Below, piece by piece: positions 1 to 64,000 of a stretch of DNA of 64,000 nucleotides (positions within the stretch are counted from its first letter, which is position 1; each line of letters starts with the position of its first letter). The stretch comes from a virus (taxonomy: Duplodnaviria > Caudoviricetes): IMG/VR virus record IMGVR_UViG_3300042558_004043; one strand, 5' to 3'. Under the pieces are notes generated by a model, which saw only the letters and a program-made list of their open reading frames with translations, was not told the DNA's origin and did no database searches. Both the position numbers and the translations under genes were made by a program.

Positions 1-1
1 A

Positions 2-223
2 GGTTTGGGTCCTGAACCTGGAGGAGCTGAATTACCTCCTCCACCACCTCCACCAGGTGGTGAAGAGGGTGGAATAACTCCTGAATCGTTTAATAGAGAT
101 AATTTAAATATTTTATTAGAATCGGACTCATTATTTGAAGAGGATTCTTATATCGATTTATCTAAAGCTAAAAATTCATTAGGTCAAATGGAGTCTCAAC
201 TAGAAAAACTTCTGAGAGATTGA
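2..223 (+). CDS. C-terminal fragment of an upstream gene, probably portal vertex protein (gp20-like) tail
   Basis: Frame is open from the window start (GLGPEPGGAELPPPPPPPGGEEGG...) to TGA at 221-223. Low-complexity Gly/Pro/acidic tail. Position upstream of protease-scaffold-capsid genes matches T4 gene order 20-21-22-23. Identity inferred from synteny only. Confidence 0.45.
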   Translation, partial: GLGPEPGGAELPPPPPPPGGEEGGITPESFNRDNLNILLESDSLFEEDSYIDLSKAKNSLGQMESQLEKLLRD

Positions 224-231
224 TATTTATA
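222..231 (+). promoter_or_regulatory. Putative late-promoter motif GATATTTATA
   Basis: TATTTAT core at 224-230, 14 nt before the ATG at 245; same motif recurs before many structural genes. Confidence 0.55.
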
Positions 232-244
232 ATAAAAAAAGAAA

Positions 245-967
245 ATGATTAAGTTCGGAAATATTAAATCAAAGATTGAAGAAAAATTACTTGAATCTTA
301 TTCTAAGAATACTTTTAAATCTGAAATGAGGAATTTTAAGTCTTTAGTTTTGGGTAATAAGAATATTAGTAAGTTGTTTTATCTATACGATGAAATGAGT
401 TCAAATAAAGGTTTAAACGAATCTTTGGTTAATGATTACATCTATGAATGTGTTACAATTTATGAGAACACCGTAAATAAAATTGATGAATCAACAATCA
501 ACAATCTAAAGAAATGGGTTTCTGATGTTAAATGTGATAATAAGTACGAGAACATTGATAATTTGTTTTCAACTGACGTTTTAACAATTGAGTCTCGTTT
601 AAAAAGTAAAAAGGTTATTTCTGAAAACTTAATTAAGTCTACTGAAACCAAAAAAACAGAAACAGTTAATTTGCCGATTTCAACTATGATTAATATTGCA
701 AATAAAACTTTCTCAAATTACGTTGAAAATTTAAATGAGTCTGACAGACAAGATTTAATTAAATTTTTAAAGACCGAAGACTCTGAATTGGAACCTCAGT
801 TTGAGTCAATTAAAAATGAGGTTAAAACAAAATTAACTTCTTTGAAGGAAGGCACACAAGATAATGACACTTTAGACAGAGTTGAAGAAACAATAACAAA
901 AGTTGATTCTGAGACGTATAATAAATTGTCATACTTCAGATTAAAGAACTTGAACGAAAGTCTTTAA
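245..967 (+). CDS. Hypothetical head-module protein (240 aa, helical, many L/I-x-E motifs)
   Basis: Long ORF with A-rich leader, between putative portal and prohead protease; no recognisable catalytic motif. Confidence 0.75.
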   Translation: MIKFGNIKSKIEEKLLESYSKNTFKSEMRNFKSLVLGNKNISKLFYLYDEMSSNKGLNESLVNDYIYECVTIYENTVNKIDESTINNLKKWVSDVKCDNKYENIDNLFSTDVLTIESRLKSKKVISENLIKSTETKKTETVNLPISTMINIANKTFSNYVENLNESDRQDLIKFLKTEDSELEPQFESIKNEVKTKLTSLKEGTQDNDTLDRVEETITKVDSETYNKLSYFRLKNLNESL

Positions 968-1155
968 TCCTCAGAGTCTTTTCTTTTTTGAACGTATTTG
1001 GCTTTTTTAAGAATATCTCTTTTTCTAATAGATTTTTTGGTATATTCTTTTCTATTAACCAACTCAGAGGTTTGTTTTGTTTTAATAACTTTGCTCTTAA
1101 GAATTTTAAGTGCCTTCTCAATATTAATATTTTTATCTAATTTAACGATTAACAT
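964..1155 (-). CDS. rpsU: 30S ribosomal protein bS21 (phage-encoded)
   Basis: MLIVKLDKNINIEKALKILKSKVIK...R.EY.K.S..KR....KA.Y.Q fits the bS21 pattern and resembles Bacteroidota S21 (MLII...NIDRALK..K.K). 63 aa, basic. bS21 next to head genes is a described feature of large freshwater phages. Confidence 0.88.
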   Translation of the reverse strand: MLIVKLDKNINIEKALKILKSKVIKTKQTSELVNRKEYTKKSIRKRDILKKAKYVQKRKDSED

Positions 1156-1200
1156 ATATTACAAATATCTTTAAAATAAGTTTTTTTTTGACTATCGGTA

Positions 1201-1229
1201 CAAATATACTTATTTTTTTTAAAAATAAA
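1201..1229 (-). promoter_or_regulatory. Possible Bacteroidota sigma70-type promoter for bS21
   Basis: Minus-strand TATATTTG (-7 element TAnnTTTG) at 1201-1208 with only an imperfect -33 (TTTA). A variant late motif GATATTTGT also lies at 1161-1169 on the minus strand. Confidence 0.35.
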
Positions 1230-1250
1230 CTTGTATAATATGGAAAGTTG

Positions 1251-1721
1251 ATGAAAAAAGGAAAGACCTCACAGATTCAGGGGTTTAAAACGGCCAAAGT
1301 AGTTTATGGCACGGTAGATTCAGTTAATTTCAAGTCATTGTATTTAAACATTCAAACATGGGTCGAACCCAAGATAAATTCTGAAAATTGGAATAGAATA
1401 GTTTTAAACTTAAGTCGGTTTATAAAACATTCGGTCTTAGATTCTTTAGACAAAACATTATTTGATAATAAATTTATTGTTGATTTAGATTTACGTTCAA
1501 GCGGATTACAAAAAGGTAAAAAGTCATTTTTAAATTTGGAAATAAATTTTTATTTGACAGGAGATGAGGGTGATTTTAAATCAAGACGACTCAAAGAGTC
1601 ACTTAAAAAAATATGCAAACAATTATTTCAGGAAAACTTCACAAACAACGAATACTTCAAGTTCCAACTTACAAAAACCAAAAAAACTAAGGTAGAGAAA
1701 ATAGAAACCGACAATCTTTAA
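1251..1721 (+). CDS. Hypothetical protein (head module)
   Basis: ORF of about 156 aa, no recognised motif. Confidence 0.75.
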   Translation: MKKGKTSQIQGFKTAKVVYGTVDSVNFKSLYLNIQTWVEPKINSENWNRIVLNLSRFIKHSVLDSLDKTLFDNKFIVDLDLRSSGLQKGKKSFLNLEINFYLTGDEGDFKSRRLKESLKKICKQLFQENFTNNEYFKFQLTKTKKTKVEKIETDNL

Positions 1722-1742
1722 TATTTATAAAGAAAATTAAAG

Positions 1743-2468
1743 ATGAATCATCAAATTATACAACCCGGTCAAATAGGTAAGGGATTACTTGTTGAACACG
1801 ATGCGGGTTATATTTCACCTACGGAACAACGTAACGCCAATTTAATCCGTGAGTCTAAAGGAATGTTGGACCACTCAAAACCATTTGAGTTTTATGCGGT
1901 ACTACAAAAATACAATACTCCAAATAGAAACGGTAGAATATATCCTGAAAAAGTATTAAAAAGAGAAGCCGACAATTATAAAAAAATGATTGGTAAAGGT
2001 ATTGCTTTGTCTGAATTAAATCACCCTGAGTCATCACTTGTCGATTTAGATAGAGTTTCTCATGCAATTACCGATATATGGTGGGAAGGTCCTGTTTTGA
2101 TGGGTAAATTAAAATTACTCACTTCGCCAGGTTTTCATGAAAGAGGAATTGTTTCTACAAAAGGAGACCAAGCGGCAAATCTTTTAAGACAAGGTGTAAC
2201 ACTTGGTATCTCATCTCGTGGTGTGGGGTCACTTAAAAAAATTGGAGAACAAAACGAAGTACAGGACGATTTTGAATTAATTTGTTTTGACCTTGTATGG
2301 TCACCATCAACACCTGGTGCTTATCTATTCTTGGAGCCAAATGACAGATTTAACTTTGAAGAAAACTTGGAGGAGGAGAACAAAATGAAAGCACAAAGAG
2401 TTTCAGGTGAAAGTTCAAACAAATCGCTTGACTTAATGAAAAAATTGAACGATTATTTGAAGTACTAA
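1743..2468 (+). CDS. gp21: Prohead core protein protease (T4 gp21-like)
   Basis: N.NGRIYP, ELNHPE (catalytic His region), GISSRGVGS (catalytic Ser region) and FDLV.SPSTPGAY motifs typical of gp21 proteases; upstream of scaffold and capsid genes. Confidence 0.92.
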   Translation: MNHQIIQPGQIGKGLLVEHDAGYISPTEQRNANLIRESKGMLDHSKPFEFYAVLQKYNTPNRNGRIYPEKVLKREADNYKKMIGKGIALSELNHPESSLVDLDRVSHAITDIWWEGPVLMGKLKLLTSPGFHERGIVSTKGDQAANLLRQGVTLGISSRGVGSLKKIGEQNEVQDDFELICFDLVWSPSTPGAYLFLEPNDRFNFEENLEEENKMKAQRVSGESSNKSLDLMKKLNDYLKY

Positions 2469-2479
2469 AAATAATTAAA

Positions 2480-2689
2480 ATGGACGAAAAATATTTTGTA
2501 GCAAAAATTACAACAGACATGCCTGACCCCGAGACAGGTAAAATTAAAAAACTAAGACAAGAAAAATTAGTTAAAGGTTATTCACCAACAGATGTAGAAG
2601 CAAAAGTGACTAAAGTTTTTGAAAATTATTCTGAAGATTGGAGAATAACCGCAATTGTTGAAAGTAAAATAGATGAGGTGATAGAATAA
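2480..2689 (+). CDS. Hypothetical protein (69 aa)
   Basis: Short ORF with A-rich leader directly after the protease, followed by a terminator. Confidence 0.7.
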   Translation: MDEKYFVAKITTDMPDPETGKIKKLRQEKLVKGYSPTDVEAKVTKVFENYSEDWRITAIVESKIDEVIE

Positions 2690-2711
2690 TCTATATATCA
2701 ATGATTAAATT

Positions 2712-2737
2712 AAAGGAGGTTTTATACCTCCTTTTTT
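2712..2737 (+). terminator. Intrinsic terminator
   Basis: AAAGGAGGT-tttat-ACCTCCTTT stem followed by a T tract. Confidence 0.8.
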
Positions 2738-2817
2738 ATTTTATTTTGGTTTGATTTGTCAATATAAATAAATTTTTTAAAACTCGATAATATTTATATA
2801 AAAAATTAAAACCAAAA

Positions 2818-4287
2818 ATGGCAAAAGAAAAATCAATTGTTGAAGAGGCAATCATCCAAATGAGAAATTTGGAAGAAGCGGTTGCTGAAAATGCAAAAGG
2901 AATACTTGCTTCTACTATGAAGGAAGAAATCAAAGAGCTAGTAAAGGAATCTCTATCTGAACAAGAAGAAGATGAGATTGAAATGACTGATGTAGACATG
3001 GAAGGACCTGAAATGGAAACAGACGACGAAATGGACTCTGATGAAATGGACATGGGTATGGAAATGGATACTGATGACGAAATGGAAGATATGGAAGAAC
3101 CTATCGACCTTACCGACAAGTCAGATGAAGAAGTACTTCGTGTATTTCAACTTATGGGACCTGATGATAACATTATCGTAACAAAAGACGATGCTGGAAA
3201 CATCAATATCAAAGATGAAGAAAATGAATACATGATTGTAGGTGAATCTGACGAAGAAATGGAAGAAGAATTCTATGAGTCAGAAGAAATGGAAGAATCT
3301 ATGGAAATGGAGAAATCATATTCTACTGACGAATCAATTGAAGACATCGTTTCTAAAATGTTTGATGATGAAGAATCAGACGAAGAAGAAATGGATTCTG
3401 AAGAAGACATGGAATTTAGCGATGAATATTCAGAAGGTGACGAAATTATGTACGAAATCGAAATGTCTGACGACTCCGATGAAGAAGAGGAGGAAGAGGA
3501 AACTGAAGGTATGGTGTACGAAATTGAAACGCCTGATGAAGACGAAGAAGAGGAAGAATACAATGAATCTTTAGAAGAGTCTAAAAAGACGTTCAAAGCA
3601 AAAGGTAAGAACATGGGTAAACCAAAATTCTCATATAATAAAAATCCAAATCAAGGTGAAGGGTTTAAAGTTGTTAAAAAGAGTGCTAACAAAACTATGG
3701 GTACAGGTAACGCTAAAAAAGTTAATGTATACAAAGATAAGGAAACTCTTGATGGCGAATTCAAAATTAAACCAAAAGGCGCTAAGAAAACGGAAACAAA
3801 AGAAGCCGCACGTACATATGGTAATGGTTCTAAATCAGGTCGTGGTCTAAGAAAAGGGATTACTCCTAATAGAAACCTAACTTTTGAAGGTGTGGATTCA
3901 AACGAGTTACAAATTCTTAGAGAGAAAAACGAAGAGTATAGAAAGGCACTTAACGTGTTCAGAAATAAATTAAACGAGGTAGCGGTATTCAATTCAAACT
4001 TGGCATACGCAACACGTTTGTTTACTGAACATTCAACATCTAAACAAGAAAAAATTAACATCTTGAAAAGATTTGATGGTGTTGAAACTCTTAAAGAATC
4101 GAAGAATTTGTATAAATCAATCAAGGATGAGCTTTCAACGGTACAAAGTCAACCAATGAACGAGTCAATCGAACGTAAAATTGAATCAGTTCCGGCTACA
4201 GGTTCTGCGGTTAACTTAATTGAATCAAAAACTTATGAAAATCCTCAATTCCTTAGAATGAAAGATTTAATGGCAAAATTAAAATAA
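2818..4287 (+). CDS. Prohead core scaffolding protein (gp22-like)
   Basis: Very acidic E/D/M-rich N-terminal half, coiled-coil C-terminal part (LNEVAVFNSNLAYATRLF...KINILKRFD); lies between gp21-like protease and major capsid gene. Confidence 0.8.
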   Translation: MAKEKSIVEEAIIQMRNLEEAVAENAKGILASTMKEEIKELVKESLSEQEEDEIEMTDVDMEGPEMETDDEMDSDEMDMGMEMDTDDEMEDMEEPIDLTDKSDEEVLRVFQLMGPDDNIIVTKDDAGNINIKDEENEYMIVGESDEEMEEEFYESEEMEESMEMEKSYSTDESIEDIVSKMFDDEESDEEEMDSEEDMEFSDEYSEGDEIMYEIEMSDDSDEEEEEEETEGMVYEIETPDEDEEEEEYNESLEESKKTFKAKGKNMGKPKFSYNKNPNQGEGFKVVKKSANKTMGTGNAKKVNVYKDKETLDGEFKIKPKGAKKTETKEAARTYGNGSKSGRGLRKGITPNRNLTFEGVDSNELQILREKNEEYRKALNVFRNKLNEVAVFNSNLAYATRLFTEHSTSKQEKINILKRFDGVETLKESKNLYKSIKDELSTVQSQPMNESIERKIESVPATGSAVNLIESKTYENPQFLRMKDLMAKLK

Positions 4288-4315
4288 ACTTAAAATTAAT
4301 AAAAAACCAAAAAAA

Positions 4316-6181
4316 ATGGGAGCATTATTAGAATCAGGTCTTGTTGGTAACATCGGTCTTAAGCACCTTAAAGTTATCAAAGAAGATACTATCAACAAAT
4401 GGGACAAATTAGGGTTCCTTGAAGGTCTTAAAGGCCACCTAAAAGAAAATGTAGCGCAGTTATATGAAAACCAAGCGTCACATTTGATTAACGAAGCTAC
4501 TTCTGACGGTTCTTCAGGTTCATTTGAAACTGTTGTATTCCCAATCGTTAGACGTGTATTCTCTAAGTTACTTGCTAATGAAATCGTATCAGTACAAGCT
4601 ATGAACTTACCAATCGGTAAGTTGTTCTACTTCGTACCAAAGATTCAGGCTTACAATGCGGGTAATCCATACTTTGACCCACAATTACCATCAAATAACT
4701 ACGATGGTTCTTCAGGTGGTCACTTGAGTCCAGTTGGGTCACCAGGTGCTTATCCTGGTTCACCGACATCAGGGTATACAACTGGTAACCAATTCCAAAA
4801 GAACCTTTATGATTTGTTTTATGAAGGTAATGAAGGTCAATTAGACCCTCCAGGTTTGTTTGACTATTCAAAAGGACAGTGGTCTGCAGTTACTGTACCC
4901 GGTGACGTTCAAGTTTGGTCAAATGGTTCATTGGTTAACTATGGTGGCGAATTTGATGGTTTGAACGTTAGAAAAGTTATCGTTAAAATTAGCGGTTTTG
5001 CTAATGTTGGTAATGGTAAATTAATTGGACCTGATGGTAATGAATACGATTCAGAAACTTTCTTGTCTGATTTAAGAGTATTTGCAACAAATGATTTCGT
5101 TGACGCAGAAAGTCCTTGTTCAGTAGTATTTGACGATGCTGGAGACCCAAATTCATTATTGTTTAGAGTTGTGACTCAACAATATGGTCAAGGTATCGTT
5201 AGCGGATTAAACACTCGCACTCCAGTTCCATGGCCAGCACAAGGTAACGGAGGTTCATTCAACGATATTTGTAGCCCAACAGGTGACATTTATTTGGAAG
5301 TTGACCTTTCTTGTCCTGTTTGTGCAACTTGTTCAGGTACCACTTTAGATGGTTATACAGGTACGACTATTGATACTTTAGGTTTAACTAACTTAAGTGC
5401 AGTATTCAGACGTTATAAGAACTTAGAATTCGAAGACCAAATCGGTGAAGTTTCTTTCGACCTTGAGTCTGTAACTGTTTCTGTAACTGAAAGAAAGTTA
5501 AGAGCTCAGTGGTCTCCAGAACTTGCTCAAGACGTTGCGGCATTCCACAACATTGACGCTGAAGCTGAATTGACGGCTTTATTGTCAGAGCAAGTAGCTG
5601 CGGAAATTGACCGTGAAATTCTTCGTGACCTTCGTAAGGGTGCCGCTTGGAACTTACGTTGGGACTACAACGGTTGGAGAAGAATTTCTCAAACTACTTC
5701 TTACACTCAGAAAGATTGGAACCAAACATTGATTACTGCAATCAACCAATTGTCAGCTCAAATCCACAAGTCAACTCTTCGTGGTGGTGCTAACTGGATT
5801 GTTGTATCATCTGAGGTTTCTGCAATCTTTGATGACTTGGAATATTTCCACGTTTCAAATGCGTCTCCTGAGCAAGACCAATACAACATGGGTATTGAAA
5901 GAGTGGGTACTTTAGCTGGTCGTTACCAGGTTTATCGTGACCCATACTTCCCACCGAACCAAATATTGATTGGTCACAAAGGTACATCGTTACTTGATAC
6001 TGGTTACATTTACGCACCGTATGTACCACTTCAATTAACTCCAACTATGTACAATCCATTCAACTTCACACCAATCAAAGGTATCATGACACGTTACGCG
6101 AAGAAGATGGTCAACAACCGCTTCTATGGCAGAATTACAATTGATGGTGTTCGTACATTTGATTTAAGAGAATTGAGATAA
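4316..6181 (+). CDS. gp23: Major capsid protein (T4 gp23-like)
   Basis: IVSVQAMNLPIGKLFY, RKLRAQWSPELAQD, GIDAE-like NIDAEAELTALLSEQVAAEIDREI, GYIYAPYVPL and F.P.KGIMTRY motifs characteristic of gp23. Confidence 0.96.
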   Translation: MGALLESGLVGNIGLKHLKVIKEDTINKWDKLGFLEGLKGHLKENVAQLYENQASHLINEATSDGSSGSFETVVFPIVRRVFSKLLANEIVSVQAMNLPIGKLFYFVPKIQAYNAGNPYFDPQLPSNNYDGSSGGHLSPVGSPGAYPGSPTSGYTTGNQFQKNLYDLFYEGNEGQLDPPGLFDYSKGQWSAVTVPGDVQVWSNGSLVNYGGEFDGLNVRKVIVKISGFANVGNGKLIGPDGNEYDSETFLSDLRVFATNDFVDAESPCSVVFDDAGDPNSLLFRVVTQQYGQGIVSGLNTRTPVPWPAQGNGGSFNDICSPTGDIYLEVDLSCPVCATCSGTTLDGYTGTTIDTLGLTNLSAVFRRYKNLEFEDQIGEVSFDLESVTVSVTERKLRAQWSPELAQDVAAFHNIDAEAELTALLSEQVAAEIDREILRDLRKGAAWNLRWDYNGWRRISQTTSYTQKDWNQTLITAINQLSAQIHKSTLRGGANWIVVSSEVSAIFDDLEYFHVSNASPEQDQYNMGIERVGTLAGRYQVYRDPYFPPNQILIGHKGTSLLDTGYIYAPYVPLQLTPTMYNPFNFTPIKGIMTRYAKKMVNNRFYGRITIDGVRTFDLRELR

Positions 6182-6200
6182 TCAATATCTTAGTAATATT

Positions 6201-6229
6201 AAAAAGGTCAGAGAAATCTGACCTTTTTT
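6201..6229 (+). terminator. Intrinsic terminator after capsid gene
   Basis: AAAAAGGTCAGA-gaaa-TCTGACCTTTTT, 12-bp stem with GNRA loop and T tract. Confidence 0.88.
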
Positions 6230-6237
6230 ATTTTATA

Positions 6238-6375
6238 AAGGTGAGACTTGTATCTTAATCGTCTTCCATCTCACCTTATTGATTAGAATTGTTTCACTCT
6301 AATCTTATTTTAATATGTAGACGAAACCTCATTATGATTCGACATAAATTAGTTTGATAGGACAGGCATCAAACT
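6238..6375. ncRNA. Candidate structured non-coding element (four consecutive hairpins)
   Basis: Inverted repeats AAGGTGAGA/TCTCACCTT (6238-6277), GATTAGA/TCTAATC (6281-6304), TATGT..CGAA/TTCG.ACATA (6314-6346), AGTTTGAT/ATCAAACT (6351-6375); no ORF seen on either strand. No known family recognised. Confidence 0.35.
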
Positions 6376-6411
6376 TAAACAACGATATTTATATGTAAAT
6401 GTTTTTTACAT

Positions 6412-6987
6412 ATGAGGTTTTTATTTTTATTGTTTTTTCTACCATTACTAACAAATGCACAACTTAGGGATTCGGTTTATGTAACAACTTCTATTTTTAA
6501 TGTAGTATATTCTGAAAAGTTACAACAACCAAAATGGGTTGAATATAGGGTGTTATGTACTGACGGTACAATATCCCGTAAAGGTCTTGATTTTTATCCT
6601 GTAAAGGGAATTGTCACCTCAACTGAGGAAGACTATGAAAATAATATATACGATAAAGGTCATTTGGCTCCGGCAGCTGACTTTAATTGTGACAAAGAAA
6701 ATTTAAAACAAAGTTTCTCATATCTTAATTGTACACTACAACACGAGAAACTAAATCGAGGCACATGGAGACTTCTTGAGGCTTACGAGAGAGAACTCGC
6801 AAAAACTAACACAGTTTCAGTTGAAATCAGGATGAATTATAGTAAAAATTCAAAAATCTTACCTACGGGAGCAACTATACCCGATTCTTTTACAAAAATT
6901 ATAACTTACGGAAATAAAAAAGAAAAATATTTCTTCAAAAATGAAGAGCCGAAATCGTCTGACTACAACAATTACAAGGTCAAATGA
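6412..6987 (+). CDS. DNA/RNA non-specific endonuclease (Serratia/NucA His-Me type) with signal peptide
   Basis: YDKGHLAPAADF (DRGH-like active site), SFSYLNCTLQHEKLNRGTWRLLE (N..PQ...LN...W..LE); hydrophobic N-terminal signal peptide ending LTNA|Q. Confidence 0.9.
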   Translation: MRFLFLLFFLPLLTNAQLRDSVYVTTSIFNVVYSEKLQQPKWVEYRVLCTDGTISRKGLDFYPVKGIVTSTEEDYENNIYDKGHLAPAADFNCDKENLKQSFSYLNCTLQHEKLNRGTWRLLEAYERELAKTNTVSVEIRMNYSKNSKILPTGATIPDSFTKIITYGNKKEKYFFKNEEPKSSDYNNYKVK

Positions 6988-7013
6988 TAATAAACAATTA
7001 AACCAATAAAAAA

Positions 7014-9338
7014 ATGAAAAAAATCGTTTTATTACTTACACTTTGTCTATCCTTTATTCTCGGATACGGTCAATATGACTTATCCAAGAATATTGAAAGA
7101 CAAATTATTGTGGTTCCAAAAAAAGGAATGGAACTACAAGCAAAAAATCACTTTAACCAAGGTGATACAAAAGTTGTTGTCGAGTTCGACCAACTTGGGT
7201 GGTATGTTGTCCTGATTCCGAATGGTGCGAGCCAAGACGAATTTATTAATCGAAACAAAAGTTTAAGTTTCGTACAAAATCTTTACAAGGATGAGACAAG
7301 AGAAATGAAGTTGGACTATCTTCCAAACGACGCTGAATTTGCATCTTGTTGGCATCTACGTCAGTCTACTGATAAAGATATTGATGCCGATGAAGCATGG
7401 GACTTAGTTCCGGCAAACAATCCATTTGTTAGTGTTGCAATGTTCGACGGAGGATTGGATTTAACTATTCCTGACCTCGTTGGGAATACAAACAGTCCAT
7501 TCAATGCGGTTAATAGCACAACAAATATTCCTTATGTAAACGCTGAGGACAAACACGGAACAACTTGTTCGGGAACTATTGCGGCCGTTACAAATAATGG
7601 TATTGGTGTTAGTAGTGTTGGTAACAACAAAGTAAAGGTAATGCCGGTTAACATTATGTCCGAAGTTTTTGCTGGAGGTAGTTTCCGAACATCGGACGTA
7701 ATTCAGATTAATGGTGTAAATGCTGCGATGGCTAATCCAACTTGTGTTGCAATTGCAATGTCTTATGGTGGGTCATCATACTCTGCGGCTCTTGACGCTT
7801 CGTTTCAGGCGGCAAGAACAACCGCAAGAGGTGGAAAAGGTATGGTGGTAGTAGCATCATCAGGAAATGGAGCTTCAGGTACTGCAAATCAATATCCGGC
7901 TAATTACCCAGCTGTATGGGGAATTGGGGCAACATCACAATCAGATGTTAGAGCAAGTTTCTCTAACTTCGGTCAAATTTGTGACATATCGGCACCTGGT
8001 GTTGGTATTAGAACTACTGATAGATTGGGAGCTGCGGGTTATAACGCAGGTGACTACACTTCTATAAACGGAACCTCATTCTCTTGTCCTATTACGGCAG
8101 CCGCTGCGGCTTTTGTATTCTACAAGAATTGGGAACTTACTGACGACCAAGTACTACAGATACTAGCTCAATCGGCTGAAAAAGTAGGTGGATATGTTTA
8201 CTCTAACAATCCTACTTGGCCGTTATCAACAAGAAGTAATGAACTTGGTTATGGAAGAATTAATTTAAAAGATGCGATTAATCTAACACCAAACCCAGGT
8301 GGTGTAATTCCTCCTCCACCTCCTCCGACGCTCATTCATAACTTTGTAATTAATACTTTAACTGTAAGTCCTGCGGCGGTTACAGTAGGTTCTAATATTA
8401 CAATTACTGCAAATGTCGCGACACAAAATCCTACATATCCATCGGTGAATGTAATGACTCAACACAGATTATCAACCAACACAACTTGGGGTGACTCTGA
8501 TGATATTGTTATAGGAACAACAAGTGGCAATCTTGGTGGTGGAGTTGCAACTGACGTTGAGACAATAACTTATAATGTTGGTAACATTACAGGACTCAGA
8601 TATATTATAAGTAGAGTTAATTATATGGGTACTATATCTGAAACTAATACAACTGATAATACAAGACAAACAAGTTTCAATGTTACTCAACCTGTTGTAT
8701 CAGGTGGTGACTTATCAGTTGCACTGACTATACCGTCAACACCAACTGCAACAATTTCACCAACACAAACTCAAATTACTTTCCAATGGAAGGTTACAAA
8801 TACAGGTACAGTTCCAATTACATCATTTACTTGGGACAGAATGTGGGTGAATATTCCTGAAGCACCTAGAACTTGGCCTATGCCTGCAAATGGAGGTTTT
8901 CCAGGTTCTTGGCAAGGTCCATTACTTCCAGGTCAATTCATTTATTTACCAGGTGGAGGATTACCTACAAACCGATTAGGCGTGTCTTATTTATCGGCAT
9001 CTGTATGTTTTAGTACAAACAGTTGTGCTCTACCACTCGGTTCAACAAACACTTTCAGAGTAAGAATTCTTACTGTAAATGGTGGTGCAGGTGATGAAAA
9101 CCTTGCAAATAACCAAGTTGAATGTACGGTAACAAGACTTGCAACTGCGGTTAACAATGACGAGGTTATTGATGCACCTGAAGTTAAATTTGTTGAAGTT
9201 AGACAGTTTAGTAATTTATATGAAAAACCAATTAGGTACGGTAGTATTGATGAAGCAATACTTGAAAAGGGACTTAATGTAATTCACATTCATTACTCTG
9301 ATGGAACGGTAGAAATTAAAAAGATTTCTGTAAACTAA
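7014..9338 (+). CDS. Secreted S8 (subtilisin-like) serine peptidase with C-terminal Ig/CARDB-like domains
   Basis: Catalytic triad motifs VAMFDGG (Asp), HGTTCSG (His), GTSFSCP (Ser), plus SSGN oxyanion Asn; signal peptide; prodomain; poly-Pro linker; two CARDB-like modules (e.g. GGDLSV...WKVTNTG...DENLANN). Confidence 0.92.
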   Translation: MKKIVLLLTLCLSFILGYGQYDLSKNIERQIIVVPKKGMELQAKNHFNQGDTKVVVEFDQLGWYVVLIPNGASQDEFINRNKSLSFVQNLYKDETREMKLDYLPNDAEFASCWHLRQSTDKDIDADEAWDLVPANNPFVSVAMFDGGLDLTIPDLVGNTNSPFNAVNSTTNIPYVNAEDKHGTTCSGTIAAVTNNGIGVSSVGNNKVKVMPVNIMSEVFAGGSFRTSDVIQINGVNAAMANPTCVAIAMSYGGSSYSAALDASFQAARTTARGGKGMVVVASSGNGASGTANQYPANYPAVWGIGATSQSDVRASFSNFGQICDISAPGVGIRTTDRLGAAGYNAGDYTSINGTSFSCPITAAAAAFVFYKNWELTDDQVLQILAQSAEKVGGYVYSNNPTWPLSTRSNELGYGRINLKDAINLTPNPGGVIPPPPPPTLIHNFVINTLTVSPAAVTVGSNITITANVATQNPTYPSVNVMTQHRLSTNTTWGDSDDIVIGTTSGNLGGGVATDVETITYNVGNITGLRYIISRVNYMGTISETNTTDNTRQTSFNVTQPVVSGGDLSVALTIPSTPTATISPTQTQITFQWKVTNTGTVPITSFTWDRMWVNIPEAPRTWPMPANGGFPGSWQGPLLPGQFIYLPGGGLPTNRLGVSYLSASVCFSTNSCALPLGSTNTFRVRILTVNGGAGDENLANNQVECTVTRLATAVNNDEVIDAPEVKFVEVRQFSNLYEKPIRYGSIDEAILEKGLNVIHIHYSDGTVEIKKISVN

Positions 9339-9359
9339 AATAAAAAATAATTAAAAATT

Positions 9360-9385
9360 AAAAGGAGGCATTAGCCTCCTTTTTT
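9360..9385 (+). terminator. Intrinsic terminator
   Basis: AAAAGGAGGC-atta-GCCTCCTTTT followed by T tract; TATTTAT motif follows at 9396-9402. Confidence 0.85.
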
Positions 9386-9419
9386 GTTTTATAGATATTT
9401 ATAAAAAAACTTATTAAAT

Positions 9420-12400
9420 ATGGACCCTTTTATTTATTATTATGATTTCGAGGACTGTTTTCAACTTGACCTCTCAGGAAACCCATTAACCTATGTGGTA
9501 GGTTCAAATGAAGAATTGAGCTTAGACGCACCTTATTTAATCTACCCTATTGAAGAACCTAATAGTCGTAGTTGTGCGGTTTATATCACAGCATCAACAT
9601 CAAGTGCTGCAACTCATTACACTGACGTTGCTTCAAAGTATGTTGATTGTGACTTATGTCTTTCTGCCAATACTCAAGTTGTTACGGTATCAGGTATTAC
9701 AAAACCTGATTTAAGTAGTTTAAATTTGATTGCCGATAGTAGATTTAAAAAGGGAGATGTTTTAGGAGTAAACATAGTTTATGACGATTCTGGAACTACT
9801 AAATTTATAAATTCTCCAGCAATTATAACTGAAACTTTTCCATATAAGTTTGGAAGTAAGGCTTGTGATTATTCAGTTTCTAATATTGAATACGTGGGTC
9901 CGTTTTACACATTTATAATTCATTTTAACCAACCTTTAAATACCAATATATACACCATTAATGTTGCGGCACCTATGGGGTATTATCAAATTGTCACTAA
10001 TACATATACCCTTAATTCCGAATCTGAGTCATTGAATATAGCACCAGGATATACTAGTATACCATTTAATGTTCCTTTACAGAATCCTGATACATGGGTA
10101 CAAACCATAACTTTTAATGTAACATTTACATGTACTGATGGAACTACAACATTTAACGAAGTTACTTTTAATTTTCCGTGTAATTGTTATACTTTAAATA
10201 ATAGCGGAGCCACGGCACAATCTGTGACTTATGTCAGTTGTGTAACTACTGAATTTTTTACAGAAACTTATCCTGTAAAAACTCTAAAATTTGTAGGTAC
10301 CAAAAAAATATGTGCTAAAAGATTAATAAACGTTGGGTCAAATATTACATATGTAGATAATACCGAAACTGAAGGTGTGGTATGTTCTAATTTAACCGAC
10401 CAACCATTTATAAATGAAGATATCAAATGTAGAAATTCTAGTTTATTTATTAGAAAAAGCATCAACTCAAGTATACCAGTAAAAGTCAATTATTTACCAT
10501 ACGATTCGTTCCAACAAGTGGTTGAATCTAAAGGTGTCTATTATTTAGTTGAGGATTGTGTTAACGGTTCAACAAGTGTGATATTAAGTCACCAATATTT
10601 TGAGAAATATGGACAAATAATAAGTTTACCTACTGGAGAATCAAAATGTAAGAAAGTTTTAAACGCCGTAACCTCAGGTGATTATTCTGAAATATCAGGA
10701 GTTACTACAGAAATATTTAGTACAAAAGTTTTTGAAAACTGTTATGAGTGTTCAAATTATATAAATAATAGCGGTATTGACGAAACATTTAAAGATAACT
10801 CATACACAACATCTCAAATTAATACGATTACTCAATTAAATGATGGGTCAATATTAGTTGGGGGAGACGGTTTAGTACAAGTGAATAATGGTTCTTTGTA
10901 TAGTGCGGGAAACATTTTAAAAATGAGTCCTGAAGGTGAATTAGTTCTTAATTTTAATTCAAATAACGGAGGTAGTTTATCGTTATATAACGGTAATTAC
11001 ATTTATACAGACTTTAGCGAAGGGTTTAATTTTGATTCAGATTTCACTGTAGAATTTTGGCTAAATTATAGTAGTACAAACTTAGAAAATCCTTCGATTA
11101 TTTCTTTTTATGATTCATCAAATACCCAAGGGTGGGAATTATCATTTACAGGACTATGTCAACTTAATTTTACGTATAACGAAAATGTAATTAATTTTGA
11201 AAGTCAGATTAATATATATCAATGGGTTCATATTGCAATAGTTAGAAATTCAGGAGATATTTTCCTATATGTTAACGGAAAACAAGATTCAATTGTAACC
11301 ACAGGTATTACAGATTCTATTACCGCAACAACAGGCACGTCATTCTACATTGGAACTAATTATGATAAGACAACTAATTTAGATGCCTATATTAGTAACC
11401 TTAGAATTTGTAAAATTGCAGTTTATACTGGTGAATTCACACCACAAACAACTCCCTTAACAATAACCCAATCATCATATAGTAATGTGTCTTATTTACC
11501 AACAAGCGCAACCACGTTATTAATGAATTTTGAAAATTTATCATCAATACTATTTGATAACAGTATTTATTCTAACGTTTTTTATTCATACAAACCAACA
11601 ATTTCTTATTTAGCATTTTCACCGGTGAATAAAACCGACTTGAATGAAATTTATGACGGACAACCAACTAATAGTTTTGTTCAACTAGATTTACCTGAAG
11701 GGTTCACTTTGAATGCTTATGGTACAAAAATATCTACAGTTTATTTAGGAACAAATTCTTATTTAACATTTGAACAAGGAAGTAATTCAGGAGATTTAAT
11801 TTTACCTGAGGATATTCCTTCATCAATAAGTTCATCAGGTTTGTTTATCTCAACCGTTGGTGATGGACTTACTACGGATAACGATACGTATATTAGAAAA
11901 ATTTCAACCGGATATACCGAAAATGGGGAATCTTTAATTGTCCGTGTTGAGGGTGGTTATAAAAATTTCTTGGGTGGAGGTCAAGGTTTTTGTTGTAGAT
12001 GTATTACCGTGACAAATCAATCACAAAATGTGAATTATTTAAATTACACAAAATGTGATAATTTATCAGAAGAAGTGACTATAACAGTATTACCGTCGAA
12101 TGAATATACTTTTTGTGCGGTTTGGAGTGCTAATGAGTCTCCTGATTTACCTTCTAATCCATATTTTGCAGAACCATTATCCTTCAGAGCTTACAGAAAT
12201 GTTGCTCAAAATTTACAAATTGCACAACCTAATATATGGACAGATTTTACGTTTAATACGGAGAGTTTTGATTACTATAATGGATATAATCCTACAACTG
12301 GAGTATATACCTCGCCAGGAAATGGTGATTATACGTTTAGAGCAAGATTTGTATTCGTGTCTCAACAGAACAATAATTTCCTAACTGTGGGTCTTTTTGT

Positions 12401-15400
12401 TAATGGAGTATTATACGACTCATTTACTTATGGACCTTCAACCGCTTTAGTTAATTTTGAAACTGAAAGTATATTTGAAAACGTTCAATTAAATATTAAT
12501 GATGCAGTAAGAATACGAGTTGCTAGAACTGTAAATGGTTCTACAACTGGAACATTTACAATATTGGCAGGAATCGATAGTTCTAATGGAAACAATTTAT
12601 TTGAATTAACCAATGTTAACAGTGGTTTAAGTAACGAACTATCTCCAACAAGTGTAACAACAATAAGTGTAGATGGGTGGTGCGGAAAATTAACCGATGA
12701 CTCCAATTCTCATTGGGTTTGTGGAGACGATTTCAGTTGGGTTGAGGGATGTTCCCCAATAGCGGTTTGTCAAGAAAATAACGTAGTTGCTAACCCACAA
12801 TTTTTAGTTCAAGGAATACCGAATACAACCATACCTTCATGGGAGTCAGTTAATGGAGTCGGACAAACTTCAACACTATGGCAGACAGTTGGTAATAATA
12901 GTACATTTGGCTCGGCCGCGCTATATACGGGAGGTGATTTAAATAATTATCTTCAACAAAACTGCTTGGTTATTGGGGCAACCTATGAAATTTCTTTTGA
13001 CTTATCACTTCCTGTATTTTTTACCGATTTTGGTGGCACTTGTACTGTATTTCCTGGGCAAAGATGGGTTAGAGTTTTTGCAGGTTCTAATGGGTCTGAA
13101 TTTTTTACTCCAACTAGTACATTTGGTTCCGGAGGATACCAAAGATTTACCACTACATTAGTAGCAACAAGTACACTACTAAGATTTCAGGCACATGAAG
13201 ATTGTGTTGCTAATATACCAATTTCTATTAGTAATATTTGTGCAATCCAAACCGAACCAGCCCCTGATTGTACTTGTTACGAAGTACGTCACACAAACGC
13301 AGGACTAAATCCTCCTCAGAGTACTTGGTTCTTATTTTCTTGGAGAGATTGTAGTGGTAGTCCACATAGTTCTTTTGTTGGCCAAAATCCTTTATTCCCT
13401 TGTATTCTAAATGATAATTTTAGTTTTGTTGACCAACCAGGGATAGGTACTAATGAACAATATGCTTATGTTGAGGATACCAATGAATTTTGCGGTCTTT
13501 CAAATTCTCAGTATTGTATTGAACCCACTGTTTTTCCTTGTACATGTTTTGAACTTAAAATAGGTAATAATCTAACTGTCGAATTTTTAGATTGTGATGG
13601 TAATTATAGATTTATTACGAATAATTACGGTCCGTCGGTTACTGTTCAAGGAACTGTATGTATGACTTCTATCATAAATACATCATCTCAAAGTAGTATT
13701 ACAGACAGAGGTCCATGTACAGCAAATAACGCATATTGTTTAGCTCGTCTTTTACCTGACCCATTACCTCCGATTGAAGGTTGTATAGTAATGTTAAATT
13801 CATCTACAGACGAATTTGATATATTCTTATATGACACCAATCAAGGTAGTTTAATACCAATTTCACTACAAGGTCCATACATATTTAATAATGCGGATTC
13901 AAGTGGGGATACCTATACCGACATAGCAATTTCAAGAACATCTCAGAGAGTTTATTTCAAAACAAATGGTACCTATCAAACAAATCAAGTTGGACCATAT
14001 CCCGCCAGTTATATTGGGTATTTTACTATTAATTTCCAAACCGGAACTTACGTATCAGGGGCAACAATTAATGTAACCCCTGATTTACCTTTCCAAGACC
14101 CGTATGATTTTTTTACGGTTAACCATGGATTAGAAGTTGATTTGGACGGATTCCATGTTTTTGTAAGCTCAATGAACTATTCTGAACTTGATGATGTACA
14201 ATCAATTCTAAGATGTGAAATTATTGACTCTGGTCAGGATACTATCCTTACCCAAGTATGTCCTTGTGAGAGATTATTTGATTTATTACCAGGAAGAAGA
14301 GTTCAAGGGGATATGTGTAGAACTACTGATAATAAATTATTTATTACAACAACAGATGGTGAACGTGTATTCATTGAACAATGGCATACCGATGGAACAC
14401 CTGAGGGGTCTCTTTTCGAGTTTGAAATTGTAACAGGTTTAAGCGCCGACGGAGATAATCAAATAGATTTATATATATTAGACGGTTCGTTATTTTGTAT
14501 AGATAATAATCAATTTAATATACCTGTTTATAAAGTAATTAGTGATTATCCTTATGGATTAGAGCCGGTTGATAGTATAACTAATCTTACCAATTATGCT
14601 ACATATGGTGGATTATTTAACGGAGCTGCCACATTCCCTGAGTGTAATTCATTTAGTTTTATTTATCCTGACCCAAGATGTAGACCATTACTTTTATTTT
14701 CAGGGTTAAGTAATACCTTTTTTGTATCCAGATTCAACTTCTTACCATTCCAACCTATAAGCACTTTAAATTTAGGAACTCACCCCGTACCTACTGTAGG
14801 ACCCAATGAAATTGCCCATACATTTGACTATGAAACAAATACAGGTTTATTATGGATTCTATTTAACACACAATCATCAATTTGGGTAACAACAATATGG
14901 GAATTTACTTTAAACGGTACAACATTACCTAATGGTGAAATAGATTTTATTGGTACTTATAACAGACAAATTACTTTGACGCAGACCAATCAAGCAATTA
15001 CGAGTCTTCGTTTCTTTGCCGGATTAGCGGCAATTGATGATAATACTTTAATAATTGGTACCCGCAATGGATATGGGACAAGTAGCGCAGCTCTTAGGTC
15101 CAGAATTGTACAACTTAATTTAACACCTGGTAATGTGAATTTGAATTTAACTTTTAACGCAAATACAACTACTATGTTTACATTACCTACAGCAGGGTCT
15201 CCAGGGTACACTTTACCGAGAAATGCAATTATTCAATCAATGGATTATGCTGTAGATAATAAATTAATTGTAATTGTGAGAAGTGGATTACCTGAAAGCA
15301 GTAATATAAATTTAACAAGAGTCATTTTACAATACCCATACGCAATAGATGCACAATATGAATATATCAATACTATATTAGACGCCGAAGGAAATGGCAA

Positions 15401-18400
15401 CGCCACTAGTGATAATGTACAACAAATTGGAGTTGTTAACTATAATAATTTTATTTTTGTACATAGAAATCAGAATATTGGGGCTAACCAGAATTGGGGC
15501 GGTTATATACTCAATAATGAGCCAAACTATGGTATTTCTGGTTATTTGGACATACCTCAAACTCAATATACTTTATCACCACTTTTTAATACTGCTTTAA
15601 GAGCGTCCTCAACAATTAATGTAACTGTACCTAGCCAAATTCAATGTGAATTAACTAGATTTGTACCAAATATAGCGCCGGTCATTCCTACTTTAAGTAA
15701 TTGCCCTGTATTTTTGAATTCTTCAGGATTGGAGGGTCTTTGGAATTATAACGTCACAAATAATACACATAACTTTATTTTATTACCTCAGCTTGGAGAT
15801 GTTGCGGAAACTATCTATAGCTATAGAGATGTTGCGGTTTGTAATACTAATAATAGATTATATGTTTTACAAACATTAAGTGATTTACCTCAACCCAATC
15901 CATCATCTCCATGGGACAATAATTTAATATGGTGGAATGTTGATTTTGAGACCGGACAGTTAATTGATGGTCCGTTCCTAATACAACTACCTTCACCAGT
16001 AACATTTGGAGCTCTTAGACTTAGCGAAGGATTAGAAGTTAGCCCTAACGGTAATTTAATATACCTATCTACAGTTCCAATCCCCGGAGAACCTCAAACT
16101 CCAAGAGTACTAATTTACGATGTTTTCAACACTAGCCAATTCAACTACTATACAGAATTGATAAGCTTTACAAATGGAAGAAGAGTTAAAGGTGATTTTA
16201 TAAGAACTAATAATGATAAATTATTTATTTCAACAACTGACGGAACAACTATATACATAGAACAATGGACTTGTGACGATAGTCCAGAGGGCACTATTTT
16301 TGACAATGAAATTGAATTTGGTCCTGATGTTTATGAATCTTTGGATATTTTCTTAAGTTTAAATGAAGGAGTTAGTGAATTTTATGTAGTTGCTAGTCAA
16401 AATAGTACATCTTCAGTTTTTAAAATTGATGTTGATTTAACAATAACTCAATCGTGGAATAACACTAATTTACAAACAATTAATGGGGCGGCATCTTATC
16501 CATCATGTCACTCATTTGAATTTGAATTCCCTGACCCAAGATGTAGACCGTTAATATTATTTTCAGGTAATAATCAATTTGTCGCAATTAGATGGGATGG
16601 AGAAACAGAGGACCCGCAACAAGTTTTAGACTTAGGAAATACATATCCGGCACCTGGAAATTCTGTACAGAGAAGTATGTCAATTACTCACATTTTTGAT
16701 TTCAATTTTAACACAGGTTGGATGTGGATTAGTCGTAGACCAACCCCCGCAATTACTAATGTTAATTTTCAAATATACGAATGGAGTATTGATGATGAAG
16801 ATTTTAATTTAACTTTTAATAGAGTAATTAACGTTTCTGCATCAGGTACTACTTTTAGACACAACCTTGGAATTGCTTCATTAGACAGAAATACCTTGAT
16901 AATTGAAACTTGGTCAGGTGGTACTGGCCCCTATAATAATCAGCAGAATTACCGTGAGTTTATTGGTCAGTTGGATATTACTCCGGCATTAGGTAATAAC
17001 TTATCTTTGGTGAATAATATGACATTAATGTTCAGATTACCGGCACAAGGAGATTCGATATATACCGGAACACGCTCAACTGTTATTTATAGTAATTTTT
17101 ATTTAGGTCCTGATAATAAATTAGTAATATTTGCTAGAGATTCTACCAATTTGTCTCAGACGGGTATAAAATATCTTTTACAATATGAGTACGTCCAAAG
17201 TACAAATCCTAACTTTTTTGCATTCCCTGAAGTATATTTCCCATATCCTGACCCTCAGAATCCGGGAAATGGTGTTACAAATTTTATTGCAACATTCTTA
17301 GACGAAATAAGGTCAATAAGATTAACAAATAATGCTCCTGGTTTTGGAAATGCTTTCAGTCAACTTTTATTTAGTCCAACTAATTACCTTGTCACTGGCT
17401 CAAATATTGATGAATTTTGGACTCCCCCAAACGGACGAGGACCTTTTGGAGCGTCTTCAATAAACTCAAGTCCTGAAGCGATAGCCTTGTGTAATCCATT
17501 AACTTTTACACCAAATTTAATAGTAACAACTATATTACCTACTTGTCCTGTGTTTTTTGTCACAAGAGCCGATAATAATGATTTAAATCCTAACAGGGTT
17601 TTTTATTATAATGTTAATGATAATGAGTCAATTGAAATTGAGTTACCAAATATACCTACTATTACAAATGATAGATTTTGGGATATTGCCTATAATTCAG
17701 TAAGTCAAAGACTTTATTTATTACATGGTAGTAATCAAACAACTGATGTAAGATTAACATGGTGGAATGTTGATTTCATATCAGGATTTGTTATAACTCC
17801 AAACCCAACCTCAGTAACTCTACAAAATCCAGAACCACTTGTTAATGGAAACCCTGGACTATTTGCTGCGGCATTAGGGGTAAGTGAGGACGGACTCAAT
17901 GTGTTTTTATCAACCAGACCTTCAAATTCTAACACATGGTCTATTAGAAGATTTGATACTGTGAGTCAGCAATTCATAACTCCGGCTATTTTGACTTTAC
18001 CCGTCGATGAAAGCCCAACGGATATTGCGGTTGTAAATAATAATAGAATGTTGATTGGTTATGGTGTAACTAATCCTACTAGATGGATGATTAAACAAAT
18101 TTATTTGGATGGTAGTTTTACTAACGCGGTGATTGAAGAAACTGTGACTATTTTTAATTTTCCTGAGTCAACCGATTACGGTAGTGGAATTGATTTATTT
18201 TTAACCGACCAAAATAGATTGTACATTGCCGCGTCATATGCAAGTAATTCATCAAATGTGTCTGACATTTATGAAGTTGACATATATGGTAATACCACAT
18301 CGGTTTATTCCGACACTGGTTTGGGTAGAGTGTCAGGTGCGGCCAGCTCTCCATCCTGTTCATCTTTCTCATTCCAATCACTGTGTAATCCTTTGATGTT

Positions 18401-21400
18401 ATGGTTGGCGCCTACTAGTCAAACACATAGATTAAGAGTATCAAGATACGCATTAGGTCTTGGAGAACCTACTTTCTTAAATTTAGGTACTAGTTACAAT
18501 CCTAATATTTTAGGATTAGGCTCTTTAGTTGAAACATTAGATATTGCACATTCATTTGATTTTATAACAAATACCGGATTTTTATGGATTAAGAAAGTCG
18601 CCAACACTAATGTTACGTATATAAATGAATGGACAATTAATGATGAATACTATAATTTAACTTGGAGTAGATTAATCACACTTAATACTTCAAATAATAA
18701 CGGAGTGATTTCAAGAATTGACCAAGGTATGGCGTATATCTCTCCAAACACACTTGCCATGGGAGCAATAGTAGGTGGAGGATGGGCCGGTTGTCCAACA
18801 GCGTCTTGTAGAGGGGTTATTTTACAAGTTAATATTACAAATAATAGCATTACGTTTACTAACTGTACTGTGATGTTTAATCTTCCGGTTGTTGGAAGTG
18901 TGAATTACAATGGAACTACTAACTTACTTGTTTGGTCAGGTATGTATTTTATGGATAATAGCCTGATTATCACCGCAAAATACGGTAGTACTTTAGTCTC
19001 AGCGTCACCAATGTATATTTTAGAATATCCATATGTGATTGGGGCTACACCATCGTTGATTCAAGAAATAGGTCCTAATTATACCCAACCCGCAGTTTCG
19101 CACTTCCCAATGACAATGGAAAATGGTGTTTATTTGATTAGAAATGAAAACACTAACTGGTCTGTATTTGAATATGAAACTTCGTTCCCAAATGGTGTTT
19201 CTTCTGTCTACCAAGGATTAACATTCAATGGAGTTACTGGACCTCACGGAGTTTCTTCAATAAATTCAACCGCCGAATCTTTACAACTATGCGAACCTAT
19301 AGCTTTAACTACTGATTTGTGTGAAGAATGTGGTTTTTATTTTGACATAATTGAAACCGGTAACATAGGTTACATAGTAGCCGGCAACTTATTGTCGACA
19401 TGTCAGGGTAATATTTCAGATTATGTTATTAATTGGTACGGACCAAATAGTACAACAGAAATTGCGTTTACCAGCGGTTTAGGAAATCAATTTATTTATG
19501 ATTATCCTCATCCATTAACAGGTGAACAATCTCCAATTGTATTATCAGGGGAATATTTACCTGTGATTGATAGAATCAACTTAGGTGGTGTTATTTATTC
19601 ACAAGATGGGTCAAATGGTAGTATTGCCACAAACTTGTCTTGTTTTGAATCAATTGAAGTTACATGTGCTGATTGTTTAAATGGAAATTCTGATGACCCT
19701 ATTTATTCATATGAATTTTCATTCGATGGTGCGATTGTAGGAACTCAAACACCACCGTTCCAAACTTGTTTGTCTCTACCATCTACAGTTAATCATATTG
19801 CTTGGGCATTCACAGGATTTGCGGCTTATGATAATATTAAGATTATATATAATGGAAATAACTACACACAACCAGTTATTTTAGCCAATTTTAACATAGG
19901 TAGTACCCTGATTCCAATGGGAACAATGTGGACAAATTACGAAATAGACGTTGCCGCCCCATCTTTTAGTAAAGTCACGTCATTAACTGGTTTATTAAGA
20001 AGTCCAGGGTTTGAAAATATTATTTTCCAAATTACCTCCCCATCAGGTGCGAGCAATTGGATTTTAAAATATGATTGTATGGAAACATTTGATTGTGAAA
20101 ATTGTCCTCAAAATCAGGAAATTGAAAACAAGTATAAAATTGATTCAAGTAGTATAAGTACAACCTCATATGATGGTAATAATCAACCTATAGATTTTTC
20201 AGCATCTTGTTATAGTAAAGTTGTTTTGGGTATAAAAGTGTGTGATGAAGACTGTTCTACAGTATCAATACCTCAGACACTTTTCAATTATTATCCATAT
20301 GCGTTTTCGCCTTACACGGGTCCTAAAGGTTATGCGTTATGTAATTTTCCACCAAATGACACAGTTTTATTTGGAGGTAATGAACAATTAACTTTAGATG
20401 GTTTAAAAACCATACAATTAAATCCTGGAAATCAACCATATAATTGTCTTTCATTATCTCAAACTAGCACAATATCTTATAACAAATATGTTGACGGTGA
20501 TTATTGGATTATCGAGGTCACCTCAAACTCCAATATTCCAATCGATTATATGTACCAATCATACTTAAATGCGATGAATGAAATCTCATATTGCGGATAT
20601 ATGGATTGTAATCAAGATTTTCCAGGTGTTGTTGGGCAGACTTGTCCATTTAGTGGAGGAACGTCAATCAATGGTATACCATCATATTCTGACCCAACAG
20701 ATTATAGATATTATAGAAGTATTGAATTTGGTATTCCTACCGCATCAGGTAATACTTTATGTGGGGAAATTCTTGGGGGAGATACTGGAGGTTCAACAGG
20801 TACTGTTGGCAATACTACCGACACGGCTTTAAAATTCCAAATCCACGTTTCAGCTGTAGTAACTACAGGAACAATGGATGGTTTAGAGTTTTATTTAAAA
20901 ATTGAGAACTATGGATTTTTAGAATCAAATACATTCACTTGTTCTACTTCACCTAATTTTGGTATTAATATCATTAATTTTATAAATAATTCATATTACA
21001 GTGACGATGTTCAATTTACTTCACAAACAGGAGCAATATTTGAATCACCATTCACTACCTCAAGACGTGTTTATCTAACGTCATGTAATCCACGGGTTTC
21101 TTATAATATAGCAGGTTTGTTTGATACTAATTTAATCAGTAATGCCACATTGCCATTCTATTCTCAAAATGAAAGTTTACCTGAATTTTCTTCAACAACT
21201 TGCACTAATTTTGTAGGAATGTTTAATACGTATTTCCCCAATATAGTTGATTACTATATGTATAAATATAGACTTGAGATTATAGATAGTAACACAGTAG
21301 ATTTTAACATTTACGCTTATCCTATAGTTAATGGTATATGGCAAAACACACCAATTTTGATTCTTACCTACGTAAATGGTGTGGTAACTTTTAGTGACCC

Positions 21401-21416
21401 AAACTATGTATATTGA
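9420..21416 (+). CDS. Giant (3998 aa) mosaic virion/adhesin-like protein: Cys-rich repeats, delta-60-type blade, LamG-like domain, C1q-like domain, three tandem beta-propeller-like pairs
   Basis: Uninterrupted ORF. LamG-like DFTVEFW...WVHIAIVRNSGDIFLYVNG...ISNLRI; C1q-like YNPTTGVYTSPGNGDYTF; IDETF...QLNDGSILVGG; internal repeats PDPRCRPLLLFSG / PDPRCRPLILFSG. No signal peptide; located in the structural region. Confidence 0.75.
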   Translation: MDPFIYYYDFEDCFQLDLSGNPLTYVVGSNEELSLDAPYLIYPIEEPNSRSCAVYITASTSSAATHYTDVASKYVDCDLCLSANTQVVTVSGITKPDLSSLNLIADSRFKKGDVLGVNIVYDDSGTTKFINSPAIITETFPYKFGSKACDYSVSNIEYVGPFYTFIIHFNQPLNTNIYTINVAAPMGYYQIVTNTYTLNSESESLNIAPGYTSIPFNVPLQNPDTWVQTITFNVTFTCTDGTTTFNEVTFNFPCNCYTLNNSGATAQSVTYVSCVTTEFFTETYPVKTLKFVGTKKICAKRLINVGSNITYVDNTETEGVVCSNLTDQPFINEDIKCRNSSLFIRKSINSSIPVKVNYLPYDSFQQVVESKGVYYLVEDCVNGSTSVILSHQYFEKYGQIISLPTGESKCKKVLNAVTSGDYSEISGVTTEIFSTKVFENCYECSNYINNSGIDETFKDNSYTTSQINTITQLNDGSILVGGDGLVQVNNGSLYSAGNILKMSPEGELVLNFNSNNGGSLSLYNGNYIYTDFSEGFNFDSDFTVEFWLNYSSTNLENPSIISFYDSSNTQGWELSFTGLCQLNFTYNENVINFESQINIYQWVHIAIVRNSGDIFLYVNGKQDSIVTTGITDSITATTGTSFYIGTNYDKTTNLDAYISNLRICKIAVYTGEFTPQTTPLTITQSSYSNVSYLPTSATTLLMNFENLSSILFDNSIYSNVFYSYKPTISYLAFSPVNKTDLNEIYDGQPTNSFVQLDLPEGFTLNAYGTKISTVYLGTNSYLTFEQGSNSGDLILPEDIPSSISSSGLFISTVGDGLTTDNDTYIRKISTGYTENGESLIVRVEGGYKNFLGGGQGFCCRCITVTNQSQNVNYLNYTKCDNLSEEVTITVLPSNEYTFCAVWSANESPDLPSNPYFAEPLSFRAYRNVAQNLQIAQPNIWTDFTFNTESFDYYNGYNPTTGVYTSPGNGDYTFRARFVFVSQQNNNFLTVGLFVNGVLYDSFTYGPSTALVNFETESIFENVQLNINDAVRIRVARTVNGSTTGTFTILAGIDSSNGNNLFELTNVNSGLSNELSPTSVTTISVDGWCGKLTDDSNSHWVCGDDFSWVEGCSPIAVCQENNVVANPQFLVQGIPNTTIPSWESVNGVGQTSTLWQTVGNNSTFGSAALYTGGDLNNYLQQNCLVIGATYEISFDLSLPVFFTDFGGTCTVFPGQRWVRVFAGSNGSEFFTPTSTFGSGGYQRFTTTLVATSTLLRFQAHEDCVANIPISISNICAIQTEPAPDCTCYEVRHTNAGLNPPQSTWFLFSWRDCSGSPHSSFVGQNPLFPCILNDNFSFVDQPGIGTNEQYAYVEDTNEFCGLSNSQYCIEPTVFPCTCFELKIGNNLTVEFLDCDGNYRFITNNYGPSVTVQGTVCMTSIINTSSQSSITDRGPCTANNAYCLARLLPDPLPPIEGCIVMLNSSTDEFDIFLYDTNQGSLIPISLQGPYIFNNADSSGDTYTDIAISRTSQRVYFKTNGTYQTNQVGPYPASYIGYFTINFQTGTYVSGATINVTPDLPFQDPYDFFTVNHGLEVDLDGFHVFVSSMNYSELDDVQSILRCEIIDSGQDTILTQVCPCERLFDLLPGRRVQGDMCRTTDNKLFITTTDGERVFIEQWHTDGTPEGSLFEFEIVTGLSADGDNQIDLYILDGSLFCIDNNQFNIPVYKVISDYPYGLEPVDSITNLTNYATYGGLFNGAATFPECNSFSFIYPDPRCRPLLLFSGLSNTFFVSRFNFLPFQPISTLNLGTHPVPTVGPNEIAHTFDYETNTGLLWILFNTQSSIWVTTIWEFTLNGTTLPNGEIDFIGTYNRQITLTQTNQAITSLRFFAGLAAIDDNTLIIGTRNGYGTSSAALRSRIVQLNLTPGNVNLNLTFNANTTTMFTLPTAGSPGYTLPRNAIIQSMDYAVDNKLIVIVRSGLPESSNINLTRVILQYPYAIDAQYEYINTILDAEGNGNATSDNVQQIGVVNYNNFIFVHRNQNIGANQNWGGYILNNEPNYGISGYLDIPQTQYTLSPLFNTALRASSTINVTVPSQIQCELTRFVPNIAPVIPTLSNCPVFLNSSGLEGLWNYNVTNNTHNFILLPQLGDVAETIYSYRDVAVCNTNNRLYVLQTLSDLPQPNPSSPWDNNLIWWNVDFETGQLIDGPFLIQLPSPVTFGALRLSEGLEVSPNGNLIYLSTVPIPGEPQTPRVLIYDVFNTSQFNYYTELISFTNGRRVKGDFIRTNNDKLFISTTDGTTIYIEQWTCDDSPEGTIFDNEIEFGPDVYESLDIFLSLNEGVSEFYVVASQNSTSSVFKIDVDLTITQSWNNTNLQTINGAASYPSCHSFEFEFPDPRCRPLILFSGNNQFVAIRWDGETEDPQQVLDLGNTYPAPGNSVQRSMSITHIFDFNFNTGWMWISRRPTPAITNVNFQIYEWSIDDEDFNLTFNRVINVSASGTTFRHNLGIASLDRNTLIIETWSGGTGPYNNQQNYREFIGQLDITPALGNNLSLVNNMTLMFRLPAQGDSIYTGTRSTVIYSNFYLGPDNKLVIFARDSTNLSQTGIKYLLQYEYVQSTNPNFFAFPEVYFPYPDPQNPGNGVTNFIATFLDEIRSIRLTNNAPGFGNAFSQLLFSPTNYLVTGSNIDEFWTPPNGRGPFGASSINSSPEAIALCNPLTFTPNLIVTTILPTCPVFFVTRADNNDLNPNRVFYYNVNDNESIEIELPNIPTITNDRFWDIAYNSVSQRLYLLHGSNQTTDVRLTWWNVDFISGFVITPNPTSVTLQNPEPLVNGNPGLFAAALGVSEDGLNVFLSTRPSNSNTWSIRRFDTVSQQFITPAILTLPVDESPTDIAVVNNNRMLIGYGVTNPTRWMIKQIYLDGSFTNAVIEETVTIFNFPESTDYGSGIDLFLTDQNRLYIAASYASNSSNVSDIYEVDIYGNTTSVYSDTGLGRVSGAASSPSCSSFSFQSLCNPLMLWLAPTSQTHRLRVSRYALGLGEPTFLNLGTSYNPNILGLGSLVETLDIAHSFDFITNTGFLWIKKVANTNVTYINEWTINDEYYNLTWSRLITLNTSNNNGVISRIDQGMAYISPNTLAMGAIVGGGWAGCPTASCRGVILQVNITNNSITFTNCTVMFNLPVVGSVNYNGTTNLLVWSGMYFMDNSLIITAKYGSTLVSASPMYILEYPYVIGATPSLIQEIGPNYTQPAVSHFPMTMENGVYLIRNENTNWSVFEYETSFPNGVSSVYQGLTFNGVTGPHGVSSINSTAESLQLCEPIALTTDLCEECGFYFDIIETGNIGYIVAGNLLSTCQGNISDYVINWYGPNSTTEIAFTSGLGNQFIYDYPHPLTGEQSPIVLSGEYLPVIDRINLGGVIYSQDGSNGSIATNLSCFESIEVTCADCLNGNSDDPIYSYEFSFDGAIVGTQTPPFQTCLSLPSTVNHIAWAFTGFAAYDNIKIIYNGNNYTQPVILANFNIGSTLIPMGTMWTNYEIDVAAPSFSKVTSLTGLLRSPGFENIIFQITSPSGASNWILKYDCMETFDCENCPQNQEIENKYKIDSSSISTTSYDGNNQPIDFSASCYSKVVLGIKVCDEDCSTVSIPQTLFNYYPYAFSPYTGPKGYALCNFPPNDTVLFGGNEQLTLDGLKTIQLNPGNQPYNCLSLSQTSTISYNKYVDGDYWIIEVTSNSNIPIDYMYQSYLNAMNEISYCGYMDCNQDFPGVVGQTCPFSGGTSINGIPSYSDPTDYRYYRSIEFGIPTASGNTLCGEILGGDTGGSTGTVGNTTDTALKFQIHVSAVVTTGTMDGLEFYLKIENYGFLESNTFTCSTSPNFGINIINFINNSYYSDDVQFTSQTGAIFESPFTTSRRVYLTSCNPRVSYNIAGLFDTNLISNATLPFYSQNESLPEFSSTTCTNFVGMFNTYFPNIVDYYMYKYRLEIIDSNTVDFNIYAYPIVNGIWQNTPILILTYVNGVVTFSDPNYVY
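13780..19320 (+). repeat. Intragenic tandem triplication of an ~620-aa (A+B) unit
   Basis: A modules start C.V/I.L/F at ~13782, 15702, 17544. B modules start C.PL.L at ~14667, 16530, 18384 and share (I/A)H.FD....TG..WI. The identical 20-mer CCTGACCCAAGATGTAGACC occurs at 14667 and 16530 (1863 nt apart). Confidence 0.8.
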
Positions 21417-21438
21417 TATTACAAAAAAATAATTATTA

Positions 21439-21466
21439 AAAAAGGAGGTTATTTAACCTCCTTTTT
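21439..21466 (+). terminator. Intrinsic terminator
   Basis: AAAAAGGAGGTT-attt-AACCTCCTTTTT; TATTTAT motif follows at 21477-21483. Confidence 0.85.
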
Positions 21467-21537
21467 AATTTATTGATATTTATATAAAAACTATAAATAA
21501 TTGTATTTAGAATACACTATTAAAAAAATATAAGTAA

Positions 21538-24500
21538 ATGGAAAGTCAAAATTATAATCCTCCTTTGGGATTTGTGTTAACCCCGTTTCCAACAAATACA
21601 CCTACACCAAGTAACACTCCAACCCCAACTAAAACGCCTAGCAGCGGGTTCGTTAATCCAACACCAACTAATAGTCCTACAAATACTAAAACTCCAACTA
21701 ATACTAAAACCCCTACTAAAACTTCTGGAATTACTCCAACAAATACTCCAACTAGAACAAACCGCCCTGCAGAAGAATTGGCCGAAGTAACAGTAGGACC
21801 AAACGGGTTCCAAGGACCAACAATTTATGTAAAAAACTTAACAAAAAATACCATTTATATATATGATGGTTCAAATGGTTGGACTGGATTAAACGTTAAA
21901 ATAGGACAAACTAAAACCTTTCCATTAATAGAGTTTACAACTGGTATTATAAGAATTGACACCAATGCTGACTCATATCAAAGTTATGAAAGCACATGTT
22001 ATAATATAAATTACAGACAAGGTGATAAATCAAATACATCATTTTTAGGAGATTACGTTTATTTTGAAAAAGTTAATTGTAATGAAGAGTTACCACAAGT
22101 TGTACTTAATAATACTTGTTTTTGTAATTCAGAAAAATGCGGAGTTGAACAAAATATAAATCAATCGGTAATTTCTTATACAACAATACAGTTATGTGAA
22201 CAAAAAGAAAACACACCAAAAGGATTAGTTTATTTGGATACGGAAATTGACCCATCATTAGGTTTTCCGGTTACTTTTGACGTTTATTATAGCTCATTGT
22301 ATCCTAACTCTCCTGATTTTACTTTCACATTAGATGATACCGATACGAGAATGTCAGATTTAGGAAGCTCTATTGATAATTCTATTTATTTGGACGGTAC
22401 CGGTCCTAAGTTCATTTTTGTTGTAATAACGGCCGAAAATGGAGGTAAGTGGTCAACATCAGTATCTTGTGCCGATGATACTTCACCTTTAATATATAGT
22501 TACGAATTTTATTTGAATAACCCGAATAAATTTGTTTTAAATATTGAGTCTAATCCTTTCACAGGAACTGTTAATAGACTTGGCGGTATAAGTGATGGAA
22601 CTTCATCATATACTGAAACTTTTTTAACTAATACGGAAAGTTCAGTCATATTTGATTTTGCAAATATTAATAAAAATAACACTCAATTTAAAAATTCACC
22701 AATAATAAATAAAAATGGTTTCACTAAAGATTTATTAGTTTCTGGAGCTTCTGTAAATACCATTGTTGAATTTGGTGATAGTATTTTGGTAGGTGGAGAT
22801 TTTAATTATTATAATGATAGAATGGTTTGTCCATTAGTTAAACTAGACAAAAACGGAATCCAAGATTTAACTTTTTCAGATAATTTATATATAAGCGGAG
22901 AGGTTAAAACTATTTTATCCACAGATAAAGATTCGATATTTGTTGGTGGTGATTTAAAATCAAGCACATGCGATAGACACATTTTGTTTGTAGAACATGA
23001 AAATGTCATATATAACACTATACCAGGAGTGGTGTTACCAGGAGACCCGGCTGAAAAAAGATTCAATATAGTATCTTATAATATTTTAACCAATACGGCT
23101 AGAGTTATATTCGAAAGCGAAAATAATTTGCAAGCAGCGGTGGGTGAACAGGCGGTTGATATTGCACATACTTTTAATTATAATACAAATACAGGTAAGA
23201 TTTGGATACTTTACAAATCGCCAGGAACTGGAACACATGCTAAAACAATATATGAGTATAACATTTTAAATTCTAACTACGATGTTTCAGAATTAGTAAG
23301 AACTATAACCATAGCCGAGCCTGAAGAGTTCGTAGGTTTAGGAAGAGGATTGGCAGTATTTGATAGCGAAAATTTGATATCAACATTATTTAACAGTTTC
23401 TATGATATTTCTTTTGTAAAAATTCCTATAAATAGCGTCGGAAATGTAACGGTAAATCCAATTCCAATAGAGGGTATAAATCCCGATATATTTTCTAATT
23501 ACCCCGCAAACCCAAGATTTTACTCTGACGTATTAGTTACAGATAATAATACTATAGTTTACGCCTTTTCGGAGAGAGAGTCTTTAGGACAAAGCGCATA
23601 TACAACTATTTATGAAATTGATATTGTAAGTGGGGGTGTAGTATTTTCAGCAACAACACCTGTGCAATATATAGATGATGGAGGTATTGACATTAGGTTA
23701 GAAGTTGGAGGGTTGTTTTCTTTTCAAAATTATTGGTATCTTACATTTACGCGTCATCCAAACGATTTTTATGACTCACCATCTAACAATGAGTTTATAT
23801 TTAAAATTAATGACCCTAATATAGGATTTATTCCATTTGTTTATAATATACAATCAGCCAATCAATCAAACATAACTCATCATCCCCAAAGAACATTTGT
23901 CGGGGCATCATCTTTGAAGGATTGTAATATCTTTTCGTATTTAGTTCGACCTCCTGAACCTTGCCAGTGTTATAAATTCTATAATAGCGGAAGTACGGCT
24001 CAAGGTATGACATATGTTGATTGTGCATCAACAACTAAAAAAATTAAATTTAAAGGAACCAAAAAATTATGCGTTCAAAATGTATTATCTTTAGGAACAA
24101 ATATTTCTCAAACTTTACTTGGTAATTGTGTTAATGGAAAATGTCCAATAACTCAAACACCATCAGATAACATTGTAAAAATAAATAGTTTAGGGCAAAT
24201 AGATAATAAGTTCTTTAAAAATTCAGGTGAAGGATTTAACGGACCTGTAAATATAATAAAAAAATATATAAATAATACTATTATAATTGGTGGTAATTTC
24301 TCTCAATATAATGGTCAAACAGCTAGAGGTATCATTATATTAAATACCGATGGTACAATATATGACAATTTTGAAGGAGGGTTTAATTTATCAGGTCTGA
24401 CGCCAAATGTTACTGGTATTGAAATATTATTAGATAATTCATTAATAGTTATTGGAGGAGGAGATAATCTAAGTTCGTGGATTACCTCATTTAAAAAACA

Positions 24501-27500
24501 ACCAATTCCAACAAATATTGTTAGAATAGATTCAAGAGGTATTTTAGATACCAAGTTTTCAGCGACAACTGGTTTAGATGGCTCCGCATATTCAATAACA
24601 ACTGATTGTGATGGAAAAATAGTGATTACTGGTGACTTTGATTGTTATGAAGACACCAATGGTAATAATTGCGGATTAAACAACGTATTAAGAATTAGTA
24701 ATGAAGGTATTTGTGATACTGGATTTGCAAACGATTTATCACTTGACGGTCAGGTTAATGCTGTACTTTCTTTAACAAAAAATAGAAGTTTATGTAACTA
24801 TTCAGTTTCTAATATTGAATACGTGGGTCCAACTAATCAATTTAAGATTTATTTTGAGCAACCATTGGATGAAAACATATCTTCAATTAAGGTTGAAAGA
24901 CCAGGAGGATTCCAATTGTATTTAGTAGGTGAGAATTCTGAATATGTTGGAATTGAACCTGGAGATACATGGATACCTCATAATGTTGGGTTGACCGGTT
25001 ATCTTTCTGAATGGGTGCAAACAATAACATTTATAGTTACTTTCACATGTGTAGATGGAATAACTTCAGTTAACGAGGTAACTTTTAATTTCCCTTGTGA
25101 TTGTTATACCTTATATAATAGTGGAACTACCCCTCAAATAGTAAGTTATGTCAGTTGCATAACAGACCCTGAATATTTGACAACATATGCACCTTTACGT
25201 TCATACCCAACAAAAACCGTTAAATTTGTAGGTACCGAAAAAATATGTACAAAAAGATTAATAACAGTTGGGCCTAATGTTACATACGTAAACAATAGTG
25301 AAATTGTAGGGTCTCAAGATAGACAAATTTGTACTAATTTAACTGATAACCCATTTATTAATGAAAATATTAGATGTAGAAGTACAAGTGGTTCTAATCC
25401 ATTAGTTTCTGTAAAAAAGTTAACAACTCAACCACAGTTACAAAGTTGTGAAGAAAAAACTTTGATTTTTGGAGGTTCATTTACTTCCCCTGTTGAAAAT
25501 TTAGTTAAAGTTAGTTTAGGTTCTAATGAAAGACTTTATGAATTTCTGACTTGTGATGGTATTACCGGATTCACTTATGCTCCGGTAAATACTGAAATTG
25601 GTTCTATAGTTTTAGCCTATGTAAATAAAACTGAAGTAGTTTGTGGTACCATAGGTTCTGAGGTTACATCAGGAGACACTATAATCTATACTACTGATGC
25701 TAAAATAAAATATAGTAGTTGTACTGAGTGTTCAGAAACTTACCAAGTAAAATTATTAGTTAGAGAAAAAGGAAAACAAGATAGAGTGTTCTTAAAAGGA
25801 ATGGATAAAACTCAAATAGATAAAATTTTATCTGATGGGCCAATATTCTCAACTGGAGGGCCTGAAATATATGAAATTTTAGATTATTGGTTGGGTTCGA
25901 GCGTTGTAGGTTCAAAGTCATTAAGTTTTAGTGCAATAACTCCTACTCCGTCGTTTACTCCAAGTTCAACAGTCCTAAGTAATTGCCCGAGTTTAACCGG
26001 TGTTACTATTTCTGATATTGAAATATCAGGAGGTGATTATAGATTCGTTAATAATGAATCTGGATATGATTTAATACAAATAACATCAACATATCAAATT
26101 ATAACCTCCATAAGTAACGGACAAAGTACTATCTTACCATTATCTTATTTTGAAAATAATACCGCGATTTTTGCAATTATTACTTATCCACAAAATTTCT
26201 CTTGTGTATATTGTATTGATATTTTAACAAATGAACAAGTAACTTGTAATTTTGTAACTCCCACCCCAACACCAACAAAAACCCCTACTCAAACAATACC
26301 AACTTTATATCCTGATTGTCCAATATATTATATTCTTAACAATAGTTTGTATTTGTTTAACCTACAAAATTCAAACAGTTATTTGATGGAGCCTAATTTC
26401 ATTTATAATTCGGCCACAAAATTCACATTGGCTGAAAATAGTTTATATTCAGTCAAAAATCTGACATCTAACGGAAACATTTTTGCAACCCAAATAACTA
26501 AATATAATTTAACAAGTCCTCCATTAAATGTTACATTCTCTGATACATTTGATATTAGTTCTACTGATAATGCAACTTCGATTTTTGCAATAAGTAACAA
26601 CATAATATTTGTTTCATATTATGAAGGCGTTAATTTCATATCAACAAACAATTATATTAGACAATATACATTCCAAAATGGTGTTTTAAATAATAGCTTA
26701 ACAACTGATTTAATAACGTTACCGGTAAATCTATTAATAATAGATTTTATTATTACTTCAACAAATAAAATTTTAGTTTTAGTAAAAAATACATTTAACA
26801 ATTCTTACTATATAAATCAATACGACTATACTAACCCTAACGGCAATTCATCAGAATTAAGTATCTATATTTCATCAGATAATGAAATTTCAGTAACTTC
26901 AATTTTTGAATTTAGTGGTCAATTGTATTTTACATATGTTGATTATAATACCGAGTGGTACGTTCAATTGGTTAAAAGTGTTAGTTTAAACCCACCTTAC
27001 ACAATTAGCACAGCCGCTTCTAATTTTAATGGTATATCTTCTGATTATTTTACATTATATTCTTGTTCTACTATTAATTTTATACAACCAACACCACAGC
27101 CTTCTACAACCCCTACTGAAACAAATGGGTATACAGCTGCAACTCCAACCGCAACCTCAACTAATGTACCGACTAAAACTCCAACTAAAACTAAAACACC
27201 AACAGTAACTAGAACAAACACTTCTAATTATGTTTCACCAACACCAACTAAAACCGGTACCCCAACTAAAACTAAAACTAAATCACCAACCCCTACAAAT
27301 ACTCCTACTAAGACTTCAACGACTACAAACACAAAAACCCCATTTAACACACCAAATCAAACACCATCAATAACTCCAACCAATACAGTAACAAAAACTG
27401 TAACAAAAACTCAAACACCTACAAGAACCCCATCTAGAACTCCAACAAATACTCCAACTAGAACAAATACCCCAACTAGAACAAAAACTTCAACAAATAC

Positions 27501-29544
27501 ACCTACAATAACTCCAACTAATACCCCAACTCCAACTAAAACAGTAACACCTTATAATACTCCAACAAAAACATCTAGTGTTACTCCAACAAAAACTAAA
27601 ACACCTACAAGAACACCATCAGTTACCCCATCGGTTACCGTTACTAAGACAGTAACTAGAACAATAAGACCTACCGCAACTCCAACTTTAACATCTAATT
27701 TACAGGTTATTTTTGAACCATGTTGTAGTTCAATATCTAATGAGATATTCGCATTATACCAAATACCACCTTCAGTTTTCGAATATTTAACAGGTGGAAC
27801 TATTTGGGAGATTAATAGTAGTGGATTTATAGGATGTGCAAAAGTTTCAACGTCTGGAACATCGTTGTACAATTACATATTCAATGGTATTAATGGACCT
27901 ATTCAATCTTGTGATTCAGGTTCTTGTTTCACCGATTGCCCTAAGGATACTCCAACTCCAACAAAAACTCAAACTCCTACAAAAACCCCAACTCAAACTC
28001 AAACCCCAACAAACACTCCAACAAAATCAATTACTCCAACAAACACTCCAACAAAATCAATTACTCCTACAAAAACAAAAACTCAAACTCCTACAAGAAC
28101 TCAAACTCCTACAAGAACTCAAACACCAACTGTTACTAAAACTCAAACACCTACAAGAACTCAAACCCCAACCAATTGTTCTGACACACAAATAATAACT
28201 TCGGCAACCACCCCATCCTCACAATCAATTGTAAATTTAACAGGAGTTACGTATGGTACTTATACAATGATGGGAACCGTATTCCATAGTCCATTTAATT
28301 TAAATGGAACGAGTCCTAATAATGATTACCTATATCTTTCAACTACCCCTGTTGTATGGAGAAGAGCTAATTATACTAATGGTCCTTTAAACAGAACTGG
28401 AAAATGGAGTACTGATTTAAATTTCCCTATTAATACTTGGTTAGGGTATAGCGTATGTGTTAATGCACCTGAAACAAAAACATACTGGATTGGTTTGGGA
28501 GCGGATAATAATTTTAGAATTGTTGTCGATGGTACTGATATTGTAAACACAATCAATGGACCTTATGATGGGTTGTATGATAACGATACTAACATTTCAT
28601 TTATATATTGGCATGTTTACCCTGTAACTCTTGGTGCTGGAAATCACGTAATAGAATTATACGGTTTAAATAGAGATAATTTAAGTATAGCGTCTTTTGG
28701 ATGTGAAATTTATAATAATACAATTGATGAATTAACGGGAGCAACTACCGTATCTGACTTGAATATATTATTCTCTTCTAGTGGGCAAACAAGTGCAACC
28801 ACCGTTCAAAATATATCTGGACAATATTTGTCAAGCGGATATACATGTCCTACAGGTTATATTTATGACCCATGTAATTCAAATTGTTATACAATAACAA
28901 ATCCTTGTCAACCTGGACCATTACCATCTGTTACTCCGACAAAAACTAAAACTCCAACTCCAACAAACACACCAACAAAAACAAGGCCTATTGTTTATAC
29001 CGGCTTTTCGGCATGTGACCAACCTATTTATGTAAATTCTCAACCAGGAATTCATGAGTATTTAATTATATTAGGAAGTGGTATTGGCGTAGTTCAGTTA
29101 AATTATAACTCTTATAGTATACCTGATAGCTATCAACTTATTTGGAACGGAAGTACGGTAATTGACACCGGATTTAGAGGAAGTTCAACTTATAACTCTC
29201 AACTGAATTCATTAGGATATCCTGATGTTGAAGGAGCGGGTAACGGGTTCGTTACATTTGATAAAACAGTTTCATCTCCAATTACGAATACGGCTATGTT
29301 AATTGTTAATTCACCAATAGAAGCGGCGTTATGGAGTGTTACTGTAAATTGTCCTAAACCATTCCCGTCCCCAACACCTACCAAAACTAAAACTCCAACC
29401 AATAGTAAAACTCCAACTAAAACCCCAACACCTACTAAAACTCCAACACCTACACCAACAAATGCAACCATACCACCACTTACGATAATTTATACATTAA
29501 CTGACCCTAATAATCAAAATTTAAAGGGTGTTATAATAAAATAA
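21538..29544 (+). CDS. Giant (2668 aa) virion/fibre-like protein with Thr/Pro-rich mucin-like tracts and delta-60-type beta-propeller repeats
   Basis: Long TPT(N/K/R)T repeats at N-terminus, middle and C-terminus; repeated ILVGGDF...L.K.D..G..D.TF blades; Cys-bounded modules shared with the 3998-aa protein. Confidence 0.75.
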   Translation: MESQNYNPPLGFVLTPFPTNTPTPSNTPTPTKTPSSGFVNPTPTNSPTNTKTPTNTKTPTKTSGITPTNTPTRTNRPAEELAEVTVGPNGFQGPTIYVKNLTKNTIYIYDGSNGWTGLNVKIGQTKTFPLIEFTTGIIRIDTNADSYQSYESTCYNINYRQGDKSNTSFLGDYVYFEKVNCNEELPQVVLNNTCFCNSEKCGVEQNINQSVISYTTIQLCEQKENTPKGLVYLDTEIDPSLGFPVTFDVYYSSLYPNSPDFTFTLDDTDTRMSDLGSSIDNSIYLDGTGPKFIFVVITAENGGKWSTSVSCADDTSPLIYSYEFYLNNPNKFVLNIESNPFTGTVNRLGGISDGTSSYTETFLTNTESSVIFDFANINKNNTQFKNSPIINKNGFTKDLLVSGASVNTIVEFGDSILVGGDFNYYNDRMVCPLVKLDKNGIQDLTFSDNLYISGEVKTILSTDKDSIFVGGDLKSSTCDRHILFVEHENVIYNTIPGVVLPGDPAEKRFNIVSYNILTNTARVIFESENNLQAAVGEQAVDIAHTFNYNTNTGKIWILYKSPGTGTHAKTIYEYNILNSNYDVSELVRTITIAEPEEFVGLGRGLAVFDSENLISTLFNSFYDISFVKIPINSVGNVTVNPIPIEGINPDIFSNYPANPRFYSDVLVTDNNTIVYAFSERESLGQSAYTTIYEIDIVSGGVVFSATTPVQYIDDGGIDIRLEVGGLFSFQNYWYLTFTRHPNDFYDSPSNNEFIFKINDPNIGFIPFVYNIQSANQSNITHHPQRTFVGASSLKDCNIFSYLVRPPEPCQCYKFYNSGSTAQGMTYVDCASTTKKIKFKGTKKLCVQNVLSLGTNISQTLLGNCVNGKCPITQTPSDNIVKINSLGQIDNKFFKNSGEGFNGPVNIIKKYINNTIIIGGNFSQYNGQTARGIIILNTDGTIYDNFEGGFNLSGLTPNVTGIEILLDNSLIVIGGGDNLSSWITSFKKQPIPTNIVRIDSRGILDTKFSATTGLDGSAYSITTDCDGKIVITGDFDCYEDTNGNNCGLNNVLRISNEGICDTGFANDLSLDGQVNAVLSLTKNRSLCNYSVSNIEYVGPTNQFKIYFEQPLDENISSIKVERPGGFQLYLVGENSEYVGIEPGDTWIPHNVGLTGYLSEWVQTITFIVTFTCVDGITSVNEVTFNFPCDCYTLYNSGTTPQIVSYVSCITDPEYLTTYAPLRSYPTKTVKFVGTEKICTKRLITVGPNVTYVNNSEIVGSQDRQICTNLTDNPFINENIRCRSTSGSNPLVSVKKLTTQPQLQSCEEKTLIFGGSFTSPVENLVKVSLGSNERLYEFLTCDGITGFTYAPVNTEIGSIVLAYVNKTEVVCGTIGSEVTSGDTIIYTTDAKIKYSSCTECSETYQVKLLVREKGKQDRVFLKGMDKTQIDKILSDGPIFSTGGPEIYEILDYWLGSSVVGSKSLSFSAITPTPSFTPSSTVLSNCPSLTGVTISDIEISGGDYRFVNNESGYDLIQITSTYQIITSISNGQSTILPLSYFENNTAIFAIITYPQNFSCVYCIDILTNEQVTCNFVTPTPTPTKTPTQTIPTLYPDCPIYYILNNSLYLFNLQNSNSYLMEPNFIYNSATKFTLAENSLYSVKNLTSNGNIFATQITKYNLTSPPLNVTFSDTFDISSTDNATSIFAISNNIIFVSYYEGVNFISTNNYIRQYTFQNGVLNNSLTTDLITLPVNLLIIDFIITSTNKILVLVKNTFNNSYYINQYDYTNPNGNSSELSIYISSDNEISVTSIFEFSGQLYFTYVDYNTEWYVQLVKSVSLNPPYTISTAASNFNGISSDYFTLYSCSTINFIQPTPQPSTTPTETNGYTAATPTATSTNVPTKTPTKTKTPTVTRTNTSNYVSPTPTKTGTPTKTKTKSPTPTNTPTKTSTTTNTKTPFNTPNQTPSITPTNTVTKTVTKTQTPTRTPSRTPTNTPTRTNTPTRTKTSTNTPTITPTNTPTPTKTVTPYNTPTKTSSVTPTKTKTPTRTPSVTPSVTVTKTVTRTIRPTATPTLTSNLQVIFEPCCSSISNEIFALYQIPPSVFEYLTGGTIWEINSSGFIGCAKVSTSGTSLYNYIFNGINGPIQSCDSGSCFTDCPKDTPTPTKTQTPTKTPTQTQTPTNTPTKSITPTNTPTKSITPTKTKTQTPTRTQTPTRTQTPTVTKTQTPTRTQTPTNCSDTQIITSATTPSSQSIVNLTGVTYGTYTMMGTVFHSPFNLNGTSPNNDYLYLSTTPVVWRRANYTNGPLNRTGKWSTDLNFPINTWLGYSVCVNAPETKTYWIGLGADNNFRIVVDGTDIVNTINGPYDGLYDNDTNISFIYWHVYPVTLGAGNHVIELYGLNRDNLSIASFGCEIYNNTIDELTGATTVSDLNILFSSSGQTSATTVQNISGQYLSSGYTCPTGYIYDPCNSNCYTITNPCQPGPLPSVTPTKTKTPTPTNTPTKTRPIVYTGFSACDQPIYVNSQPGIHEYLIILGSGIGVVQLNYNSYSIPDSYQLIWNGSTVIDTGFRGSSTYNSQLNSLGYPDVEGAGNGFVTFDKTVSSPITNTAMLIVNSPIEAALWSVTVNCPKPFPSPTPTKTKTPTNSKTPTKTPTPTKTPTPTPTNATIPPLTIIYTLTDPNNQNLKGVIIK
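27085..28175 (+). repeat. Thr/Pro low-complexity tracts with perfect DNA tandem repeats
   Basis: 30-nt unit CCAACAAACACTCCAACAAAATCAATTACT twice (28006-28065); 18-nt unit ACTCAAACTCCTACAAGA twice (28081-28116); surrounding degenerate ACT/CCA/ACA repeats. Confidence 0.85.
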
Positions 29545-29570
29545 AATAAAAATTTAAAAAACAAAAAAAT

Positions 29571-30443
29571 ATGCCATTTATTTATACATTTAGTACAGGT
29601 TCTACAGAGGTCTATGACGCATCTGATTATAGCGGTGTTGATACATTACAAGCGGTTAGTGGGGGTGACATAAACCTAATTAATTCAGTTTACAACATCA
29701 ATTACCAAAAAATATTTGCAGGGCCATCTGCTAACTTTACAGGTTTAACTATTTATGATTCAGGTAATACTAAAACAGTAATAAACGTATCTGGGTCCAC
29801 TTTTGGAATAGCTGTCGATAATACCAATGATTTGGTTGCATTAATTGATGTATCTGGCGTATTTGATAATGTTGTTAAAGTTGTAGACGCATCTACAAAT
29901 ACAGTTGTAAGTACGATTGATGTTGCCACCAGTTATAAAGGTGATATAGCATCAGATAATAATGGTTATTGTTATGTAGTCGGGGGTCACAGTGATGTTA
30001 TGACAAAGGTAGATATTATCAGCGGTGTGACTGCAGATACTATTAATATTGGGGATGGGGCGGTTCTTAACAGAAAAGTCATATATAACACAAATAATAG
30101 TTTTGTTTACACTTGGACACCTACCGTTAGAATTAGAGTATGGGACCCTTCTGGATGGGGTAATGAGGCCAATATAAATTTGACTGGAAACACCCCATTT
30201 TTTGTTTTTAATCCTGACAAAGATTATATTTATGTTGGAAATGTAACAGGTGGTACTAATGACTTTGTTATTACGACAATTAGATGTGCAAATAATACAA
30301 TACTCAGTGAAAACCTTATTTATTCCGGAGCAGTTATAGGTGGTGGTGGTGATACTGGAGTATTTGGATTTTATTCAACAGAGACACAATATTTATATGT
30401 AGGAGACTCAGAATCTGATAGTATTTTAGTCTTAACAACATAA
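29571..30443 (+). CDS. YVTN/YncE-like beta-propeller protein (290 aa)
   Basis: Repeats such as FGIAVDNTNDLVAL, VKVVDASTNTVVSTIDV, FVFNPDKDYIYVGN. Confidence 0.65.
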   Translation: MPFIYTFSTGSTEVYDASDYSGVDTLQAVSGGDINLINSVYNINYQKIFAGPSANFTGLTIYDSGNTKTVINVSGSTFGIAVDNTNDLVALIDVSGVFDNVVKVVDASTNTVVSTIDVATSYKGDIASDNNGYCYVVGGHSDVMTKVDIISGVTADTINIGDGAVLNRKVIYNTNNSFVYTWTPTVRIRVWDPSGWGNEANINLTGNTPFFVFNPDKDYIYVGNVTGGTNDFVITTIRCANNTILSENLIYSGAVIGGGGDTGVFGFYSTETQYLYVGDSESDSILVLTT

Positions 30444-30465
30444 AAAAATTAAAAAATAAAATAAA

Positions 30466-30681
30466 ATGGCAGATATTAATCCAATTTATTATTACGGTGA
30501 CATTGCCGGCGCAAATGCCCCCCTGTCAGCCGGAACCCCAAATGTAATATGTTTAGAGCAATGTGACCAATCAGTTGTATCAGTTGCACCTCCTCATCCT
30601 GTATGGACAAACTTAGGTGGAAAGGCGGTGGTCATGTTAGACGCAGTTGTTTTGGGAGGCCCATTTGGTTTAAACGGATAA
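30466..30681 (+). CDS. Hypothetical protein (71 aa)
   Basis: ORF with A-rich leader, co-oriented in the structural operon. Confidence 0.65.
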   Translation: MADINPIYYYGDIAGANAPLSAGTPNVICLEQCDQSVVSVAPPHPVWTNLGGKAVVMLDAVVLGGPFGLNG

Positions 30682-30687
30682 TTAATT

Positions 30688-31191
30688 ATGAAGAAAGTAG
30701 TTAGATTAACAGAATCAGAATTAATTAACGTTATTAAACGTATTATCACAGAAGGTCAGTCTGAAATTGATTCAATTTTGGATAAGATAAACCGTGTTGG
30801 ATTTGAGGGATTAACCCCAAAAGAACAATCTTATCTTAGACATTATTCTGAAACTGGTGAATTTAAAGATGATGAAGAGCTTGTAACAAGGTCTCAATCA
30901 TTTGATTATGAACATAAGTTTTCAAATAAAATAGATGGAGTTGATATGACCTTCAAATATGAGTCAACTGAGGATACTCCTGATGAAATGATTCACAGTG
31001 GTTATTTGGAAATTAATAACGATGAGTTCTATGGTGAAATTTATTGTGACACAGATGGAACGTACTCAACATGTAATTTTGAGGATGGCGACGGTGTAAA
31101 TTTATTTGAAAAATATGAAGGTTTGGAACATGAGGTTGAGTATTTTTTAGATAATGTATGCGAAGAAATAAAAGGAAACGAAACGGTTTAA
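30688..31191 (+). CDS. Hypothetical acidic protein with N-terminal RLTESEL...KRIITE leader (probable head-internal protein)
   Basis: Leader MKKVVRLTESELINVIKRIITE; acidic body. Confidence 0.7.
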   Translation: MKKVVRLTESELINVIKRIITEGQSEIDSILDKINRVGFEGLTPKEQSYLRHYSETGEFKDDEELVTRSQSFDYEHKFSNKIDGVDMTFKYESTEDTPDEMIHSGYLEINNDEFYGEIYCDTDGTYSTCNFEDGDGVNLFEKYEGLEHEVEYFLDNVCEEIKGNETV

Positions 31192-31192
31192 A

Positions 31193-31672
31193 ATGAAAAA
31201 CAACAAACTAGAAAATCTAATTAAAAAAGTTTTAGAAGAACAAACTTCTGATAGATACATGTTCTTTTCTAATTTAGAACAAATAAGAAGACAATGTGAT
31301 ATATTGTTAAGTGAAAATAGAGATGAAATTGATTCTATTTTGGACAACGGTCACGATTGGGCTCAAGACCATATTGCCGAGGCAAAGAATAATATGGACC
31401 AAGTATTTGATTTTTTAATGAACGAAACTTCTGATGAAAGTGATTTAGATGACCAATCAGATGAAGAAGAAATGGTTATGATGGAAGGTCGTAAAAAAGC
31501 GGGTACAAAATTGTGCTCAAGAGGTTACGCTGCCGCAAAGGCAAAGTTTAAAGTATTTCCCTCAGCATATAGCTCAGGCTACGGAGTTCAAGTCTGTAAA
31601 GGTAGAATGCCAGGATTAGACGGTAAAAAACGTTGTTCACCACCATATTGTGGTTCAAAAAAGAAGAAATAA
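31193..31672 (+). CDS. Hypothetical protein, probable head-internal, with basic Cys-containing C-terminal motif
   Basis: Leader ...LIKKVLEE; C-terminal CSRGYAAAKAKFKVFPSAYSSGYGVQVCKG resembles the K.W/FPSAYAS motif I recall from T4-like cyanophage hypothetical proteins. Confidence 0.7.
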   Translation: MKNNKLENLIKKVLEEQTSDRYMFFSNLEQIRRQCDILLSENRDEIDSILDNGHDWAQDHIAEAKNNMDQVFDFLMNETSDESDLDDQSDEEEMVMMEGRKKAGTKLCSRGYAAAKAKFKVFPSAYSSGYGVQVCKGRMPGLDGKKRCSPPYCGSKKKK

Positions 31673-31718
31673 TTCTTCTTTTTTTTAACTTTTTGTGTTT
31701 ACCCATATATTTATAAAT

Positions 31719-32234
31719 ATGGGCACACAAAAAAAATGTAAAATTTGTAATGAAGTAAAATTTTTGGACGAATTTTATAAATCACAAAGAGGTTTAAGAT
31801 GTAAAACGTGCGTATTAGAATCAACAAGAGAATATAAAAGAAGCAAAAGGAAAGATTCCGAATTTAGAAAAATCGAAGGTCAAAAACAAAAGGAAAGAAG
31901 AGTTAGACTTTGGCAAAATACACTAATAAACGATTCTAAACACAGAAATATAGAAAATACATTAACTGTTGATGATATAAATGAAATGTTTGAAAATCAA
32001 AAAGGACTTTGCTATTGGTTTAAAATACCATTAATCCCTTCAAGTAAGTCTAAACACCCCCAACAACCATCAATAGATAGATTAGATAGAAATAAAGGTT
32101 ATACGAAAGATAACGTAGTTCTTTGTTGCTACTCTGCAAACATAGGTAGAAATGAAAATGATTTAGAAACTTGGATTGAATTTATTAGTCTCTTGAATTT
32201 TAACAAATTATCCTTATTATTAGATAATGAATAA
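31719..32234 (+). CDS. HNH-family (homing-like) endonuclease with N-terminal zinc finger
   Basis: KKCKICNEVKFLDEFY...CKTC zinc finger; GLCYWFKIPL...PSIDRLDRNKGYTKDNVVLCCYSAN matches the SIDRIDS..GY..DN HNH-like family. Start taken as ATG 31719 (track gives GTG 31695). Confidence 0.8.
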   Translation: MGTQKKCKICNEVKFLDEFYKSQRGLRCKTCVLESTREYKRSKRKDSEFRKIEGQKQKERRVRLWQNTLINDSKHRNIENTLTVDDINEMFENQKGLCYWFKIPLIPSSKSKHPQQPSIDRLDRNKGYTKDNVVLCCYSANIGRNENDLETWIEFISLLNFNKLSLLLDNE

Positions 32235-32655
32235 GAGTAAATTAAAGGATTATATCTTTATTTTTGCCATTATATTACTTTTGGCATATATTTTCTTTTT
32301 GAAAGATAATTTTAAACATAAAGTTGAATCAACTAAAGAGGTTAATACATCACATCAAATTAACCAATTAAGAGATTCTATTAGTATACTAAGATTATCA
32401 AATAGAGAATTATTACTTTCATTTTTACAAAGAGAACGTGATTATCAAGATGAAACTATAATAAATTATGAGACAAATATTACAAAAGTCACTCCTTCTA
32501 TTGGTACTTATGTTGACCATGATAGGGACAGGATTTGGTCAGACTATACGTCCCAAGAGGATAGTGTTCCAAGGGGACACTGGGATATTCTTAACCAAAA
32601 GACAGGAGGGAGAAGTATTAAAGAGATTAGCGTTGAGGGATTCTTACAAAAGTGA
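32227..32655 (+). CDS. Membrane-anchored coiled-coil protein, i-spanin-like
   Basis: N-terminal TM segment (YIFIFAIILLLAYIFF) followed by a predicted helical region; overlaps the next ORF by 188 nt in another frame. Confidence 0.55.
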   Translation: MNKSKLKDYIFIFAIILLLAYIFFLKDNFKHKVESTKEVNTSHQINQLRDSISILRLSNRELLLSFLQRERDYQDETIINYETNITKVTPSIGTYVDHDRDRIWSDYTSQEDSVPRGHWDILNQKTGGRSIKEISVEGFLQK

Positions 32656-32995
32656 GATAGACTCGATTTTCAAATACTCAAGTGATTGTACAGACGCTCT
32701 CTTATTATCAAGAGATGCGTTTTTTGGTTTATTTGATAACTACAAAGATTTGGAAGAAGAGGCGATGAATTCTGCATTAAAAAATCAGAATTTGGAAAGC
32801 CAATTAGAACAGGCTCAAGAAAAAATATCACAAGAACAAAAAAAGAAAGTCAGGTGGAAAAGGGCAACGGTAAGTACTAGTATTGTCGCTGTTGGAGCCG
32901 TAGCCGCGGTTGTTACTGGAGCGTGGTTACCTGCATTAGCCGTTGGAGCGGCAGTCGAGTTAGGTTATATTTTAACACCTAAAAAAAATAAATAA
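32468..32995 (+). CDS. Exported coiled-coil protein with C-terminal hydrophobic segment, spanin-partner-like
   Basis: Signal peptide ending GTGFG|Q (no lipobox Cys), heptad-rich middle (LKNQNLESQLEQAQEKISQE), C-terminal hydrophobic VSTSIVAVGAVAAVVTGAWLPALAVGAAV. Confidence 0.6.
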   Translation: MRQILQKSLLLLVLMLTMIGTGFGQTIRPKRIVFQGDTGIFLTKRQEGEVLKRLALRDSYKSEIDSIFKYSSDCTDALLLSRDAFFGLFDNYKDLEEEAMNSALKNQNLESQLEQAQEKISQEQKKKVRWKRATVSTSIVAVGAVAAVVTGAWLPALAVGAAVELGYILTPKKNK

Positions 32996-32996
32996 T

Positions 32997-33027
32997 TTTG
33001 TGGGATTGGAGTTTTGTCGTATATTTG
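32997..33027 (+). promoter_or_regulatory. Bacteroidota primary-sigma promoter (-33 TTTG / -7 TAnnTTTG)
   Basis: TTTG at 32997-33000, 19-nt spacer, TATATTTG at 33020-33027; ATG at 33046. Confidence 0.65.
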
Positions 33028-33045
33028 TACCACAAAACACCTAAT

Positions 33046-33468
33046 ATGTTAAAAAAGTTAATAATCCGCTACAAGTTATTTCTCAGAAAAATAAATAGAT
33101 TTACATCTATGGAATCTGAGTTATCGAAAGTTAACACAAGTCAATGTACATTTATTTGTCGTAAATTAATTCATGACAAAAATTCAGAATTGTTAATTGC
33201 GCCAATTTCTGAAAAGATGTATATTAAAAACCAAGAATTAGGTATATTCATAACTAAAGATGGACACGAGGTTACAATTACTAACCACACCTATAGTTAT
33301 TTCATTAAATTGAGCCCAAATCAATCCGAAAAGTTAAACAATTTCTTCTTTAAAGAAATGGAGATTAGGGCTAAGATTATGGAACGTGAATTAGAAGGTC
33401 AAATTAAACACTCTTTAGATAAGATATTCACAACTATAAGTTCGTATGAATCAAAGACCGTTGTTTAA
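33046..33468 (+). CDS. Hypothetical protein
   Basis: ORF downstream of host-type promoter; ATG 33046 preferred over the TTG start at 32998. Confidence 0.7.
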   Translation: MLKKLIIRYKLFLRKINRFTSMESELSKVNTSQCTFICRKLIHDKNSELLIAPISEKMYIKNQELGIFITKDGHEVTITNHTYSYFIKLSPNQSEKLNNFFFKEMEIRAKIMERELEGQIKHSLDKIFTTISSYESKTVV

Positions 33469-34170
33469 AACCGTATTGATAAGTCTCTTGATTTGACTCT
33501 CAGTAAGTTTAATTTGTTCGTTTTGTTTTTTTGGTTTGTATGAAACCATAGTTGGTGAATTACCAGTTCCTGATTTTGGGTTACTTTTTTCGGCTTTTCT
33601 TTTTTGTTGACAAGCGGACCTTTTTTGAGCGTCTGTCATTTTAGAGGCAACACCCGCAGCTCTGCATTTTGGATAACCCTTAGAATCAGCATCAGGTCTA
33701 CCACAAGGCGGATGACCACCACCTTCTTTTTTACGACATATATTAACCCATGGACCCTTTGGTTGTTTACTTCCTTTAGGTTTCTTTTTAGTACCAAACC
33801 ATACCCCTAAATCCTCTAATACAGTACTTTCAGTAATCTCAATCCATTCATTAAGTTTACCAGGTGTTGGGTTAATTATATCTCCGTCATCGTCATTAAT
33901 AGTGGGATGATTTTTTTTATAGTTAGATATTTTATTGGATTTTTTTTCCATTTTTTTAATCTTTTTTTTAGGTTCATCCATGTGTCCGTCTAAACTATCA
34001 TAGTTTAACTCGGCATTGTCGTATTTTGAAACTTGAATTGAAAATGGGGATAATTGATTTTTATCAAATTTTTTTAATCCTGGTTGTAACGGTAAACTGT
34101 AAGAACCTCTACTACCACTTTCAGAAGTGGCCTCTTTTAAGTATTGTATAATTTTATTTTTTAAATCCAT
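33451..34170 (-). CDS. Hypothetical basic protein, probable head-internal
   Basis: Leader ...IIQYLKE|ATSE; LGVWFG...W.NIC...PCGR....YPKCR motif; C-terminal LTESQIKRLI. ATG at 34170 (track TTG 34176). Confidence 0.7.
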   Translation of the reverse strand: MDLKNKIIQYLKEATSESGSRGSYSLPLQPGLKKFDKNQLSPFSIQVSKYDNAELNYDSLDGHMDEPKKKIKKMEKKSNKISNYKKNHPTINDDDGDIINPTPGKLNEWIEITESTVLEDLGVWFGTKKKPKGSKQPKGPWVNICRKKEGGGHPPCGRPDADSKGYPKCRAAGVASKMTDAQKRSACQQKRKAEKSNPKSGTGNSPTMVSYKPKKQNEQIKLTESQIKRLINTVLNNGL

Positions 34171-34221
34171 TAACAATGTGTTTTTTATTGACTATAATTA
34201 TAAATATCTAATTACAGTAAA

Positions 34222-34461
34222 ATGGAAAATAGTGAAAACAAAGAATTTGGTAAATTATTTAACTCAGTTTCATTAATAAGTGAGGAACATTTGGAGTTAA
34301 TATTAACAACAATGTCTCAAAAAGAGGCAATTTATCTATTGGTACAAGCGGTTAAGCATGCCCATCATTTGGGTACTTATTCTATAGGAGAAACTGAGGT
34401 AATATCTAAAGCAATACGAGTTATTTCGAAAAGTACTGAAGAACCTACCGAAAATAGTTAA
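34222..34461 (+). CDS. Hypothetical protein (79 aa)
   Basis: Short ORF divergent from the previous gene, with A-rich leader. Confidence 0.6.
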   Translation: MENSENKEFGKLFNSVSLISEEHLELILTTMSQKEAIYLLVQAVKHAHHLGTYSIGETEVISKAIRVISKSTEEPTENS

Positions 34462-34463
34462 AC

Positions 34464-35117
34464 CTACGCAGTTGTTTGTGGGTTAACAGTAGACTGTACT
34501 GGTTTCTGTTCAGGATATGCGTTACAAGCGGTATAAACAGAATCATCTCTAACTAACATATCATTTTTCATACAATTTCTAAGAGCGTCACATAGCGATT
34601 GACTAGCAACACTTTTAGAAAATGGATTTATTGGATTGACAGCTCTACCTATCGTTCTACACATTTCTTTATCGGCCTTACCTTGTTGTTTAACTTTATC
34701 CGCTTCTAATTTCGCCATTTCAATCGCCTGGGTGGCATCGTATTGTGTTTTAATGTCTTTGTTCAAATTGGATAAAGGAGATGTTGTTGGAATCTGAAGT
34801 TTAACATCTGTATTAGTTGGTAACTCCAATTTCACGTCTCTTGTTGCCATTGGGGTAATCGCTTCTTTACCTTTTTGAGATTGTTTTCTTTGTTCTATAT
34901 CACTAATCGCTTGAGTTATTGCTGAATAAGTCATTTTACCAAACTTACCGTCAGCACCTGTCTTACCTAAATCATGACCTAATTCAACTAGTTTATTCTG
35001 AACATCAATGAGAGTTACTGGTTTTTCCGCAGCTTGTTCTAAAACAATATTTTTTTGAGAGTATAAACTCACTATTTCATTTTTATCTTCTTCTGTTAAA
35101 ATAAATCTTTTGTTCAT
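34464..35117 (-). CDS. Peptidoglycan-binding domain protein with ILTEED leader
   Basis: DVQNKLVELGHDLGKTGADGKFGKMTYSAI is a PG_binding_1-like motif (DG.FG..T..A); leader MNKRFILTEEDKNEI. Confidence 0.7.
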   Translation of the reverse strand: MNKRFILTEEDKNEIVSLYSQKNIVLEQAAEKPVTLIDVQNKLVELGHDLGKTGADGKFGKMTYSAITQAISDIEQRKQSQKGKEAITPMATRDVKLELPTNTDVKLQIPTTSPLSNLNKDIKTQYDATQAIEMAKLEADKVKQQGKADKEMCRTIGRAVNPINPFSKSVASQSLCDALRNCMKNDMLVRDDSVYTACNAYPEQKPVQSTVNPQTTA

Positions 35118-35127
35118 TTTTTTTATA

Positions 35128-35952
35128 TTATTGAGAGAGTTTATCCATTATCGCTTTTAATGTTTTTGGTCCTAAAATTCCATCAACTTTTTCCACCCCT
35201 ACCTTAGTTTGTAAATCTTTAATTCTTGTAACATTTGGATTTTCTTGGCCACCTTTTAAACCACCAGTTCCATCTGTTTCTGTTTTGGTCTGAACTTTAA
35301 AAATTTCATCATTACAAGTATAGTTCATCATGGTTCCATCAGCAAGACGCTTACGACCATTATTAAAATAAGTTTCACCATTAATTGTATAAACTATAGA
35401 ACCGGATGGATTTTTTACTTGTTTAGCGTTAGGATGATTAATAACACATTGGTAATTATTCCATTTTTCTAATTGGTCCCTATCCGCAACAACAAGTTGT
35501 TGTTCTTTATCTAATACCCCACATAAATCGTCAAAGGCTTTTTGAACCGCAGATTGAAAATTTTCCCCAAAGTATTGAATATTATCCTTATTAGTTCCAA
35601 ACCTTTTTGAATCACAGTAATAATAAACATCTCCGGTTAAGTTCTCTAAAACTATACCAGTCAAGTCATCAACCAATTGATACGGAATACCCTTTGATAT
35701 TAAAAATTTAGAGGAACCTTTAACAAATTTAGTACCTTTGTTTAACTTTAATTCACGGTTCATAGTACCATCCGCTCGTTCCATTTCTAGGTAGTTATTC
35801 AAAATTAAAGTTTTAGCATTTAAATCCACCTCAACCCAATTTCCAGTACCGTATGATACCTCATTAATCAAATAATGATTTTTAGTTGCTGACTCGTGAA
35901 GACCTATTATTCTATTTTTTTCTTCTTCTGTTATTACAAATAAATTTTTCAT
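35128..35952 (-). CDS. Protein with C-terminal peptidoglycan-binding motif and VITEEE leader
   Basis: C-terminal IKDLQTKVGVEKVDGILGPKTLKAI; leader MKNLFVITEEEKNRIIGLHE. ATG 35952 preferred (TATTTAT motif 15 nt upstream) over the track start 35988. Confidence 0.7.
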   Translation of the reverse strand: MKNLFVITEEEKNRIIGLHESATKNHYLINEVSYGTGNWVEVDLNAKTLILNNYLEMERADGTMNRELKLNKGTKFVKGSSKFLISKGIPYQLVDDLTGIVLENLTGDVYYYCDSKRFGTNKDNIQYFGENFQSAVQKAFDDLCGVLDKEQQLVVADRDQLEKWNNYQCVINHPNAKQVKNPSGSIVYTINGETYFNNGRKRLADGTMMNYTCNDEIFKVQTKTETDGTGGLKGGQENPNVTRIKDLQTKVGVEKVDGILGPKTLKAIMDKLSQ

Positions 35953-35974
35953 GAAAAATATTTTATTATAAATA

Positions 35975-37438
35975 TCATAAATCCTCAAAATATTTCAAGT
36001 TGACTATTTGAAATTTGATGGTTCTTTTATATGTGTTTATTTCCCCACTACTTTCAACTTTCATATCGACAAAATATTCATTTGGTATTTTATCACGAGT
36101 ATCAAATATGAAATAATATTCGTTTGGAGTTCTATTTAGTTTTGTCCAATCCTGTACTTGAACTTCGGTTTGACCTTCCCTAACATAAACTCGGTAATAA
36201 GCGTCAACGTTTGGTAATAGTTTTTGAGTGGTATAGGCTTGTTTTATTATAACACCTACTTTTCTAATGTCTGTATTATAAATCTTTTCATCTTGTTTTA
36301 ATCCATAGAAATCAAATCCATATAATTTTGGGTCTTGAGATTTTGGTCCAATTTGGATTGATTTTTTCATCGGGTATACCGAAAAAGTGTTGGTCACATC
36401 ACCAATATCAAATCCATTTAAAATTAGATTTGTCCATTTGTCAGTAAACATACATGGAGTTTTATAACCGGCTAAAGGAGGTAATGTGATTTCATAAACA
36501 CCCTTAGTTCTTCTACACGAAGTTAAACCTGTTAATCCAACAATACCTCTACCATAAGGGTCTAAAATTGATACAGTAGGATTGACATCCAAATTTATTG
36601 GATTTCCATTATCGAATAGATATAGATATAATTTATTAACTTTACCTAATACAAATTCATTTCTATCGTCTTGAATTAAATCATCATATGTTGTTTCCAA
36701 AAACGGTTCGTAAAAAGTTTGGGTGTGTCTTGTAAAGAATTGAGTTTCATATGCATCGGTTAAACCTTCTAAATTCTCAATTTCGGGTACGTATGCAATT
36801 CCCCATCCTGAAACACCACTTAATGAACCATTTAAAATTGAATTAATTTCATTGGTCATATCAAAACTAATGTTTTCATTACCAAATTGAAAATGTTGTG
36901 TGTCAATAATGGTCAATCCGCTGTAATTAACCGAACCCTGATTTTTGTTATTGTAAATTCCTGACTCAGACCATAAATCAATAGTGGTTCTTTGATACCA
37001 ATTGGTAGGTCTTATTGAGTAAGATTCATCAAATTCACTAAATTCGTAAACCAAATCCCCGTAATCATATCCAACACCCTCATCCCAAATTTGGTTTGTA
37101 GGTATTCTAAATAATATTAAATCAAATGACGTTGCTCTTTTTCTGTTTTGTGATGTGTTTTGGTTTAATAAGTCGTCACCACCAAAAAACCCTGTATTTG
37201 TCATTCTTAAAACATGTCTAACACTATCATTACAATCTAATGTAATGACCCCATCGGTAACTTTTTCCTTCAATAAAGACAGGTCTAAATCAAAAATAAA
37301 TCGGCTGAACCCTTGAGGATATTGACTAATGGTGGTTGACCCATAGAATAGTTCTGTAACAGGATTTCTTCCCGTGTTAACATAACTTCTATATATAATG
37401 GTATCGTTTTTACTGAAATAAGAATTATTAATTGACAT
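35975..37438 (-). CDS. Hypothetical (probably structural) protein, 487 aa
   Basis: Long beta-rich ORF in the baseplate-like region preceded by the TATTTAT motif. Confidence 0.7.
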   Translation of the reverse strand: MSINNSYFSKNDTIIYRSYVNTGRNPVTELFYGSTTISQYPQGFSRFIFDLDLSLLKEKVTDGVITLDCNDSVRHVLRMTNTGFFGGDDLLNQNTSQNRKRATSFDLILFRIPTNQIWDEGVGYDYGDLVYEFSEFDESYSIRPTNWYQRTTIDLWSESGIYNNKNQGSVNYSGLTIIDTQHFQFGNENISFDMTNEINSILNGSLSGVSGWGIAYVPEIENLEGLTDAYETQFFTRHTQTFYEPFLETTYDDLIQDDRNEFVLGKVNKLYLYLFDNGNPINLDVNPTVSILDPYGRGIVGLTGLTSCRRTKGVYEITLPPLAGYKTPCMFTDKWTNLILNGFDIGDVTNTFSVYPMKKSIQIGPKSQDPKLYGFDFYGLKQDEKIYNTDIRKVGVIIKQAYTTQKLLPNVDAYYRVYVREGQTEVQVQDWTKLNRTPNEYYFIFDTRDKIPNEYFVDMKVESSGEINTYKRTIKFQIVNLKYFEDL

Positions 37439-37460
37439 TAAAATGTTTTATCAATAAATA

Positions 37461-39074
37461 TCAATTGATTCTGATTTCTTGATTCAGAATAGTATTTTCA
37501 GCATCGGCAAGTAATTGGTCTATCTCTAAAGTTGTTTGTCCGTTACCTGATGAAACAGGTACTGGAGGACTTGGAGCCACAGGATGAACGTGACCTTTAA
37601 CAAATTCAAATATCTTCCTAAGTAGTTTAATTAATTCATCACCTCTAACTGTTGGGTATGTTTTTTCTTGTATTCCACCAGGTTTAGTAAATTCAATATC
37701 GGGTATACCATATATGGTATTTGTTAAATCAATTCTTCCTTTAGGTCCTGTAATATTATGAGATAATAAATATAGTTTTTGTCCTCCCAATACGGAATAA
37801 GTAACCGGACTAGAAAAAACATCAATTTTAGTATCTTGTCTTCTGTTAGTTTTAGTAGAAGGACCAATAGTTGGGACATTATTTGTATTATTTGATACGA
37901 CAAAACAACCCGTTTGAAAATTGTTTGATTTAACTTTAATCCCTTTTTGTAATTTGAAATAATTAACACTTTCTTGAACGTCACTTGGGTCAACATGTTC
38001 TGATAATGTTAGACCTTCTTGATATGTAATTTTAGATGGAGATACCGCAAACGGAAATCTATCGGCATCTTGGAAATTAGACCTACTATTTACAACACTA
38101 TCATTATATAACACAGTACCATCAAATACACTATCTATAAATGTATTAAATGTATATATTACCTCCTCGATTGTTTTATTTGAAAACCTAATACCCTCTA
38201 TTTCATTCCCATAATCGGTACCTGAAGTTAAAGTACTAATTGACCCCAATTTAAAATTATCAGTGGTTGCACTTGTAGTCTCTAACATTCTATGGAGTGT
38301 TATACTACCTGAAAAATTATTGGCCGAGTTTCCTAATACACCACTATCAATATTCCAAATTATAATTCTTTTTAATTTAGTTATAACTTTACTAACATCA
38401 AAACTGGTTTCAGTTTCCCCTTGGACTGCGGATGATAAAAAATTAGAAAGTTGTAGAAAGGCTCTGCTATTTTTAGATTTAGGATAATCTTGAGGTGTTA
38501 AGTCACTAGTGACAGTTTTACCTGCTCTTATTAAAACCTCCTCAGGTTTAACAATAACATCGGCACTACCCCTACCTAATAAAGCGTTATCTCCTGGCTC
38601 GGGAAATATTCCGGAACTTACATCATCATTATATACGTTAAAATTATCTTTTAAATTAATACCTAATTTATATCTATCGCCCGCCGATAAAATAGATTCA
38701 GATGAAGGTCTAGTCTCAAAATCAGAATTCATTGGGGACGAAAAAGGTCCTTGAATATAGAACTGATTACCAAATAAAAACTTTTTATTTTGATAAATGA
38801 TATGGACATATTCCCCTTCATCAGGAACTTGACTTATGTAGAACGGTAATAAAGGTAAAAGTATAAAAATGTCATTTTCTCCCCACCAAAACTCTGTTTT
38901 TAAATCTTTCTCATCATCACGTAAATAAGTTTTATCAACAGATTTTAACATCTCAGAAACATATTCACTGTAAATGGGTTTTGCTCTTACCCTACCTAAC
39001 ATTTTAGGGTCATACCTACTTATTACCTCACCAGGAAATATTATTTGATGTTCATTATTTTTATTTATGTTCAT
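37461..39074 (-). CDS. Baseplate hub/central spike-like protein (gp5/gpV-type OB fold, HxH tip motif)
   Basis: N-terminal GEVISRYDPKMLGRVRA...P.LP......P..GE.V.I OB-fold pattern; C-terminal GDELIKLL...GHVHPV typical of spike tips. Confidence 0.65.
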   Translation of the reverse strand: MNINKNNEHQIIFPGEVISRYDPKMLGRVRAKPIYSEYVSEMLKSVDKTYLRDDEKDLKTEFWWGENDIFILLPLLPFYISQVPDEGEYVHIIYQNKKFLFGNQFYIQGPFSSPMNSDFETRPSSESILSAGDRYKLGINLKDNFNVYNDDVSSGIFPEPGDNALLGRGSADVIVKPEEVLIRAGKTVTSDLTPQDYPKSKNSRAFLQLSNFLSSAVQGETETSFDVSKVITKLKRIIIWNIDSGVLGNSANNFSGSITLHRMLETTSATTDNFKLGSISTLTSGTDYGNEIEGIRFSNKTIEEVIYTFNTFIDSVFDGTVLYNDSVVNSRSNFQDADRFPFAVSPSKITYQEGLTLSEHVDPSDVQESVNYFKLQKGIKVKSNNFQTGCFVVSNNTNNVPTIGPSTKTNRRQDTKIDVFSSPVTYSVLGGQKLYLLSHNITGPKGRIDLTNTIYGIPDIEFTKPGGIQEKTYPTVRGDELIKLLRKIFEFVKGHVHPVAPSPPVPVSSGNGQTTLEIDQLLADAENTILNQEIRIN

Positions 39075-39286
39075 TTTGTTTTGGTTCTATCTTGATGTTC
39101 TGATAAAAGTTTGTTGTATAAAACTTCTAATTTATCTAAATGATTAGTTAATTCTATAATTCTTTCTTTAGTAAAATTAAAATCTTTTTGAATAAAATCC
39201 ATCGCAAATGTTAAATCCTTATTTGATGACGATTTATATTCTTTTATAATCCTACTTGTTTTTTCCGAATCTTTCATATCAATCAT
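39071..39286 (-). CDS. Hypothetical coiled-coil protein (71 aa)
   Basis: Co-oriented, 4-nt overlap with the downstream gene. Confidence 0.65.
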   Translation of the reverse strand: MIDMKDSEKTSRIIKEYKSSSNKDLTFAMDFIQKDFNFTKERIIELTNHLDKLEVLYNKLLSEHQDRTKTK

Positions 39287-39288
39287 AG

Positions 39289-41202
39289 TTATATTTTTTT
39301 ACCAAAGGCGGATGAAGGTACAGTTAATCCGGCGGGTGTTATCGCCAAAGGGCCTATGGCTATTTGAACTTTTCCATTTTCAGCTTCCTCGACTGACATG
39401 GCTTTCATTTGACCCAACATACTTAATACGGTTAGATTAGGACTACCATCTGGCATAGGACCGGTAGGGATACCCATTTTTTGTAATTCTTCTATAGTTC
39501 CAATAAACGCTCTTGTAGAAGAATAACCATCCAAAAGTCTACTAGCGAGAGCTAACGGTAAAGGAATTTCTCCTCCCCATCCGGTTGTTGCAATTTGTAA
39601 TAAACTAAGTAATTCATCAACAACACTTTTACATTCCCTCCAATCCCTAATAAATTGAGCTACCGTTATTAATAGTTGAATCAATTTTAAAATCATTATA
39701 ATTCTTTTGTCGACCTTTTCTCTAGCCAAATCCAATACGATTTGTTGAATTAAATTTTTGATATCTTTTTTAATTATATTAAATAATTCTTTTACAAAAA
39801 TTGCCCCCACCTTAGAGATAAAATCTATCGCTCTACTTTTAAATTCTCTTAAAAAGTCCATCAGACTATTAATTCTATCATCAATATTATTACCGATTGA
39901 TTTTAACATTACCATTATTGGAAGTAGTATTTTTGGTACCATCATTCCTGAAACTAATCCTTGAGAGATTAGTTTAATAAAGTTGAGATTAACCGATGCT
40001 TGTATGTTTCCTCGTAAACCAATTTTTGACCACTCGGGATTATTAATTAAAGAATCTGTCACATTGTTTGCGGCATCAACTAAATTATCGTCAGGTATGA
40101 AATTCATTTGGTCCAATGAATCTATAATAGACGAGGCATCCACAGGTAGTTTTACATCGGTACAGTCCAAATATTCAACAACTCCTTTTTTAACATTCTC
40201 AACTTCTTGTTCGATTGTTCTTAAATCCAAATCAGTGAATTCAAAAAAAGATTCATCAATATTATCTAATTCACCTATTTTAGCAATTCCACTAACATCA
40301 ATTTGTTGTTTATTATCAAAACACAATCCCAAAATTCTTTGTAATATCCTCTCAAACTTTTTTTGGTCAGTAACCTCAACAATACCTATGTTTGCTTTAA
40401 TACTTATAGCGCCACTTAATGAGTTCATTATTTGAGCCATCGTTACATTAAAATCAAAGATTTTAATTGATTGAAAATAATCAACCATGAATTCTTTAAC
40501 TTTATTTATTGATGAATTCCTATCCTGTAAAGTAACTTTGAAATAGGGTCCCGTCTCTCCAATTGCGTTAGTTTCAACATACTGAATATCAAACAAATCT
40601 TGACCTGATGCTCCCTTATAATATGCTCCATAATCACCAAAATACGAAGACGAACTCTGAATCCTATTCCAAAGTTCACGGTTCATAGAAAATGGATATA
40701 ACTGTGGAGCATTTGCCGGTTCTTTCTCATATAAAATTTTTCCAGGTTTTTCTAATGGGGTGTAGTTAAGTAAAATTTTACCAATATCTATTGAATTAAC
40801 CTTTATATAAATGTCTTGTGCAACATACTCTTGGTCTTGGTTACACCCAACCATGTTAAAACTTTCCTCTAAAAGTAACTCTTTAATTTGTGGTTCACAA
40901 TTTTTTAATGCTCTAATTAATTGTTTTTTTAAATAATTGACTGTGTTTGAACCATATGGAGACGATAAATTATTTATGTCTAAAAGTTGGGAAAATTGGG
41001 TTTTGACTTCTCTTTGATATCTGTTAACTTGGTTTTTAACATCATTTAAAGAAGTCGTAACATCTGACTTATTCTGTTCAAAACTATCACCCGCCTTTTT
41101 TGTTATGTTATCGTAATCAGTTTTTAATGAATTATACGATTTATTGGCCTTGATTTTATCTTGAACCTTTTTATAGTCAACATTTACATCAACTGATGCC
41201 AT
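39289..41202 (-). CDS. Hypothetical protein (637 aa, largely helical; probable structural)
   Basis: Long ORF in the operon upstream of the spike-like gene; no motif recognised. Confidence 0.7.
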   Translation of the reverse strand: MASVDVNVDYKKVQDKIKANKSYNSLKTDYDNITKKAGDSFEQNKSDVTTSLNDVKNQVNRYQREVKTQFSQLLDINNLSSPYGSNTVNYLKKQLIRALKNCEPQIKELLLEESFNMVGCNQDQEYVAQDIYIKVNSIDIGKILLNYTPLEKPGKILYEKEPANAPQLYPFSMNRELWNRIQSSSSYFGDYGAYYKGASGQDLFDIQYVETNAIGETGPYFKVTLQDRNSSINKVKEFMVDYFQSIKIFDFNVTMAQIMNSLSGAISIKANIGIVEVTDQKKFERILQRILGLCFDNKQQIDVSGIAKIGELDNIDESFFEFTDLDLRTIEQEVENVKKGVVEYLDCTDVKLPVDASSIIDSLDQMNFIPDDNLVDAANNVTDSLINNPEWSKIGLRGNIQASVNLNFIKLISQGLVSGMMVPKILLPIMVMLKSIGNNIDDRINSLMDFLREFKSRAIDFISKVGAIFVKELFNIIKKDIKNLIQQIVLDLAREKVDKRIIMILKLIQLLITVAQFIRDWRECKSVVDELLSLLQIATTGWGGEIPLPLALASRLLDGYSSTRAFIGTIEELQKMGIPTGPMPDGSPNLTVLSMLGQMKAMSVEEAENGKVQIAIGPLAITPAGLTVPSSAFGKKI

Positions 41203-41207
41203 AATAA

Positions 41208-41582
41208 TTATTTTTTCATTTTATATGGTTCATCCATTTTAGATAAATCCTTCTCCATTAAACTTTGAATTACCTCATCGTCAACATCTATATCTGATAA
41301 GGTAAAAGATTCTTTAGAAGCGCTAGTTTTTTCCCAGATACTTGACTGTAATTTTGATAAACTTAGTTTTTTCTCAACACAATCATTTATGATTTTTTGT
41401 TGTTCTTTAATGATAGGACCAAGAACTGTCATGTCCTCGGTCTCCTTCATTAACGAAAGCATTTTGTTTTGAATTCTAATAGCGGTATTTCTTTGTTCTA
41501 CTAATTCATTGTAGATTTCTTGCATAAGAGCAAGTATAGATTCTTGAGTTAAATTAATTTCTTTTTTTTGTGGTCTGGCCAT
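41208..41582 (-). CDS. Hypothetical coiled-coil protein (124 aa)
   Basis: ORF tightly packed in the minus-strand operon. Confidence 0.7.
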   Translation of the reverse strand: MARPQKKEINLTQESILALMQEIYNELVEQRNTAIRIQNKMLSLMKETEDMTVLGPIIKEQQKIINDCVEKKLSLSKLQSSIWEKTSASKESFTLSDIDVDDEVIQSLMEKDLSKMDEPYKMKK

Positions 41583-41607
41583 GATAATAAATATCTAAAC
41601 GTATTTT

Positions 41608-42357
41608 TTATTTTAACATACCTTGAACCAACCCATAATAGATAACTTTATATTTTTTCATAGAGCTTCTAATTTCTTTGGTACTCAAATTAGTCATTTC
41701 CCTAAGTGATAATAAAATAATATTTTTATTAAACTTATTATTTGAAGTCCCTATGAATATATCATCATAATTTTGAAAAATTTCATATAAAGCGTGACCT
41801 AATTTTAACTCATTTTCATTTAATGTTTCATCCTCAATTAATAACTCTATTTGAGTTATAAAATTTTTGATAATCGTTTCTGAATCCAATGAATCATTAT
41901 CAATACTGTATGAAAAACTCGGGTTATTTTCCAAATCAGTTGAGATGTCTTCATAAGATATCTTTCTGTTCATATCTTTTTGGTCTTTTATAATTTGACC
42001 CATAAGATAATTTTTACAGATTGTACCAAAATATGAATAAGCCTTTTTTTCTTTAGCCGGCTTAAACTTATCTATTTTGGTCATTAAAAACGAGTGTGTA
42101 TCAATATGAATTTCTGTAAAATTCATATCTTTTCGGTAAAGTTTATATCTCCTTATTATCGAAGATATCATCTTATCTAAAGGTTTTCTTAGGTATTCGT
42201 TATAAATTTGGTTTTTCTCCTCAAATGTATCGGCGGATAAAAATCTTATAACCGCCATTTCTTCTCTTACATCAAAGTAGTTCGCTTGTTTTGGTTTCCT
42301 TCCTTTCTTCTTCAACTCGATATTTGCAGTTCCATCGTTGTTGAATTCTTCGGTCAT
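41608..42357 (-). CDS. Putative late-transcription sigma factor (T4 gp55-like)
   Basis: HSFLMTKIDKFKPAKEKKAYSYFGTICKNYL aligns by eye to the sigma region 2 segment of gp55 (..NFDP.K..NPFAYFTQI...AFL). Confidence 0.55.
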   Translation of the reverse strand: MTEEFNNDGTANIELKKKGRKPKQANYFDVREEMAVIRFLSADTFEEKNQIYNEYLRKPLDKMISSIIRRYKLYRKDMNFTEIHIDTHSFLMTKIDKFKPAKEKKAYSYFGTICKNYLMGQIIKDQKDMNRKISYEDISTDLENNPSFSYSIDNDSLDSETIIKNFITQIELLIEDETLNENELKLGHALYEIFQNYDDIFIGTSNNKFNKNIILLSLREMTNLSTKEIRSSMKKYKVIYYGLVQGMLK

Positions 42358-43160
42358 CAAGAATTGGTTGACTCATATTTTATGGCTCTGTCATTGATAA
42401 AGAAATATTCCTTTTTTGCCGATTCTATCCAAAATTTAACTTCGTCCTCAACTAAACTTGTCTCACCATTCTTGTAGTTCCAAAAAATAGAACCTGTTCT
42501 AAAATTTGTATGTTTATAACCAATCTTTGGTATGGTCATAATTTTAACTGAATTATACGTCATTCTTAAAAAGAATTCATATCCAAATGTCAGCTTAAAT
42601 GATGGTTTCATCAAACCGTAATCTACGAAGACACTTTTCTTAATTACCATACCTGAAGTTTGGAAATTTTGGAATTGATGTAATGTATCGTTACTTAAAT
42701 AACCAATTTCTGAAGTCATATTAAGTGCGAAAGTTGCTTCATTGGTAAAACCAACAAATAAACCTTTTTCATCGGTGTCAATCACAACCGGTAAAAAAGC
42801 ATCAACGTCTTTATAAATTTCCGAGTATTTTTTTACATTTTTAAACCAAATAGATGAATACTCATCGTCAAACTCAAATAGTGAAATCCATTGGGACGAA
42901 CTAGACCGTACCCCAAGATTTATTTGTTTTGCATAATTAGGTTCATCGTTCCATTTAACTTTGAGTACATTTAAGTCTCCAAAATCAAACGAATTTAAAA
43001 ATTCAACCAAAGACGTTTCATCCGAATGAACTATAACTAATTCATTTATTTGAACTTTTTGATTTTTTATAGATTCCACACATTTTTTAAAATAATCATC
43101 AAACCATGGAGCTGAAGATGATTTTATTGGTAATATTACTGATACGTCAAATTTTTCCAT
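42357..43160 (-). CDS. Glycosyltransferase family 2 (GT-A)
   Basis: VSVILP...KCVESIKNQ...ELVIV N-terminus and EFDD DxD-like motif. Confidence 0.85.
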   Translation of the reverse strand: MEKFDVSVILPIKSSSAPWFDDYFKKCVESIKNQKVQINELVIVHSDETSLVEFLNSFDFGDLNVLKVKWNDEPNYAKQINLGVRSSSSQWISLFEFDDEYSSIWFKNVKKYSEIYKDVDAFLPVVIDTDEKGLFVGFTNEATFALNMTSEIGYLSNDTLHQFQNFQTSGMVIKKSVFVDYGLMKPSFKLTFGYEFFLRMTYNSVKIMTIPKIGYKHTNFRTGSIFWNYKNGETSLVEDEVKFWIESAKKEYFFINDRAIKYESTNS

Positions 43161-43169
43161 AATTTTAAA

Positions 43170-44231
43170 TTATTCAACAGTTATAAGTTTATTTAATTGT
43201 TCTTCAAATGAAATAAGTCTGGTATTGATAAACCCTTCAAATAAAGAAACTGACCTTTCTTCAAAATATTTTTTTGTTGGTAGATTTTCAACCGTTTTTA
43301 ACATTTCTGTGTAAAGTTCTTCTTTCACGTTATCCTCTAACCAATTTTGTAAAAAGTCGGCTATAAAATCAACCATTTGAATTTTGTTATTTACCCATAA
43401 ACCATTATCAGAGTTCATCCATTGTGGTACTAAGTTAGGAGTTAGTCCTAACACAGGGACTCCACATTTCATTGATTCTAACGGGAAAGTACCGTAAGCA
43501 CTAGTTTCGTCAATCCAAACCGATAAAAAACAATCTTGGAATGTGTTGGCAAATTCTTTTTCAGGTAATCCTCTCATGTCTTTAAATGTTATCCATCTAT
43601 ACTGCGGAAACTTAACATAAAAGTTTTTAATTAAATTGATACTATCTCTATGTTCTCTAGAATGAATGGCTATAATTGGCTTAGGTGGGTATTTTTGAGA
43701 CACAAAATTTTCTGAAATATATGGAGGTAAAATATCATAAGAGACATTTCTCATAATATTTTCCAAATATTCTTTTTGGGTTTCCGATGTTGTAACACAC
43801 TTATAAAAACCTAATTGGTTCCAATTTTCGCCTGGCTGTAATGTTTCCAATACATGGTCATAAGCCTGAGATAAAACTATTTTACCACATGGTAATTTTG
43901 TAACCTGACTCATAATAAAACCAAATATTTCAGGTACAACAATAAAGTCCTCTGGAGACACTTCTAAGTTTTGACCTTCAATTGACCTGTGTGGTAATTT
44001 TTCATCGTATTCAGACCCCAACCACCCTGAAACTCCCGTATAATCATTTTTTTCGTGTAATATAATTGGGTTATACCCCGAATTTAAAAGTGACATTGCA
44101 AGTCTATAAATGTACGCAACAGAAGCCTTAGCATTTCCTTTTGTGTCTTGAACAATAAAGTATATTCTTGATTTTTTGTTCTTTATGTTCTCGATTGAGT
44201 TTTCTAATTTTGAAATTTGTTCTTGTGTCAT
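43170..44231 (-). CDS. Glycosyltransferase, GT-B (GT4-like)
   Basis: C-terminal SAYGTFPLESMKCGVPVL corresponds to the E.FG...LEAM.CG.PV motif. Confidence 0.75.
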   Translation of the reverse strand: MTQEQISKLENSIENIKNKKSRIYFIVQDTKGNAKASVAYIYRLAMSLLNSGYNPIILHEKNDYTGVSGWLGSEYDEKLPHRSIEGQNLEVSPEDFIVVPEIFGFIMSQVTKLPCGKIVLSQAYDHVLETLQPGENWNQLGFYKCVTTSETQKEYLENIMRNVSYDILPPYISENFVSQKYPPKPIIAIHSREHRDSINLIKNFYVKFPQYRWITFKDMRGLPEKEFANTFQDCFLSVWIDETSAYGTFPLESMKCGVPVLGLTPNLVPQWMNSDNGLWVNNKIQMVDFIADFLQNWLEDNVKEELYTEMLKTVENLPTKKYFEERSVSLFEGFINTRLISFEEQLNKLITVE

Positions 44232-44232
44232 A

Positions 44233-44493
44233 TTAATATTTGTTTAATAATCCTTTATTTAGTAATGTATTAAATGATAATTTAAATGGAATTGATAGGT
44301 CTGAACTTTTTGGTCCTAATGTTTCATCAACTTCATCTTTTTCAGTTAATAATATCTCAGTCAATAACTTGACCATTTCGTACTTAACTACACTTATATG
44401 ATTTTCTGAAGTACCAGTGTCATTTGGTATACTTATGTAGTTATCGATTTCATCTAAATCTAGATAATAATTTTCATTTAATACTTTTAGCAT
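44233..44493 (-). CDS. Hypothetical protein (86 aa)
   Basis: Packed ORF within the operon. Confidence 0.7.
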   Translation of the reverse strand: MLKVLNENYYLDLDEIDNYISIPNDTGTSENHISVVKYEMVKLLTEILLTEKDEVDETLGPKSSDLSIPFKLSFNTLLNKGLLNKY

Positions 44494-45089
44494 TGTACTA
44501 TTTGTTTTAATTTTTCTTCGAACTCTTTTACAGACCTGATAGTATATAAAGAATCGACGTTTTTATTATATTCTGTTTCGAATTTTATAACTATTTTGTC
44601 TTTAGGACACTCTAATAATAGAGATGGGTTGGATGTAAGTAAAACATCCACCTCATTCCACATCGAGTTCATAGTAATATTACTGTAAAATTTAATTTTC
44701 TCAACTAAACATCCAAATTTAGATAGAAAAAATAGTGTTGCGGGTTTTGATTTACCTATCTCATCCGACACAATTAATAACTCATGACTATCTCTTAAAT
44801 TAAGATAGATTTCATTTAAATCATTAAATGTCGTGTATTCGGATGACTGAGAGTGACCAAAAATTTCCATAGGGAATTCTTCATATAAAAAAGAATACAT
44901 TTCATCATCATCTCTAAAATTAAAATGTTTTTTAATCTCCAAATTCTCTATTGGGTAAGTTATTTCGTATTTGAAATCATCTTCATACTCAATCCCATCC
45001 GTCTTATCAATCATGAATTTTTGATAAGTTTGTTCGATTTTACCCAAAGTATTTCTCAAAACCCCGTTTACCTCAATACCAATTCTCAT
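44487..45089 (-). CDS. 5'(3')-deoxyribonucleotidase-like HAD protein with degenerate motif I
   Basis: MRIGIEVNGVLRN in place of IGIDxDGVL.D; SKPATLFFLSKFG and YNKN motifs resemble phage NT5C-like proteins. Confidence 0.6.
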   Translation of the reverse strand: MRIGIEVNGVLRNTLGKIEQTYQKFMIDKTDGIEYEDDFKYEITYPIENLEIKKHFNFRDDDEMYSFLYEEFPMEIFGHSQSSEYTTFNDLNEIYLNLRDSHELLIVSDEIGKSKPATLFFLSKFGCLVEKIKFYSNITMNSMWNEVDVLLTSNPSLLLECPKDKIVIKFETEYNKNVDSLYTIRSVKEFEEKLKQIVQC

Positions 45090-54673: not shown

Positions 54674-55499
54674 GATTCTTTAACGCCTTCATTAATTGTG
54701 TTAAACTAATACCTTCTTTTTCCGCCAATTTTTTAATGGATTTTAAATTATTCATTAAAATTTTGCTAAGTGAAGAATCTTTACCTACCACCTCAGAGTC
54801 ATCCTTGGATTTTTTGGTAATAATGTCCTCAACCATTTTAACCATTTTTTGTTTTTGTACCTCTGACAACTTTTCTTTCTCAACAATTCTTTGTTTTAAT
54901 TTGCCGTTCTTTCTTTTAACGTCTTTTAACTTTCCAAATTGTTTTGTTCTCTCTACGGGATTATCAACTCCCATATCTTTTAAAGTGTTCACTGTTCCTT
55001 GATAATCTTTGTCTTTTGTTTCTTCATATCCAAAAGCGTCTTCCATATTCACCTCAGAAACAACATTGTCATCCTTTTCTTCACTTTCTCCATAATATAC
55101 ACGATAACCTCTTGTTACAGGGTCATTGGTTACTCTTGACATACCAATTGTTTGGTCCAAAGTTTTTCTTGGATGTAATGTCATATCTAGTGGTGGTATC
55201 TTAGAACCTAACATTGTTCCATCTGCATCAATTATCTCATCAATCTCACCATCTTTCTCAATTGATTTTAAAGCATTATCTACATTTTTTTTACTCAATT
55301 TTTGTCTTGAGTTTAAAATTTTCTCGATAGTTTTTTTCAACTTATTTTCATGTTTTTTATTAAACACTTTTTTTTCATCTTTTTTTCGTGATTCTGTTAA
55401 AGTTTCTGCGATTGTATAATATAAAGAAATTGTCTCTCCTCTATCTTTCAAGAAGAAATAACGACCATTACTAAAATATTCGGTATTGTAATTAATCAT
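54666..55499 (-). CDS. Hypothetical protein (277 aa)
   Basis: First gene of the minus-strand block; TATTTAT motif 11 nt upstream. Confidence 0.7.
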   Translation of the reverse strand: MINYNTEYFSNGRYFFLKDRGETISLYYTIAETLTESRKKDEKKVFNKKHENKLKKTIEKILNSRQKLSKKNVDNALKSIEKDGEIDEIIDADGTMLGSKIPPLDMTLHPRKTLDQTIGMSRVTNDPVTRGYRVYYGESEEKDDNVVSEVNMEDAFGYEETKDKDYQGTVNTLKDMGVDNPVERTKQFGKLKDVKRKNGKLKQRIVEKEKLSEVQKQKMVKMVEDIITKKSKDDSEVVGKDSSLSKILMNNLKSIKKLAEKEGISLTQLMKALKNHE

Positions 55500-55510
55500 A
55501 TCTTTTTACA

Positions 55511-55537
55511 ATAAATACTTCGTTACAATGTATTTAT
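55511..55537. promoter_or_regulatory. Divergent pair of TATTTAT motifs
   Basis: ATAAATA at 55511-55517 (TATTTAT on minus, 11 nt from ATG 55499) and TATTTAT at 55531-55537 (12 nt from ATG 55550). Confidence 0.6.
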
Positions 55538-55549
55538 CAATAAAAAAGA

Positions 55550-58500
55550 ATGGCGGGTCAGAATATTAATCAATACGTTTACCCAAATTTAAATCCGAAG
55601 TTAGCGTTAGAGAGTTATGATATGTCTTTAACCTCTGATGAAAGAGGTTTTAATATGGAGGTAGTGTTTTCTCCGTATTTGATTGCCCAAACTTATGGTA
55701 ATAGACTTCCATTCTATTTTGATATTAATAGTTCAATAACTAACCAAAAATTTACTTTAAATTATAAAGAGTATAACAGAAATAATATTTTTGTTTCTGA
55801 AAATTATTATAACATAAATAATGAGGATTTAACTTGTTATTCTGCTCAGACATCTTGTGATATTGGGTTAACGGGTATCGATAATGGACTCGTTACGGGA
55901 ATGACAGGATATTCAATTACATTTACAAAGGGTTTATTTTCAGACGGATTAAAATTTGAAAGATTATATTTTGATAGAAGATTAAAGTTATTTCAAGTAA
56001 CCGCTAATACCAACTCACCAAATGTTAGATTTTCAGGGTTTCCAAATACTGTTTTATATGAAGTTGTAAGTAAATACGGTCAAACCGAAGGATTATATCA
56101 CGAATTGTATGGTGGTTTCTATCAAGGTTTTTATCGGTTATTTGATTATGATTATGATATTTTCCCTGAAAGAGTAAATAAGGGTTGGACAATAGAGTTA
56201 TTATTAAAACCTAGATTAGTTAGTGAATATTTCCCCGGACCTAACGAAACAACACTAAACTTATTATATCCTGAGAATGCAAATACATTCTTTTATTTAG
56301 GGACAAGAGCAGAAAATAAATTCTACCACCACGCTGACGGAACCCCAAATTGTTTTACAGGTTATACAAGATTTACATCACCTTTAACCGGAATATCAAC
56401 TTGTGCTTGTTGTAACAGAACTGTAACAAATAGTAGATGTATATATGTTTATCCACCACGTTCTAAAAATGGAGTTCACGATACCCACGTTAATTATGGA
56501 TGTGACAAATGTGGTTCGGATAAAATGACCCAAGCAACATGTGGATGTGGTTGCGATAAAATCGCATGTGCAACATGTGGATGGGAATGTCAAATTCACG
56601 AATGTGCGGTTATAGTAGAAGTTACACCAACTCCCACCCCAACACCAACCTCAACCCTAAGTAATTGTATATTACCTCCAGTTTGTACCCCAACATGTAA
56701 TACATGTTCAAACTGTACAGATTGTGTTGATTGTGTTTATACAGGATTTTCATCGATTGAAAATACTTGTGAAGTTGACCCAAAAATGGATGTGTTATCA
56801 AACAATATTTCATTTAGACTTTGTGGAGACCCAAAAAATCCGGGTATTGGAATAAGAGCAATTAAATTTACAGGGGGATGTGAGACAACGGGTTCTTGCG
56901 AAACTTCAGGAATTACATATACCACAGGTTATACGATATTAGATTACTGCACACCACCAATATATGAATATTGTCAAAATATAAATTATTCGTTCATAGA
57001 ACAAGAACATTGGTTCCAACTTGATGCGGTTTGGGAAAGATATACATGGTTAGATACTTGTGATTTATGGTATAGAGGAGGATTGGGAGATATTACAAAA
57101 AAGGTTTATTTAGAATCACTGGCAAACAATTCGGTTTCTTTAATTGATTCTTCTCATACAAGAATGGACCCTAAGTCCACTTTAGAAATTGATATTGTAA
57201 GTTTAAACGAAAAATGGTTACTTGAAGAAAATTTTAGAAAAGGTAGGTTAAAAATCTATATTAATGGTAAACTCTTTTACACCATTGAGGATTTTGAAGA
57301 GATAATACCAAGAGCTCTTAATACCGATAAAGAAAAACAAGTCGGGGTTCCATTTAACGTATCATGGGGTGGTGGAACACAAGGATTGAGAGAAAATTTA
57401 ACATTTAACCCTAAGCCGGCTTGTGACATTGTATTTGGTATTGAAGTAGATTTATTATTATCAGGTTTTATTAGTGAAGGTTCAATAAATGCTCAGTATG
57501 TTTTAACATCAGGATTACCATATAAAGATGAAATACAAGTAAGTTTTAGAAATATTCTTAATAGAAAGAATGGTGGTCATTATGAGATTGATAGTAAAGT
57601 TATTATACCTCCTTTTGGAATTTCAGGAGTTACATATGAAACTTTAAATGAAAACTTTAATGATTTGGATGGAACGGGATATTACCTTAATGTCGAGGTG
57701 TTCCCAAAAACAATTATATCAAATTTTGATGTTGTTTCTGATGTTATATTTTTATCACCTACCCCAACACCAACTCCACCGGTTACTCCTACCACAACTC
57801 CAACACAAACTGAAACTCCAACTCCTACCCCAACAAATACTGAAACTCCAACTCCTACCCCAACATTCACACCAACCCCTGAGCAGGTTATAACAGATGC
57901 GATAATAACTAATGAAGTTGAATACATCGATGTTGGAAATGGGTTTTACTTGAAATTCATTGACCCTGAAGTTTTAGATAATCCGATACTAACGGATAAT
58001 GATGAATATATAATTGTTGGCAATTCCCTTTATTTAAAATATATTAACCCATCACCAATACCACCCCCAAGTAATACTCCAACCCCAACGTTTACTCAAA
58101 CACCAACCCCTACTTGTATACCATTTATTAATACTATCATTATTTCTAATGGTTCATATGTCGCCACTAATGGAACTTATGCAAGAAATAACTCTTCATC
58201 AGTTTTTACTCAATTGAGCGGAACTGGCGTTATATTTTTTGGTGGGGATGCATGGTATGTCAATTCAGGACCTGCTGGAAATGTTGCTTGGAATACCTCT
58301 CAATTAGGGACAGGAACTTGGTCTCCTTTGCCACCAGGAAATTCATCAGGAATTATTGCAGAATATTATTATTATAATTGTGTAACACCTACAACAACTC
58401 CAACTGTAACCCAGACCCCTACAAATACTGAAACACCAACACCCACACCAACCCCAAGTCCATCAGAACCATTATATCCTCTTACCATAAACATTCAATC

Positions 58501-59065
58501 AATGAGTGGAGGTGAGTCAGTTATATTTGAAGGAATAACTTATACGGCAAATACTACTGTAAACATTTTAATTAATACTCCTTATCTTATTGATGGGGTA
58601 CCGTCTCCAGGATATATATTAACTGGATGGGGTAGTATTGGCGGTGTTTCATTTGAGTTCTTGTCAGGAAACACTTGGACTTTTTCAATGAATTTTACAG
58701 GTGGCTCGAGTATTACCCCTCAATATGAAGAGATTCCAACACCTACACCTACGATAACTCCATCAATAACTCCAACTACAACAATAACCCCAACTCCGTC
58801 ATTAACCCCAAATTGTGTTCGTCAAATAGTTGTTCCAACATTATGGAATGGGGCAACTAGTATAAACAGTAATACACTTCAATTAACTCAGACTTCAGAA
58901 ACTTTACAAATACAAGTGAATGATGTTATAACAGATAATATTGGGGCAACAAGTTTTGTTGGAATTGTATCTTCAGACGGAACTTATACATACGTATTTA
59001 CAGGACCTGGTGGTGGGGTTTCATTTGATTGTGATTTCCCATTAACATTTTCTGGAACTTGTTAA
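55550..59065 (+). CDS. Structural protein (1171 aa) with Cys-rich segment and Thr/Pro tracts
   Basis: LamG-like strands (GWTIELLLKP...KIYINGK) flanking a Cys-rich insert; several TPTPT tracts; preceded by TATTTAT. Confidence 0.7.
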   Translation: MAGQNINQYVYPNLNPKLALESYDMSLTSDERGFNMEVVFSPYLIAQTYGNRLPFYFDINSSITNQKFTLNYKEYNRNNIFVSENYYNINNEDLTCYSAQTSCDIGLTGIDNGLVTGMTGYSITFTKGLFSDGLKFERLYFDRRLKLFQVTANTNSPNVRFSGFPNTVLYEVVSKYGQTEGLYHELYGGFYQGFYRLFDYDYDIFPERVNKGWTIELLLKPRLVSEYFPGPNETTLNLLYPENANTFFYLGTRAENKFYHHADGTPNCFTGYTRFTSPLTGISTCACCNRTVTNSRCIYVYPPRSKNGVHDTHVNYGCDKCGSDKMTQATCGCGCDKIACATCGWECQIHECAVIVEVTPTPTPTPTSTLSNCILPPVCTPTCNTCSNCTDCVDCVYTGFSSIENTCEVDPKMDVLSNNISFRLCGDPKNPGIGIRAIKFTGGCETTGSCETSGITYTTGYTILDYCTPPIYEYCQNINYSFIEQEHWFQLDAVWERYTWLDTCDLWYRGGLGDITKKVYLESLANNSVSLIDSSHTRMDPKSTLEIDIVSLNEKWLLEENFRKGRLKIYINGKLFYTIEDFEEIIPRALNTDKEKQVGVPFNVSWGGGTQGLRENLTFNPKPACDIVFGIEVDLLLSGFISEGSINAQYVLTSGLPYKDEIQVSFRNILNRKNGGHYEIDSKVIIPPFGISGVTYETLNENFNDLDGTGYYLNVEVFPKTIISNFDVVSDVIFLSPTPTPTPPVTPTTTPTQTETPTPTPTNTETPTPTPTFTPTPEQVITDAIITNEVEYIDVGNGFYLKFIDPEVLDNPILTDNDEYIIVGNSLYLKYINPSPIPPPSNTPTPTFTQTPTPTCIPFINTIIISNGSYVATNGTYARNNSSSVFTQLSGTGVIFFGGDAWYVNSGPAGNVAWNTSQLGTGTWSPLPPGNSSGIIAEYYYYNCVTPTTTPTVTQTPTNTETPTPTPTPSPSEPLYPLTINIQSMSGGESVIFEGITYTANTTVNILINTPYLIDGVPSPGYILTGWGSIGGVSFEFLSGNTWTFSMNFTGGSSITPQYEEIPTPTPTITPSITPTTTITPTPSLTPNCVRQIVVPTLWNGATSINSNTLQLTQTSETLQIQVNDVITDNIGATSFVGIVSSDGTYTYVFTGPGGGVSFDCDFPLTFSGTC

Positions 59066-59105
59066 AACAACATAATAAACTAATGATATTTATAAAATAA
59101 AAAAC

Positions 59106-62100
59106 ATGTCACTAACAGGAAAAACCATAGGCCAATTAACCTTATTAGGAACTCCAACTGCGGATACTTTAATTCCGGTTGAATATAATGATGCAACGTA
59201 TCATATTGAGTTCTCATCAATAACTTCTAACTCAACAGTTGAGGTAACTTACTCTGAACTTGTTGATAAAATTACTGGTGAGACATTAAACACAGGAAGT
59301 TATTATATCATAACCGACTTTAGAACTTGTTATGACCAACCTGATTTTAATGTTAATGGTGCTCCAATCACCACTGGTAATTATAAACAATCAGATGTTG
59401 AACCTATTGTAGTTTTTGCAACAAGTGCAAACACAATTAGTACTACGGCTTATCAACCATTATATCCAAATGATAGAATTCAATATGATTGGACGTGGAA
59501 TATGACAGAGGTTACCTCAGGAACTTCTTATGGTAGAATTACTGAAAGAATTGATGAGTTCAATAACAGAACAGATTATGACCATAGAACGATTTTATTC
59601 AAAAGATATCGTTTGTATACCTATAGAGAAGGACTACGTTTAAATGGTACTATAGAATTATTTAATAATGGTATTGTTAGTGGTACTAGCACATCTTTTA
59701 CTGCGTTAACCGTTGGTGATGTTGTTTATATACCTAATGCCGACCCTAGTTATTATGAAATTATTGGTATAACAGGTAACACAAGTATGAGAGTTTCTGG
59801 CGATACAATAGGTACTACTGGAACAGGTTCAACGTTTTATTTAGCGGTTGACGAAAATAACGATGGTGGTGGATATTTCAGTTATAAAAGAACAAATGTT
59901 AAAACAAATGATTTTATTGAATATACAACATTTGGTGATGCGATTGATGAAAGTTTCGCTAAAAATAACTACATAGGTAATTTTGCAAATATTCATACAA
60001 ATATTGACCCACCATACACTTTTTTATTAGCCAACAATGTGTTTATAGAAGGTCATTATTTAAGTAACAAATTTGGTGATTGGTGTTTTAATAATACTTT
60101 TGGTACTGATAATGAAAATAATATTTGGGGAGATTGGTGTTATCAAAATGTATCAACGAATGATATTGACTTTAATATTATTGGACATTATTTTCACGAT
60201 AACCTAATAAATACTAATTTAACTTCAAATAATATTGGTAACAATTTTAACAATAATCAACTATTAGGTGAAAATAGTGAGGATTTTGAGGATAACATAA
60301 TTGGTAACGGTTTTAATAATAATATTATTTATTCTAGGTTTTATAAAAATGAAATATTAGATAATTTTAACGATAATGTAATTGGTGATTTTGGTAACTT
60401 AGATGATTATGAATTTTACAGAAATTATATCCGTAATAATTTTAATCAAAATATTATAAGAGATGATTTCCAAAATAACCAAATAGGAAGTAATTTCAAT
60501 AATAACACTATAAATGGTGAATTTATTGGTAATACAATATTGAATGGTTTTAATAATAATCAAACTGGTGATTATTTTGCTCTAAATAATATTGGTAATG
60601 GGTACAATAATAACAATGTATATGATAATTTCAGAAATAATAGCACAGATTATTATTTTTACAATAACATAATTAGCAATAATTTTAATGAAAACAATGT
60701 AGGGATAGATTTTCAAGATAATAGACCTTATAACTATACTCTATTTGGTTGGAATAATTTATCAACAGTATCAACAAGAAATTACGAGCTTTTTTATGAC
60801 GCTATTGACACTGATTTTAATGATAAAGTATTAGGTAAAGAATTTGTGATGAAAATAATTTCAACATCACAATACTTTAAAATTAAATTTACTCAATGGA
60901 CAAGTGGTAATGGAGGTGGATTCCAATATGAAAGACAAGAAATTGATTTTAGCGGTAGCCCTATAGGTAATTCAATTACTTTTAACAAAACAAACGGAGG
61001 TTCTGAAGTTGACATTATTGTTGAGGGTGTTGTTGAAATAACTAGAGGTGATTCAGATGGTATTTATAATATTGCAACAGAAGGGTCGTGGAATTCTGGC
61101 GTTTCACCACAGGATACTGAATGGAACTCAATTTACACACAAACAAATAATGGTAATAATTTTAGAAATAATGTAATTGGTAATAATTTTGAGGATAATA
61201 TCATAGGTGATAATTTCGAAGATAATCAAATTGGTTTTGATTTTCAAAATAACGAAATTACAAATGACTTCAATAAAAATGAAATTGCTTCTGGATTCAA
61301 TAATAATTCAATAAGTGGAGAGACATCCACAAATAGAATCGGTGAACAATTTGAAAACAATACAATATATGGTGATTTTTATGATAACCAAATATTCAAC
61401 GAATTTAAAGGTAATATAACGTATGAGAGTTTTTACAAAAATAGATTAGATTGGGGATTTGGAGGAAATCAAATTAGTGGGTATTGTGGCGAGAATACCT
61501 TCGGACCCATGATTGATAGTAATGACTTTTTGGGTGATGTTTACCAAAATACATTTAAAGGCGGTGTTTTTTCAAACACTATTGGTAATAATTTTGCCAA
61601 TAACAATATCGGTGTCGGTTTTAGTGGTAACATAATAGGTGAAGGTTTTGGAAACGGATATAACGCACCACAAGGTAATACCATAGGTAATTATTTTTAT
61701 GATAATACAATAGGTGAGTATTTCTATAACAATACAATTGCTGATAATTTTCACGATAATGAAGTTGGAAATTATTTCCAATGGAATGTAATTAACACAA
61801 ATATAGATACTACTTATTTCACACTTAATTACGGAAATATTACAGGATTTAGTTATACCGCAGCAGGAACAGGGGCAACAAATAATACTTATTCCGGAAT
61901 ACAGGCATGTGGCACCACTCAATCAATGGGTGTCGATGCATCATTTAATGTTGAGGTTTCAGGTGGAACAGTAATTGGTGTTAGTGGAAACAGTGAAGGT
62001 AGATTGTATCAAAATAATGATGAACTAACAATACTTGGAACTCAAATTGGAGGTGTAACCGGTGTTATTGATGGATTCTCAAGTGACGCTGTCGGTAAAT

Positions 62101-62756
62101 CAGGAACTACTGGAACATATGATAATGTATTTGCACAAGGTACTGGTGCGGGTGAGAACGGAAGTTTTAATATTATTGTTGTTGATGATTTAGTTGATAG
62201 TATATCATTAAGTGGTGGAGGAAGTTCATATTTGATTGGGGATGTATTAACCATTGACGGTAGTGTATTTGGTGGTGTTGATGGCGTTGATGACATCACA
62301 ATAACCGTTAGCTCAATTTATTCTGATGATATTGTAATTACAGTAACTGGTACAACATCAGGTTCTTCATTCTATCAACATTACACCAAACAAATTTTTG
62401 AAAGAAGATTAGGTGACAAAAGAGTATCTTTTTATGATGAAGATGATATCTTAAATGTTGATTCAGTATATGAAATCTTAGGTTATATTCCAGGGTATAG
62501 TCAACCTATATCATTCCCCCTCAATAATTCAAGTTTTGAGTTTGAATGTGATGGAAACTATACTAATAATGGTGCCACTAGCGGGTTTAACTCGGATAAT
62601 GCGCAGGAACTGGTGTCATATTTTAATAGTAACTATAGGTCATTTGGATATTTCTTTGATAATAATGATGGAACTATTGGTTTATACATTAACCCACCAT
62701 TAAAACAACAATACTGTCCAAGTGGAACATACTCAATTTATGTATTTAACGATTAA
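59106..62756 (+). CDS. Tail fibre/spike-like protein with Asn-rich IGNNF beta-helix repeats
   Basis: Two blocks of ~10-aa N..IG..F.N repeats; N-terminal MSLTGKTIGQL...D..IPV; GGSSYLIGDVLTI modules. Confidence 0.7.
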   Translation: MSLTGKTIGQLTLLGTPTADTLIPVEYNDATYHIEFSSITSNSTVEVTYSELVDKITGETLNTGSYYIITDFRTCYDQPDFNVNGAPITTGNYKQSDVEPIVVFATSANTISTTAYQPLYPNDRIQYDWTWNMTEVTSGTSYGRITERIDEFNNRTDYDHRTILFKRYRLYTYREGLRLNGTIELFNNGIVSGTSTSFTALTVGDVVYIPNADPSYYEIIGITGNTSMRVSGDTIGTTGTGSTFYLAVDENNDGGGYFSYKRTNVKTNDFIEYTTFGDAIDESFAKNNYIGNFANIHTNIDPPYTFLLANNVFIEGHYLSNKFGDWCFNNTFGTDNENNIWGDWCYQNVSTNDIDFNIIGHYFHDNLINTNLTSNNIGNNFNNNQLLGENSEDFEDNIIGNGFNNNIIYSRFYKNEILDNFNDNVIGDFGNLDDYEFYRNYIRNNFNQNIIRDDFQNNQIGSNFNNNTINGEFIGNTILNGFNNNQTGDYFALNNIGNGYNNNNVYDNFRNNSTDYYFYNNIISNNFNENNVGIDFQDNRPYNYTLFGWNNLSTVSTRNYELFYDAIDTDFNDKVLGKEFVMKIISTSQYFKIKFTQWTSGNGGGFQYERQEIDFSGSPIGNSITFNKTNGGSEVDIIVEGVVEITRGDSDGIYNIATEGSWNSGVSPQDTEWNSIYTQTNNGNNFRNNVIGNNFEDNIIGDNFEDNQIGFDFQNNEITNDFNKNEIASGFNNNSISGETSTNRIGEQFENNTIYGDFYDNQIFNEFKGNITYESFYKNRLDWGFGGNQISGYCGENTFGPMIDSNDFLGDVYQNTFKGGVFSNTIGNNFANNNIGVGFSGNIIGEGFGNGYNAPQGNTIGNYFYDNTIGEYFYNNTIADNFHDNEVGNYFQWNVINTNIDTTYFTLNYGNITGFSYTAAGTGATNNTYSGIQACGTTQSMGVDASFNVEVSGGTVIGVSGNSEGRLYQNNDELTILGTQIGGVTGVIDGFSSDAVGKSGTTGTYDNVFAQGTGAGENGSFNIIVVDDLVDSISLSGGGSSYLIGDVLTIDGSVFGGVDGVDDITITVSSIYSDDIVITVTGTTSGSSFYQHYTKQIFERRLGDKRVSFYDEDDILNVDSVYEILGYIPGYSQPISFPLNNSSFEFECDGNYTNNGATSGFNSDNAQELVSYFNSNYRSFGYFFDNNDGTIGLYINPPLKQQYCPSGTYSIYVFND

Positions 62757-62778
62757 AAACTAAAAAAATAAAAATAGA

Positions 62779-63744
62779 ATGACAACAAAATATATTGTAA
62801 ATAACGTATCGGGACAAACCATAAATGGTGATATAACTATCAATGGAAACTTGGTTGTTACAGGAACAACAACTAATATAGGTTTTGTAAACTACAGTGC
62901 TTTATTAACTCAAACCGAACAAATAACAGGAACCAGTATAACTGATTTCAATTATTCTTTAATAATTGGTGAAGAATATACTATAACAAATTACGTATCG
63001 GGTGATAGTTTTAGTAATGTTGCACAAGTCACTAGTGGAAATATAAACGAAACTGATTGTGTTTTTATTGCTACAGGTAGTACTCCTTCGATTTGGAGTA
63101 ATGGTTCTGAATTAGTATCAAGTGGTGATTTAGTTGTTGATGTATTAGAAAATACTCTTGGTTTTGATTTAACTTGGGATATGAATCCGGGGCCTGGCTC
63201 AGGTGTTTATTTTGTATACAACGATATTACAGGGCCGACTTATAATACTTTTGAGAGAGATAAAACATCGGTAATTACCCAATTGACATTTTACCCCGCA
63301 CCTGTTAGTTTAATTTCCGTTTACGCACAACCAGGGTTTTTAGTAACAAAAGATGATATTGTTTATGTACTTGTTACCGATTTAGACTCAGGTCAACCAA
63401 CTGATAACAGATTATATTACACACCCGTAGAAATTAAAATTAAACGAGATACAAACACAACACCTATTGTGGTAAGTGGAACTGTTGAGTCAAGTTATTC
63501 TTTTAATAATGTTAGTGTTGAGTTAAAATGCGACGGTTCATTTATTGAAGACTTTATTGGTGACGGCACTACGGTAAATGATATAACGGAGTTAATTGCT
63601 CAATTAAATACTAATGAAGTTACGGCGTTTTTGGGTACTTACTCGGATGCCGGTGACGGAGGAGTTCTTCTATCAATTGCAACAAACAAAGCAAATCAAT
63701 TCTGTTCGACAGGAACATTAAGTTTTGAAGTTTATTCAGATTAA
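62779..63744 (+). CDS. Hypothetical fibre-associated protein (321 aa)
   Basis: N-terminal QTINGDITINGNLVVTG beta repeat, Y.ALLTQT motif; C-terminus paralogous to that of the preceding gene. Confidence 0.7.
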   Translation: MTTKYIVNNVSGQTINGDITINGNLVVTGTTTNIGFVNYSALLTQTEQITGTSITDFNYSLIIGEEYTITNYVSGDSFSNVAQVTSGNINETDCVFIATGSTPSIWSNGSELVSSGDLVVDVLENTLGFDLTWDMNPGPGSGVYFVYNDITGPTYNTFERDKTSVITQLTFYPAPVSLISVYAQPGFLVTKDDIVYVLVTDLDSGQPTDNRLYYTPVEIKIKRDTNTTPIVVSGTVESSYSFNNVSVELKCDGSFIEDFIGDGTTVNDITELIAQLNTNEVTAFLGTYSDAGDGGVLLSIATNKANQFCSTGTLSFEVYSD

Positions 63745-63756
63745 AAATAAAATAAT

Positions 63757-64000
63757 ATGAGAATATGTATATTATGTGAAGAATCAAAAGTTTCACAAGC
63801 AAGAGAAAAAATGAAAAATGATAATATCTTAAAAATAGATTTATCACCAACAGGAGAATTGCCGGCAACTCACAAATTATGTGTTATGGCGGTTCCCGAA
63901 GAAAGGGCAAAAGAACTTATGGACTCAGCCGAACTAACAATAATTGAGGCAATGAACCCAAAGGAATTTTTGGCAAAACACAATTTGAAAAAGATTGGAA
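63757..64000 (+). CDS. Hypothetical protein, partial (runs off window end)
   Basis: ATG at 63757 opens MRICILCEESKVSQAREKMK...; no stop before 64000. Confidence 0.65.
   Translation, partial: MRICILCEESKVSQAREKMKNDNILKIDLSPTGELPATHKLCVMAVPEERAKELMDSAELTIIEAMNPKEFLAKHNLKKIG

What the first reader, a model, noticed from the sequence alone, without database searches (positions are those of the whole stretch)
222..59093. Sense-strand TATTTAT motif (reverse complement of T4 late core ATAAATA) precedes at least 12 genes: candidate new late-promoter type
Seen: TATTTAT, usually as GATATTTATA, lies at + 224, 1722, 2791, 6386, 9396, 21477, 31708, 55531, 59087. On the minus strand it lies at 34200, 35968, 37454, 41587, 52858, 55511. 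It is oriented with the downstream gene, mostly 11-20 nt before the start codon, and often directly after a terminator. Known: T4 gp55 recognises TATAAATA on the sense strand. Inference: this phage's gp55-like sigma factor (41608-42357) reads a different, inverted-looking -10 element. Gaps of only 4 nt at 31708 and 41587 would imply near-leaderless transcripts if those sites are functional.
Basis: partly seen in the sequence, partly recalled or inferred. Interest (0 to 1): 0.7.

Follow-up and report, generated by a model that had tools for sequence, protein, structure and literature searches.

The report
Phage-specific TATTTAT promoter box
A short DNA box, TATTTAT, sits just before the head, packaging, lysis and other particle genes of this uncultured giant T4-like lake phage; it is most likely the phage's own promoter, read by a very diverged relative of the T4 late sigma factor, and this can now be tested in two cultured phages.

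Summary
All 15 reported sites exist. TATTTAT is not enriched over the whole window (61 hits against 52.6 in shuffles). It is the top 7-mer in the 45 nt before ORFs: 23 of 94 regions against 2.3 expected, and ATATTTAT 18 sense against 1 antisense. In up to 80 related contigs the box is present before every orthologue of three boxed genes and before none of three unboxed ones.

The box lies after terminators and in a 50-nt divergent gap, has no -35 partner, and carries a phase-locked A run at +12 to +14. In a complete 308-kb relative, 21 of 99 boxes lie exactly 4 nt before the ATG, so the transcript probably starts about 5 nt after the box and is leaderless there.

ORF 41608-42357 is sigma-like. 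Its domain 2 superposes on T4 gp55 (Z 10.8), and its family profile hits only gene 55 in T4. It has an extra C-terminal domain, and no T4-type clamp or gp33 was detected.

Two cultured phages, Flavobacterium phage immuto and Microcystis phage Mel-JY01, carry this sigma family and the box but no canonical sigma.

Verdict: a new variant of T4-type late transcription. "Inverted" is misleading, because the box differs from TATAAATA at two central bases. No transcript 5' ends were mapped. This scan had already noted the same box on other DNA (at least 161 genomes).

The parts
224..230 (+). TATTTAT box, 14 nt before ORF 245-967 (240 aa, unknown, between portal and protease); the upstream stop codon TGA abuts the box
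   Evidence: present before 65/65 orthologues
1722..1728 (+). box, 14 nt before the prohead protease gene 1743-2468
   Evidence: phrog_207, 1.4e-43; present before 78/78 orthologues, ATATTTAT columns invariant
2791..2797 (+). box, 20 nt before ORF 2818-4287 (scaffold position), which is followed by the gp23-type major capsid gene 4316-6181; the unit ends at terminator 6201-6228
   Evidence: (Pfam Gp23, 6e-74); present before 75/75 orthologues, and absent (0/59) before the capsid gene itself
6386..6392 (+). box, 19 nt before nuclease gene 6412-6987; a 7-bp inverted repeat lies between box and ATG
   Evidence: phrog_14168
9396..9402 (+). box, 12 nt after terminator 9360-9383 and 17 nt before the 3998-aa ORF 9420-21416
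21477..21483 (+). box after a terminator-like hairpin, 54 nt before the 2668-aa ORF 21538-29544
31708..31714 (+). box (in the palindrome TATTTATAAATA), 4 nt before ATG 31719 of an endonuclease VII/HNH-like gene; predicted leaderless
   Evidence: (phrog_1035)
55531..55537 (+). box, 12 nt before ORF 55550-59065 (1171 aa); one of two boxes in a 50-nt divergent gap
59087..59093 (+). box, 12 nt before ORF 59106-62756 (1216 aa)
34200..34206 (-). box, 23-29 nt before ORF 33451-34176
35968..35974 (-). box, 15 nt before ATG 35952 of ORF 35128-35952; it abuts the stop codon of the upstream gene
37454..37460 (-). box, 15 nt before ORF 35975-37438; it abuts the stop codon of the upstream gene
41587..41593 (-). 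box directly after the sigma gene, 4 nt before ATG of ORF 41208-41582 (124 aa); predicted leaderless; the position is conserved in distant lineages
52858..52864 (-). box, 3 nt after terminator 52868-52889, before glycosyltransferase gene 51584-52852
   Evidence: (phrog_7162)
55511..55517 (-). box, 11 nt before ORF 54666-55499, the first gene of the long minus-strand operon that ends with the sigma gene
41608..42357 (-). 249-aa sigma-like protein (sigma domain 2 with a gp55-like long helix pair, plus a 100-residue C-terminal four-helix domain); candidate reader of the box

Best explanation
TATTTAT, in extended form (G/A)A-TATTTAT-A, is the -10-like element of a phage-specific promoter class. 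It has no -35 partner. Transcription probably starts at a conserved A about 5 nt after the 7-mer (position +12, counting the first T as +1). This gives 0-nt leaders where the box lies 4-5 nt from the ATG (31708, 41587) and short A-rich leaders elsewhere.

In this phage the class drives terminase, portal, prohead protease, the scaffold-capsid operon, an endonuclease VII-like gene, an endolysin-like gene, giant virion ORFs and a glycosyltransferase operon. This is a late-type regulon.

The most likely reader is host core RNA polymerase carrying the phage protein encoded at 41608-42357. This protein is a very diverged relative of T4 gp55.

Shown: the enrichment, strand bias, conservation, geometry, fold and co-occurrence. 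Inferred: promoter function, the start site, late timing and which protein reads the box.
For: Position and strand
- TATTTAT is the top upstream 7-mer: 23 of 94 regions against 2.3 expected, and ATATTTAT 18 sense against 1 antisense.
- Tandem intergenic regions hold 21 co-oriented against 4 antisense copies.
- The complete relative G001 gives ATATTTAT 65 sense against 7.5 expected, and 9 antisense against 10.5 expected.

Selection
- The box is present before 65/65, 78/78 and 75/75 orthologues of three boxed genes.
- It is absent before all orthologues found (0 of 59-79) of three unboxed genes.
- The box columns are invariant while the flanks are 30-80% conserved.

Promoter context
- Boxes lie 3-16 nt after terminators.
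- Two boxes are the only shared element in the 50-nt divergent gap at 55500-55549.
- No -35 or -33 element is conserved.

Start-site geometry
- A at +12, +13 and +14 in 22, 20 and 20 of 25 sites, phase-locked to the box.
- In G001, A at +12 in 81 of 99 sites. Sites with a gap of 15 nt or more still have it in 36 of 45.
- The G001 gap histogram has a spike of 21 sites at exactly 4 nt.

Regulon
- Boxed genes include terminase, portal, protease, the capsid operon, an endonuclease VII-like gene and an endolysin-like gene.
- Host-type TTTG-N19-TAnnTTTG promoters precede other genes to the left of the window.

The sigma protein
- 42 of 60 diverse family members hit Pfam Sigma70_r2.
- The family profile hits SigA region 2 (E 0.004) and gp55 (E 0.2) in the PDB.
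- The model has pLDDT 91.6.
- gp55 chain 7d7c_F superposes with Z 10.8, rmsd 3.4 A over 114 residues.
- The only match of the family profile in the whole T4 genome is gene 55.
- The Tyr of gp55 that stacks on A-12 aligns with the family's nearly invariant Y110, while the residues of the A-9 and A-8 pockets differ (PMC7892883).

Co-occurrence
- Flavobacterium phage immuto has a family member (E 1e-36), no Sigma70_r2 hit, and ATATTTAT 19 sense against 1 antisense.
- Microcystis phage Mel-JY01 has a family member (E 1.9e-30), no Sigma70_r2 hit, and ATATTTAT 18 sense against 1.9 expected.
- In lineages whose sigma is only 29-34% identical, a TATTTA-type box still sits directly after the sigma gene.

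Method control
- The same pipeline run on T4 recovers sense TATAAATA (20 against 2.1 expected) and leaves TATTTAT at background.
Against: - No transcript 5' end was mapped. The RNA data available were assembled contigs, which cannot show starts.
- The sigma gene is the last gene of a 14-19 kb operon whose only recognisable promoter is the box itself. How the first sigma is made is therefore unexplained.
- The complete relative has a second, canonical sigma (regions 1.2, 2 and 4) behind host-type promoters.
- The sequence link to gp55 is weak (E 0.016 to 0.2).
- The sigma has no evident clamp-binding tail, and no gp33 or T4-type gp45 was detected in the complete relative.
- In G001 the box precedes about 100 genes spread all along the genome, so "late" may be too narrow a label.
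Confidence: 0.65

Rival explanations
1. The box is a promoter, but it is read by another factor. One candidate is the phage's second, canonical sigma (266 aa in the complete relative, outside this window). The other is host sigma-A holoenzyme, possibly remodelled by a phage protein. In either case the ORF at 41608-42357 would read something else or act later.
For: - G001 encodes a canonical sigma with regions 1.2, 2 and 4, placed behind host-type TTTG-N19-TATCTTTG promoters. It would therefore be made early and available to switch on a box regulon that includes the diverged sigma gene.
- TATTTATA matches 4 of the 6 specified positions of the Bacteroidota -7 element TAnnTTTG.
- Host-type promoters in this phage also sit exactly 4 nt before an ATG, the same geometry as the box.
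Against: - Mel-JY01 and Flavobacterium phage immuto have the box and the diverged sigma but no Sigma70_r2 match at E <= 1.
- No -35 or -33 element accompanies the box, although a sigma with region 4 or host sigma-A would be expected to use one.
- The two free 'nn' positions of the host consensus are invariant T in the box.
- The same box occurs in a phage recorded on a cyanobacterial host, which has a different host promoter consensus.
Confidence: 0.17
2. The box acts in RNA rather than DNA, as a processing site, a translation enhancer or a binding site for a regulator in the 5' leader of longer transcripts.
For: - It is strand-specific and close to start codons, as an mRNA signal would be.
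- Many boxes lie inside apparent operons and abut the stop codon of the upstream gene.
Against: - In the 50-nt divergent gap no upstream transcript can supply either box in RNA unless another, unseen promoter lies inside the opposite gene.
- Boxes follow terminators by 3-16 nt.
- A sharp mode at exactly 4 nt from the ATG, and an A run locked to the box rather than to the ATG, fit an initiation site better than a ribosome signal.
- Genes coupled by overlapping stop and start codons lack the box.
Confidence: 0.07
3. The motif is a chance product of AT-rich intergenic DNA.
For: The window-wide count is not above shuffles: 61 against 52.6.
Against: - Upstream enrichment has z = 14 against dinucleotide shuffles of the same regions.
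- Antisense copies stay at background.
- The box is conserved before 100% of orthologues while the flanks vary.
Confidence: 0.01

Closest known systems
Bacteriophage T4 late transcription: TATAAATA box read by gp55, with co-activator gp33 and sliding clamp gp45 (PMC2988020, PMC7892883)
   Same: - An 8-bp AT-only box at the -10 position, with no -35 element and AT-rich DNA just downstream.
- It precedes head, packaging and lysis genes on both strands.
- The phage carries a small, very diverged sigma whose domain 2 and following long helix pair superpose on gp55 (Z 10.8).
- The A-12-stacking Tyr is conserved.
- The phage has a gp23-type capsid protein and a T4-type prohead protease.
   Different: - The box is TATTTATA: positions 4 and 5 are TT instead of AA. 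Sense TATAAATA is at background here.
- The sigma is 249 aa against 185 aa. It has an extra C-terminal four-helix domain that is weakly sigma-4-like, and no evident acidic or hydrophobic clamp-binding tail.
- gp33 and T4-type gp45 were not detected by Pfam models in a complete relative.
- Many promoters abut the ATG, implying leaderless mRNA.
- The sigma gene lies inside its own presumed regulon.
Bacteroidota sigma-A promoters: -33 TTTG and -7 TAnnTTTG (consensus recalled from general knowledge, not checked in a paper here)
   Same: - Same position relative to the start, since host-type promoters in this phage also sit 4 nt before an ATG.
- Both begin with TA and are T-rich.
   Different: - The box ends in TATA rather than TTTG.
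- Its two middle bases are fixed.
- It has no -33 TTTG.
- It also occurs in a phage recorded on Microcystis.
Variant late-promoter consensus of T4-related phages, such as Aeromonas phage Aeh1 with a/gC at -13/-12 (PMC2988020)
   Same: It shows that gp55-type boxes drift between lineages while the system is kept.
   Different: The change here is in the central bases, which gp55 flips into pockets, and the sigma has a different domain make-up.

Membership tests
T4-type late transcription (gp55/gp33/gp45) | Sense-strand box TATAAATA at -10 | tested here: not met
   The sense box is TATTTATA: 15 upstream regions, against 2 for its reverse complement, which is sense TATAAATA. The same pipeline finds TATAAATA in T4, 20 against 2.1 expected.
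T4-type late transcription (gp55/gp33/gp45) | No conserved -35 element, and AT-rich DNA just downstream of the box | tested here: met
   Position tables of 25 and 99 sites show no -35 signal, only a weak T tract at -17 to -14. A is at +12 in 22 of 25 and 81 of 99 sites.
T4-type late transcription (gp55/gp33/gp45) | Phage sigma homologous to gp55 (sigma domain 2 plus helix-loop-helix) | tested here: inconclusive
   The fold matches: 7d7c_F with Z 10.8, rmsd 3.4 A over 114 residues. The sequence link is weak: profile against the gp55 chain E 0.2, although gene 55 is the only hit of the profile in the T4 genome, E 0.016. Domain 2 of other sigmas scores almost as well (Z 9-10.4).
T4-type late transcription (gp55/gp33/gp45) | Hydrophobic and acidic C-terminal clamp-binding motif on a flexible linker | tested here: not met
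   The C-terminus is a confidently predicted helix of a folded domain and ends in basic and hydrophobic residues. No disordered linker or acidic tail is present. This was judged by inspection only.
T4-type late transcription (gp55/gp33/gp45) | gp33 co-activator and PCNA-like gp45 clamp encoded by the phage | tested here: inconclusive
   No hit to Pfam Trans_coact, gp45-slide_C or DNA_PPF at E <= 1 in the complete 308-kb relative. Diverged versions could escape these models.
T4-type late transcription (gp55/gp33/gp45) | Expression late in infection and dependent on replication | not testable with these tools
   No time-course data exist. The only indication is the functions of the boxed genes.
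Sigma-70 family (Pfam Sigma70_r2 / r4) | Region 2 recognisable by sequence | tested here: inconclusive
   The window protein has no Pfam hit. 42 of 60 family members hit Sigma70_r2 at E <= 1, the best at 4e-7. The profile hits SigA region 2 at E 0.004.
Sigma-70 family (Pfam Sigma70_r2 / r4) | Region 4 helix-turn-helix domain | tested here: inconclusive
   Sigma70_r4 is not among the 25 families listed for the 60 members (73 families matched in all). For the C-terminal domain model, the top hit of an unbiased search is sigma-28 region 4 (Z 5.9, rmsd 2.8 A over 75 residues). Six further region-4 rows score Z 4.5-5.0, tied with unrelated helical proteins.
Bacteroidota sigma-A promoter | -7 TAnnTTTG with -33 TTTG at 19-21 nt | tested here: not met
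   The box ends in TATA and no TTTG lies upstream. True host-type promoters are present elsewhere in the same genome.

The most novel reading that the evidence does not exclude
A very large, undescribed family of two-domain gp55-like sigma factors runs late transcription in abundant aquatic phages recorded on hosts of at least two phyla. The family has at least 1143 clusters at 50% identity. Each member would combine sigma domain 2 and a helix pair with a C-terminal domain that stands in for gp33 or sigma region 4. Transcription under this system would need no clamp and no -35 element, and would often be leaderless. The sigma gene would sit inside its own regulon as a positive-feedback switch. 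Natural box variants (TATTTAT, CTATTTAA, TATTTAGGTA) would track the sigma lineages.
Probability: 0.3. Interest if true: 0.7.

Novelty: new variant of a known kind. Interest (0 to 1): 0.5.

Why it matters
- It would give the promoter code for a very abundant group of freshwater and brackish phages. With it, their roughly 100 transcription units per genome could be annotated and their late regulon predicted.
- It would add a gp55-like sigma with a different domain make-up and a different central-base specificity. That is a natural experiment on how sigma domain 2 reads flipped non-template bases.
- The exact 4-nt spacing predicts many leaderless mRNAs in phages of Bacteroidota.
- The cultured pairs, Flavobacterium sp. 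LMO8 with phage immuto and Microcystis with Mel-JY01, make all of this testable at the bench.

Tried and rejected
- **RNA evidence.** Twenty-two RNA runs, mostly river metatranscriptomes, hold 8-26% of the words of window 1-10000. Laying four of them gave only assembled contigs from related strains. They show that the capsid-operon region is present in RNA libraries. They cannot show starts, strand or level, and no DNA run was laid beside them, so they do not count as evidence for a start site.
- **blastn against GenBank phages.** A search with 55550-62756 found no match.
- **tblastn with the window sigma.** It found only Mel-JY01. Using the Mel-JY01 protein as query then found the immuto phages and a 484-kb uncultured phage.
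- **"SprT metalloprotease" label.** JGI gives this name to several family members. I rejected it: the protein has no HExxH motif and all its structural neighbours are sigma factors.
- **phmmer against the PDB.** The single protein gave nothing.
- **Foldseek on the C-terminal domain alone.** There was no significant match. RpiR-type helix-turn-helix domains had the best TM-scores, 0.43-0.48.
- **IMG/VR search with a distant family member.** It found nothing.
- **PHROG searches.** They gave no function for the ORFs downstream of the sigma gene or for the 1171-aa and 1216-aa ORFs.
- **Literature.** Searches for TATTTAT(A) with phage and promoter, for gp55 with Bacteroidetes, for Mel-JY01 and for immuto found no description of this box.
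- **A host-type promoter for the sigma gene.** Only a weak TAATTTTG without a -33 element lies inside a coding region at 46825.

Full report
**Context**

The window is bases 27402-91401 of a 107,982-bp virus record that is about 37% complete. GC content is 33%. The record carries:
- a gp23-type major capsid gene at 4316-6181 (Pfam Gp23, 6e-74);
- a T4-type prohead protease at 1743-2468;
- portal and large terminase genes just left of the window;
- two giant ORFs of 3998 and 2668 aa.

Earlier notes of this scan call it an uncultured lake jumbo phage of Bacteroidota. They report the same TATTTAT box in at least 161 other genomes. I treated those notes as leads and re-tested the claims here.

**Observation**

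Seven carry the exact GATATTTATA and 12 fit it with at most one mismatch. Ten of the 15 lie 11-20 nt before the start codon, and the others lie at 4, 4, 5, 23-29 and 54 nt. Two starts were re-set to the first ATG after the box (31719, and 35952).

The window-wide count is not above chance: 61 hits against 52.6 in shuffles. The signal is positional.
- 32 of 85 hits in the record lie in the 6.3% of non-coding DNA.
- In a blind k-mer test on the 45 nt before each of 94 ORFs, TATTTAT ranks first. It occurs in 23 regions against 2.3 in dinucleotide shuffles (z = 14).
- ATATTTAT occurs in 18 regions against 0.9 expected, with a single antisense copy.
- Tandem intergenic regions hold 21 co-oriented against 4 antisense copies, where composition predicts 3.6 and 3.1 (p = 9e-4).

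As a control I ran the same pipeline on T4. It recovers Shine-Dalgarno words and sense TATAAATA (20 against 2.1 expected) and leaves TATTTAT at background.

**Conservation**

I compared 80 related IMG/VR contigs whose protease is 78-95% identical.
- The box is present within 60 nt before every orthologue of three boxed genes: 65/65, 78/78 and 75/75.
- It is present before none of the orthologues of three unboxed genes, including the capsid gene (0 of 59-79).
- In alignments of unique upstream sequences the ATATTTAT columns are invariant, while flanking columns are 30-80% conserved.

A complete relative, G001 (308,574 bp with terminal repeats), shows the same picture. TATTTAT is the top upstream 7-mer (91 regions against 15.7). 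ATATTTAT gives 65 sense against 7.5 expected and 9 antisense against 10.5 expected.

**Anatomy and likely mechanism**

A position table of 25 sites gives G/A at -2, A at -1 (20 of 25) and A at +8 (18 of 25). No -35-like element appears, only a weak T tract at -17 to -14. An A run at +12 to +14 (22, 20 and 20 of 25) is locked to the box and not to the ATG.

In G001, A is at +12 in 81 of 99 sites. It is still there in 36 of 45 sites whose ATG lies at least 15 nt away. The gap histogram is bimodal. One sharp spike holds 21 sites at exactly 4 nt, with 7 more at 5 nt, and a broad mode covers 12-20 nt.

With a 4-nt gap the A of the ATG is position +12. The simplest reading is therefore initiation about 5 nt after the 7-mer. 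That gives leaderless mRNAs at 31708 and 41587, and at the endolysin-like gene left of the window. Elsewhere it gives short A-rich leaders.

Three context features fit initiation rather than read-through.
- Boxes lie 3-16 nt after intrinsic terminators.
- The 50-nt divergent gap at 55500-55549 contains two opposed boxes and nothing else that is shared.
- Genes coupled by overlapping stop and start codons lack the box.

Host-type promoters (TTTG-N19-TAnnTTTG) exist in the same genome before other genes. Three of them also sit exactly 4 nt before an ATG. G001 has about 100 boxed genes and 41 genes with a host-type -7 element, and only 6 have both.

Boxed genes with a recognisable function are terminase, portal, protease, the scaffold-position gene plus capsid operon, an endonuclease VII-like gene, a nuclease, an endolysin-like gene and a glycosyltransferase. 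That is a late-type set. However, the spread of boxes along the whole of G001 means "late" is not proven.

**The sigma candidate**

ORF 41608-42357 has no Pfam or PHROG match itself. It belongs to a very large family:
- at least 7968 proteins in the 90%-identity collection;
- 1143 clusters at 50% identity.

Sequence evidence:
- 42 of 60 diverse members hit Sigma70_r2, the best at 4e-7.
- The family profile hits SigA region 2 (E 0.004) and the T4 gp55 chain (E 0.2) in the PDB.
- Searched against the whole T4 genome in six frames, the profile's only match is gene 55 (E 0.016).

Structural evidence:
- The AlphaFold model has pLDDT 91.6.
- Its structural neighbours are almost all sigma factors.
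- gp55 (7d7c_F) aligns over residues 27-145 with Z 10.8, rmsd 3.4 A and 114 residues. That is a longer stretch than for domain 2 of other sigmas, which align over 90-97 residues at Z 9-10.4.

In the profile alignment the gp55 Tyr97, which stacks on the flipped A-12, aligns with the family's nearly invariant Tyr110. His95 and Thr99, which line the A-9 and A-8 pockets, align with Tyr and Gly (roles from PMC7892883).

This fits the box. Aligned in the same orientation, TATTTATA keeps T1, A2, T3, A6, T7 and A8 of TATAAATA and changes only positions 4 and 5. So "inverted" is a coincidence of the near-palindrome. The mechanistically meaningful description is a two-base central variant.

The protein differs from gp55 in three ways.
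- It has a folded 100-residue C-terminal domain (pLDDT 87.6).
- The best unbiased structural match of that domain is sigma-28 region 4 (Z 5.9), with six more region-4 rows at Z 4.5-5.0. These scores are tied with unrelated helical proteins, so this is only suggestive.
- It shows no flexible linker or acidic clamp-binding tail.

Pfam models for gp33 and for both gp45 domains find nothing in the complete relative, which is inconclusive. A C-terminal domain that occupies the beta flap in place of gp33 is my inference only.

**Who reads the box**

G001 carries a second, canonical sigma of 266 aa with regions 1.2, 2 and 4. It sits behind host-type promoters. This is a real rival reader, so I tested co-occurrence in other phages.

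| Phage | Family member (A1 profile) | Sigma70_r2 hit at E <= 1 | ATATTTAT before ORFs |
|---|---|---|---|
| Microcystis phage Mel-JY01 (190 kb, cultured) | one, E 1.9e-30 | none | 18 sense against 1.9 expected; 2 antisense |
| Flavobacterium phage vB_FspM_immuto_2-6A (160 kb, cultured) | one, E 1e-36 | none | 19 sense, 1 antisense |

In Mel-JY01 the leaders are longer and carry GGAG. In immuto, TATTTAT occurs in 33 regions against 5.7 expected, and a second variant, ATATTTAGGTA, occurs in 16-19 regions.

Three metagenomic lineages have sigmas only 29-34% identical to this one. Two of them keep (A/C)TATTTAT directly after the sigma gene. The third has CTATTTA(A/C) there and at other syntenic spots, again with A at +12 to +14.

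The box therefore travels with the diverged sigma, not with the canonical one, and not with one host phylum's promoter consensus.

**Open problems**

- The sigma gene is translationally coupled to the end of a 14-19 kb glycosyltransferase operon. The only recognisable promoters of that operon are boxes, both here and in G001. How transcription is primed is unexplained. One distant lineage (L113) has its own 131-nt spacer before the sigma gene, with a degenerate host-like element.
- No primary 5' ends were seen. The RNA data served were contigs.

**Comparison and novelty**

The system works like T4 late transcription: a single -10-type box, no -35 element, and a small diverged sigma, before morphogenesis genes on both strands (PMC2988020). 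It fails two defining features that I tested, the box sequence and the clamp-binding tail. Three more are inconclusive or untestable.

I found no paper describing this box or this sigma family. I rate it a new variant of a known kind, of moderate interest. It has good experimental access through two cultured phages. The scan had already found the same box repeatedly on other DNA. This report adds:
- the T4 positive control;
- the gene-55-only hit of the family profile in T4;
- the pocket-residue comparison with gp55;
- the canonical-sigma rival and its exclusion by co-occurrence;
- the immuto phage as a test system;
- the box variants in distant sigma lineages.

Noticed in passing
L099:1081-1881 (-) = G001:C1 about 128513-129313; outside the window's record: The complete 308-kb relative encodes a second, canonical sigma factor of 266 aa with regions 1.2, 2 and 4. 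It lies in an operon preceded by host-type TTTG-N19-TATCTTTG and TACTTTTG promoters. Its targets are unknown.
   Followed up: partly
window 41608-55499 (-): The sigma gene is the last, translationally coupled gene (ATGA overlap) of a long operon of glycosyltransferase genes. The only recognisable promoters of that operon are TATTTAT boxes at 55511 and 52858. The layout is the same in G001 (238.5-258.4 kb). This suggests a positive-feedback loop with an unknown trigger.
   Followed up: partly
window 34464-41582 (-); L114:10808-16192: The gene order after the sigma gene (about 120 aa, 635 aa, 71 aa, 520-540 aa, 450-490 aa) is kept in a lineage whose sigma is only 34% identical. None of these ORFs has a Pfam or PHROG match.
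   Followed up: no
window 6393-6411: A 7-bp inverted repeat (ATGTAAA / TTTACAT) lies between box 6386 and the ATG of the nuclease gene. It could be an operator or a leader hairpin.
   Followed up: no
window 31708-31719; also 21477/21493 and 55511/55531: The perfect palindrome TATTTATAAATA, and closely spaced opposed boxes. The antisense copies in upstream regions are mostly these partners.
   Followed up: partly
window 221-230, 1719-1728, 35968-35977, 37454-37463: The stop codon of the upstream gene (TGA or TAA) supplies the G/A-A bases just before the box, so the coding end and the promoter overlap.
   Followed up: no
window 2817 / 4313: RNA-library contigs of two river runs join 2817 to 4313 with TATTTT between the two sides. 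This implies related strains in which the 489-aa gene is absent and the capsid gene follows the box leader directly. Only 21 nt fit on the shorter side, so support is weak.
   Followed up: no
window 9420-21416 and 21538-29544: Two giant ORFs of 3998 and 2668 aa, each behind its own terminator plus box. Their functions were not examined.
   Followed up: no
PP395634.1 (Mel-JY01) and NC_055915.1 (immuto): The sigma of a phage recorded on Microcystis is closest, among GenBank phages, to an uncultured 484-kb phage (LR756508.1, 42% identity) and then to Flavobacterium phages (37%). Mel-JY01 has 34% GC, and its leaders carry GGAG, unlike the Bacteroidota phages. Its family ties may deserve a look.
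   Followed up: no
L119-L126 (Flavobacterium phage immuto): A second strong upstream word, ATATTTAGGTATCAA, occurs in 16-19 regions. It shares TATTTA with the box. It may be a sub-class of the same promoter or a composite site.
   Followed up: no
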